Of a DNA stretch of 64,000 nt, positions 1-64,000 are shown in pieces (within the stretch, counting starts at the first letter, position 1; each line of letters begins with the position of its first letter). The notes beneath the pieces are model-generated. The model searched no databases, was not told the origin of the DNA, and saw only the letters and a program-made list of their open reading frames with translations. The stretch spans positions 554,156,001-554,220,000 of the forward strand of contig NW_027362764.1 in the NCBI RefSeq assembly GCF_046119375.1, read 5' to 3'. Both the position numbers and the translations under genes were made by a program. The DNA is from Phyllobates terribilis. Taxonomy: Eukaryota.

Positions 1-1187
1 AATATCACCCTGTCTGCCTTACCATTAGTGTTGAGCCACCCCCGTAGTGTTCGAGTTCGGTTCGTCGAACACCCGTGTGTTTGCCGAACTGTTCGTCGAA
101 CTGTTCGTCGAACACCTTCGAACACCGTTGAAACCAATGGCAGGCTAACAAAAACACATAGAAACACATAGAAAACACCTTCAAATGTGTCCAAAACCTG
201 ACAAACTGCTCAGAAGACACAACTAACACAAGGAAAAGTGACAAGTACATATAGTCATGCGAAAAGAAAAGACGTGGAGGAGTAAAAGGAGGGGGAGACA
301 CAGATATAGGCATGTCATGCCCTTCTAAAACCAAAAAAGTGTGAAGCTGACACGGCCAGTCCGTTCCTGCCCGTGCGACCTCCGTGTCGCGGAGTTTGTG
401 CCAGAGCCGCGGTGGACCCTGACGGCCAGTCCCCCTCTCCCAATACTGGTGCCTGTCCGCTGGTGGGTCGAGCCCTCCCACGGTGGGGGGGGAGTAACAT
501 CTGCTGAAGAAAGACCATCTTCCAGCGAAACTAAGATGCCTACTTCTTTTCGTGGACAATGTGATACGATCCCTTTCTTACGGACACGCCCATCGCTACA
601 AATTCCAGATGAGGCACAAAAACAGCAGGTGCTTCAACGGATATCAAGTGCTCCTTCAAGTGGGCTCTCCTCCACCTCAACTTCAACATCACAAATACTC
701 CAGTCCTCAGAGGTGTCATCCCAATCGCACTTGCTTCCTCACAGCTCCCAAGTCTCCAGCTGCCCGTCTGAGTATGGGGTAACACAGATGGTTGAGTCTG
801 CACAGCTGTTTGCTCATACTATAGCCTGGGAAATGGAGGTCTGCTCCAGAGCTTCTGTTAATCCAGACGAGGAAATGATCTGCACTTATGCCCATTATCT
901 TTATAAGTCGGATCCAGGACCAGATGAAGAAGGTTCTGAGCATAATGTAGACCCTCGTTCCCAAACTGTAACTCCTGATGGTGGAGACAATGATGAAGAT
1001 GATGATGAGACTCAAATACCTGATTGGAGCGATAACTTGACTTTTCGGTCAGGGCAGGAAGAGGATGGCTCTGAGGACGACGGGTGTGAGAACACACAGG
1101 GTGATGATGACGAGGTTGGAGATCCCACTTACTGTCAACCCACAGTCAGCCAGTCGATGAGGTCAGCAGAGGATTTGGAGGAGGATG

Positions 1188-2289
1188 TGACTAGCCCAGG
1201 GGATGGGGATGACTCGTTACCCAGGCCTTTGCCTGGCCTTGGGGATGTTGCGGTGGTCAGCTCCCTGGCCCATACCCTGGGGTCACTCTTTAAAAGGGTG
1301 GATAATTGTTAATTTTATAAGAGTTCGTGACACCACCTGTGGTATCTGGTGAGAAGCACCAGCGCTGCAGCAGTCCACTGAGGCCGGTGATAAGGCAGCT
1401 CGATGGTATAGCTCGCCACAGGTGGAGCTAGGTCCCAGGGCAGCGTATGCAGGGGGAATGCAGGACAGGCAAGACCCAGCTGGGTCAGAGCAAGAACGTG
1501 AATGGACACGATAGTCGCTTCAGTACCTTTTACTGGTGGAAATTCAGGCACATCCCTGAGCACTGTAGGGTGAAGTGTGCATATCAGGATCCTCCCCAAT
1601 GAGCGGGTGTAGGGCCTCCTGTTTCTTGCCTCTGCGTAGTAAGTTTCTGACCTGCCTGGAGCTAGGCCTAACTTTGTCTCTGTCCTGCGCTGGCTGACCT
1701 TGTGGTAGGGCATTCTCTTGGAGTTCACGCTCCTAGTATGCGGGGCCTAAGAGTCTCCTGGCTCTGTTACGTATCAGCACGTTAGCGATCCTGGGACTTG
1801 TAGTTCTCCAGGGATTCCGGTTATGCCTTACTGGGTCATAGAGATCCCGGTAAGCTCGGATACGGTGTCCAGTAACTAACTCTCCACTCGCCTTCGGCCT
1901 ACTCGGGCCCTCACTAGGCTTTACACACTAACGGCAACTTGCTGCGCTTCACCGATCTTATGGTGCCGGCACACCTTAAGCTCTAACTGGGCTCCCTGAA
2001 TCTAGCTAACAGGAGCCTCATGCTCCACTGCTGAACTATTAACTGAGTTCTCTAGACTAGACTGAGCTCCACTGCAGACTGACCTCTCTTAGGCTTCTCT
2101 ACTGCAGGAACTCTTCAGAGGAACTGAACTGCCTAGCTCCACCTTCCCTATTTATATCCCTAACGGGCTCCCTCTGCTGGTCTGAGGTGGAAGGTGGAGA
2201 TGTGTGAATGTTTATGGGGGCCTCTTTTGGAGGATTCCATCAATGCACTCTTCTAGGATCTGTGATACCAAGCGCAGCGGGGCGTCACA
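1188..2289 (-). mobile_element. Solo LTR (Gypsy-like) inserted in the copy-1 transposase
   Basis: TGAC...CACA termini and 4-bp TSD GATG (1184-1187, 2290-2293). Transposase sequence resumes exactly after it. Minus-strand TATAAATA near 2150. Confidence 0.78.
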
Positions 2290-4036
2290 GATGCTATTGA
2301 CGGTGAGGTTATGTTGCACCTTCCTGGACAGAGACGGAGTACTGGAAGCACGTCAACAACTGCATCCTCAAACACAACTCTGCCTCTGACCACAAGTCGT
2401 AGTGGTTCTTCAGGTCATATGGGCTCTAAGCCTTGCATAGCCTGGGCATTTTTTCAGATCGATAAGGATGACCCAACTCGTGTTATCTGTAATATTTGTA
2501 ACCAAAAGCTAAGTAGAGGCCAAAAAATACTTAGTTTGAGTACTTCATGCATGTACCGTCACATGGATATGAAGCATAAGTTGCAGTGGGAAGCTCACTG
2601 TGCTACAATGCGGCGTAGCGGGCCGGGCCAACGACCGTCTGCCACATTTTGTGCATCCGCAGCCTCTTCATCCTCTGTGACTGGGGGGACAGCAGTCACA
2701 CATGTTTTTGGACGCAGACCTGCCACCTCTTTACCCCCAACAGCCAGTGTGATTAACAGGTCGTCAGTTCATTGGGAAGTGGAAACACCTGCAGGTGTTG
2801 AGCGCTCTCTGACATCGAGAGCACCATCTTTGGATCAAGGCAACCTTACATTGTCCGGCTGCATCTTCCTCGCAGACCAGCAGTTTGCCGGGGACAATCT
2901 ACTCAACCCCGTCTAGGCACAACAGCCAGCCCTCAGTCCCTCAGATGTGGAAAAGTAAAAGACCATTTTCTTTTAGCCATGACAAAGCTAAGAGGTTGAA
3001 TTTCACCATCTGCAAGCTGTTGGCTACAGAAATGCTGCCTTTCCGCCTGGAGGACACAGAGGATTTTCGAGACCTTATGTCCGTCGCAGTGCCCCAGTAC
3101 CAGATGCCCAGTCGGCACTACTTCTCAAAGAAAGGTGTGCCTGCGCTCCACCAGCATGTCGCACACAACATCACCGCTTCTTTGAGAAACTCTGTGTGTG
3201 ACAGGGTGCATTTCACCACAGACACTTGGACGAGTAGGCATGGACAGGGGTGTTACATGTCACTGACTGGGCACTGGGTAACTATGGTGACAGCAGGACA
3301 AGGGGCAGCTGTCCAAGTCTTACCGTCCCCACGAGTTGTGCGTCAATCCTCTTTATGTCAAAGTTCCTTCACTGCTTCTGCCTCCTCAACCTCCTCTCGG
3401 TCCTCCACCTGCACCCAAAGCCTGTCTGGTAATGCCACCTGCTTTCTAACTGCGCAGAAGGAATAATGCACACCTCCCTACTATGCTGGCAGCAGGGCTC
3501 AACGGCATCAGATTTTACATTGAAATGTCTGGGAAATGTGAGTCACACAGCTGAGGAGTTGTGGTCAGCTCTGGAGACCCAGTTTCATGAATGGTTGTCT
3601 CCACTGGACCTGAAACCAGGGAAGGCCGTGTGTGACAATGCTGCAAACCTGGAGTGCGGCCCTTCGCCGGGGCAATGTCACACACGTGCCTTGTATGGCT
3701 CACGTGTTGAACCTGGTTGTCCAGCAATTTTTAGCCCACTATCCCGGACGAGATGGCCTTCTGCAGAGGGCACGGTCGCTGTGTGCTCACTACCGCCGTT
3801 CGCATTCCACAACTCAACGACTTACATCTCTACAGAAGTCGTTGGGCCTGCAAGTTCACCGGCTGAAATGCAATGTGCCGACACGGTGGAATTCAACTCT
3901 GCACTTGTTGCAGCAACTGTGGCAGCACCGACAAGCCCTGGTGCAATACGTTCTGACGTATAGCTTTGGCCAACGACATCCAGAGGTGGGGCAAATCACG
4001 CTGCAGGAGTGGTCTCAGATCAGGGACCTATGAAGT

Positions 4037-5220
4037 TGACGCGCCCCCTGGGCCGTAGGGTACCTGGAGCCTGGCCGGTAGACGCTGGGGGTTGTAATCA
4101 CTGTGGCGGTGACCCGGTCCGTGACCCAGGGCGGTCAATTCAAGGGTAATTTGTATTTATGGGTTTTATAATGTCCGACTACGCCACCTGTGGAGTGCGG
4201 CCAAAGGGGCCGCGGCTGCGGAACAGTCCTCTGAAGCTGGTGGTTTTGCAGCAATGGTATTATTACTCCTCACAGGAAGAGTGTAGCTTCAGGGCAGTGT
4301 GGGTGGATGATGGTGGTTGTAGTGCAGGGAGTCAGTAATGAACACAGAGTCCGTGTGTTGCAGTCCCAAGATCTTTACTCACAGTTGTTGCAGTCCAGAT
4401 TACAGGTACCAGAGCAATCTACCCCGTCGTGCTGTGCGTACTCAGTGAGGGGCTCAGTCCACCCCCAGACAGCTCCGGAGTACTTAGCAGGACCCCCTTC
4501 TGTGTGTCCTTTCTCTGGCCTTCTCCCTGAACCTCACACCCAGTGACACTTCTATCCGGTATCCTCGGGCCTTGGCGGGCGACGTGTGTTCCGTTCCCTG
4601 GGTCCTATGTGGCTACCTTCTTAGTGAGACTGGTGTTGGCTTTGGCCTGCAGTACATGAAATGCTGCAGCCTCCGGTTTCTACTTGAGCCTTGCTGTTTC
4701 TCCGCTAGCTGAGGGACTGGTTCCCCTTATCTGGCCTGACCCCTCTACCTCCTGGTAGCAGCGGGAGTACGGGTGGCCTTCTGCATGGCCCATACCCCTA
4801 GGGTCCCTTCGGTTCCTGGAGCCTTCCTGCTCCCACTCCTCTCTTCTCTCCTTCAGTCCTGGGCCTCCCAGGCTAGGCCCGCCTCCGGAGCAGAGCTCAT
4901 GCAGAGCCTCTGTTCCTGTCACTTTTCCTCCTCTGACTGGCTTGCTCTTTCTAAGATGGCTTCCTATTTATACTCTCCCTGTCATGTGCTCCCCTAAGCT
5001 GCTCCCCTAAGCACTCACTACATAGGACCCTCCCGCCAGCTATGGACCTGGGACTGTGCTCTCCCTTAGGAGCAATCTCGCCCTATCCCCACTGTGGGTA
5101 TGTGTTGGATGCAGGTGTTAGGGTCCCAAGCCATATGCCTTCCTTACCTGAGGGTGAGATACTACACCTCTGGGTGAGATGCAGTAACTCTGTGGCGACT
5201 TAACCCTCAGGGGCGCCACA
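4037..5220 (-). mobile_element. Solo LTR (second family) inserted in the copy-1 transposase
   Basis: TGACGCGCCCC...GGGGCGCCACA termini. Minus-strand TATAAATA (~4970) then AGTAAA (~4378). Homologous to the LTRs at 31469 and 59358. TSD is not clean (AAGT left, CACC right). Confidence 0.75.
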
Positions 5221-6470
5221 CACCCTTCTGCACAGTTTTGAAATGGCGACGAAGATGTTTAGTGCTGACGACGATGCCATTATCAGCATGACTATTCCGG
5301 TGATTTACATGCTGGAGCACACATTAAACAGAATTCAGAGTCAGGTGGTGGGACAAGAGGAGGTGGAGGAAGTAGAGGAGGAGTCGTATGCGGAAGGGAT
5401 AACATCTCCAAGGTCCAGACGGTCGGCAGCACCAAGGCGGCAGGCATGGAAGGATGGGGGAGAGAGATTAACCAGGGCGCATGGTAGCAGCCAAACTGTT
5501 GAGGAAGGTGCAGGAGCCGAGAAAGAAGTGGAGGACGAACTGGCGATGGGCATGGAAGACTCATCAGATGAGGGAGACCTTGATCACATTTCTGTTGTGC
5601 GAGGTTGGGGGGAGAGGGCAGAGGAAGGAAGCATGATTCTTACCTCACTACCAACACAACAAGGACTTTGTCCTCCTGGATGTGCAAGACACATGAGTAC
5701 CTTCTTGCTGCACTACCTGCAACATGACCCTCGGATTATCAGAATTCGAAGTAATCCCGACTACTGGGTTGCCACACTCTTAGATCCCCGGTACAAAAGT
5801 AAATTTGATGAAATAATTCCTGCCATAAAAAGGGATTTACGCATGCAGGAGTATCTGCAGACACTGTTGTAGAATTTACATGTGCTTTTCCACAAAACAC
5901 CAGTGGTGCACGTAGTGAATCTCACAGTTCTAACTTGCCAACCGTGGGACTGTCGAGTCTTCATCACTCAAACCGTAACAGTATCACAGTATCTGCTGGT
6001 AACAGCAATTTTGTGGAATCATTTCACCACTTTTTTAGACCATCCTTTGCAAGGCCACAGGAGACAAGAAGTATGACACATAGTCAATGCCTAGAGAGGA
6101 TGGTGCAGGAGTATCTTCAAATGAACATCGAAGCCATGACTGTGTCACTGGACCCTTGCTCATTTTGGGATTCCAATCTGGAAAAATGTCCGGAGCTCGC
6201 CACTCACGCCTTGGAGATCTTGTCATGCCCTGCAGCCAGCATTCTCTCTGAACGTGTGTTCAGCGCTGCTGGTGGTGTGCTGACTGATAAGCGCACGCGG
6301 CTGTCCACTGAGAATGTAGACAGACTCACGTTCATAAAGATGAACAAATAATAGATTCGCAAGGACTTTTCTACCCCTGTGTCATCCTGGGGAGACTAAA
6401 AGCTTGAGGATTTGGTAAAATCACCTCACCACCCGTTTTAAGCAACTGTTGGGCAATTGATGCCACTTAA

Positions 6471-6686
6471 CCCTAGAACGCATGACCATAAAAATCTACA
6501 CTTTCACATACCTGGGATCTTTTAGGCCCGTGTGCAAATAACATGGAATAACTCAAACTCAAATGACAAACAGCTATATACCTAAAGAATACCTAGAGTT
6601 TCAAAATTCTAACTAATGTAATCTTGCAGAAAATAGAAAACAATTAACAGGGCGGGCCTGCGAGGCCCCAGGTATGCATTCTAGGG
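6471..6686. mobile_element. piggyBac-type MITE
   Basis: TTAA|CCCTAGAACGCAT ... ATGCATTCTAGGG|TTAA: 13-bp TIR with one mismatch and TTAA TSD; 216 bp. Confidence 0.85.
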
Positions 6687-7282
6687 TTAAGTGGTGTTTG
6701 TACCACAATTTTGTGGAAAAATGGAGACTCTTTATGGAGTCCCCTTGCTGTGTCTTACGTGACGTTGGCATCGTCAATTCCAGGTGGGTTGGGTCGCCCC
6801 CCCCCCCCTTTTATCTGTAAGAAACTACATACACTATGGCTTGGGTTAACACAGATGGTTGAGTCTGAAGAGCTGTTTACTCAGAGGTCTGCTCCAAAGC
6901 TTCAGTGTCTGCTAGTCAGCGTAGAATTTTTAACTGCATCTAGCCTAGGCAATACTTTGGGCATAGTAGCCCAGCTGTGAAGCAAGCTGCACTGCCTGTG
7001 TATCTAATAAGAATTTTTAAATGCATCTAGCCTAGGCAGACTGTGGGGACCCCCATCCAAACCCAGATGCTCAGCCCCCCTACCGCCCCCCTTTCCTTGA
7101 CAATACAATAATGTAACTCTTACAACTGGATGGGTGAGGATCGGTCACAGCTTTATTAACTCTTTATACTCATTCCATTAGAAAGGCATTTTATTTCTAA
7201 AATAATTCAGCTTGTTGCAGCATGCCCTAGGTCTCCACTCCGGCAAGTTGGCCAACAAGTGTAACTCTCCAACATGTCCTTT

Positions 7283-7935
7283 CTATTTCCAGGCCACGGA
7301 GGATTCTGCGTACTCGTATGCAGGACTCTGACCCCCACCCATCACTCTTAACGCTTGTTCCACTCCGTCCGGGAGTCCTGACAGGAATATGTCCAGTCCA
7401 ATATGCATTAAGTGAACACCGTCGGGCCGTATGAGGCCTGCTTTATCTCCTTCCAGTTGTCGGTGTCTTATCACTACACCACCTCTGTCTCTTCTAAATT
7501 TTGCCATCCGAATATTTATTACCCGCCTTGTCCGTTCGATGGCCGTGATGTCTCGCGCACCTTGCCATACCGCTATCGGCACAATCTCTGATCATACTAT
7601 AGCTAGTTTTGTGAAAAATTCTCTGAAGCGCTCAGTGTCTAGTTTCATTATTGCCATTAGTTATGCGCTCTTGTGATGACCTAGGTTGTTTCCCCCGGCT
7701 TGTATATCTAAGATGACCAGACCTCTTGCCTCTCTCCCTACCTTGATTACCTCCATTAGTACCTGTGGCCATAGCAGGCCTCTAATACCTCTCCAGTTGA
7801 AATATGTGTTATGAAACTCTAATTTCCTCCCGCCTGGGCGGACTTTCGCCCTTTTTTCTGCCCAATATATATACGAGTGGCCTATCACAAACACTGTTGG
7901 CTTAGCGTCACCTGTAAAAGAAACAAACCACGTTC
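7283..7935 (-). pseudogene. SGNH/GDSL-like hydrolase ORF remnant
   Basis: VFVIGHSYIYWA (block I), QAGGNNLG (block III) and PDGVHL (block V) across ORFs 7661-7981 and 7283-7582. Confidence 0.75.
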
Positions 7936-7939
7936 GGAT

Positions 7940-8819
7940 AACAAGTCCGGTCTTATGTATCTCGCCAAACACGTGGATCACCTTCTCCCTATCCTCTGAA
8001 CTTCCGTTTCTGAAGGCCTGCTCTTGCTGCTTCCGTGGCCGCGCCTATGCGGAATGAGTGTGTCCCGTAATCTTTGGGGTGGTTCCCTGCCGATGTTATG
8101 CATTTATTAAATATAGCTTGGAACTGGTATCTTGATAATGGCGTTCCATCAATGTGTGATAGGAAGAAATTACTTTGTGATCTGATGGTTAGATATGATT
8201 TTACTATTGTTACCCGACTCAGTGTACCATTTGTGGGTTGTAGAAGTACCCAAGTGCCCCTGCCTGCTGGAACTGTTTTCGATTGGCGTATGCGTAGACG
8301 TATTGCATTATTGGCTATGACTTCGTCCTGGTGTAATAAGCCTCCACTGGTGGTAATTTTGGATTGAGGGACTAATTCGCTTATGCATAGCACCTCGAAG
8401 AAGGTGATCACAAATGCAGTAGACAATAGTGTTGCTTCAAATTGTGAGTGTCATGTTAATGGTGTTAGGGATATGATGTGAGAAATCAGTTTTAGTGACA
8501 CGGGACAGGACGTCTACTCTCCTGACTTGGCTGACCCCTTTTCCACCCTTTTATGGATTGTCTGATGATGAATCTTTGTCACATCTCCCCAATTCAGTAG
8601 TTGGAAGTGAAATGCTACTCTGGTCAGACACCGCTGCGCTGATGCCCCTGATATGCCCCTCTTCATTAGCTGGTGGAGAAATTCTATGGTGACTTGTGAT
8701 CTGGCTGGTTCACATTGGTCAACCCGTCTGCCTGCTACTACTCGTGTCCACTCTTCCCATGCCTTACCGTATGCTTGCCATGTCAACGGGGCAACTGACG
8801 CTCTGATTAATGGCATCAA
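7940..8819 (-). pseudogene. Tyrosine recombinase remnant (DIRS/Ngaro type)
   Basis: IRQSKT and YGTHSFRIGAATEAA (H-x-x-R box). After a frameshift, QRIGRR*S...RYIRPDL carries the catalytic Tyr. N-terminal TWQAYGKAWEEW core-binding region. Confidence 0.88.
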
Positions 8820-8889
8820 CTATTCGCCACTAGATCCCATAGGGAGGGTGGGCAACTGTTGCCCGATGGGTGGGCATTGGGGAAGAGCT

Positions 8890-9135
8890 CTGTGAAAATC
8901 TGCCAATTGAATTGTTATAAAGCGTTAGCAGCAGCTTTAGACCCCTCAGCATAGTGGCTAGCGCGGACCTATACATTGTGTTTTAGGCACAGGAATGCTA
9001 GCCGGCGGAGTAGGCCTAGCACTGGGAGAGACAATGATGCCATCTTATTAATGCAATGCGCTAGGTGGGTGTTTTATGTTATGAAGCGTATATTTTTGTT
9101 AGCCAGGCGCGCGCCCCATATTTCTATTGCTACCA
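8890..9135 (-). pseudogene. DIRS/Ngaro RNase H remnant
   Basis: Manual minus-strand translation: VVAIEIWGARLANKNIRFIT*NTHLAHCINK...LLRRLAFLCLKHNV*VRASH, with in-frame stops. Confidence 0.75.
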
Positions 9136-9139
9136 CTTT

Positions 9140-9872
9140 TGGGAAGAAAAATTTTTTTCAGGGCTAGATGCAGCTAAAAATTATTATTAATTTCAAAGCT
9201 GGTGGAGCTTGGTATAGATGGCCTAATAAAATGAGTACCACACACTGTTACAAGACCAAATATTTTTTCAGAGCTAGATGCAGATAAAAATTATTTTTAA
9301 TTTGCAACCTGGTGGAAGTTAGTATAGATGGACTAATAGACCAAGTCCCACACACTGCTAGAAGCCTAAATAATTTTTCAGAGCTAGATGCAGATAAAAA
9401 TTATATTGAATTTGCAACCTGATGGAGGTCAGTATAGATGGACTAATAGAACAAGTCCCACACACTGCTAGAAGCTGAAATATTTTTTCAGAGCTAGATG
9501 CAGAAAAAAATTATATTGAATTTGCAACCTGATGGAGGTTAGTATAGATGGACTAATAGAACAAGTCCCACACACTGCTAGAAGCCTAAATATTTTAAAA
9601 AATTATATTGAATTTGCAACCTGATGGAGGTCAGTATAGATGGACCAATAGAACAAGTCCCACACACTGCTAGAAGCCTAAATATTTTTTCAGAGCTAGA
9701 TGCAGAAAAAAATTATATTGAATATGCAACCTGATGGAGGTCAGTATAGATGGACTAATAGAACAAGTCCCACACACTGCTAGAAGCCTAAATATTTTTT
9801 CAGAGCTCGATGCAGAAAAATATTATATTGAATTTGCAACCTGGTGGAGGTTAGTATAGATGGACTAATAGA
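9140..9872 (-). repeat. Internal ~110-bp tandem array of hAT copy 1 (~7 units)
   Basis: Repeated CTAGATGCAG...GTATAGATGGACTAATAG; reverse complement of the arrays at 23136 and 51336. Confidence 0.92.
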
Positions 9873-10906
9873 ATGATGCTATGCCCAAAAGGTTTTACTT
9901 CACTAGGTGCAGTAAAAAAAATTGTATTCTATACACCGGTGGTATATCTTGCAACACAGATAGGCTACTCCACTGACTAACACACTCTGCAATAGGCCAA
10001 AAAATGATTTGCCTTGCTAGATTTAGCCAAATGCTGTGAAAAAAACTTGCACAGCACTAAAACAGGCCTGCCTGGCAAAAAGTGATAGGAAATGATGTAA
10101 CCTAGCCCTGAAAAGGACTGCAATTACAATTAGTCTTTACTCCCAACCTATCTATTTAAGAGCACAGACCTGCCTGAAAAAAGTCGTATGAAATGATGTA
10201 ACCTAGTCCTTAAAAGGACTGCAATCACAAATCTTCCCTACTCCCAAGCTATCTGTAGATTTGTGTGAAAATTGGCTTGAAATTAACAAAGTATAGCGCA
10301 CACAGCAACAGCGGTGCCGTCTAACACGCAGCAGTGAGAAAATAGTGGCGACGGGGAAAATGGCTGGGTCTTATAGGGCAAGGACTTGTGACATACACTG
10401 CCAATGACACATGCCCTTGCTTGTGTGAGAAAAAGCAGTTCGCTCCGTGTGTGCGCTGCTGACAGGCTGACAGATTGCACCTCCCCACTGTAAATGCGGG
10501 AAAGAGATCCATCCCCTGCCCCTCCCCCCGCCCCGCTGTACACTCAAACTGCGTATTAACATTAATTTTCAGCATTACCGAGAAAAAATCCAGGTATGAT
10601 TTTGGTGCATGAACAGTTATCGAACATAACCTCGAACTGCCGAATTTTTTTCAAATCGTTCGTGTTCGCCGAACGGCTCGAACACCGCCCAAAACAGCTC
10701 GAAATTGAGATTGGCGAACAGTTCGAGTCGAACACCGCTCATCTCTACTTACCATCCCTATATTGGTTCCTCGCCAATCGCCGAACAGGAAACCTAAGCC
10801 CTGCATATGCCTAGAGCTAGGCCCTGGATAGGGAAGGGGGGATGAGCACTCGTCAGTCCCCACTATAAACTAAAGACAGCAAGGGAGAAAAAACCCAGGG
10901 GGAGAA

Positions 10907-10960
10907 ACACCCGAGCGTGCTCGGTTAACCCCTTAACCGAGCACATTCGAGCATCACTAG
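10907..10960. mobile_element. Terminal remnant of a hAT-type MITE (duplicated at ~14885-14938)
   Basis: CCCGAGCGTGCTCGG...CCGAGCACATTCGAGCATCACTA ending, resembling the TAGTGATG-type hAT TIR and the MITE at 46271. Confidence 0.45.
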
Positions 10961-11399
10961 TTGCCAGCAGTGAATCTTGTGCGCTCAAGTGAATTCAGTT
11001 TAGCTGAACATTCCAAAGACAACCATTAATAACCTTGTTGAAAGCATTATAAGGCATGTGTGATGCTGAGTCACTTATCACGGACAAGCCATGAGTCGGG
11101 AAGTCAAGGAGTCCAAGGTTAATGTGTTGCATGATATGTAAATCTGATGATGCCACAGAAGTAGGATAGTGAATTGACTGGCTTAACTTGTCACATATAA
11201 TACCACATATAATACCATTGAGCATTGAAGCAGGTCCAATGTACTGTACACTGTCTCTTTGGCTACAGATAGGATAGAAGTGATGTTGGCGCAGTATATG
11301 CCAACATTATATTTTCTGCCATGAACATTGACCCATTCAATTCAGAATAGTTATAGCTGAGTACATAATGTGCTTTAGATTTGTCATATACATTGTGTA

Positions 11400-12480
11400 C
11401 AGTACAGACCAAAAGTTTTGACACACCTACTCATTAAAAGATTTTTCTGTATTTTCATGACTATGAAAAATGTATATTCACACTGAAAGCATCAAAACTA
11501 TGAATTAACACATGTGGAATTATATACGTAACAAAAAAGTGTGAAACAACTGAAAATATGTCTTTTATTCTAGGTTCTTCAAAGTAGCCACCTTTTGCTT
11601 TGATGACTGCATTGCACACTCTTGGCATTCTCTTGATGAGCTTCAAGAGGCAGTCACCGGAAATGGTCTTCCAACAATCTTGAAGGAGTTCCCAGAGATG
11701 CTTAGCACTTGTTGGCCCTTTTGCCTTCACTCTGTGGTCCAGCTCACCCCAAACCATCTCGATTGGGTTCAGGTCTGGTGACTGTGGAGGCCAAGTCATC
11801 TGGCATAGCACCCCATCACTCTCCTTCTTGGTCAAAAAGCCCTTGCACAGCCTGGAGGTGTGTTTTGGGTCATTGTCCTGTTGAAAAAAAAATGATGATC
11901 CAACTAAACGCAAACCAGATGGAATAGCATGCCGCTGCAAGATGCTTTCAGTATGCCTTCAATTTTGAATAAATCCCCAACAGTGTCACCAGCAAAGCAC
12001 CCCCACACCATCACACCTCCTCCTCCATTCTTCACGGTGGGAACCAGGCATGTAGAGTCCATCCGTTCACCTTTTCTGCGTCGCACAAAGACACAGTGGT
12101 TGGAATCAAAGATCTCAAATTTGGACTCACTAGACCAAAGCACAGATTTCCACTGGTCTAATGTCAATTCCTTGTGTTCTTTAGCCCAAGCATGTCTCTT
12201 CAACTTGTTGCCTGTCCTTAGCAGTGGTTTCCTAGCAGCTATTTTACCATGAAGGCCTGCTGCACAAAGTCTCCTCTTAACAGTTGTTGAAGAGATATGT
12301 CTGCTGCTAGAACTCTGTGTGGCATTGACCTGGTCTCTAATCTGAGCTGCTGTTAACCTGCGATTTCTGAGGCTGGTGACTCTGATAAACTTATCCTCAG
12401 AAGCAGAGGTGACTCTTGGTCTTCCTTTCCTGGGGCGGTCCTCATGTGAGCCAGTTTCTTTGTAGCGCTTGATGGTTTTT
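11400..12480 (-). mobile_element. Tc1-like element, one-ended copy created by the tandem duplication
   Basis: TA|CAGTACAGACCAAAAG TIR. Carries QQDNDPKH and WPPQSPDLNPIE. Cut at the duplication junction 12480. Confidence 0.9.
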
Positions 12481-13112
12481 GACAGGACGTCTACTCTCCT
12501 GACTTGGCTGACCCCTTTTCCACCCTTTTATGGATTGTCTGATGATGAATCTTTGTCACATCTCCCCAATTCAGTAGTTGGAAGTGAAATGCTACTCTGG
12601 TCAGACACCGCTGCGCTGATGCCCCTGATATGCCCCTCTTCATTAGCTGGTGGAGAAATTCTATGGTGACTTGTGATCTGGCTGGTTCACATTGGTCAAC
12701 CCGTCTGCCTGCTACTACTCGTGTCCACTCTTCCCATGCCTTACCGTATGCTTGCCATGTCGACGGGGCAACTGACGCTCTGATTAATGGCATCAACTAT
12801 TCGCCACTAGATCCCATAGGGAGGGTGGGCAACTGTTGCCCGATGGGTGGGCATTGGGGAAGAGCTCTGTGAAAATCTGCCAATTGAATTGTTATAAAGC
12901 GTTAGCAGCAGCTTTAGACCCCTCAGCATAGTGGCTAGCGCGGACCTATACATTGTGTTTTAGGCACAGGAATGCTAGCCGGCGGAGTAGGCCTAGCACT
13001 GGGAGAGACAATGATGCCATCTTATTAATGCAATGCGCTAGGTGGGTGTTTTTTGTTATGAAGCGTATATTTTTGTTAGCCAGGCGCGCGCCCCATATTT
13101 CTATTGCTACCA
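12481..13112 (-). mobile_element. Duplicated Ngaro fragment (YR N-terminus + RNase H)
   Basis: Near-identical to 8504-9135. Confidence 0.85.
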
Positions 13113-13116
13113 CTAT

Positions 13117-14725
13117 TGGGAAGAAAAATTTTTTTCAGGGCTAGATGCAGCTAAAAATTATTATTAATTTCAAAGCTGGTGGAGCTTGGTAATAGATGGC
13201 CTAATAAAATGAGTACCACACACTGTTACAAGACCAAATATTTTTTCAGAGCTAGATGCAGATAAAAATTATTTTTAATTTGCAACCTGGTGGAAGTTAG
13301 TATAGATGGACTAATAGACCAAGTCCCACACACTGCTAGAAGCCTAAATAATTTTTCAGAGCTAGATGCAGATAAAAATTATATTGAATTTGCAACCTGA
13401 TGGAGGTCAGTATAGATGGACTAATAGAACAAGTCCCACACACTGCTAGAAGCTGAAATATTTTTTCAGAGCTAGATGCAGAAAAAAATTATATTGAATT
13501 TGCAACCTGATGGAGGTTAGTATAGATGGACTAATAGAACAAGTCCCACACACTGCTAGAAGCCTAAATATTTTAAAAAATTATATTGAATTTGCAACCT
13601 GATGGAGGTCAGTATAGATGGACCAATAGAACAAGTCCCACACACTGCTAGAAGCCTAAATATTTTTTCAGAGCTAGATGCAGAAAAAAATTATATTGAA
13701 TATGCAACCTGATGGAGGTCAGTATAGATGGACTAATAGAACAAGTCCCACACACTGCTAGAAGCCTAAATATTTTTTCAGAGCTCGATGCAGAAAAATA
13801 TTATATTGAATTTGCAACCTGGTGGAGGTTAGTATAGATGGACTAATAGAATGATGCTATGCCCAAAAGGTTTTACTTCACTAGGTGCAGTAAAAAAAAT
13901 TGTATTCTATACACCGGTGGTATATCTTGCAACACAGATAGGCTACTCCACTGACTAACACACTCTGCAATAGGCCAAAAAATGATTTGCCTTGCTAGAT
14001 TTAGCCAAATGCTGTGAAAAAAACTTGCACAGCACTAAAACAGGCCTGCCTGGCAAAAAGTGATAGGAAATGATGTAACCTAGCCCTGAAAAGGACTGCA
14101 ATTACAATTAGTCTTTACTCCCAACCTATCTATTTAAGAGCACAGACCTGCCTGAAAAAAGTCGTATGAAATGATGTAACCTAGTCCTTAAAAGGACTGC
14201 AATCACAAATCTTCCCTACTCCCAAGCTATCTGTAGATTTGTGTGAAAATTGGCTTGAAATTAACAAAGTATAGCGCACACAGCAACAGCGGTGCCGTCT
14301 AACACGCAGCAGTGAGAAAATAGTGGCGACGGGGAAAATGGCTGGGTCTTATAGGGCAAGGACTTGTGACATACACTGCCAATGACACATGCCCTTGCTT
14401 GTGTGAGAAAAAGCAGTTCGCTCCGTGTGTGCGCTGCTGACAGGCTGACAGATTGCACCTCCCCACTGTAAATGCGGGAAAGAGATCCATCCCCTGCCCC
14501 TCCCCCCGCCCCGCTGTACACTCAAACTGCGTATTAACATTAATTTTCAGCATTAACGAGAAAAAATCCAGGTATGATTTTGGTGCATGAACAGTTATCG
14601 AACATAACCTCGAACTGCCGAATTTTTTTCAAATCGTTCGTGTTCGCCGAACGGCTCGAACACCGCCCAAAACAGCTCGAAATTGAGATTGGCGAACAGT
14701 TCGAGTCGAACACCGCTCATCTCTA
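13117..14725 (-). mobile_element. Orphan second left end of hAT copy 1 (VNTR + subterminal + TIR), followed again by CTTACCAT
   Basis: Duplicate of 9140-10747. GCTCATCTCTA ends at 14725; CTTACCAT at 14726-14733. Confidence 0.9.
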
Positions 14726-15377
14726 CTTACCATCCCTATATTGGTTCCTCGCCAATCGCCGAACAGGAAACCTAAGCCCTGCATATGCCTAGAGCTAGGC
14801 CCTGGATAGGGAAGGGGGGATGAGCACTCGTCAGTCCCCACTATAAACTAAAGACAGCAAGGGAGAAAAAACCCAGGGGGAGAAACACCCGAGCGTGCTC
14901 GGTTAACCCCTTAACCGAGCACATTCGAGCATCACTAGTTGCCAGCAGTGAATCTTGTGCGCTCAAGTGAATTCAGTTTAGCTGAACATTCCAAAGACAA
15001 CCATTAATAACCTTGTTGAAAGCATTATAAGGCATGTGTGATGCTGAGTCACTTATCACGGACAAGCCATGAGTCGGGAAGTCAAGGAGTCCAAGGTTAA
15101 TGTGTTGCATGATATGCAAATCTGATGATGCCACAGAAGTAGGATAATGAATTGACTGGCTTAACTTGTCACATATAATACCACATATAATACCATTGAG
15201 CATTGAAGCAGGTCCAATGTACTGTACACTGTCTCTTTGGCTACAGATAGGATAGAAGTGATGTTGGCGCAGTATATGCCAACATTATATTTTCTGCCAT
15301 GAACATTGACCCATTCAATTCAGAATAGTTATAGCTGAGTACATAATGTGCTTTAGATTTGTCATATACATTGTGTA

Positions 15378-16991
15378 CAGTACAGACCAAAAGTTTTGAC
15401 ACACCTACTCATTAAAAGATTTTTCTGTATTTTCATGACTATGAAAAATGTATATTCACACTGAAAGCATCAAAACTATGAATTAACACATGTGGAATTA
15501 TATACGTAACAAAAAAGTGTGAAACAACTGAAAATATGTCTTTTATTCTAGGTTCTTCAAAGTAGCCACCTTTTGCTTTGATGACTGCATTGCACACTCT
15601 TGGCATTCTCTTGATGAGCTTCAAGAGGCAGTCACCGGAAATGGTCTTCCAACAATCTTGAAGGAGTTCCCAGAGATGCTTAGCACTTGTTGGCCCTTTT
15701 GCCTTCACTCTGTGGTCCAGCTCACCCCAAACCATCTCGATTGGGTTCAGGTCTGGTGACTGTGGAGGCCAAGTCATCTGGCATAGCACCCCATCACTCT
15801 CCTTCTTGGTCAAAAAGCCCTTGCACAGCCTGGAGGTGTGTTTTGGGTCATTGTCCTGTTGAAAAAAAAATGATGATCCAACTAAACGCAAACCAGATGG
15901 AATAGCATGCCGCTGCAAGATGCTTTCAGTATGCCTTCAATTTTGAATAAATCCCCAACAGTGTCACCAGCAAAGCACCCCCACACCATCACACCTCCTC
16001 CTCCATTCTTCACGGTGGGAACCAGGCATGTAGAGTCCATCCGTTCACCTTTTCTGCGTCGCACAAAGACACAGTGGTTGGAATCAAAGATCTCAAATTT
16101 GGACTCACTAGACCAAAGCACAGATTTCCACTGGTCTAATGTCAATTCCTTGTGTTCTTTAGCCCAAGCATGTCTCTTCAACTTGTTGCCTGTCCTTAGC
16201 AGTGGTTTCCTAGCAGCTATTTTACCATGAAGGCCTGCTGCACAAAGTCTCCTCTTAATAGTTGTTGAAGAGATATGTCTGCTGCTAGAACTCTGTGTGG
16301 CATTGACCTGGTCTCTAATCTGAGCTTCTGTTAACCTGCGATTTCTGAGGCTGGTGACTCTGATAAACTTATCCTCAGAAGCAGAGGTGACTCTTGGTCT
16401 TCCTTTCCTGGGGCGGTCCTCATGTGAGCCAGTTTCTTTGTAGCGCTTGATGGTTTTTTAAACTGCAATTGGGGACACTTTCAAAGTTTTCCCAATTTTT
16501 CGGACTGACTGACCTTCATTTCTTAAAGTAATGATGGCCACTCGTTTTTCTTTACTTAGCTGCTTTTTTCTTGCCATAATACAAATTCTAACAGACTATT
16601 CAGTAGGACTATCAGCTGTGTATCCACCAGACTTCTGCACAACACAACTGATGGTCCCAACCCCATTTATAAGGCAAGAAATCCCACTTACTAAACCTGA
16701 CAGGGCACATCTATGAAATGAAAACCATTTCCGGTGACTACCTCTTGAAGCTCATCAAGAGTATGCCAAGAGTGTGCAAAGCAGTGATCAAAGCAAAAGG
16801 TGGCTACTTTGAAGAACCTAGAATATAAGACATATTTTCAGTTGTTTCACACTTTTTTGTTAAGTATATAATTCCACATGTGTTAATTCATAGTTTTGAT
16901 GCCTTCAGTGTGAATGTACAATTTTCATAGTCATGAAAATACAGAAAAATCTTTAAATGGGAAGGTGTGTCCAAACTTTTTGTCTGTACTG
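15378..16991 (-). mobile_element. Full-length (1614 bp) defective Tc1-like transposon with ~270-bp TIRs
   Basis: TA|CAGTACAG...CTGTACTG|TA. The transposase is frameshifted: WKSVLWSSESKF (first D lost), VMVWGCF, QQDNDPKH, DLNPIE. The TIRs (~15378-15645, ~16724-16991) include the transposase C-terminal codons. Confidence 0.92.
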
Positions 16992-18768
16992 TATATATTT
17001 TATTGAGGTCCTTGAATCACTTCAATAAAGCAACTGGTCTTAGCGCTTGTGACAGTCACTAAATCAATAAAGAAAATGACATTCACCTAGTAATTAAAAA
17101 ATGTATCAAATTTGTTTCTACTTTGGTCACATCTAAACTTTTATAGTGGTCAAAAGAAGAAGAGGTGATCATCTAGATTGCACACTCATAGGTATACAGC
17201 TTGCTCCTTATACCCCTAAAATTTAAAGAAGAAAATGCTTTAAATTCTAAAAGCTTAATGACATTAATGACATTGAAAGTTCCTTGAAGAGAATTATTAG
17301 ATTTTGTCAGATTTCAATGTAAGAATCCTGCTTACAAGTTTTATAGTAGCTCACAGTAAATGCTCTAAAATTATAGTTACTAATATGCAACACTGAACTT
17401 TGTTTCTTAGAAGTACGATTTTTTAAAATGGAGGTGTTTGCTCACAACATAATTTAGAATATGTTATGAAGGGCAGGAATGTTGTCAAGTTTATCAAATG
17501 CTATGACTTTATTATGCTTTTTTCAAATCACACTGCTGCAAATTACAGATATACTAATGGATTGGACTCTACAGGACGGATTGCAATGACCTTAGAAGTT
17601 GCTACAAGTTAATCTGAAGTATGTGACATTTTAACAAAGATATTGATAGCTTCATTATTCTTTAGGAAGTGGACAATAATCTTCTTGTCTCACTTTCACA
17701 CATTGGTGCTGTAATTAACTTGTTAATTGTGGGTATTTTTCATCTTGTTCTGTATAACTGCAGACTATCCCTCATACAAAGTCTGCCTATAATTTAATTA
17801 CATAATTTCTCACTCAAAACTTCCAAACTAAATTTCAGAGTTGTTGTAAAACTCCTGTGTTCCAACCTTTGTAAGTAGGGTTCGTTGTTCTCACCACATA
17901 ATGGCACAGTATCTCCAACTGAATCTTTCTGGGCAGAGAAGTATCTTGAATCTAATGGGCATCAGGGACATCCAGAGTCCTTTTTCGACTGCTATGTCTG
18001 CACCCTCTGTAGCTATGAACCTGTTGCTGGGCGTTTTGTTGGAATGAAATATGAAATAGGATCTTCCTTTTGTGGCAAGTGTCAACTCAGGAGTTCTGAT
18101 GCACAAAAGATCGTAATAGAATGAATTACATGGCACAGTACAATCACCCGTCTGTGTTAAACATCAGTGTCATTAGTGTTTTTCCAGTATGGTTAAAATA
18201 AGAATTAAATGCAAAAGATTTTCCTATACTTTGTAATGTTAAAGACATACAGCACACTGATGCCATCCTTGTGCTCAACATATTTTTCACAAGCCCATAG
18301 ACTTGTGTTGGTCCTTGTCATTCGTGTTGCTGGAAAAAGTAGACATGTGTCCTTGTGTTTCACACGGACATACGGTCCGTGTAACAACACAGAAATATAC
18401 ATAGCTTAGGATAGCATAGGATATAATGGATATATGCTGTATCCGTAAAAAAATAGATACCACGAATACTGGAAACTTGGACATGTGAAGGAGGCCTTAG
18501 TCATGGTAGAAGAATTTTTGGAATCATATTCATTGCCACTTTTTTGTTTACAATATATTATGGAGACAAGTATCAAATTTACAAAACTTATTATCATACT
18601 TATCCAATTATTGAAAAATATGGAATCAACCGGAAATGCTAGGTAGGGTACACATGATGGCCTAAAAGGCTAATGCAACAATAGCTCACTCGTAGTATTG
18701 GTGTGGCAACTATGTGTCTCCAATTTACCAACTCAAACAGCTGTGATAACACAGACCTACGCAGTTAA

Positions 18769-19182
18769 AGGGAATCCGTCACCAGGTTTTTTCTACCCAA
18801 TCTGAGAGCAGCATAATGTAGGGACTCAGACCCTGATTCCAGTGATGTATCACTTACTTAACTGGTTGCTGCAGGTTTGATACTGCTATTTCTGCTGTAA
18901 ATCTACCAGTTCACTGGATACTGACCTCTGTATAAATTAACTCCCACCACTGATGAGCAGTTCTCTGTGTACCCTGTCTATAGACAGTGGCAGGGAATGG
19001 TTGGACTACATGAAAGCAGATGTACTAGTCCTCTAATAATAATTTCCTGCTGATAAAACAGAGATTTTATCAAAATGACACCAAGAAACCCTGTAAGTGA
19101 CACATCGCTAGAATCAGGATCTCTGACTCTACATAAAGCTTCTATTAGATTAGTTAGAAAAAAACTTGGTGACAGATTCGCT
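18769..19182. mobile_element. Kolobok/T2-type MITE
   Basis: TTAA|AGGGAATCCGTCACC ... GGTGACAGATTCGCT|TTAA; 414 bp. Confidence 0.78.
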
Positions 19183-19249
19183 TTAAATGTGTTGATTTAT
19201 TGTTGTTTTTTCAGATTTGTTAAGCAAATAAATCCAATTGCCTAAAAAC

Positions 19250-19900
19250 GACAACAAATGCCAGGTAGGTACACGACAAGGCCAGGACAAGTTAAATGTG
19301 GCAACTGCCTGCAATATGGTTTCGGGGTTAACAAATGAGAAATTGGACTAGTAAAAAAGGTATGCAACAAGTAATATGTGAGTATTATTTTTAAAGTTTA
19401 TCTTAAAAACTAGTTTCCCTCTCACTGACAAAAAGTTGTAAGCAAGAATACTATGTTAGTAGGTACGTACATGCCCTCAAAGTAAAATGCGGCAACAGCC
19501 CACAGTATTGTTGTGGGATGTATAGTTGCTAAAGCGAACTAGTAAAACAGGTATTCAAAAGTATTTGTGTATTATTGACATTTTTTTTAAATGCTATTCT
19601 CTCCCCCCTGACAAAAAATCTAATCCAAAAATGCTATGTTGTTAGGTAGGTACACATTCAGAATAATATCCAAAAAGAAAAATGTGTACTTATTTTCTAA
19701 TAGTTTTTTCTTCTTTAAATGCAACACCTCTTTCCCAAAATGAAAGTGACTAGAAATGCTAGATAGGTACAAGTCCCAAAAGCCAGCATCTGCAACAGTG
19801 CACTTAATTGATGTGGTATGTACGGGTTTAAAATTTGTCTAGTCAAACTAGTTGCAAACATTTTTTACATTTTTGTAACACACACATTTTGGGAGGTACA
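19250..19900. repeat. Degenerate ~190-bp tandem repeat
   Basis: Recurrent TAGGTAGGTACAC...GCAAC(A/T)GC...ACTAGTAAAA motifs at ~19263, 19457, 19641 and 19760; a related motif lies at ~18640. Confidence 0.5.
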
Positions 19901-21559
19901 CAGTTGCATTTAAATGTCGATGTCATTTATTCTGTACAGCAAATACTGTCAAAACAAAAACAAAGCTTTATCATCAGAACAACATACAAAAAAATAGAAA
20001 TAAAAGTCATCAAATAGTCGAATGTAAAAAATAAAAGGGATTAATGAAAACATTAACGCGTTCAGCCCTCAAACAGCTCTGACAGCGAAAAAATAAAAAA
20101 CTTGTAGCTCTCAGAATATGGTGATGCAAAAACAAAATAATTTTTTGTAAGATATTGCTTTTAGTGTACAAAATTAGCAAAGCATAAAAAAATTATATAA
20201 AACTGGAGTCGCTATAATCATACTGAGCTGAAGAATGAAGAATAAAATATAAAAAAAACTATCACTGTTTTTTTTTATTCTGTGTCTGAAAAATCTGAAT
20301 ATACAGTGATCAAAAAATGTTATGCACACCATGATGGTACCAAGAAAAACATCATCGCATCCCACAAAAAATAAGCCCCAGCTCTGCTCTCTAAAAAATA
20401 AATAAAGGTATAGTTCTCAAAATACGCCAAAAATATTTTTCATCTGAAAAGCATTTTTAAGGTACATGCATAGTGTCTTTAAGTTACTAGCAGAAAGGTC
20501 AAGGTTTTCTTAAGAAAAGCTGCTTTATGAAAAAGCCAGTGGTCATTACTGTTGGTTTTGCCATCATTTTTGTGGCTTTGGTCATTTTGGAGCTGTTTCA
20601 ACTAGACAGAATGAACTAATACTACTTACCGCTTCAATGTTTCTGAACCATAAAGTACTTTAAAGAAGTAGCAAAAGACTGAAAATGTGCAAAGCTATGC
20701 CATTTTTACACTGCTTTGCATTCTCTATTTTTAGTCAGCAGGGTTCTAGGTGGAATCTTCCTGAAAAAGATGTCCTGGGCAAATACCCTTTGTGCATAAA
20801 AGTAGCAAAATACAGTATAAGAAAAAGATTATAAAATCTGGTATCATTGTAGTTGTACAGACTTGAAAAATAAATCTGTTCTATCACTTTTACCATAAAA
20901 TGAATGGCGTAAAAAAAATAACAATAAGAACAATTCTTTAACTGCTGTCTATTTGTTCATTCTGCCTCCATAAAATTGGAATAAGGCTTGGATCACATTT
21001 AATTTGTCTTTTATACTTTGCACTTACTTCAGGGTTTTCATGCAAATTCCCCAAAAATATATAATTCATAAGGAACTCCAAATCTAACCAATTGACAACT
21101 TTGACAAATTTTCCCCCAAAATTTGCTTTGCTGCAAATAAATGATTGCGAATTCCGGAAATGAAAACCATCTAACTGCCTGGAAAATATGTGTAGAATAC
21201 TATGAGCTCCGATTGAAGTGAATTGAACGTTTTGAGCTCTATAATGCAAAAAAACCCTTTTTAATGTCTCAATGACTTCAACCTATCTGGCTACAAGAAC
21301 ACGGTGTAACCAACTGGGTATTTCACAACTGACTGCAATATCTGACTTTAAGCTACCTAAATTTTATAAATTGTCAAAAAATTATCCATTTTGGAGTGGG
21401 AGCAGATGCAAGCATTGCCATTGTTTATAGACAAGTGGAACAAACAGAAGGGATTTTTCTCAAGTTATCTAAAAATTATCCCCTTATTTCTCTAAACAAA
21501 ACAGTGACACTGTAAAAAAACAGTGTCTGTGTATGGTGTATGATGGTCTGCACTGATCA

Positions 21560-22227
21560 ATGCCTGATTAATTTTAACAAATGTTAAAATGTGCCAGATA
21601 ACTTAGCCCATTGTGCTGTGGCAAATTTACAGGCAGCTCTGAATACCCTCTCTGGCATGAAACTGGAGGCTAGACATGACTGTATTTCCATAGCAAACTG
21701 GGCTAATTCTTGTCACTGGTTTAATTTGCTGATCTAGAAATCTATGGGGTTGGGGCTTGGGATATCGGCCTAAGAAAGAACACAGTCTGGGTACGCCTGA
21801 AGCTGGCTTCTTTGAAGTGTTGTCACAATGGCTGAAAAAACACCAGGTCCATCATGAAAGATATTCTGTTAGTGTTAATGTTGCTGCCTTAGTTACTTCT
21901 TATAGTCCAGACACTAGCACAGGCTGAGGAATATTGTATCTGTGTGGATCGCAAAGGGGTCTGCTGGTTAAAGCATTTGCTTGGTGAAAGCTTCAGAGAG
22001 CATGTAATAGAGCTTATCCTGGTAGTAAGCCAACTTGGACTACCATTTGGAAGCTTGAAACAAATCTGTCATTTTGCTGTAATAGCGAGGGTCTAAAAGA
22101 GTGGCTATCCAATAGTCATCACTTTGTTTCATGTTAAAAATATGCATGTCCTCCAACAAGCATTGCAGCATACAGGTTTCCATGTCCACCAGCATAACTA
22201 AGAGCCCCATAATTTCATTATCATAAT
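21560..22227 (-). pseudogene. Older hAT transposase relic, C-terminal part (interrupted by hAT copy 2)
   Basis: Minus strand reads DDYWIATLLDPRY (~22040-22110) and ELAQFAMEIQSCLASSFMPERVFRAA (~21620-21710), matching the hAT dimerisation domain. Confidence 0.8.
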
Positions 22228-23135
22228 TAGAGATGAGCGTTGTTCTACTCGAACTGTTCGCCAATCTCAAATTCGAGCTGTTTTGGGCGGTGTTCGAGCC
22301 GTTCGGCGAACACGAACAATTTGAGAAAAATTCGGCTGTTCGAGGTTATGTTCGATAACTGTTCGTGCACCAAAATCATAACTGGATTTTTTCTCAGTAA
22401 TGATGAAAATTAATGTTAATACGCAGTTTGAGTGTACAGCGGGGTGGGGGGAGGGGCAGGGGATGGATCTCTGCAGGAACAATGAAGATCTCCATTTTTT
22501 TTTCTCTTTCCCGCATTTACAGTGGGGAGGTGCAATCTGTCAGCCTATCAGCAGCGCACACACGGAGCGAAGTGCTTTTTTTCACACAAGCAAGGGCATG
22601 TGTCATTGGCAGTGTATGTCACATGTCCTTGCCCTATAAGACCAAGCCATTTTCCCCGTCGCCACCATTTTCTCACTGCTGCAGCTGCGTGTTAGATGGC
22701 ACCGCTGTTGCTGTGTGCGCTATACCTTGTTAATTTCAAGCCAATTTTCGCACAAATATACAGATAGCTTGGGAGTAGGGAATAGTTGTGATTGCAGTCC
22801 TTTTAAGGACTAGGTTACAGCATTTCCTACGACTTTTATCAGGGAGGTCTGTGCTCTTAAATAGATAGGTTGTGGGAGTAAAGACTAATTGTAATTGGAG
22901 TCCTTTTCAGTACTAGGTTACATGAGTTCCTATCAGTTTTTGCCAGGCAGGTCTGTGCAAGTTTTTTTCACAGCATTTGGCTGAATCTAGCAAAGCTAAT
23001 CCTTTTTGGCCTATTGCAGAGTGTGTTAGTCAGTGGAGTAGCCTATCTGTGTTGCAAGATATACCACCTGTGTATAGAATACCAATTTTTTTACTGCACC
23101 TAGTGAAGTAAAATCTTTTGGGCATAGCATCATTC

Positions 23136-25540
23136 TATTAGTCCATCTATACTGACCTCCATCAGGTTGCAAATTAAAACTAATTTTTATCTGCATCTAC
23201 AGTACCTCTGAAAAAATATTTGGGCTTCTAGCAGTGTGTGGGACTTGTTCTATTAGTCCATCTATACTGACCTCCATCAGGTTGCAAACTGAATATATTT
23301 TTTTCTGCATCTACCTCTGAAAAAATATTGGGCTTCTAGCTGTGTGTGGGTCTTGTTCTATTAATCCATCTATACTGACCTCCATCAGGTTGCAAACTGA
23401 AAATAATTTTTTTCTGCATCTAGCTCTGAAAAAATATTTGGCCTTCTAGTAGTGTGTCGGACTTTCTCTATTAGTCCATCTATACTGACCTCCATCAGGT
23501 TGCAAATTAAAACTAATTTTTATCTGCATCTACAGTACCTCTGAAAAAATATTTGGGCTTCTAGCTGTGTGTGGGACTTGTTGTATTAGTCCATCTATAC
23601 TGACCTCCATCAGGTTGCAAACTGAATATATTTTTTTCTGCATCTACCTCTGAAAAAATATTTGGCCTTCTAGTAGTGTGTCGGACTTTCTCTATTAGTC
23701 CATCTATACTGACCTCCATCAGGTTGCAAATTAAAAATAATTTTTATCTGCATCTACAGTACCTCTGAAAAAATATTTGGGCTTCTAGCTGTGTGCGGGA
23801 CTTGTTGTATTAGTCCATCTATACTGACCTCCATCAGGTTGCAAACTGAATATATTTTTTTCTGCATCTACCTCTGAAAAAATATTTGGCCTTCTAGTAG
23901 TGTGTCGGACTTTCTCTATTAGTCCATCTATACTGACCTCCATCAGGTTGCAAATTAAAACTAATTTTTATCTGCATCTACAGTACCTCTGAAAAAATAT
24001 TTGGGCTTCTAGCAGTGTGTGGGACTTGTTCTATTAGTCCATCTATACTGACCTCCATCAGGTTGCAAACTGAATATATTTTTTTCTGCATCTACCTCTG
24101 AAAAAATATTTGGCCTTCTAGTAGTGTGTCGGACTTTCTCTATTAGTCCATCTATACTGACCTCCATCAGGTTGCAAATTAAAACTAATTTTTATCTTCA
24201 TCTACAGTACCTCTGAAAAAATATTTGGGCTTCTAGTAGGGTGTCGGACTTTCTCTATTAGTCCATCTATACTGACCTCCATCAGGTTGCAAACTGAATA
24301 TAATTTTTTTCTGCATCTAGCTCTGAAAAAATATTTGGCCTTCTAGTAGTGTGTCGGACTTTCTCTATTAGTCCATCTATACTGACCTCCATCAGGTTGC
24401 AAATTAAAACTAATTTTTATCTGCATCTACAGTACCTCTGAAAAAATATTTGGGCTTCTAGCAGTGTGTGGGACTTGTTCTATTAGTCCATCTATACTGA
24501 CCTCCATCAGGTTGCAAACTGAATATATTTTTTTCTGCATCTACCTCTGAAAAAATATTGGGCTTCTAGCTGTGTGTGGGTCTTGTTCTATTAATCCATC
24601 TATACTGACCTCCATCAGGTTGCAAACTGAATATATTTTTTTCTGCATCTACCTCTGAAAAAATATTTGGCCTTCTAGTAGTGTGTCGGACTTTCTCTAT
24701 TAGTCCATCTATACTGACCTCCATCAGGTTGCAAATTAAAACTAATTTTTATCTGCATCTACAGTACCTCTGAAAAAATATTTGGGCTTCTAGCAGTGTG
24801 TGGGACTTGTTCTATTAGTCCATCTATACTGACCTCCATCAGGTTGCAAACTGAATATAGTTTTTTCTGCATCTACCTCTGAAAAAATATTGGGCTTCTA
24901 GCTGTGTGTGGGTCTTGTTCTATTAATCCATCTATACTGACCTCCATCAGGTTGCAAACTGAATATATTTTTTTCTGCATCTACCTCTGAAAAAATATTT
25001 GGCCTTCTAGTAGTGTGTCGGACTTTCTCTATTAGTCCATCTATACTGACCTCCATCAGGTTGCAAATTAAAACTAATTTTTATCTGCATCTACAGTACC
25101 TCTGAAAAAATATTTGGGCTTCTAGCTGTGTGTGGGACTTGTTGTATTAGTCCATCTATACTGACCTCCATCAGGTTGCAAACTGAATATATTTTTTTCT
25201 GCATCTACCTCTGAAAAAATATTTGGCCTTCAAGTAGTGTGTCGTACTTTCTCTATTAGTCCATCTATACTGACCTCCATCAGGTTGCAAATTAAAAATA
25301 ATTTTTATCTGCATCTACAGTACCTCTGAAAAAATATTTGGGCTTCTAGCTGTGTGCGGGACTTGTTGTATTAGTCCATCTATACTGACCTCCATCAGGT
25401 TGCAAACTGAATATTTTTTTTTCTGCATCTACCTCTGAAAAAATATTTGGCCTTCTAGTAGTGTGTCGGACTTTCTCTATTAGTCCATCTATACTGACCT
25501 CCATCAGGTTGCAAATTCAAAATAATTTTTTTCTGCATCT
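23136..25540 (+). repeat. Internal VNTR of hAT copy 2, ~22 units of 108-115 bp
   Basis: TATTAGTCCATCTATACTGACCTCCATCAGGTTG starts at 23136, 23251, 23359 ... 25478. Long (115 bp, +CAGTAC) and short (108-110 bp) units mostly alternate. Confidence 0.96.
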
Positions 25541-25657
25541 AACCCAGCCAATAGTTTTGGCCTAATACCACAGTTTGGCCACTCAGCTCTGCTCGGTTAC
25601 CATCCATTGTTTTTTTGTGCAAACAACTCCAGAGTTGTGAATTAGTTAACCACCAAA

Positions 25658-28600
25658 ATGAGTGGAAAAAGGCCTGCTGCTGGTGGAAAGGGGAATAGGC
25701 GTGTTGGGAAGGGGAAAAAAGGTTGTGTCCGTGGGGTAGGTGTTAAAGCAACAGTAACATCTGCAGAAGAAAGACCATCTTCCAGCCAAACTAAAATGTC
25801 TACTTCTTTTAGCGGACAATGTGATAAGATCCCTTTCTTACGGCCACGCCAATCGCTACAAGTTCCAGATGAGGCACAAAAACAGCAGGTGCTTCAACGG
25901 ATATCAAGTGCTCCTTTAAGTGGGCTCTCCTCCACATCAACTTCAACATCACAAATACTCCAGTTCTCAAAGGTGTCACCCAAATCGCACTTGCTTCCTC
26001 ACAGCTCCCAAATCTCCAGCTGCCCGTCTGAGTATGAGGTAGAACAGATGGTTGAGTCTGCAGAGCTGTTTACTCATACTATAGCCTGGGAATCAGAGGT
26101 CGACTCCAGCGCTTCTGTGAATCCAGACGAGGAAATGATCTGCACTGATGCCCAGAATCTTTATGAGTCGGATCCAGGACCAGACGCAGAAGGTTCTGAC
26201 CATAATGTAGACCCTCATTCCCAAACTGTAACTCCTGTTGGTGGAGACAATGAGGAAGACGATGATAAGACTCAAATACCTGATTGGAGCGACAACTTTA
26301 GTTTTTTGTCAGGGCAGGAACAGGTTGGCTCTGAGGACGACGGGTGTGATAACGCACAGGGTGATGATGATGAGGTCGGAGATCCCACTTACTGTCAACC
26401 CACAGTCAGCCAAGAGATGAGGTCAGCAGAGGAGGTGGAGGAAGATGCTAGTGACGACGAGGTCAGGTTGCGCCTTCCTGGACAGAGGCGTAGTACTGGA
26501 AGCACGTCAACAACTGCATCCTCAAACACAACTCTGCCTCTCACCACAAGTCGTGGTGGCTCTTCAGGTCGCATGGGTGCTAAGCCTTGCATAGCCTGGG
26601 CATTTTTTCAGATCGATAAAGATGACCCAACTCGTGTTATCTGTAACATTTGTCAGCAAAAGCTAAGTAGAGGCCAAAAAATACATAGTTTGAGTACTTC
26701 ATGCATGAACCAGCATATGGACATGAAGCATAAGTTGCAGTGGGAAGCTCAGTGTGCTACAATGCGGCCTAGCCGGCCGGGCCAACCACCGTCTGCCATA
26801 TCTTGTGCATCCGCGGCCTCTTCATCCTCTGTGACTGGGGGGACAGCAGTCACACCTGTTTTGGGGCGCAGACCGGCCACCTCTTTACCCGCAACAGCCA
26901 GCGTGATTGGCAGGTCATCATTTTCTTTGGAGGTGGTAACACCAGCTGGTATTGAGCGCTGTCCGACATCGATAGCACCACCTTTGGATGAAGGCAACCT
27001 AACATGTCCGCCTGCATCTTCCTCACAGACCGGCAGTTTGCCGGGGACACCTTTATCAACCCCGTCTAAGCACAATAGCCAGCCCTCGGTCCCTCAGATG
27101 TGGACAAGTAAAAGACCATTTCCTCCTAGCCATGAGAAAGCTAAGAGGTTGAATTTCACCATCTGCAAGCTCTTGGCTACAGAAATGCTGCCTTTCCGCC
27201 TGGTGGACACAGAGAATTTACGAGACCTTATGTCCGTCGCAGTGCCCCAGTACCAGATGCCCAGTCGGCACTACTTCTCAAAGAAAGGTGTGCCTGCGCT
27301 CCACCAGCATGTCGCACATAACATCACCGCTTCTTTGAGAAACTCTGTGTGTGACAGGGTGCATTTCACCACAGACACTTGGACGAGTAGGCATGGACAG
27401 GGGCGTTACATGTCGCTGACTGGGCACTGGGTAACTATAGTGACAGCAGGACAAGGGGCTGCTGTCCAAGTCTTGCCGTCCCCACGAGTTGTGCGTCAAT
27501 CCTCTTTATGTCAAAGTTCCTCCACTGCTTCTGCCTCCTCAACCTCCTCTCGGTCTTCCACCTGCACCCAAAGCCTGTCTGGTCATGCCACAAGCTTTCT
27601 AACTGCGCAGAAGGGATCCTGCACACCTCCTTACTATGCTGGCAGTAGGGCTCAACGTCATCAGGTGGTTTTTACATTGAAATGTCTGGGAAATGTGAGT
27701 CACACAGCTGAGGAGTTGTGGTCAGCTCTGGAGAACCAATTTCATGAATGGTTGTCTCCACTGGACCTGAAACCAGGGAAGGCCGTGTGCGACAATGCTG
27801 CAAACCTGGGTGCGGCCCTTCGCCGGGGCAATGTCACACACGTGCCTTGTATGGCTCACGTGTTGAACCTGGTTGTCCAGCAATTTTTAGCCCACTATCC
27901 CAGACTAGATGGCCTTCTGCAGAGGGCACGGTCGCTGTGTGCTCACTTCCGCCGTTCGCATCCCGCAGCTCAGCGACTTACATCTCTACAGAAGTCGTTG
28001 GGCCTGCCACTTCACCGGCTAAAATGCGATGTGCCTACCCGGTGGAATTCAACTCTGCACATGTTGCAGCGACTGTGGCAGCACCGACAAGCCCTGGTGC
28101 AATACGTTCTGACGTATAGCCTGGGCCAACGAGATTCAGAGGTGGGGCAAATCACGCTGGAGGAGTGGTCTCAGATCAGGGACCTATGCACCCTTCTGCA
28201 CAGTTTTGAAATGGCGATGAAGATGTTTAGTGCTGACGATGCCATTATCAGCATGACTATTCCGGTGATTTACATGCTGGAGCACATGTTAAACAGAATT
28301 CGGAGTCAGGTGGTGGCACAAGAGGAGGTGGAGGAAGTAGAGGAGGAGGAGTTGTATGCAGAAGGGCTAACATCTGCAAGGTCCAGAAGGTCGGCAGCAC
28401 CAAGGCGGCAGGCATGTGAGGGTGGGGGAGATGGTTTTACCAGGGCGCATGGTAGCAGCCAAACTAGTGAGGAAGGTGCAGGAGCCCAGGAAGAAGTGGA
28501 GGACGAACTGATGGAAGACTCATCAGATGAGGGAGACCTTGATCACATTTCTGTTGTGCGAGGTTGGGGGGAGAGGACAGAGGAAGGAAGCATGATTGTT

Positions 28601-29247
28601 ACCTCGCCACCAACACAACAGGGACTTGGTGCTCCTGGATGCGCAACACACATGAGTGCCTTCTTGCTGCACTACCTGCAACATGACCCTCGAATTGTGA
28701 GAATTAGAAATAATCCTGACTACTGGGTTGCCACACTGTTAGATCCCCGGTACAAAAGTAAATTTGCAGAAATTATTCCAACTTGCCAACCGTGGGACCG
28801 TCAAGTGTTCAGCACTCAAACCGTAACAGAACTACAGTATCTGCTGGTAACATCAATTTTGCGGAATCATTTCACCACTTTTTTAGCCCATCCTTTGCAA
28901 GGCCACAGGAGACAAGAAGTCTGACACATAGTCAACGCCTAGAGACGATGGTACAGGAGTATCTCCAAGTAAACATTGAAGCCACGACTGTGTCACTGGA
29001 CCCTTGCTCTTTTTGGGCTTCCAATCTGGATAAATGGCCGGAGCTAGCCACTTACGCCTTGGAGATCTTGTCATGCCCCGCAGCCAGCGTTCTGTCTGAA
29101 CGTGTGTTCAGCGCTGCTGGTGGTGTGCTGACAGATAAGCGCACGCGGCTCTCCACTGATAATGTAGACAGACTCACGTTCATAAAGATGAACAAATCAT
29201 GGATCCGAAACGACTTTTCTACCCCTGTGTCATCCTGGGGAGAGTAA
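25658..29247 (+). pseudogene. hAT transposase, frameshifted by a 112-bp deletion at ~28779
   Basis: The 1088-aa ORF carries the BED finger, D (FTTDTW), D (VCDNAA), CxxH and RW. The catalytic E (LSERVFS) lies in another frame (ORF 28783-29247). Relative to copy 3, bases 56557-56668 are missing between TTCC microhomologies. Confidence 0.95.
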
Positions 29248-29464
29248 AAGCTTGATGATTGGTTAAAATCACCCTACCAAACGTTTTAAGCTTTCAAATT
29301 ACTAATCATGTTTATCTGTATCTTGACTGGAAAATAATTTGGGCTTTGTAGCAGTGTGCAGCACTGATCCTATTAGGCCATCTATAATAAGCTCCACCAG
29401 ATTTAAAATTAAAAATAATTTTTAGCTGCATCTAGCCCGGAAAATAATTTTGGGGCTCCGAGAT

Positions 29465-29571
29465 GCGCAAGACACATAAGTGCTTTCTTGCTGCACTACC
29501 TGCAGCATGACCCTCATATTGTCAGAATTCGAAGTAATCATGACTACTGGGTTGCCACACTCTTAGATCCC
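29465..29571 (+). pseudogene. Duplicated hAT transposase fragment (LHYLQHDP...LLDP), continued at 30947-31016 beyond the Tc1
   Basis: Sequence matches the transposase C-terminal third. The Tc1 end abuts the TA of (T)TACATGTGCTTTTCC. Confidence 0.85.
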
Positions 29572-30946
29572 CCAAACTTTTCGATCAACCTTTTCATTTT
29601 AATAAAGACCAAAAAAATGGTCATTTTTGAAATTATAAGCATTAGCAGGTTGTTAGAAACTGAAATCAAACAGTTTTCAACTCAAAACTTTATTCTAGGT
29701 GATGTTACATTTTCACATAGGACCCCTTGTTCGAAAGGAGCTTCTGAACTCTCTCGTCCATTGAATTTGTCAGGTTTTGGATGGTTTCTGCTTCAATTGT
29801 TTTGCATGAGGACAGAATACCCTCCCAGAGCTGTTGCTTAGATGTGAACTGCCTCCCGCCATCATAGACACTCCTTTTAATGATGCTCCAAAGGTTCTGA
29901 ATGGGGTAGAGGTCAGGGGAGCATGGGGGTCACACCATAAGTTTGTCCCCTTTTATGCCCATATCAGCCAGAGATGCAGATGTTTTATGTGCAGCATGAG
30001 ATGGTGCATTATCATGCAGAAAAATGATGTTGCTGTGAAATACACGGTTCTTCTTCTTGAACCATGGCAGGAAGTGCTGTTTGAGAAAATCCACATACAT
30101 TATGGAGTTCATCTTTAGCGCCTTCAGGGATCCTAAAGGGGCCGACAATCTCTCTCCCCATGATTCCAGCCCAAAACATTACTCCACCTCCTCCTTGTTG
30201 GCGCTGTAGCCGTGTTTGCGTGGGGTGTCCATCAACCAGCCATCCTCCACTCCATCCATCTGGACCATCGAGCGCTGCACGGCACTCATCCGTGAACAAA
30301 ACAGTTTTGAAATCAGTCTTCATGTAATGTTTGGCCCACTGGAGCCGTTTCTGCTTGTGTGAAGTGGATAGAGGAGGTCGACAGGATGGCGTATGCACAG
30401 CTGCAAACCTCTGAAGGACCCTGCATCTTGTTGTTCGGGGGACGTTGGAGGCACAACTAGCTTCAAAAACTTGTCTGCTGCTATGACAAGGCTTTTTTGC
30501 CGCTGCTCTTTCAACCTGACGTAATTGCCTGTAGGAAAGAGTCCTCAATTTGCCCTTATCAGCACGCACACGTGTGTACTGTGAATCAGCTACATACTTC
30601 TTGATTGCCAAGACACTTCATCCTGATCATCGCACAATGTTGATTGTAGTCATGCCTTGACCTAAACACTCCACAATTTGTTGCTTCTCAGCAGCCGACA
30701 CATCCTTTTTCTTTCCCATTTTGGCAGAAAATGTAGGCTGCTTAATAATGTGAGAGAGCCTTCTTAAGTAGTCTTGCCTTTCATTGGACACACCTGCCAA
30801 ACTAATTAGCACAGGTGTCTGCAATTGCTTACAGTGATATAAAGAGCCCTGACACACATCACCATCAATGAGTTTAACTGACAAACAAACAAATTCTTCC
30901 CTTATCACTCCTAAACACTTTTTGCATAATAATTTGGAACGCGGTG
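29572..30946 (-). mobile_element. Dead one-ended Tc1-like element, cargo of hAT copy 2
   Basis: MGKKKDVSAAEKQQIVECL (paired-like HTH), VLFTDECR, FLHDNAPSH. WPPCSPDLNPIE is degraded to *PPCSPDLYPIQ. One TIR (..TGCATAATAATTTGGAAC..GTG|TA) at the right. Confidence 0.9.
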
Positions 30947-31016
30947 TACATGTGCTTTTCCACAAAACACCAGCGGTTCACGTAGTGAATCTTAGAGTTC
31001 TAACTTGCCAACCGTG

Positions 31017-32840
31017 GTCTGTATGGAATTGTTCAATAAAGGGCCCAAAATTAAGATAACATAGATGGGAGAGGTCTCTATGAATAGGAATTCCTAAGTA
31101 TTTGATACCCTGTGAGGGCCAGGCAAAGGGAAAGTTGGACTGGATGGAATCCTATATGGATTTGGGGAGGGAGACATCGAGGGCCTCAGACTTCGCTGCA
31201 TTGATTTTAAAATTTTACCATGTAACAAAGTGATCTATTTCAGCCATAACAGCATGGATGGATATATGTGATTGAGTGATATATACTAGGACATCATCAG
31301 CAAATAGAGAGCACTTGTACTCGGTGCCTCCCACCTCAATCCACCTAATATTGGGGTTATGGCGAATTGATGAGAGCAGGTGCTCCGTCACTAGGATGTA
31401 TAAGAGAGGGGACAGAGGACATCCCTGCCTTGTCCCATTGGTGATTGTGAAAGGTGATGAAAATGTTCTGACGCACCCCCTGGGCCTTGGGACACCCGGA
31501 GCCGGACCCTTTTTGGTGGATGCTGGTGGTTGTAGTCTTCGTGGCGGCGACCCGGTTCCGTGGCTCAGGGCGGTCAAACCAGTGGCGGAACTATTTATGT
31601 GGTTTTGATGTTTAAATGTCCGACTACGCCACCCGTGGATTGCGGTCAGAGTGAACCGCCGCTACAGGGCAGACCGCTGAGGCTGGTGTTGTGGGTGCAG
31701 CAGAGCGTAGCATAACTCCCCACGGGAGGAGTATAGCCTCAGGGCAGTGTATGCGGAGGATGGGGGTGATGGTGCAGGGCAGCAGCAGTAACGACACGGA
31801 GTCAGTGATGCAGTCCAGGGCCTTTACTCACAGTTCTTATTATCCAGACCACGTTTGCAGGTAACGGCTGCCCACGTCGTACTGTGCTCACCAGGTGAGG
31901 GGCTCAGACAACTCCCAGATAACTTTGGAGCACTTCACAGGACCCCCTTTGTGTGTCCTTTGTCTGGCCTTTCTTACCAACACTTCTGTCCGGCTGCCTC
32001 GGGCCTCCTCTTGGTAAACTTGGCGCCAGTTTCCCTGACCCTATGTGGTGCCTTCCTAGCGGGTGTAGCGAGGGGCTGCGCCACATAAAATGTCAGAGCC
32101 TCCGGTTTCTAGCTGAGGGTCGTTTCCTGCCTCCACTAGTTCAGGGACTGGTCTCCCCCTTTGGCCTGACCCCTCCACGCAGGTGGATTCGGGCGTGCGG
32201 TGGCGACTCGCCCGTCCGCACCCCTGGGATCCCTTCATTCCTCGTTCCTGGAGCCTTCTCCGCTCCTCTTCCTTCCTTCTCCCTCTTCCAGGCCTGGGCC
32301 TCTGTTACTAGGCCCGCCTCCGGAGCAGATCTCATGCTGAGCCTCTGCTCCCTGCCACTTCTGCTCAGACTTCTCTGCACTGAACTAAGATGGTGCCCAC
32401 CTTTTATACTCCCTTCTCAATGCACCCAGGAACTGCTTCCTCCCTGCTCCTGCACTACAGGGTTCCCCTTCCTCAGTGTTCCCTCCCCCCACTCCAGCCA
32501 GGGACAGGGACTGTCGTGCCCATCTCAGGGGCATATTGGTCGCCCTGCCCCACGGCAATGTGGTGTAATGCATGCAGGTGTCGGGTCCTGATCCACACTC
32601 CATCCTTACCTGAGAGTGAGATATCACACCTCTGGGTGAGGTGCAATACGTCTGTAGCAACCGAGCCCTCAGGGTGCTACAGTTCCATTTATCTTCAGCC
32701 TAGGTGACGTATTGCGATACAGGGCCGTGATTTTGGCTATAAAAGGGTCCCCTAGACCCCTACCCCAAGCTTTTTAAGAGAATCATATATGGCGTGCCAG
32801 GAGACTCTATGGAATGCTTTCTCAGCATCCAACGAGAGTA
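31017..32840 (-). mobile_element. L1-clade LINE reverse-transcriptase fragment (split by a solo LTR), cargo of hAT copy 2
   Basis: LSLDAEKAFHRV...LKINGT (32682-32840) joins FSSPFTITNGTRQGCPLSPLLY...LFADD...KYLGI (31017-31468). Confidence 0.9.
31469..32681 (-). mobile_element. Solo LTR within the L1 cargo (1213 bp)
   Basis: TGAC...TACA termini and 4-bp TSD GTTC. The L1 frame is restored on removal. Minus-strand TATAAAA (~32405) then AGTAAA (~31825). Confidence 0.82.
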
Positions 32841-32949
32841 TCTAATTACAAATTTTTAACTGCATCTAGCCCAGGAAATACTTAGTGCCTAGTAGCAGTG
32901 TCTGCTAGTCAGCGGATTATCCCGGCTGTTAAGCAAGCTACACCACCTG

Positions 32950-33218
32950 TAGTTTAGACACTTAATTTTTTCAAAGGAAATGCTTCGGGACCATGGGATA
33001 CTCAGTGAAGAGCATCAGCAGGCACCCCAAGGCATAGGGGCTGGGACTGGCAGTAGGATGCCTTGCGGTGGACAGCCGAGCTCGATCCTTATAAAAGCTT
33101 TTTAACTGCAGCAGCTTTAGTGGACGCTACTGGAGCTGGAATTACGCGGCTGCTGGCATGAGACTTGCCCTCCAATAGATCCTTGTAAATGGATTTAAAG
33201 TGTATTCATTCAAATTAG
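32950..33218 (-). rRNA. 18S: Non-functional 18S rRNA fragment (~270 bp; helix-18/530-loop into V4), cargo of hAT copy 2
   Basis: Minus strand reads ACTTTAAATCCATTTACAAGGATCTATTGGAGGGCAAGTCTCATGCCAGCAGCCGCGTAATTCCAGCTCCAGTAGCG...GCTGCAGTTAAAAAGCT...CCCGAAGCATTTCCTTTGAAAAAATT. This matches, from memory, vertebrate 18S (GGAGGGCAAGTCTGGTGCCAGCAGCCGCGGTAATTCCAGCTCCAATAGCG...). Confidence 0.88.
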
Positions 33219-33724
33219 AGAGACAATTTAAATTAAAAAGCTTAGAGCTGCCTCCACCACAGGGGGGCTCGCTCGACCCACCAGCGGACAGGCACCAGTA
33301 TTGGGAGAGGGGGGCTGGCCATCAGGGTTCACCGCGGCTCTGGCACAAACCCGGCGACACGGAGGTGGCACGGGCAGGAGCGGACTGGCCGTGTCGGCTT
33401 CTCACTTTTTGGATTTTAGAAGGGCATGACATGCCTATATCTGTGTCTCCCCCTCCTTTTACTCCTCCACCTCTTTTATTTTCGCATGACTATATGTACT
33501 TGTCAATTTTCCATGTGTTAGTTGTGTCTTCTGAGCAGTTTGTCAGCTTTTGGATACCTTTTGAAGGTGTTTTCTATGTGTTTCTATGTGTTTTTGTTTG
33601 CCTGCCATTGGTTTTAACGGTGTTCGAAGGTGTTCGACGAACAGTTCGACGAACAGTTCGGCGAACACACGGGTGTTCGACGAACCGAACCGAACTCGAA
33701 CACTACGGGGGTGGCTCAACACTA

Positions 33725-35070
33725 ATCATAATCCTATTGTGACGGTTGGTTGTCATGGCCAGCATCATAGTAATCAACATTTTTGCCTAGACTGTCTGCC
33801 TCGTTCATTGTCTGTGCCTAGTCTTTGTCCTCTTCCACTGCCACCTGCTCCTGCTATTCTTCATCCTATTCCTCTTCGTCTTCATCCTCCAATTCATACT
33901 CACATGGACCTTCAAAGTTCCCAAAAGACATAAGGTGATGTTGAACAGGTACAAATTGGAGTGCTTCCTCTATCCCCTCTTGCATGCTGGTGAGTGATTT
34001 TCCAGAATAAATATTAGTGGGACTACATAACTGATTCCTCGTGTGTTCCTAATGATAAATTTGGTTGCTTCTTCAAAGCCCTTATATAGGTGACAAGCTT
34101 CTCTCATTAGCTTCCAATGTCGGATCTCAAAGTAACTCACTCTCGAGCTTAAAAGCTACTTGTTGTAGTGCGTCACTGCTTTATGTTGTTTATAGAAACA
34201 CTCGAATATATATATAGCATCAAATTTTAGTGGGTTGTGATATTTTAAACCAGAATTCTAGGCTCCAGAAGGCTATTTTTTGCAAAGCCAGTAGGGCATA
34301 CTTAGCCACATAAGACTTATTGAAATGGGCTAACACTTTTCTGTCCATAGTCTCTGTCTTTCTCAAACATGTATATTTGCAAAGGAAATCTTGTACTGTT
34401 AAATTGAGGACATGGGCCATGTCAGAATGTTCATGACATTGTCGCTCACTACAATTCCAAATTGCAGTTCATATATAGCCAGAGAGTTGGCTAATTGCCT
34501 CTTAATGCAGCAACTCTTTCTCCATTTGGCTTTTCTTCCCCTGGCTCTTAAACTGTAAAACTGCTTGGCAGCACTTACCTTGTATTAGTGAAAAGAATGA
34601 GGGCACTTTGAGGAATCTACTGTTCACCCTGAGCTTGCTGGGGATGAGGTCATGTCAGTTAAGCAGAATCCAAGGGAGGAGTGGCAGGAGACAGATAACC
34701 ACCACCTGACGGAGGAAACAGAAAAATCTCTTACTTCTTTTCCACATGTGGTGGTGTATCGCTGTCACTTAAATTATTCACCAAGCAAGCCGTGAAACTC
34801 ATGTATTGTCCCTCACCATAGTTGCTGCTCCAGGTATCTACATTGCAGTGCACTTTGAAGATCAATGACAAGCACAGAAAGCGGCCTACATTGTCCTGCA
34901 TGTGAAATCAGAGATTGGACAACTTTTTCTGTGAGAAAGAATGGTGGCTTGGTATCGCTTCCAGAGAGCCTACCTTGAGTGCATGCCATCATTTTTTGAA
35001 AGGCAGAAGAATCCACAACCTGGTAACGCAGTAACTGCACCACCAGCAACTTGAAAAGAAGCAAGTTTAT
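33725..35070 (-). pseudogene. Older hAT transposase relic, N-terminal/central part
   Basis: Minus strand: KLLVVQLLRYQVVDSSAFQKMM, KVHCNVDTWSSNYGEGQYMSFT (first D), MAHVLNLTVQDFL, then an acidic tract near 33860-33900. Confidence 0.82.
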
Positions 35071-35919
35071 TTTTCAATCCAGTGGACTCAGGTGACATGC
35101 GTATAAGTCTAATATTACACTTATTGGAGCAATGAAGAGGACTCAACACATTATTTCAAGCAACACACACACTTTAATATCGGAACACTTGTGTTTAAGG
35201 TTCAGGATTATTTAGTTTTTTTACTCTTTAAAAAAAAAATAAAATAAAAAAAGTCCACGTACCTGTACCAAATAGGATAGGACCAGGAAATTTAGGTAAA
35301 ATCATGTCTCTATAGCAAGCACATGTAGCTGACAGCTATATTCAGATGGCGTGTGTCCATGTCTAATACTACTGTATTAGAGCAATAAAGAAGGTTAACA
35401 AAATGATTATAAACAATGAGCACATCTTGATAGGTAATCATTTATGTTTAATTTACAGAATTTGACAGATTTCTCTTTCTAAATAAATTGTAGATCTTAA
35501 AACATGGATCGGACTTTCATTTACAAACAGATGCAAGTTTTGATTTCAGATTTAGTTGCAAAATCTGCAATGAGTGGTTTAATACTACCCTTTCTTGATA
35601 TGACTGTGTGAGAAACAAAACAAATAATAAAAATACAGCTAAGGGTGCAATTGGTTTTGCATATCACAGATGTATTATTTCACACTCTGAGTCATGATGA
35701 TGAGACTGCTTCTACAGTTCACTGTATATCACTTCAATCTTTGATTTTTATTCACAGACTCAGACTACTACTCCCATTTTCAATATGGTACATCAGCACT
35801 GAATTATTACACTGTAATCGTAATATGCCTTGATTTATCCCTTTCCTATGTGCTCTGAGCACTCCTGTCACTAAATAGTGCAGACATAAAATGGTGTTCT
35901 TGGCCGGCATATACGTTAA

Positions 35920-36215
35920 AGTGGTTTGCAAAGGTATTCACCTCCCTTGGTATTTTTTGTGTTTTGCTACTTCACAACCTGGAATTTCACTATTTTTTTT
36001 TGAGGGTTTGCATCAGTTTATGTAAAGAACATGCCTACTAACTGTGAACATTTGGGTTTCTTTTTATTGTGAAGTAAACAACAAATAAGAAAAAAAACTG
36101 AAAACTTCAGTGTGCTGAACTATTCTCCCCCCTAAAGTCAGGACTTTGTAGAGCCTCCTTTTGTGACAATTACAGATGTAAGTTGCTTTGGATAAGTATC
36201 TATGAGCTTCCGACA
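35920..36215 (+). mobile_element. Tc1-family left-end remnant
   Basis: AGTGGTTTGCAAAGGTATTCAC...AAAGTCAGGACTTTGTAGAGCCTCCTTTTG resembles long-TIR Tc1 ends; no ORF. Confidence 0.55.
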
Positions 36216-37279
36216 TTTTTATTTTTTCATCAATATGGCCATGTGAGGGCTTGTTATTTTCAGGACGAGTTGTAATTTTGAACGACACCATTGACTTTAC
36301 CATATAGTGCACTGGTAAACGGGGAAAAAATTCAAAGTGCGGTAAAATTGCAAAAAAAAGTGCAATTCCACAATTTTTTTTTTTTTAATAATGCTCACTA
36401 AATACTAAAACTGACTATTATGATTCTCCAGGTCAGTACAAGTTTGTAGATAGCAAACTTGTGCAGGTTATTTTTTATTTAAGTGGTGAAAAAATATCCG
36501 AAGTGTGTTAAAAAAATGGCACCATATTCCGAGACCCATTGCATCTCCATTTTTCATGATCTGGAGCTGGGTGGGGAATTATTTTTTGTGCACTGAACTG
36601 ACACTTTTTTTTATGTCATTTATGGTTAGATATGATGTGTTGACCGCCTGTTATTGCATTTTATTGCAATGTTACGGCGACCAAGAAAAACGTTATTCTG
36701 GTGTTTTGACTTTTTTCTCGTTACGCCATTTACTGATCGGATTAATCCTTAGATTTTGATAGATCGGGCGTTTCTGAATGCAGCAATACCAAATATATCT
36801 ATTTTTTAGTCTGATTTTATTGTTTCATTTTGAATGGGGCAAAAGGAGGAAAAATTCTGCTGAAAAAAGTAGCTATTTGGGAAATGTTATTTATTAACTA
36901 TTTTGTGTGGTATGGCTATCTGGTTTAAGGATAAAAGTTGCAAATTTTTCTAAATTTTCATCATATATTTTCACAAAAAAAGAGAAATAAATAAATGATA
37001 CAAGAGTATACACATGGGTATGAGTGTAAAAATATTATCTTGTACATATATATATACTCTGTTGACTATAAATGGATAGATAACCCAACTATGGACTAAG
37101 TAATGGATATAAGGACAATCAAAGACATAATAAATAAAAGGGGGGAGAACAACTTTGAAACAGGAGTCTAAATGATTACGTGGAAAATAATTTTAATTAT
37201 CAATCAATTAAGGTTTGATTATGGTCCTGATTATAATGACATGATCACATACAGTACGATTGCCTTCATCTCTTCACTC

Positions 37280-38516
37280 TCTACACAGCCCCAATTGGAC
37301 AGACCATCAGCAAATTTGGATTTCTGTACCATCTTTATGCTGATGACACACAACTATACACCTCATCCCCTGACCCTACCCCCACTGTACTACAGAACAC
37401 CAGTGACTGCCTGGCCGCAGTTTCTAACATCATGTCCGCTCTCTATCTGAAACTCAACCTTTCCAAAACTGAACTTCTTCTGCTCCCGCCGTCTACTCAC
37501 CTTCCTAAATCTGAGTTCTCTCTCTCCATGTGTGGCACCACAATAACGTCGAGCCAGAAGGTGTGTTGTCTGGGCGTTGTGTTAGACACCAATCTTTCCT
37601 TCACTTATACAATCTCTTGCCCGCTCTTGTCGCTTGCACCTGAAGAACATCTCTAGAATCCGCCCCTTTCTCACATTGGAAACAATAAAAACCTTCACTG
37701 TTGCCCTGATCCACTCCCACCTTGACTACTGTAACTCTCTACTAATTGACCTCCCCCTCACTCGACTTTCCCTTCTCCAGTCCATCCTTAATGCTGCAGC
37801 CAGGGTCATCTATTTGGCTAACCATTACTCAGATTCCTCCGCTCTGTTCCAGCCATTGCACTGGCTGCCCATGAATTATAGGATCCAATTTAAATTGCTT
37901 GTTTTCACCCACAAAGCTCTCCACAGTGTGGCACCCCCCTACATATCTTCCCTCATTTCTGTTTATCGGCCTACCCATTCTCTATGCTCCGCAAGCGACT
38001 AACATCCGCACTAATCTGTACCTCCCACTCCCGGCTTCAAGTCTTCTCCTGAGATGCACCTATTCTTTGGAATGCTCTACCCCAAGAAATTTGGATGAAC
38101 CACAACTTGCACAGTTTTAGGCGCTTCCTAAAAAACACACCTGTTTAGGGCGGCCTATCGCGTTCCCTAATCGAAGTCCTTTTATATTCTTATAGCCCTT
38201 CCCTTATTTCTCCAAACATAAGTCTCCACCGAAACCAAAAGCACTACAGATACTCGATGGTGATGAGCTCATGCAGCCTTTATCTATCCCTCATCCCCTC
38301 AAGATGGCTGGACCATCATTGTAAATAAGCCACTGTACTTTGTGTCATCCCCACCTCATTGCAGCTTGTAAGCTCTTATGAGCAGGGTCGTAAATATTTT
38401 TCCTTTAATTATTGTGTTATCTTTAGATATGTTACTTATGACTGTTGAATATGAACCTCTGAATTGTAAAGCGCTGTGGAATATGTTGGCGCTATATAAA
38501 GATTATTAACATTATT
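37280..38516 (+). mobile_element. 5'-truncated L2 LINE (RT C-terminus and 3' tail)
   Basis: [49 protein letters not shown]. Tail is TGTAAAGCGCTGTGGAATATGTTGGCGCTATATAAA plus ATT repeats. Confidence 0.9.
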
Positions 38517-39644
38517 ATATACATGGTTTCTTCATATGATAATTAAATAAAGTGAAAAGTGCTTAATATGTCGATGAATCATATATTTATTATTAGCAGC
38601 TAGGTATGGGCATAAAATATTAAATCATGCGAGAGTGTGATTAAAATACCTAAATATAGATGTATGATGTACAGCACTGTAAGGTGGATAATGTTCCTAT
38701 GTTGTCACTAAGGAACCCAAAATTAAAGTATGTCAAAAAGTTATGAATACTTACAGTGTAACTAGTACAAGTCCTGCTACACTGTACACTGCTACATGTA
38801 ATCATTTGGAATCCTATTTCGAAGTTGGCCCCCCCCCTTTTATTTTTACAAAAAAAGGCAGAAACATATCAACCAAAATTTTCCCCTAACAAAGTAAAAT
38901 TGTTAAGAAAAAAAACACACTTTCAGAATCACTGCGATATATTAAAGCATTTCAGAGTTACTACCACATAAAATGACATGTCAGAGTTGAAAAATCAGCC
39001 TTGATCATTTGTTAAACATTGGCTTGGTCTCTAAGGGGTTAATTACTATGCTCCATTACTTTTGTCTGATATGAGTTGTTTTTAATTGGTTTCTGATTAT
39101 ATTTTCCATTTTTATAGCCATATCATACTATAATACATATCAAAGGCAATAAATAAACACAACATCTCTAAATCTGATAAAATGCCTGTAGTCAATAAGG
39201 CAATCAACAGAAATGAACATTGTTTTCATTTTTCATAATATGAATTTTCTTATGTAAGAGATAATATGCACTCAAGCATAGTAACAGTTGCATATGACAT
39301 TAGGTATGATATGACATTTTTGAAAATAAGCATAACGTATCACATAAAGCACAAGTGGAATAAAACATTTTCATGACATCTGTCAAACATATAAATTATT
39401 TTTAATACAATAAGCTTTTTGTGTAATTTTATGCTTCCAATATTCTGCACTACCCTACAAATCCTTCTAGTCAATACCAATTAATGTGATGATCCAAAAT
39501 TAAACATTTAAAAGTTAGAAATTCATTTCTGTTCTTTTTATAACTGAAATTCATCTAAAATTAATCCATCTAAAATTAAAAGTAACTATGTTCTTTGGAA
39601 GTTAAATTGATATTTTGACTACAATCTCTTGAATACTTGTATAT

Positions 39645-39960
39645 TAAAGCAGTTGTCTGGTATTATATAGCATAGGTCATTAGTATGTGATCGGTGGGGG
39701 TGCTACACCTGGCAACCCTGCTAGCCAGATGCTCTCCATTGGATATGCTCAGTTGAAGAGCAGAACTCCATTAATTGTATACTGGCAGCAGCGGGGTACT
39801 TCAGATCTACCTCTATTCACATGAATAGGTGTACATGTACAGCAACTGACTGCGGCCACTATATAGTTGACAGAGCAGTGTAGTTCAGCTCCAGAATTGA
39901 GCACATCCAACAAGCACTGCTGATCACCAGGGATGCCAGGAGTCTCACCCCCACCCATAG
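39645..39960. mobile_element. Degenerate T2/Kolobok-like palindromic MITE
   Basis: TTAAAGCAGTTGTC start, central CTATTCACATGAATAG palindrome and inverted GATCGGTGGGGG / CCCCCACC arms. Confidence 0.4.
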
Positions 39961-40364
39961 GGGTTTATAATGAGGGTAATTTTAGCTACTGCCTGGGGCC
40001 CGAGGCTCTGGGGGGCCCATGGCCAGATTGCGTTCATTATAATGTTGTGTGCTCCGCTGATGCGATGCACATATTCCGGCAGGCAGGGGCGGGCTGGGCC
40101 TAGAGCCGCTCTCTAGGCAGCTGTGCAGGGCCGCCTGCTTCTTCTTCAGCACTGCACCTTTAAACTTGCTTCTGCTTCTTCTTCAGCACTGCACCTTTAA
40201 ACTGGCTTGTGTGCCGGCCTGGCCCTCGCAGCATCACAGCTTACAGACATGGCCCTATGCGCGGCCGTGTCTGCTAAAGTGACATCACGCAGTGCGCCCT
40301 ACACTGCTGCACCAGAAAGGAGCTGGACGGGAGCTGAGCCATAAGATGATGAGTGACATGTGCG

Positions 40365-40705
40365 TGTGTAACTACATATGTGTGTACAAGATTGAGTATG
40401 CATTTGTGACTGCATGTGTGTGCGTATGTGCGTGCGTGTGTGACTGCATGTGCATGACTGTGTGCATGCCTGCTGGTGTCTGACTGCCTTTGTGACTGAA
40501 TGTGTGTGTACAAGACTGCATGTGCATGACTGTGTGACTGCATGTGTGACTGCATGTGTGTGTACAAAACTGCATGAGCGTGTGTGACTGCATGTGCATG
40601 ACTGTGTGCGGGCCTGCTGGTGTCTGACTGCATGTGTGTGTGACTGCATGTGTGTGTACAAGACTGCATATGTGTGACTGCATGTGTTACTGCGTGTGTG
40701 TACAG
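40365..40705. repeat. TG-rich compound microsatellite (TGTGACTGCATG-type)
   Basis: Directly visible; it produces the His/Thr-rich spurious ORFs. Confidence 0.9.
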
Positions 40706-40724
40706 TTTCTACAGAGGCTATGTG

Positions 40725-41120
40725 GCTGCTCATACTGTATCTAGGGAGCTACATGGAGGCTCATACTCTATATAGGTTACTACGTGCGGCCTCATACTGT
40801 ATATAAGAGGCTTTGTGGGGCCTCATACTTTATATAGGGAGCTACATGCGGTCTCGTACTGTATATAGATGGCTACATGGCGGCTCATACTGTATCTAGG
40901 GAGCTATATAGGGGGGCTCATACTGTATCTAAGAAGCTATATGATGGCTCATACTGTATATAGGGAGCTGTGTGGGGCTCATACTCTATATAGGAGCTAT
41001 ATGGGGCTCATTCTGTATGTAGAGGCCTATATGGGGCTCATACTGTATGTAGGGGGCTATGTGGGGGCTCATATTGTATGTAGGGGTTATGTGGGGGCTC
41101 ATACAGTATATAGGGGGATG
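40725..41120 (+). repeat. ~32-bp minisatellite (GGGGCTCATACTGTATATAGGAGCTATAT-like)
   Basis: About 12 degenerate CTCATACTGTAT units. Confidence 0.85.
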
Positions 41121-42499
41121 TCAGCATACTTAATTGTGCTCAATATTAAGTCATACAATTAATGTTAATATTAATATTGAGCAAAATTAAATTCAGCTTA
41201 TTGGTTTGGCTTCCACAACAGTCACCGTCTTTCAAGCGGCCCCTTGGGAAAATGAATCTCCCACCCCTGCTTTATTTTATATAGTGCTATGTTATGCGAA
41301 GGGCTGTACACAAGGGAAAAATTTGCGCGCCATTATCGCTATCTTTTTCCATCTACAGATGTGCACCAGAGCACCTGTGTGGTGCTCACATGACCTATCT
41401 TATGATTTATCAAAGGGGATCCTGTGATATGTCACGTGATACACTGGGTACCTGGGGGGCCATGCCTTCTAAACTGCCCCGGGCCCTGACTACTATTAAT
41501 CCACCATGCCCCCACCAATCTGATAATAATGACCTATTCTATTAATAGGCCATGAATATAAAGTATCGGGCAACATTTTTAAACCCTGGCATCACAGCCA
41601 GTTTTGGTCTTCAAGACAGATACTTTTTATCTCACTTTATTATTGCTGCATTTCAGAAACCATGACTTTTTTATTTTTTTGATGACAGTCATATAAGGTC
41701 TTATAGTTTTTACTATGAGTTATGTTTTTCAGTGGCATCATTTTAAGTAACTATAACTTATCAACAAATTTAAAATACGTTTTTATGAGAAGAAATGTAA
41801 ACAAATCAGCAATTATGCCACAATTTTTTATGCATTTTTAACGTTTACATTATTCACTATGCGGCACAAATAAAGTGTTAATAAATTTTAGTCAGTGAGC
41901 TCAATTTTTGCAATATTACAGTTCTAAAGTTTTATTTCTTTTATATTACTTTTGTATAATTATTACACTCCTTAATCACTTCACGACATTTGGCGTAAGT
42001 TTACATTGTGATCGGGAAAGGGGTTCCCACAAATTGACGTAACCTTACGTCATGGGAGATTCCGGTCCGGTGATCTGGGCAAAGTGCTGGCTGTATCTGA
42101 CAGCAGGTCACCTGTTCTTATCGCCACGGGGAGTTTCGCCGCTCCCCTGCATCTCCAATTGCTGTGATTGGCTGTTCAATTCTAAACAGCCAATCACAGC
42201 AATTTCAATGTTTCAGAAAATAAAAGTACCTGAAACATTGATGTCTAGCTATGACCGGTGTTATAACAGCATTGATCATAGGCTGGTGCTGGTGCTAGCT
42301 ACAGCAGAGTCAGCAGCCCCAGCATTGATTGGTGCGATCGGACGAAGATGTCCGATCAACCAATCAGTAATCAAGAGGGAAATTTAACCTCTCAATGACC
42401 GCTCTGCTCCACCTCACTCCAACTTGGAGAAGTGTAAAAATAAAATATTTGGGGCTAAAGCAACATTTTTCTGCGAAACAATGTATTTTTTTCATTTTT

Positions 42500-43400
42500 A
42501 CAGTTCAACTTTTTAAAATTCTGTGAAGCACCTGTAGGTTCAAAGTGCTCACCACTCTCTAAATAAATTCCTTGGGGGGTGTGGTTTCCAAAATGGGTCA
42601 CTCATAGGAGGTTTCAACTGTTTTGACACCACATAGGGTCTGCGAGTGCGACATGGCACCCGCAAACAATTCCATCAAAGTCTGAGCTCCAAAACGTCAT
42701 TCCTTCCTTTTGGAGCACGGCAGTGTGCCTAAACAGCAGTTTTCCACCATATGTGGAGTATCGGTGTACACAGGATAAATTTGAGTGTTCTTTTTCTCAT
42801 GTTAGCCTTGAGAAAATGAAAAATTTGGGGGTTAAGCAACATTTTTGTAGGAAATAAAAGTCTTTTTTTTATTTTCATGGTTCAAAGTAATTTACACTTT
42901 GTGATGCACCTAAAGGTTTAAGGTGCTCACCACATCTCTAGATAAATGCCTTGAGGGGAGTAGTTATCAAAATGGGGTCACTTTAGGGGTTTCTAGTGTT
43001 TACACATATCAGGGGCTCTGCAAACATGACATGGCATCCGCTATTTAGTCCAGCAAATTTTGTGTTCCAAAAGTCAAATGCTGCTCCTTACCTTCCGAGC
43101 CCTGCTGTGCACCCAATCGGTAGTTTTCCACAACATATAGGGTATCAGTATACTCAGTAGAAATTGCACAATAAATGTTGGGGTCCATTTTCTCCTGTTA
43201 CTCTTGTGAAAAACATTTGGCGCTAAAGGAAATACAATTTTTGTTTTTTCCTTCCACATTGCTTTAATTCCTGTGAAGCATATGAAGGGTTAATAAACTC
43301 TTTGAGGTGGTTTTGAACACTTTGAGGGGTGCAGTTTTTAAAATCATTTTGTGGTATTTTGTGTCACATAGGCCCCTCAAAGTCACTTCAAATTTTATGT
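42500..43400 (+). repeat. Three degenerate ~370-bp units inside a probable non-autonomous TTAA-type DNA transposon
   Basis: GTGAAGCAC..GGTT...GTGCTCACCAC...CAAAATGGG(G)TCACT recurs at ~42525, 42900 and 43270. TTAA-(C/T)CACTTCA starts at 41972 and 43574. Confidence 0.4.
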
Positions 43401-44199
43401 GGTCCCTGAAATAAATGTTTATGTAAATTTTGTTGGAAAAATGAGAAATTGCTGACAAAGTTTTAACCCTTCCAACTTCCTAACAAAAAAAATTGTTTAA
43501 AAAATAATGAAGATGTAAGTAGGCATTTTGTAAATTACATTTATAACTATTTTGTGTAATATAACTCTCTGGTTTAACCACTTCATGTCATGTCAAATAT
43601 CCATTTTTGGTGTTTGTTTTTTCCTCCCCTTCTTCCAAGAGCCATAACACTTTTATTTTTCTTTCCACATAGACATATGAGAGCTTGTTTTTTGTGGTAC
43701 AAGATTTGCTTTTGATTGACATTATTCATTTTACCACATAGTGTACTGAAAAATGGTAAAAAATTCCAAGTGCAGTGAAATTGTGAAAAAAATGCAATTC
43801 TAACATTTTTTGAGAATTATTTTTATAGTGTACATCTGAAGATCTTCTGCAGCCAAGCAGGGATTCTGATTTGTCTCTCTAGCAACCCCATGAGCATCTC
43901 TCACTAAAATTTTGCTTAGTCTTTCAAACTTTATCTTGACCTCCACTGTTCACGTTAATTGCCATTTCTTAATTACATTTCAAACTGAGGAAAGGGCAAC
44001 TTGAAAACTCTTTGCTTTCTTCTTATAGCCTTCTCCTGCTTTGTGGGCCTCCAACATTTTCATTTTCAGAATACTAGGCAACTGTTTAGAAGAACCCATG
44101 GCTGATGTTTATTGGCACAAGGTTAGAGGAGGCTGGGTTTTTATAATGCTGGGATATTTGCATCATTTGGCCTTTCCTAATGATGATAGTGAACAAGCC

Positions 44200-44481
44200 A
44201 TAACCCTAACAGGCTAGTTAAGGTATGAAACCTTGGTCAAAGTTACCTGAGCGCACAAATCTTCAAGGGTGCCCAAACTTTTGCATCAGCCCATTTTCCT
44301 TTTTGAAATTTTTTAAAAAATATAAAAAATGAAAATATATACATCTATATATATATTTTGCCTAAAATAAAAAAGGACATGTGTCATCTTTAACTTTAGG
44401 CCTTTTAGAGATCATTTAATCTTCAACTTGCTTCACTGTTCACAATACCAGTAATTTGGCCCAAACTTTTACATGACACTG
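44200..44481 (+). mobile_element. Tc1-like right-end remnant
   Basis: Repeated CCCAAACTTTT(G/A)CAT motifs ending in CACTG|TA. Confidence 0.45.
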
Positions 44482-45264
44482 TATATTGAAGCAATCCAGA
44501 GTTTTATTGTGTTTTATTAGCTATTTGCTTGCTGTGCTTTATTAGTGATTTGTTTGTTCGTCAGTTCAGCTTCAGGAATTAATGTTTCCATTCAGTGACA
44601 GTAAGCAGAGGAAGACATGTAGGCAGAATCTTATGCATACATAAGGCCAGGCAGCAGATTGTTAATCAGGTAAAGCAATCAATCCATTAATCTTGTTAGT
44701 GTCTCTTTGTCCTGCCAGCCAATAGTCCCATTGTGTGGATGGGGAAAGTAGACCCAATGAACTTCACCAATACACAGGTAGCTTTGGGAGAGATGGTGTG
44801 CACACTTATGCCCATTCAGGGGGCTGATCCCAGGGAGGGAGAAAAATTAGCCACATGTTTAGTGAGAGAGTGTGAAATGATTTGAATGGAGAGGATCTAG
44901 GCTGAGGTCCTGGAGCCAATGAATGGATGGCCTGTGAAGTTTGGAGATCAGTTGCTGACTGGGCTGGAGAAGAATTCACGTGCTACAACTGTGAAATTTG
45001 TGGACCGGAGGAGCATAGGCTGTAACTACCGACTATACCTGAGGGAGATACCAAAAGCTGTGGGCCAACCAAAAGTTGGGAGACAATGGGTATCACCTGC
45101 TACAGGGGCAGTGGAACTACTGATCCCAGGTTGGGAACTTGAGGACTGAGAGAATTGAATTTTGGCCATTTACCTGGAATTGCCAAAATAGCAGCCAGAA
45201 CGTTCTCATTTTTATGTAGCTTCACTATATGAAATCTGGCTTTTGTGTGTCCATTAATCCTTGT

Positions 45265-45960
45265 TCACACATGGCATAAATTCTGTGGTTTTTGTTTTCT
45301 GCAGGTGTCCGCCCTAAACTTTTGCAATAACGATCTTCTCTGATTATTGCATGCCTGCTATATTTTTTATGCCTTTTGCCCCTTATTTGATGCGTTTTTT
45401 GTGCAGATGTGAAGCCGCATTTCTAGTGTGTTTTTTATAGTACAGAAAAGTTTTTATTCTGGACCTACAAAAGTAGCTACAGTTTTTTACTTGTGCTTTT
45501 TGTAGGCTCCACATAGAAGCCTATAGTGAAAAAACACCAAAACTGCACAGTTCAGCAGCATCTTTAAATGCACAGTGGATGCAGTTTTCATGAATTCACA
45601 TCCACTTTGCTTGGACAGTTAAACACAGAAGATTGTTTGTGCAAAAAAAGCAGCAGAAAACACACAGCATTTACACTACAAATGAAATGGTTTAAATGTC
45701 CAAGCAAAGTGAATGGGATTTCATGAAAACTCCACCCTTGGTGCGTCTAAGGATGCTGCTCAACTGTGCCTTAAAAATGCTGCTTTATATCAGCACTAAA
45801 AAAGCATCAAATAAGGGGGAAAACACATGAAAGAAAGCATCAATCACGCAATAATCAGTTAATATTGTTATTGCATCGTGTGATGCGGACACCTGAAAAA
45901 AATCTGCAGAAAAAAAGCAGCAGAAAAAAACACAGCCTTTATCACAGCCGCAGCATTACA
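45265..45960. mobile_element. Palindromic MITE-like element
   Basis: Nested inverted arms: CAGGTGTCCGC / GCGGACACCTG and CCCTTATTTGATGC / GCATCAAATAAGGG. Confidence 0.5.
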
Positions 45961-46270
45961 TTTTTATTACTTTTTATGGGTTTAATAACAAATATCAATG
46001 ATGCAATTTTTTTACGCCATTTACCGATCATCATAAATAATCTGATTGTTGTGTTGTTTGGGTAGTCACGATTACAGGGACACAAGTATATTTGTGTTAT
46101 TTGCAGATTTGTGATGTTTATTATTTTTTAAAAAATGCATTAAAAATGACATTATTGCACATGTTTTTCATTATTTTTTAGTAATTTTAGGGGAAGAAAG
46201 ATTTTCCCCCTAAAATATAGGCACATAGTAATACATTGCTATATACAAATGTATCTCTACATATCAGTAT

Positions 46271-46550
46271 TAGTGTTAAGCGAATGTGCTTGGAAAAGGT
46301 ATTATCTGAGCATGCTCACGTGCTAATAGAGTATCTTCGGCGTGCTCAAATACTATGCGCGGCTGCATGTCTTGCGGCTGTTTGACAGCCGCAACACATC
46401 ATGGATTGCCTAACAAACATACTGTGCTGTGGTTGCTGAACAGTCACGAGACATGCACGACTTGAGCATAGTATTCAAACACGAAGATACTCTGTTAGCT
46501 CACGAGCGTGCTCAGATAATACCTTATGTGAGCATGTTCGCTCAACACTA
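46271..46550. mobile_element. 280-bp hAT MITE sharing the TIR of the large elements
   Basis: TAGTGTTAAGCGAA...TTCGCTCAACACTA with a palindromic interior. Flanks match only partly (ATCAGTAT / ATCATCTG). Confidence 0.72.
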
Positions 46551-47229
46551 ATCATCTGCCTGTGGGTTTGGTGGGTGTAATGTGGGTCAAATCTAAAAAA
46601 TGTTTGTAATTGTTTTTGATCATTTTTAGTAGTGTTATAGGAACAAAAAATCTAACATTTCTTCACCTTTAGAATACAGGGACATAAAAATACACTGCTA
46701 TGTACAAATGTATCTCTATATACCTATATAATCTGCTTCTGGGTTCACTAGCTGCAATACAGGTCAAAATTACCAAATTCTCCTATGTTTATCCTTGTGG
46801 GCTGTGTCACATTGCTAGGGCTACTGCCCGTGAACATGAGATTACGACTTTAAGTCTAAGGAGAACAGATCACAACAAAAAGGAATATTTTGTTTCATTT
46901 AGGTCAGAGTAGAGAGATTTGATCCCCACCCCCCAAGGAGGAGGAGACATTGAGCTATAGCGATATCGGTGAGAGGGGAGCACTAGGCAACAATAACACC
47001 ATTATTGGTGAGTTTTTTTTATCTCAGTATTTGTAAGCTAAAACCAGTAGTGTGTGAATAATGCAGAAGTGGTGCACATGTTCCTATTATACTTTTCCTT
47101 TGACTGTTCCATTCCTCATTTTGGTTTACAAAAAACATACCAAATACTCAACATGTGACTATGATCTAAGATGTTGAGACAAAGCCCTTACATGGTGGGA
47201 CTGAGCCCTCAAATGAGTACATTCCTGCT

Positions 47230-48990
47230 TTATCCGGGACAATGGTGAGCTACATATGAAACGCTGAGGTACTTAGACTGGGAAACTATTTTTAGGCCTT
47301 CAGTTGCCATAGCAACCCATTTTTTTAAAAGCCCTAATAGCATCCAGTCACCAAACTTTGACATATGTCTCCCTACGTGCGAGATCAGAAAGAGGTTTAG
47401 CAATCTGAGCAAAATCCTTAATTCATTTTTTATAATACTTGGCGAATCTAAGAAAACGTTGCAATGCTTTAATGTCACAAGGTGGAAACAATCAATTATG
47501 GCCTGCACCTTACCAGGATCTATCTGATTCTTAAACCTTTCAGCAGATAATAAAAACCCCAGGAATGAAATTTTCTGAACAGAAAAAATAGATTTCTCTA
47601 ATTTAACAAATAAAGAATTCTCCATCAACTTTTGTAATACCACACGGACATGTTCCTAGTGAGAATCCAAACCTAGCAAAAAAAAACAAATATCATCAAG
47701 GTAAATCACAATTAATCTTCCAATGTATTCAGAAAAAAAATCATTCATAAAGTTTTGAAATACTGCTTGTGTATTGGTTAACCCAAATGACATGACAAGA
47801 TTTCAAATAGACCCTCATATATTAAAAACGCAGATTTCCACTCATCACCCTTCCGGATGCATATCAAGTAATAAGTCTCGCTAAGATCAAGGTTAGAAAA
47901 CCACCTAGCCCCCATAAGCTGATTGGATGAGTGGAAGTGGGTATGGACCATGGATGAGTGTAAGTGAGAAATAGTCTTAACCATGATTTTGTTCAGTTCT
48001 TGAAAATTGAGGCATGGACTGAGGCCAACTTCTTTCTCTTTTACAAAGAAAAATCCAGCAGCTGGGAGGAGGAAGAACCAATATGACCTTTTCGTAAACT
48101 TTCATTTACATAGATTTTCATGGTTGTGCGTTCAGGCCCAGACAAATTGTAAAGGTGAGCTTTAGGTTGTTTGGCATTAGGGACAAAATTAATAGCACAA
48201 TCATAGGGATGATGGAGATTCTCCATCTCTTGTTTCCGAAAACACATCTCCGAAGTCTTTAAGATTCCCTGCCAAACCCTCAAGACTATCGGAGAATATT
48301 TGTACTGAACATAGACTTTTCTTATGACAATTGAGGCTCCACTTAAAAATATTTTTCTGACTCCAATCAATAACAATGTGATTAAGCAGCCATGGAAGCA
48401 CCAGTACCAAGTCAGCAGGTAAATTATCCAAAACAAAACAGGAGACAAATTCAGAGTGAAGTGCTCCCATTTGGAGCGTGAATTCCCCTGTTACTCATTT
48501 GACAAAATTCTGAAGTAATGGTATCTTGTCAATGGCAAAAAATTGAATGCGTCTTTCCAAACTAAGAGTCCCTAATCCCAATTTTAGAATGAGTCCTGAA
48601 TCAATAAATTTAGCAGTAGACCCACAGTCAATGAAAACCAATGCTGAAGGATAGAACTGCATTAAGCAATACTTTATCAGCAGAGAAAAAAGGTACCAGG
48701 AAGTCTGGGTGATCCCCTCAAAAATCAACCAGAATTTGGCATTTTGCAATGGCTTGCTTGCTTAAAGTCAGGTTGGATAGTCCTTTAGAAAGTGCCCAGC
48801 AGAAGAGACAGAGTCCTAGGTTGTGCCGACCTTTCCTCTGCATGCCACGAGAACTGGCAGATCCAACCTCCATTGGCTCTACCTCAGGTAAACGGACAAG
48901 CCCAGTCAGAGAATAAAAGGCAACCTCCTGCTCACTTTTCTTATAAATCCTGCTATCCATCCATATGGCCTGGGTCAAGTACAAGAATTG
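47230..48990 (-). mobile_element. Degraded Gypsy (Ty3/chromovirus-like) gag-pol fragment
   Basis: In order: EPMEVG + CLFC (gag end), ALVFIDCGS (protease), HHPYDCAI...LYNLS, FSNLDL...DEWKSAF, FVKLEKS..FLG..DPGKVQAI (RT). Many frameshifts. Confidence 0.88.
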
Positions 48991-51335
48991 GACTGCCGAG
49001 GACATAGATAAATATTTATTTTTTCTGATGAAGCCAACTTCAACAGGGGTTTCAGTATTTTTATAAGAGGATGCCTAGTTATTCTTGTTTTCAAATCTTA
49101 CAGCATTTTGTGAAAAAGTGACAAATTGATTTAGTGGGTCATCCCCTTCAATCGAACAAAGGAAAAAGCACAGAAATATAAAACAAGCTATACATCTGCC
49201 TAGCTATTCAGGCTTTTTGTAACTCCAAACCTGTTACTCCCAATTGTTGCCCTGTAACAGCATACTTCAATCATTTGAATTCACCATTTCGGCTTTTGGG
49301 GCAGAAAACAAATATGTATGAACACAACAACACATTTCTTCTATCGAACACCTTTTCCATCTGTCAACTCATTACTAATTTTTGTAGCTTTTCCTAACTC
49401 TTTATAGACAAAAAAAAAATCATACTTTGTCATGACTCATTGAAATCACATGTCTATCCTACTTAATACAAACAAAAAGATTATTATTATTACTCTGTCA
49501 CTACATCATAAACTCTGTTTTACTTGCTTAAGACACAGACATTCATGCCGTATATATAATTATGCAGGGTGGTGATCACAATCCAGTGGCCTGTATGAAC
49601 AGATCTTGCTAAGTATTAAGATTTAGAAATTATTCATTGCAGAAAATTTACTTGGAAACTTATAGAAAAATAAACTAAATAAATAGTATATTACATACCA
49701 TTATTAAAACCATAATATTAATTCATGTTTGTTCCCATGACTTTCTGTAACAGCTGCCTCTCTGCACAACTAAATAGCTTGCTTTAAGGTCAATTAGTAA
49801 AGTAAGCAAAGTTAGGAAAGCAGCAGCAGAGGTAGCAAAATCAGCAAATTGTATGTTAATTGTCTTGTTCACATCTCAGAAGCCAGATTATTTATGATGC
49901 AAAGCAGGTTGACTCATGTCAGGAAAATGTCTCTGTGAAATAGTTCAGTCAACAGAGGATAATTAAGTATCCTCCATGTGCATTTTCATTTCACAAATGC
50001 CTGAACTTTACAGACAGCTGTTGTGTGCACTGGCTTTTCAGGTGGAAAATTTCATTTTAAACCAAGCTCATTTTTCTAAAGATAAAATACATTTGAAATA
50101 TTTGGCATTACATTTTTTTCTGCATATTTTGAATGTTTTACATGCCCAGAAATAAAAGTGTACCCTACTTGTTAGCAGACAATGTAACTTAAATGCATAA
50201 AACTAAGCAAGTAGGTTTTCCATTTTTTCATTAGCTCTTGACAACACAGAACTTGTAAAATTAGTTTGTCTTCTGTTAAAAAACTTCTTCCATAAGCAAC
50301 AGCAGAACAAGATTTATTTTTAGCTCATATCTCTGAATTATGTTTCCATTGCAAATCAAAGATATAAAAATGTTAAGGTCATATTGTGCAATGGCTGGAG
50401 TAGAAGAACTGTTAAGTAGAGATGAGCGTTGTTCTACTCGAACTGTTCGCCAATCTCAAATTTGAGCTGTTTTGGGCGGTGTTCGAGCCGTTCGGCGAAC
50501 ACGAACAATTTGATAAAAATTCGGCTGTTCGAGGTTATGTTCGATAACTGTTCGTGCACCAAAATCATAACTGGATTTTTTCTCAGTAATGATGAAAATT
50601 AATGTTAATACGCAGTTTGAGTGTACAGCGGGGTGGGGGGAGGGGCAGGGGATGGATCTCTGCAGGAAAAATGAAGATCTCCATTTTTTTTTCCCTTTCC
50701 CGCATTTGCAGTGGGAAGGTGCAATCTGTCAGCCTATCAGCAGCGCACACACGGAGCGAAGTGCTTTTTTTCACACAAGCAAGGGCATGTGTCATTGGCA
50801 GTGTATGTCACATGTCCTTGCCCTATAAGACCAAGCCATTTTCCCCGTCGCCACCATTTTCTCACTGCTGCAGCTGCGTGTTAGACGGCACCGCTGTTGC
50901 TGTGTGCGCTATACCTTGTTAATTTCAGGCCAATTTTCGCACAAATCTACAGATAGCTTGGGAGTAGGGAATAGTTGTGATTGCAGTCCTTTTAAGGACT
51001 AGGTTACAGCATTTCCTACGACTTTTATCAGGGAGGTCTGTGCTCTTAAATAGATAGGTTGTGGGAGTAAAGACTAATTGTAATTGGAGTCCTTTTCAGG
51101 ACTAGGTTACATCAGTTCCTATCAGTTTTTGCCAGGCAGGTCTGTGCCAGTGCTGTGCAAGTTTTTTTCACAGCATTTGGCTGAATCTTGCAAAGCTAAT
51201 CCTTTTTGGCCTATTGCAGAGTGTGTTAGTCAGTGGAGTAGCCTATCTGTGCTGCAAGATATACCACCTGTGTATAGAATACCAATTTTTTTACTGCACC
51301 TAGTGAACTAAAATCTTTTGGGCATAGCATCATTC

Positions 51336-53319
51336 TATTAGTCCATCTATACTGACCTCCATCAGGTTGCAAATTAAAACTAATTTTTATCTGCATCTAC
51401 AGTACCTCTGAAAAAATATTTGGGCTTCTAGCTGTGTGTGGGACTTGTTGTATTAGTCCATCTATACTGACCTCCATCAGGTTGCAAACTGAATATATTT
51501 TTTTCTGCATCTACCTCTGAAAAAATATTTGGGCTTCTAGCTGTGTGTGGGTCTTGTTCTATTAATCCATCTATACTGACCTCCATCAGGTTGCAAACTG
51601 AATATAATTATTTTCTGCATCTAGCTCTGAAAAAATATTTGGCCTTCTAGCAGTGTGTCGGACTTTCTCTATTAGTCCATCTATACTGACCTCCATCAGG
51701 TTGCAAATTAAAAATAATTTTTATCTGCATCTACAGTACCTCTGAAAAAATATTTGGGCTTCTAGCTGTGTGTGTGACTTCTTGTATTAGTCCATCTATA
51801 CTGACCTCCATCAGGTTGCAAATTAAAAATAATTTGTATCTGCATCTACAGTACCTCTGAAAAAATATTTGGGCTTCTAGCTGTGTGTGGGACTTGTTGT
51901 ATTAGTCCATCTATACTGACCTCCATCAGGTTGCAAACTGAATATATTTTTTTCTGCATCTGCCTCTGAAAAAATATTTGGGCTTCTAGCTGTGTGTGGC
52001 ACTTGTTGTATTAGTCCATCTATACTGACCTCCATCAGGTTGCAAATTAAAAATAATTTGTATCTGCATCTACAGTACCTCTGAAAAAATATTTGGGCTT
52101 CTAGCTGTGTGTGGGACTTGTTGTATTAGTCCATCTATACTGACCTCCATCAGGTTGCAAACTGAATATATTTTTTTCTGCATCTACCTCTGAAAAAATA
52201 TTTGGGCTTCTAGCTGTGTGTGGGACTTGTTGTATTAGTCCATCTATACTGACCTCCATCAGGTTGCAAATTAAAAATAATTTGTATCTGCATCTACAGT
52301 ACCTCTGAAAAAATATTTGGGCTTCTAGCTGTGTGTGGGACTTGTTGTATTAGTCCATCTATACTGACCTCCATCAGGTTACAAATTAAAAATAATTTGT
52401 ATCTGCATCTACAGTACCTCTGAAAAAATATTTGGGCTTCTAGCTGTGTGTGGGACTTGTTGTATTAGTCCATCTATACTGACCTCCATCAGGTTGCAAA
52501 TTAAAAATAATTTGTAACTGCATCTACAGTACCTCTGAAAAAATATTTGGGCTTCTAGCTGTGTGTGGGACTTGTTGTATTAGTCCATCTATACTGACCT
52601 CCATCAGGTTGCAAACTGAATATATTTTTTTCTGCATCTACCTCTGAAAAAATATTTGGGCTTCTAGCTGTGTGTGGGACTTGTTGTATTAGTCCATCTA
52701 TAATGACCTCCATCAGGTTGCAAATTAAAAATAATTTGTATCTGCATCTACAGTACCTCTTAAAAAATATTTGGGCTTCTAGCTGTGTGTGGGACTTGTT
52801 GTATTAGTCCATCTATACTGACCTCCATCAGGTTGCAAATTAAAAATAATTTTATCTGCATCTACAGTACCTCTGAAAAAATATTTGGGCTTCTAGCTGT
52901 GTGTGGGACTTGTTGTATTAGTCCATCTATACTGACCTCCATCAGGTTGAAAATTAAAAATAATTTGTATCTGCATCTACAGTACCTCTGAAAAAATATT
53001 TGGGCTTCTAGCTGTGTGTGGGACTTGTTGTATTAGTCCATCTATACTGACCTCCATCAGGTTGAAAATTAAAAATAATTTGTATCTGCATCTACAGTAC
53101 CTCTGAAAAAATATTTGGGCTTCTAGCTGTGTGTGGGACTTGTTGCATTAGTCCATCTATACTGACCTCCATCAGGTTGCAAACTGAATATAATTTTTTT
53201 CTGCATCTATCTCTGAAAAAATATTTGGCCTTGTAGCAGTGTGTCGGACTTTCTCTATTAGTCCATCTATACTGACCTCCATCAGGTTGCAAACTGAATA
53301 TATTTTTTTCTGCATCTAA
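51336..53319 (+). repeat. Internal VNTR of hAT copy 3, ~18 units of 109-115 bp
   Basis: Same unit as 23136-25540 but dominated by the 115-bp variant. Confidence 0.96.
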
Positions 53320-53434
53320 CCCAGCCAATAGTTTTGGCCTAATACCACAGTTTGGCCACTCAGCTCTGCTCGGTTACCATCCATTGTTTTTTTGTGCAAA
53401 CAACTCCAGAGTTGTGAATTAGTTAATCACCAAA

Positions 53435-56400
53435 ATGAGTGGAAAAAGGCCTGCTGCTGGTGGAAAGGGGAATAGGCATGTTGGGAAGGGGAAAAAAGGT
53501 TGTGTCCGTGGGGTAGGTGTTAAAGCAACAGTAACATCTGCAGAAGAAAGACCATCTTCCAGCCAAACTAAAATGTCTACTTCTTTTAGCGGACAATGTG
53601 ATAAGATCCCTTTCTTACGGCCACGCCAATCGCTACAAATTCCAGATGAGGCACAAAAACAGCAGGTGCTTCAACGGATATCAAGTGCTCCTTTAAGTGG
53701 GCTCTCCTCCACATCAACTTCAACATCACAAATACTCCAGTCCTCAAAGGTGTCACCCAAACCGCACTTGCTTCCTCACAGCTCCCAAATCTCCAGCTGC
53801 CCGTCTGAGTATGAGGTAGAATAGATGGTTGAGTCTGCAGAGCTGTTTACTCATATTATAGCCTGGGAATCAGAGGTCGACTCCAGCGCTTCTGTGAATC
53901 CAGACGAGGAAATGATCTGCACTGATGCCCAGAATCTTTATGAGTCGGATCCAGGACCAGACGCAGAAGGTTCTGACCATAATGTAGACCCTCATTCCCA
54001 AACTGTAACTCCTGTTGGTGGAGACAATGAGGAAGACGATGATAAGACTCAAATACCTGATTGGAGCGACAACTTTAGCTTTTTGTCAGGGCAGGAACAG
54101 GTTGGCTCTGAGGACGACGGGTGTGATAACACACAGGGTGATGATGATGAGGTTGGAGATCCCACTTACTGTCAACCCACAGTCAGCCAAGAGATGAGGT
54201 CAGCAGAGGAGGTGGAGGAAGATGCTAGTGACGACGAGGTCAGGTTGCGCCTTCCTGGACAGAGACGTAGTACTGGAAGCACGTCAACAACTGCATCCTC
54301 AAACACAACTCTGCCTCTCACCACAAGTCGTGGTGGCTCTTCAGGTCGCATGGGTGCTAAGCCTTGCATAGCCTGGGCATTTTTTCAGATCAATAAAGAT
54401 GACCCAACTCGTGTTATCTGTAACATTTGTCAGCAAAAGCTAAGTAGAGGCCAAAAAATACATAGTTTGAGTGCTTCATGCATGAACCGGCACATGGACA
54501 TGAAGCATAAGTTGCAGTGGGAAGCTCAGTGTGCTACAATGCGGCCTAGCCGGCCGGGCCAACCACCGTCTGCCATATCTTGTGCATCCGCGGCCTCTTC
54601 ATCCTCTGTGACTGGGGGGACAGCAGTCACACCTGTTTTGGGGCGCAGACCTGCCACCTCTTTACCCGCAACAGCCAGCGTGATTGGCAGGTCATCATTT
54701 TCTTTGGAGGTGGTAACACCAGCTGGTGTTGAGCGCTGTCCGACATCGATAGCACCACCTTTGGATCAAGGCAACCTAACATGTCCGCCTGCATCTTCCT
54801 CACAGACCGGCAGTTTGCCGGGGACACCCTTATCAACCCCGTCTAAGCAGAATAGCCAGCCCTCGGTCCCTCAGATGTGGACAAGTAAAAGACCATTTCC
54901 TCCTAGCCATGAGAAAGCTAAGAGGTTGAATTTCACCATCTGCAAGCTCTTGGCTACAGAAATGCTGCCTTTCCGCCTGGTGGACACAGAGGATTTTCGA
55001 GACCTTATGTCTGTCGCAGTGCCCCAGTACCAGATGCCCAGTCGGCACTACTTCTCAAAGAAAGGTGTGCCTGCGCTCCACCAGCATGTCGCACACAACA
55101 TCACCGCTTCTTTGAGAAACTCTGTGTGTGACAGGGTGCATTTCACCACAGACACTTGGACGAGTAGGCATGGACAGGGGCGTTACATGTCGCTGACTGG
55201 GCACTGGGTAACTATGGTGACAGCAGGACAAGGGGCTGCTGTCCAAGTCTTTCCGTCCCCACGAGTTGTGCGGCAATCCTCTTTATGTCAAAGTTCCTCC
55301 ACTGCTTCTGCCTCCTCAACCTCCTCTCGGTCTTCCACCTGCACCCAAAGCCTGTCTGGTCATGCCACAAGCTTTCTAACTGCGCAGAAGGGATCCTGCA
55401 CACCTCCTTACTATGCTGGCAGTAGGGCTCAACGTCATCAGGCGGTTTTTACATTGAAATGTCTGGGAAATGTGAGTCACACAGCTGAGGAGTTGTGGTC
55501 AGCTCTGGAGAACCAATTTCATGAATGGTTGTCTCCACTGGACCTGAAACCAGGGAAGGCCGTGTGCGACAATGCTGCAAACCTGGGTGCGGCCCTTCGC
55601 CGGGGCAATGTCACAAACGTGCCTTGTATGGCTCACGTGTTGAACCTGGTTGTCCAGCAATTTTTAGCCCACTATCCCAGACTAGATGGCCTTCTGCAGA
55701 GGGCACGGTCGCTGTGTGCTCACTTCCGCCGTTCGCATCCCGCAGCTCAGCGACTTACATCTCTACAGAAGTCGTTGGGCCTGCCACTTCACCGGCTAAA
55801 ATGCGATGTGCTTACCCGGTGGAATTCAACTCTGCACATGTTGCAGCGACTGTGGCAGCACCGTCAAGCCCTGGTGCAATACGTTCTGATGTATAGCCTG
55901 GGCCAACGAGATTCAGAGGTGGGGAAAATCACGCTGGAGGAGTGGTCTCAGATCAGGGACCTATGCACCCTTCTGCACAGTTTTGAAATGGCGACGAAGA
56001 TGTTTAGTGCAAACGATGCCATTATCAGCATGACTATTCCAGTGATTTACATGCTGGAGCACATGTTAAACAGAATTCGGAGTCAGGTGGTGGCACAAGA
56101 GGAGGTGGAGGAAGTAGAGGAGGAGGAGTTGTATGCGGAAGGGCTAACATCTGCAAGGTCCAGACGGTCGGCAGCACCAAGGCGGCAGGCATGTGAGGGT
56201 TGGGGAGATGGTTTTACCAGGGCGCATGGTAGCAGCCAAACTAGTGAGGAAGGTGCAGGAGCCCAGGAAGAAGTGGAGGACGAACTGATGGAAGACTCAT
56301 CAGATGAGGGAGACCTTGATCACATTTCTGTTGTGCGAGGTTGGGGGGAGAGGACAGAGGAAGGAAGCATGATTGTTACCTCGCCACCAACACAACAGGG

Positions 56401-57136
56401 ACTTGGTGCTCCTGGATGCGCAACACACATGAGTGCCTTCTTGCTGCACTACCTGCAACATGACCCTCGAATTGTGAGAATTAGAAATAATCCTGACTAC
56501 TGGGTTGCCACACTGTTAGATCCCCGGTACAAAAGTAAATTTGCAGAAATTATTCCTGCCATAGAAAGGGATGCACGCATGCAGGAGTATCAGCAGAGAC
56601 TGTTGCAGAATCTTACATGTGCTTTTCCACAAAATACCAGTGGTGCACGTAGTGAATCTCACAGTTCCAACTTGCCAACCGTGGGACCGTCAAGTGTTCA
56701 GCACTCAAACCGTAACAGAACCACAGTATCTGGTGGTAACATCAATTTTGCGGAATCATTTCACCACTTTTTTAGCCCATCCTTTGCAAGGCCACAGGAG
56801 ACAAGAAGTCTGACACATAGTCAACGCCTAGAGACGATGGTACAGGAGTATCTCCAAGTAAACATTGAAGCCACGACTGTGTCACTGGACCCTTGCTCTT
56901 TTTGGGCTTCCAATCTGGATAAATGGCCGGAGCTAGCCACTTACGCCTTGGAGATCTTGTCATGCCCCGCAGCCAGCGTTCTGTCTGAACGTGTGTTCAG
57001 CGCTGCTGGTGGTGTGCTGACAGATAAGCGCACGCGGCTCTCCACTGATAATGTAGACAGACTCACGTTCATAAAGATGAACAAATCATGGATCCGAAAC
57101 GACTTTTCTACCCCTGTGTCATCCTGGGGAGAGTAA
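53435..57136 (+). CDS. hAT (Ac-group) transposase, 1233 codons with one premature TAG at codon 130; downstream 1103-aa ORF (53825-57136) retains all core domains
   Basis: GAA TAG ATG at 53819-53827 versus GAA CAG ATG in copy 2. BED finger, FTTDTW, VCDNAA, CMAH, TRWNST, LLDPRY and LSERVFS are all in frame. Confidence 0.9.
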
Positions 57137-57460
57137 AAGCTTGATGATTGTTTAAAATCACCCTACCAACCGTTTTAAGCTTTCAACTTACTAATCATGT
57201 TTATCTGTATCTTGACTGGAAAATAATTTGGGCTTTGTAGCAGTGTGCAGCACTGATCCTATTAGGCCATCTATAATAAGCTCCACCAGATTTAAAATTA
57301 AAAATAATTTTTAGCTGCATCTAGCCCGGAAAATAATTTTGGGGCTCCGAGATGCGCAAGACACATAAGTGCCTTCTTGCTGCACTACCTGCAGCATGAC
57401 CCTCATATTGTCAGAATTCGAAGTAATCATGACTACTGGGTTGCCACACTCTTAGATCCC

Positions 57461-58835
57461 CCAAACTTTTCGATCAACCTTTTCATTTTAATAAAGACCA
57501 AAAAAATGGTCATTTTTGAAATTATAAGCATTAGCAGGTTGTTAGAAACTGAAATCAAACAGTTTTCAACTCAAAACTTTATTCTAGGTGATGTTACATT
57601 TTCACATAGGACCCCTTGTTCGAAAGGAGCTTCTGAACTCTCTCGTCCATTGAATTTGTCAGGTTTTGGATGCTTTCTGCTTCAATTGTTTTTCATGAGG
57701 ACAGAATACCCTCCCAGAGCTGTTGCTTAGATGTGAACTGCCTCCCGCCATCATAGACACTCCTTTTAATGATGCTCCAAAGGTTCTGAATGGGGTAGAG
57801 GTCAGGGGAGCATGGGGGTCACACCATAAGTTTGTCCCCTTTTATGCCCATATCAGCCAGAGATGCAGATGTTTTATGTGCAGCATGAGATGGTGCATTA
57901 TCATGCAGAAAAATGATCTTGCTGTGAAATACACGGTTCTTCTTCTTGAACCATGGCAGGAAGTGCTGTTTGAGAAAATCCACATACATTATGGAGTTCA
58001 TCTTTAGCGCCTTCAGGGATCCTAATGGGGCCGACAATCTCTCTCCCCATGATTCCAGCCCAAAACATTACTCCACCTCCTCCTTGTTGGCGCTGTAGCC
58101 GTGTTTGCGTGGGGTGTCCATCAACCAGCCATCCTCCACTCCATCCATCTGGACCATCGAGCGCTGCACGGCACTCATCCGTGAACAAAACAGTTTTGAA
58201 ATCAGTCTTCATGTAATGTTTGGCCCACTGGAGCCGTTTCTGCTTGTGTGAAGTGGATAGAGGAGGTCGACAGGATGGCGTATGCACAGCTGCAAACCTC
58301 TGAAGGACCCTGCATCTTGTTGTTCGGGGGACGTTGGAGGCACAAGCAGCTTCAAAAATTTGTCTGCTGCTATGACAAGGCTTTTTTGCCGCTGCTCTTT
58401 TAACCTGACGTAATTGCCTGTAGGAAAGAGTCCTCAATTTGCCCTTATCAGCACGCACACGTGTGTACTGTGAATCAGCTACATACTTCTTGATTGCCAA
58501 GACACTTCATCCTGATCATCGCACAATGTTGATTGTAGTCATGCCTTGACCTAAACACTCCACAATGTGTTGCTTCTCAGCAGCCGACACATCCTTTTTC
58601 TTTCCCATTTTGGCAGAAAATGTAGGCTGCTGAATAATGTGAGAGAGCCTTCTTAAGTAGTCTTGCCTTTCATTGGACACACCTGACAAACTAATTAGCA
58701 CAGGTGTCTGCAATTGCTTACAGTGATATAAAGAGCCCTGACACACATCACCATCAATGAGTTTAACTGACAAACAAACAAATTCTTCCCTTATCACTCC
58801 TAAACACTTTTTGCATAATAATTTGGAACACAGTG
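57461..58835 (-). mobile_element. Dead one-ended Tc1-like cargo, copy 3
   Basis: Same breakpoints and same lesions (*PPCSPDLYPIQ, frameshifts) as 29572-30946. TIR ends CACAGTG|TA. Confidence 0.9.
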
Positions 58836-58905
58836 TACATGTGCTTTTCCACAAAACACCAGTGGTACACGTAGTGAATCTTACAGTTCTAACTTGCCAA
58901 CCGTG

Positions 58906-60729
58906 GTCTGTATGGAGTTGTTCAATTAAGGGCCCAAAATTAAGATAACATAGATGGGAGAGGTCTCTATGAATAGGAATTCCTAAGTATTTGATACCCT
59001 GTGAGGGCCAGGCAAAGGGAAAGTTGGACTGGATGGAATCCTATATGGATTTGGGGAGGGAGACATCGAGGGCCTCAGACTTCGCTGCATTGATTTTAAA
59101 ATTTGACCAAGTAACAAAGTGATCTATTTCAGCCATAACAGCATGGATGGATATATGTGATTGAGTGATATATACTAGGACATCATCAGCAAATAGAGAG
59201 CACTTGTACTCGGTGCCTCCCACCTCAATCCACCTAATATTGGGGTTATGGCGAATTGATGAGAGCAGGTGCTCCGTCACTAGGATGTATAAGAGAGAGG
59301 ACAGAGAACATCCCTGCCTTGTCCCATTGGTGATTGTGAAAGGTGATGAAAATGTTCTGACGCGCCCCCTGGGCCTTGGGACACCTGGAGCCGGACCCTT
59401 TTTGGTGGATGCTGGTGGTTGTAGTCTCCGTGGCGGCAACCCGGTTCCGTGGCTCAGGGCGGTCAAACCAGTGGCGGAACTATTTATGTGGTTTTGATGT
59501 TTAAATGTCCGACTACGCCACCCGTGGATTGCGGTCAGAGTGAACCGCCGCTCCAGGGCAGACCGCTGAGGCTGGTGTTGTGGGTGCAGCAGAGCGTAGC
59601 ATAACTCCCCACGGGAGGAGTATAGCCTCAGGGCAGTGTATGTGGAGGATGGGGGTGATGGTGCAGGGCAGCAGCAGTAATGACACGGAGTCAGTGATGC
59701 AGTCCAGTGCATTTACTCACAGTTCTTATTATCCAGACCACGTCTGCAGGTAACGGCTGCCCACGTCGTACTGTGCTCACCAGGTGAGGGGCTCAGACAA
59801 CTCCCAGATAACTTTGGAGCGCTTCACAGGACCCCCTTTGTGTGTCCTTTGTCTGGCCTTTCTTACCAACCCTTCTGTCCGGCTGCCTGGGGCCTCCTCT
59901 TGGTAAACTTGGCGCCAGTTTCCCTGACCCTATGTGGTGCCTTCCTAGCGGGTGTAGCGAGGGGCTGCGCCACATAAAATGTCACAGCCTCCTGTTTCTA
60001 GCTGAGAGTCATTTCCTGCCTCCACTAGTTTCAGGGACCGGTCTCCCCCTTTGGCCTGACCCCTCCACGCAGGTGGATTCTGGCGTGCGGTGGCGACTCG
60101 CCCGTCCGCACCCCTGAGATCCCTTCGTTCCTCGTTCCTGGAGCCTTCTACGCTCCTCTTCCTTCCTTCTCCCTCTTCCAGGCTTGGGCCTCTGTTACTA
60201 GGCCCGCCTCCGGACAGAGCTCATGCAGAGCCCCTGCTCCCTGCCACTTCTGCTCAGACTTCTCTGCACTGAACTAAGATGGTGCCCACCTTTTATACTC
60301 CCTTCTCAATGCACCCAGGAACTGCTTCCTCCCTGCTCCTGCACTACAGGGTTCCCCTTCCTCAGTGTTCCCTCCCCCCACTCCAGCCAGGGACAGGGAC
60401 TGTCGTGCCCATCTCAGGGGCATATTGGTCGCCCTGCCCCACGGCAATGTGGTGTAATGCAGGCAGGTGTCGGGTCCTGATCCACACTACATCCTTACCT
60501 GAGAGTGAGATATCACACCTCTGGGTGAGGTGCAATACCTCTGTAGCAACCGAGCCCTCAGGGTGCTACAGTTCCATTTATCTTCAGCCTAGGTGACGTA
60601 TTGCGATACAGGGCCGTGATTTTGGCTATAAAAGGGTCCCCTAGACCCCTACCCCAATCTTTTTAAGAGAATCATATATGGCGTGCCAGGAGACTCTATG
60701 GAATGCTTTCTCAGCATCCAACGAGAGTA
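58906..60729 (-). mobile_element. L1 RT fragment cargo, copy 3
   Basis: GTRQGCSLSSLLY...LFADD; collinear with 31017-32840. Confidence 0.9.
59358..60570 (-). mobile_element. Solo LTR in the L1 cargo, copy 3
   Basis: Same position and GTTC TSD as 31469-32681. Confidence 0.82.
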
Positions 60730-60838
60730 TCTAATTACAAATTTTTAACTGCATCTAGCCCAGGAAATACTTTGTGCCTAGTAGCAGGGTCTGCTAGTCA
60801 GCGGATTATCCCGGCTGTTAAGCAAGCTACACCACCTG

Positions 60839-61107
60839 TAGTTTGGACACTTCATTTTTTCAAAGGAAATGCTTCGGGACCACGGGATACTCAGTGAAGA
60901 GCATCAGGAGGCACCCCAAGGCATAGGGGCTGGGACTGGCAGTAGGATGCCTTGCGGTGGACAGCCGAGCTCGATCCTTATAAAAGCTTTTTAACTGCAG
61001 CAGCTTTAGTGGACGCTACTGGAGCTGGAATTACGCGGCTGCTGGCATGAGACTTGCCCTCCAATAGATCCTTGTAAATGGATTTAAAGTGTATTCATTC
61101 AAATTAG
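60839..61107 (-). rRNA. 18S: Non-functional 18S rRNA fragment, cargo of hAT copy 3
   Basis: Near-identical to 32950-33218. Confidence 0.88.
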
Positions 61108-61736
61108 AGAGACAATTTAAATTAAAAAGCTTAGAGCTGCCTCCACCACAGGGGGGCTCGCTCGACCCACCAGCGGACAGGCACCAGTATTGGGAGAGGG
61201 GGGCTGGCCATCAGGGTTCACCGCGGCTCTGGCACAAACCCGGCGACACGGAGGTGGCACGGGCAGGAGCGGACTGGCCGTGTCGGCTTCTCACTTTTTG
61301 GATTTTAGAAGGGCATGACATGCCTATATCTGTGTCTCCCCCTCCTTTTACTCCTCCACCTCTTTTATTTTCGCATGACTATATGTACTTGTCACTTTTC
61401 CATGTGTTAGTTATGTCTTCTGAGCAGTTTGTCAGCTTTTGGACACCTTTGAAGGTGTTTTCTATGTGTTTCTATGTGTTTTTGTTTGCCTGCCATTGGT
61501 TTTAACGGTGTTCGAAGGTGTTCGACGAACAGTTCGGCGAACACACGGGTGTTCGACGAACTGAACCGAACTCGAACACTACGGGGGTGGCTCAACACTA
61601 CTGTTAAGTCGAATGTAGCCAAATCTAAAGCGTGTAGGAAGCAGAAAGTCTCAGCTTTGAACACTGTTTAGTGGCTGCTGGGAACTGCAGATCAGCTCCT
61701 GTTCTTTACAATAGGAGCTGATCGGCAGCACCCAAC

Positions 61737-61980
61737 AATAATAATAATAGTCTTTTTATTTATATAGCACCAACATATTCCGCAGCGCTTTACAATTAAG
61801 ACAATTTACAAACATTATTGGCACTGTCCCCTCTGGGGCTCACAATCTACATTCCCTATCAGTATGTTTTTGGAGTGTGGAAGGAAACTGGAGAACTGGA
61901 TGTTGTCCTTGGTGGGATTTGAATGCAGGACCCCAGCGCTGCAAGGCTGCAGTGCTAACCACTAAGCCACCGTGCTGCCC
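61737..61980 (-). mobile_element. tRNA-derived SINE with L2-type 3' tail (internally shortened)
   Basis: Minus strand starts GGGCAGCACGGTGGCTTAGTGGTTAGCAC (A box), has an ATTCAAATCC B-box-like motif, and ends TGTAAAGCGCTGCGGAATATGTTGGTGCTATATAAA...(TAT)n. Confidence 0.85.
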
Positions 61981-62493
61981 AACAGCCAGTAAGCAGTATA
62001 CAGAGTAAAAGGACTAGAAAAGCCCTTTTAGCATTTACAGTTTGAAATCTCTATTTACAGAACCTTGAATCTTTTTTTAAAAAAAATCCCTCGCACATGT
62101 TCTTGGAGAAACAGCTGTGTTTGCTGTACTATAAACTGAAGAAATTGTGTTTGCAAATAGCCAATGAGAACAGCAGGCTACATTGTAAAAACTATAATAA
62201 AACACTTAAACACCTACAGGAATACACTCTCTTTTAAGAGACCATTTAATTAGTCTCTTATACAATTTTGACAAATACTTGATATTCAGTTCTAGAAGAA
62301 AAAGGGATGAAAACAAGCTGTCAAGTAACTGGTTCATATTTCAAACCCAGTGTAATTTGTATAATTTGTATTAAAATTAATTTATAGTACCTGATTGCTG
62401 CTGTTTTAAGATTAATGAGCAATGATAACGTTCAGTAAATACCAGAGATCTTCCAAAATGTGGTTGACAGGATATAAGTTGGTTGGTCTTAAG

Positions 62494-62840
62494 CCGGTTT
62501 CACATTAGCGTTTTTGAGCGCAGCATGGGCTGCGTACTTATTTTCTAAAATTCGCAAGCGTATTGCGCACCTATCTTTAACATGGTGTGTGCAGGTGTAC
62601 GCAGGGACATGCGTTGGGGTCAGTATGTCTGCGTATGCAGCCCTGTGCGTGGTTTCGCGGCGCCCGATGAACGTAACATGTTGCATTTTTTGATGCTTGG
62701 AAAATTCGCAGCCATGCGCATGCGTGCATAGAAGCAACGCATGATTGTCTATGGGTACGCATTGGTGCGCAATGGCCTGCGCATGGCTGCGTTCGGTGCG
62801 CATGCGGATGTCATACTGAGCATGCCCAGGAAACGATTTT
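62494..62840. mobile_element. Probable PIF/Harbinger-type MITE remnant
   Basis: GCCGGTTTCACA start and dense GCGCATGCG / TGCGTA palindromic motifs; no matching second end found. Confidence 0.35.
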
Positions 62841-63619
62841 CAGGCCCTCCCAAATCCCTCCCAAATACCAGCTGTATAAAAAGGGGGTGTGGAGAAAAGG
62901 AAATCCAAGACTCAGGATCTCTACATGTTGGATTTAAAGTATACAAGCTTTTGAAATGTTTTTATGTCTATTATTTCTTTTTATTTTTGGTGTATTTTTT
63001 TCTGTCTTTTTCTTCTGTCTTTATTTTTTTGTCTGTTTTTTCTGTCTATTTTTATTTTATTTTTCAGTCTTGTTTTTTTCTGTCTCGTTTTTTCTTTAGT
63101 TTTTTTAATGTGTGCTTTTTTTCTGTTTTTCTGTGTGTTATGTCTCAATGCAGCCTGTAGTATGTGTCTCTGTTTTGCATAATGAAGTCTGTACTCTCTC
63201 TCATGCACTGCAGTGTGTACTCTGGGTCTGCCAATGCAATGCTGTGTTTGCTTTGTGTATCTCAATGCAGTCTTTACTATGTCTCATGCACTGCAGTGTG
63301 TACTCTGGGTCTGCATGTGTTGCATTATGCATTGAATACTGTAATTTTGTTTTTTTTGTGTCCGTGACTGACTTTGTGCCAAATCTCACACTCTCTCCAC
63401 TATGACACTCTGTCAACTGTCAATCTTTGTCACTGTCTTATGTTTTAATTTATTTTCCTTGTCGACTGTGTGTAGCTCCAGTCCTGCTGCTTTATGGTCC
63501 CGCTGCTCTACGGTCCCGCTGGTCTCTGGTTCCGCTGGTCTCCAGTGCTGCGGCCCCTTTTGGCTGCAACTAATTGTAAGTATGAGTGATGTACTTTACA
63601 CTCACTTGCTTACTTTGTC

Positions 63620-63697
63620 ATTGACACTCTGCCCAGTCTGACACTGTGCCCAGTCTGACACTCTGCCCAGTCTGACACTCTACCCAGTCTGACACTG
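63620..63697 (+). repeat. 20-bp minisatellite (GACACTCTGCCCAGTCT-like, ~4 units)
   Basis: Directly visible. Confidence 0.85.
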
Positions 63698-64000
63698 TTT
63701 TTTTTGTTTTTATTTGTGTTCCTCTCCCGCTGGTGTGCTACTCTCCTATTGGTGTGCTCCTCCCGGTGCTGTGCTGCTGCCGTGGTTCAGTGCTTCCTAA
63801 CTGCTCAACTTATGGACTGCTGCCCAGAATGTAAGAATTGTTGTGCTTTTTTTTTGTTTTTTGGGTTTTTATTTATTTTTTTCTTTGTCCACAGTTTATT
63901 ATACTATTGTTAAAAAGCTTTATTTTTTCCAATAGTGTTCCACTTGACTGCTGCCTGCATTTCAAACATGTCCTCCAGTGATGAGCTGCATCCTTTCCAG

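Follow-up and report, generated by a model that had tools for sequence, protein, structure and literature searches.

The window (the whole analysed stretch of DNA, 64 kb) contains two complete hAT elements, copy A and copy B, which very probably arose as separate insertions of a single structural variant of an autonomous Ac-group hAT of the poison-frog type. Their common ancestor carried the whole cargo together with an open transposase frame of 1,233 codons, and we infer that the loaded 11-kb element transposed at least once.

Element ends, transposase and internal satellite

Copy A (11,497 bp) is located at 22228..33724 and copy B (11,184 bp) at 50417..61600, both on the plus strand. The earlier note placed them 28 kb apart, which is correct as start-to-start distance, but the gap between them is only 16.7 kb. 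As that note described, each copy possesses its own perfect 8-bp target site duplication (TSD), different between the copies and directly abutting the element ends: ATCATAAT for A (22220..22227 and 33725..33732), and CTGTTAAG for B (50409..50416 and 61601..61608). At a given fixed position, a perfect 8-bp repeat would arise by chance with a probability of about 2e-5. Relative C (10,722 bp, 26..10747, minus strand) has the same ends and a perfect TSD, CTTACCAT, at 18-25 and 10748-10755. The 8-bp TSD, a trait of the hAT superfamily, was present in 3/3 complete elements, and in this small sample all three TSDs fit nTnnnnAn in element orientation.

Terminal inverted repeats (TIRs), previously called intact, were present at both copies, but they are short and imperfect (11 bp, 9/11 matching). 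Both ends start with TAG-G, satisfying the YARNG motif, and since the identical end pair recurs in C, the mismatches belong to the family. The left end of A (22228..23132, plus strand) comprises the TIR and subterminal GTTCG/CGAAC repeats, with nine of them in the first 150 bp versus four in 11,237 interior bp. The right end (33250..33724, plus strand), 94% shared with C, has twelve within its last 110 bp and also ends in the 11-bp TIR.

The transposase of A (25658..29247, plus strand) encodes a zf-BED domain, D-D-E residues, a CxxH motif and the hAT dimerisation domain, and is frameshifted by a private 112-bp deletion after 28775. The transposase of B (53435..57136, plus strand; 1,233 codons) is interrupted by a single private stop (codon 130, 53822-53824), past which a 1,103-codon frame retains the BED, DDE, and dimerisation domains. 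An intact frame is therefore absent from both existing copies. As these lesions are private to A and to B, the frame of their common ancestor was open. The transposase matches PF02892 and PF05699, its residues could be aligned, and Hermes was matched at E 8e-25.

Sequence features point to the Ac group of hAT elements for A and B. The BED finger, D-D-E, CxxH, and C-terminal dimerisation domain are shared with Hermes, hobo, Tol2 and Ac, and the 8-bp nTnnnnAn TSD and subterminal repeats with the Ac group. In nature, Hermes, hobo, Tol2 and Ac measure 3-5 kb. The frog transposase, at 1,233 codons, is longer, and an internal satellite of 2-2.4 kb is a further difference; owing to this satellite and the long ORF, the backbone reaches about 7.7 kb. 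The satellite of A (23133..25541) has a unit of about 110-115 bp in about 21.6 copies; 17.6 copies were found in B (51336-53318), and about 6.5 in C (9148-9873).

Nineteen derived changes were assigned to the transposase of A and nineteen to that of B, with one unplaced. After neutral decay of 3%, a frame still free of stops would be expected with a probability of 0.019. Whole-gene tests for selection were not significant, neither between A and B (15 synonymous out of 41 changed codons, P=0.18) nor between B and C (79 out of 254, P=0.12). The omega values, 0.51 for A-B and 0.61-0.66 to C, were not below a neutral simulation including transition and CpG bias, and whole-gene dN/dS was discarded as evidence of selection.

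The closest non-amphibian homologues of the transposase are of the ZBED4 type. Pieces of the transposase family, 70-89% identical, occur in gene models named ZBED4/6-like in Ranitomeya variabilis, R. imitator, and Anomaloglossus baeobatrachus; these models are automatic, have no DNA context and are silent on cargo. In a quick tree built without rows for Buster, Tip, and Hermes, the copy B transposase grouped with the Anomaloglossus protein (SH-aLRT 100), while true ZBED4 (24-31% identity) fell outside the clade.

Probable transposition of the loaded element

With the satellite excluded, A and B are colinear throughout, with 122 differences in 9,052 columns (1.35%) and six indels, and 12/12 printed windows at junctions and landmarks are in register. 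The cargo block of B (57339..61109) has the same order and junctions as that of A. The earlier note named homologous flanks, in combination with there being only these two copies, as a possible refutation; no homology next to the ends was found among the 10 flank pairs compared, and the flanks are unrelated. The sole strong flank match is a 61-bp dispersed repeat distant from the end of A; the others are weak and not longer than 48 bp. Five ORFs in the flanks of B, four at 47230-49074 and one at 62489-62839, have no Pfam match.

Homology stops exactly at the TIRs and the TSDs differ, which together with the unrelated flanks agrees with the earlier rejection of a segmental duplication. The 122 substitutions and the unequal satellite lengths are likewise against a duplication or an assembly artefact. 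A possible artefact is present elsewhere in the window (a 99.8% identical 4-kb tandem repeat, 8504-16458), but for A and B we consider such an origin close to negligible. Copy A inserted cleanly into older DNA. It splits a fossil of an older, distant hAT transposase on the minus strand, whose middle part lies at 33733..35085 and C-terminal part at 21525..22227, and with only one TSD counted, the fossil reading frame continues across the site.

Gene conversion or ectopic repair would explain the shared cargo differently, with B (or A) inserted cargo-free and overwritten later from its neighbour. In its favour, the two copies lie near each other and share an orientation, and there are no differences in 209 columns at 33062-33270. 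However, the cargo is no more alike than the backbone: 63/5,282 differences were counted in the backbone, 30/2,558 in the cargo minus the LTR (Fisher P=1.0), and 59/3,770 in all cargo (P=0.14 versus backbone). The slight unevenness along the element (chi-square P=0.03) is driven by the LTR (29/1,212; P=0.003 overall, P=0.14 outside CpG). Moreover, chance can account for the longest identical run (486 bp; P=0.14), and a single 11-kb end-to-end tract would be required. Conversion is thus very improbable.

The private transposase lesions together with the lesions shared by the two Tc1 copies in the cargo support a loaded ancestor with an open frame. Hence the earlier claim that the payload was mobilised as a whole stands in that the loaded element transposed as a unit with its transposase still aboard, the frame being open when A and B split; it does not extend to a family with a fixed payload. 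By analogy with established hATs, the BED finger would bind the short subterminal repeats, and the transposase would cut at the 11-bp TIRs and integrate with an 8-bp stagger. Only the ends would be required, so that everything between them would travel along. Given two copies with a 16.7-kb gap, one local hop is enough; quite possibly, one copy gave rise to the other in this way, after replication or with gap repair. A and B then decayed separately.

Composition and origin of the cargo

Rather than captured genes, the cargo consists of nested transposon debris that has no evident function and hitchhikes. Downstream of the transposase of A lie degenerate satellite-like units (29289..29451), which are family-native, with a matching unit in C. 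A scrap of the family transposase follows (29450..29572, plus strand), 89-90% identical to the genes of A/B and C, with short similarity at its join with the satellite-like unit. Next is a dead Tc1 (29573..30946, minus strand), whose 5' terminus adjoins the TA at 30947-30948 and whose 3' end is gone. In both copies it has a micro-inversion of about 30 bp near 30605-30638, a frameshift, and a stop. It matches Pfam HTH_Tnp_Tc3_2 under the curated cut-off, and its amino-acid identity to a named fish Tc1 is 85-91%. The flank Tc1 at 11578-11940 was rejected as a local source (identity just 29%). A second scrap (30947..31017, plus strand) derives from the same family transposase as the first, about 90 bp downstream within the gene.

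An internal reverse transcriptase fragment on the minus strand, which we take to be L1-type from its motifs, matches RVT_1 (E 2e-13). No poly(A) or TSD of its own was seen. The fragment is divided into a 3' part (31018..31468) and a 5' part (32682..32845), its frame being interrupted by a solo-LTR-like insert of 1,213 bp (31469..32681) with TG...CA ends and a 4-bp duplication, GTTC. This insert is 69% identical to an independent one at 4037-5220. A second satellite-like or subterminal unit (32846..32971), 72% identical to 22981-23091 and 89% over 46 bp to 6925-6970 of C, overlaps the edge of a decayed 18S rRNA fragment (32945..33220, minus strand). The 18S match (Rfam RF01960, 68.8 and 63.8 bits versus a cut-off of 50) has a well-aligned core at about 33090-33220 and is looser beyond. 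CpG depletion was rejected as a clock for the cargo pieces, as values in short segments (o/e 0.25-0.86) are too noisy.

The block between the element ends measures 3.4-3.8 kb. A shared block of about 4.3 kb had been proposed; the junctions and lesions are indeed the same in A and B, but foreign DNA makes up only about 3.5 kb, the remainder being satellite-like units, the two scraps and the right end that belongs to the family itself. About 3.2 kb of the foreign DNA derives from transposable elements (TEs), and only the 18S piece of about 0.28 kb is host-derived.

For the origin of the cargo, we lean towards a single capture of most of it, as a 3.4-kb block that was dead already and was copied from an old relative within the family. 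In this relative, a Tc1 would have inserted at a TA, a deletion and the joining of the L1 piece would have followed, and an LTR element would have integrated and been reduced to a solo LTR. Capture may have occurred via template switching at satellite-like units downstream of the transposase. Over 33 bp, the satellite-like units that bound the block match at 88%. A parental copy was not found within the 64-kb window.

Alternatively, the cargo may have been built up stepwise inside an active lineage and hitchhiked for long, with an internal duplication followed by the Tc1, L1, LTR, and 18S events in successive masters. In favour of this, the TA and GTTC sites mark the Tc1 and the LTR as true nested insertions, and the scraps resemble the ancestral gene state. 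In 187 bp of scrap in total, they agree with C against A/B at seven sites and with A/B against C at four. Five out of the seven A/B-specific changes are synonymous (binomial P=0.021), which hints at selection on the transposase of the A/B lineage since the scraps separated; these counts equally favour the main reading of a loaded element with an open frame. On the other hand, at least five rare events would be needed in successive successful masters, no intermediate occurs within the window, and the like units at both block edges are what a single template switch would leave. Stepwise growth is possible but less likely, and the capture of one block is the reading we prefer.

The earlier note had considered the payload fixed in the family. 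Only two loaded copies sharing this cargo, A and B, are visible in the 64-kb window, both now broken, and C carries a different cargo along with an inverted, broken transposase that is 91-93% identical. A widespread family in which all members carry this payload, amplified many times, is quite possible, though somewhat short of an even chance. It is favoured by the two complete loaded copies within one window, their divergence of just 1.35%, the 3.9% share of hAT in the assembly of the dyeing poison frog, and, in hobo_AC, one structure common to four elements. Against it, C has the same ends with other cargo, so that "fixed" fails at the family level. As a weak stand-in that is uninformative on DNA copy number, a 174-residue frame spanning the L1-scrap-Tc1 junctions was searched against 1.84 billion representative proteins; none of the nine matches clearly spans the junctions. 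Seven cover one part only, and the two crossing the scrap region (22-25% overall identity in 6-20 scattered stretches) were judged spurious.

Known systems and significance

The frog element belongs to a kind already described in a lizard. hobo_AC of Anolis carolinensis is an autonomous hAT of 9-15 kb with old TE fragments aboard that was still amplified, and the uptake of genomic DNA was interpreted as not halting its replication (PMC3014272). The size range and the presence of a transposase agree with the 11.2-11.5 kb found here with Tc1, L1, and LTR pieces. Drawn from the printed TIR and the description, the likeness includes 11-bp TIRs (TAGGCTTGAGC in hobo-N7 to N13, 9/11 to the right TIR of A/B), a TSD with T at position 2 and A at 7 (given for the non-autonomous families), older class 1 and class 2 TE fragments, and a divergence of 1-2% (PMC3014272). 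Several structural variants are likewise described there (PMC3014272); here A/B have one structure and C another (n=3). The host and cargo differ, the lizard cargo being Chapaev, RTE, CR1, and SINE, and in the part of that paper considered here no internal satellite or rRNA piece was seen (PMC3014272). Size is therefore no novelty, although the earlier note implied one; moreover, Tol2 is reported to move engineered cargo of 10-11 kb at full, undiminished efficiency.

The earlier comparison with Pack-MULE and Pack-TIR elements is not supported for a cargo of nested dead TEs and an rDNA scrap, partly from the element's own relative. Pack-hAT-N8_XT of Xenopus tropicalis contains 291 bp of a gene 5' UTR in a hAT-N element, with a TE-free parental copy identified, and Pack-TIR inserts have a median of 224 bp (PMC8277862). 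Similarities are a frog hAT moving captured DNA with a distinct TSD per copy, and the microhomology and template switching proposed for capture (PMC8277862). The frog block falls within the 100-5,000 bp between TIR ends used to define Pack-TIRs, but instead of internal non-TE host sequence (PMC8277862), TE and rDNA debris of 3.5 kb, about 3.2 kb of it TE-derived, lies next to the transposase gene. A Pack-TIR further requires one unique parental copy, at least 90% identical and free of flanking TEs (PMC8277862); the window contains none.

ToxhAT was rejected as a precedent, as it has a TA duplication and has been reassigned to Tc1/mariner. The terms hAT, Tx1, and nested are absent as whole words from a review of giant transposons (PMC6431247). 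A description of this frog hAT family was not found in the literature searched, whose coverage leaves out most subscription journals.

No new mechanism or useful cargo was revealed. The finding is a natural 11-kb hAT that carried dead passengers while its transposase frame was open, which extends the hobo_AC pattern from a lizard to frogs. Since the breaks in A and B lie at different places, the family transposase could be tried as another large-cargo hAT tool. Should loaded copies prove numerous, a single old piece of Tc1, L1 or LTR would look like a young burst in repeat-age profiles of these large genomes, the element would be broken up into several families in automatic repeat libraries, and 18S-like matches would be scattered outside the rDNA.

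A tentative and rather unlikely possibility is that the satellite-like units flanking the transposase are exchange points in a recently active, self-sufficient lineage, with the loaded variant at many sites. Such points would permit both gene deletion, as in C, and the loading of multi-kilobase cargo. The satellite, the rDNA scrap, and the dead Tc1, L1, and LTR would then have been multiplied as false "young" copies, and the element would be a natural large-cargo vector of frog origin.

Structure of the two copies and their cargo

Self-comparison of the window revealed two colinear hAT elements, copy A (22228-33724) and copy B (50417-61600). ATCATAAT is present as a perfect direct repeat on both sides of A, and CTGTTAAG on both sides of B, the chance of one perfect TSD repeat at a fixed position being about 2e-5. 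The TIRs of both copies are 11 bp long, with 9 matches, and GTTCG-type repeats cluster at the ends: the initial 150 bp contain 9 and the final 110 bp contain 12, compared with 4 in the intervening 11,237 bp. With the satellite excluded, 122 of the 9,052 aligned columns differ between A and B, and 6 indels separate them. Homology adjoining their ends was not found in any of 10 flank comparisons, which excludes segmental duplication. This agrees with the earlier note, which had described two copies with their own TSDs and not a duplicated segment. The TSDs of A, B and C, a third family relative, all (3/3 in the window) fit nTnnnnAn, reported as the Ac-group pattern (10.1101/2022.09.16.508221; PMC8961557).

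Copy A comprises a left end of 905 bp, an internal satellite of 110-115-bp units (2.4 kb in A, 2.0 kb in B), the transposase (25658-29247), a region of about 200 bp with satellite-like units at its end, the 3.4-kb cargo block, a second, similar satellite-like unit that closes the block on its other side, an 18S piece and the right end, about 500 bp long. Without cargo, the backbone is already about 7.7 kb, a part that the earlier note had not separated out.

The block contains, in order, 123 bp of the family transposase, a Tc1, 71 bp more of the same transposase and an L1-type RT. The cargo Tc1 (29573-30946) has its 5′ end at a TA, lacks its 3′ end, and is 85-91% identical to the Tc1 protein of the fish Metynnis hypsauchen. 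Fish-frog horizontal transfer of this Tc1 family is possible. The Tc1 has a frameshift and a stop in both copies, as well as a micro-inversion of about 30 bp between short inverted repeats that is identical at 30605-30638 (A) and 58494-58527 (B). The shared-cargo structure is real. The internal L1-type RT, about 615 bp, is interrupted by an insert of 1,213 bp, TG...CA in form and flanked by a duplicated GTTC; we take the two to be L1 and a solo LTR on the basis of a Pfam RT match, structure and sequence motifs. The 18S match lies above the Rfam cut-off in both A and B, and in A it has its core at ~33090-33220 with a looser match out to ~32945.

Other transposon remains were also present in the window. 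A second, unrelated Tc1 fossil (11398-16993), with 274-bp inverted repeats (94.5%), shows 29% identity to the cargo Tc1, and a further reverse-transcriptase fragment (37240-37656; RVT_1, E 3e-7) lies between A and B. The solitary TIR-like end TAGTGTTGAGC (46540-46550) has a different subterminal sequence and inverted repeats nearby (45295-45902 and 46162-46722); it is probably a related MITE.

Transposase and probable movement of the loaded element

The transposase of A and B possesses a BED finger, D-D-E triad, CxxH and dimerisation domain; its match to Hermes has an E of 8e-25. Full-length homologues reach up to 51% identity (45 matches among 7,998 candidates scored), the best named ones in this set being frog 'ZBED4/6-like' models. 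The closest shorter homologues are pieces from Ranitomeya and Anomaloglossus (70-89%; 24 matches among 8,000 scored). In a quick tree of 20 rows, B groups with an Anomaloglossus protein within an amphibian clade, separate from ZBED4. On these affinities a poison frog, or one of its near relatives, is the most likely host. In A, 112 bp of the gene are deleted, with no stop upstream of the deletion, and the gene of B has a single stop at codon 130 of 1,233. Since these lesions are private, the ancestral frame was open while the cargo Tc1 was already dead. An ATG directly after the stop of B (53822-53827) begins a 1,103-codon frame that keeps all catalytic domains, without the basic N-terminus, and that may retain residual activity.

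Differences between A and B amount to 63/5,282 in the backbone and 59/3,770 in the cargo (P=0.14), or 30/2,558 in the cargo without the LTR (P=1.0 against the backbone). The LTR diverges more (29/1,212; P=0.003), chiefly at CpG sites (P=0.14 without CpG), and because of it the differences are distributed slightly unevenly over the element as a whole (P=0.03). The longest stretch without a difference measures 486 bp, which is within chance expectation (P=0.14) and so gives no indication of a conversion tract. When C serves as the outgroup, A and B have 19 derived changes each.

Copy A splits an older, distant hAT fossil (21525-22227 and 33733-35085), a hAT inside a hAT, with ~26-57% amino-acid identity to frog relatives. 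Matches to named frog proteins cover the middle of the fossil to the right of A and its C-terminal part to the left. The fossil reading frame runs on across the site if the TSD is counted once; therefore A is a clean insertion. A comparable interrupted-sequence marker was not found at the site of B. Whole-element transposition of the loaded element is well supported and highly probable, and the minimum history of A and B is one such transposition. Cut-and-paste elements often hop locally (PMC3016246), so two neighbouring copies are no proof of a large family.

Relative C and the origin of the cargo

Element C (26-10747) has the ends of A and B, placed in minus orientation, together with a perfect TSD of its own, CTTACCAT. 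Its transposase, 91-93% identical and inverted relative to the ends, has 4 stops and frameshifts, and is interrupted by LTR-like inserts at 1188-2288 and 4037-5220. After the transposase, C harbours a TTAA-flanked MITE (~6467-6691) and a tyrosine-recombinase (DIRS-like) piece (~7050-9147). The Tc1, L1 and 18S pieces of A and B are absent from C. Contrary to the proposal in the earlier note, the payload is not fixed in the family, since C shares the ends and carries different cargo. The right end of C is cut at ~33250 of A, just short of the 18S piece, so that 18S may be part of the right end in the wider family.

The last unit of the left satellite of C (9148-9310) is chimeric with the post-transposase unit of A and B (29289-29451), and stops at the same T-run where the A/B cargo starts, possibly a recurrent breakpoint. 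The chimeric unit suggests that the transposase gene was lost by deletion between these two repeats. A short scrap of the N-terminal region of C's own transposase (6842-6900) lies beside satellite-like units and echoes the scraps of A and B. A 3,978-bp tandem repeat (8504-12480 and 12481-16458; 99.8% identical, 9 differences) copies the left end of C, its TSD and part of a flanking Tc1, and reflects either recent duplication or faulty assembly.

At 7 sites the two transposase scraps flanking the cargo Tc1 share the state of C and differ from A/B, and at 4 sites they share that of A/B and differ from C, which points to an older gene state and not to a recent local duplication. Of the A/B-specific changes at scrap sites, 5/7 are synonymous (P=0.021), which hints weakly at selection in the active A/B lineage; tests on the whole transposase gene were not significant (P=0.18, 0.12). 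The cargo would have been acquired by a single template switch into a dead relative already holding the nested Tc1, L1 piece and LTR. It could instead have been built up stepwise in active master copies, a tentative reading; we lean slightly towards one template switch, which is favoured over such build-up.

Comparison with known large hAT elements

The hobo_AC elements of Anolis are described as autonomous hATs that measure 9-15 kb, have 11-bp TIRs and contain pieces of older TEs in seven nesting patterns, one of them common to four elements, with replication unimpaired; their authors regard them as the longest hATs reported (PMC3014272). On that description, hobo_AC is the same kind of object as A and B, and the suggestion of a new kind of element was not upheld. 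Xenopus tropicalis has multicopy Pack-TIRs, one of which is a hAT that carries 291 bp of gene sequence and occupies three sites (PMC8277862). In contrast, the A/B cargo is almost entirely TE-derived, without known parental copy, so the element behaves like a multicopy Pack-TIR and is not classed as one.

Tol2 is reported to lose no efficiency with a cargo of 10-11 kb (PMC8151067), and for DNA transposons generally efficiency falls above 6 kb of cargo (PMC6431247). ToxhAT was considered as a hAT precedent and is ruled out by PMC12506042. hAT elements make up 3.9% of a poison-frog assembly, for which the relevant passages give no family detail (PMC11152451), and a description of this frog hAT family was not found in the literature searched. 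The A/B element adds a frog member to the large composite hATs already known, and is set apart by its internal satellite, its 18S scrap and the scraps of family origin where the cargo pieces join. It would be of wider interest if many loaded copies exist genome-wide and exchange does take place at the satellite units.
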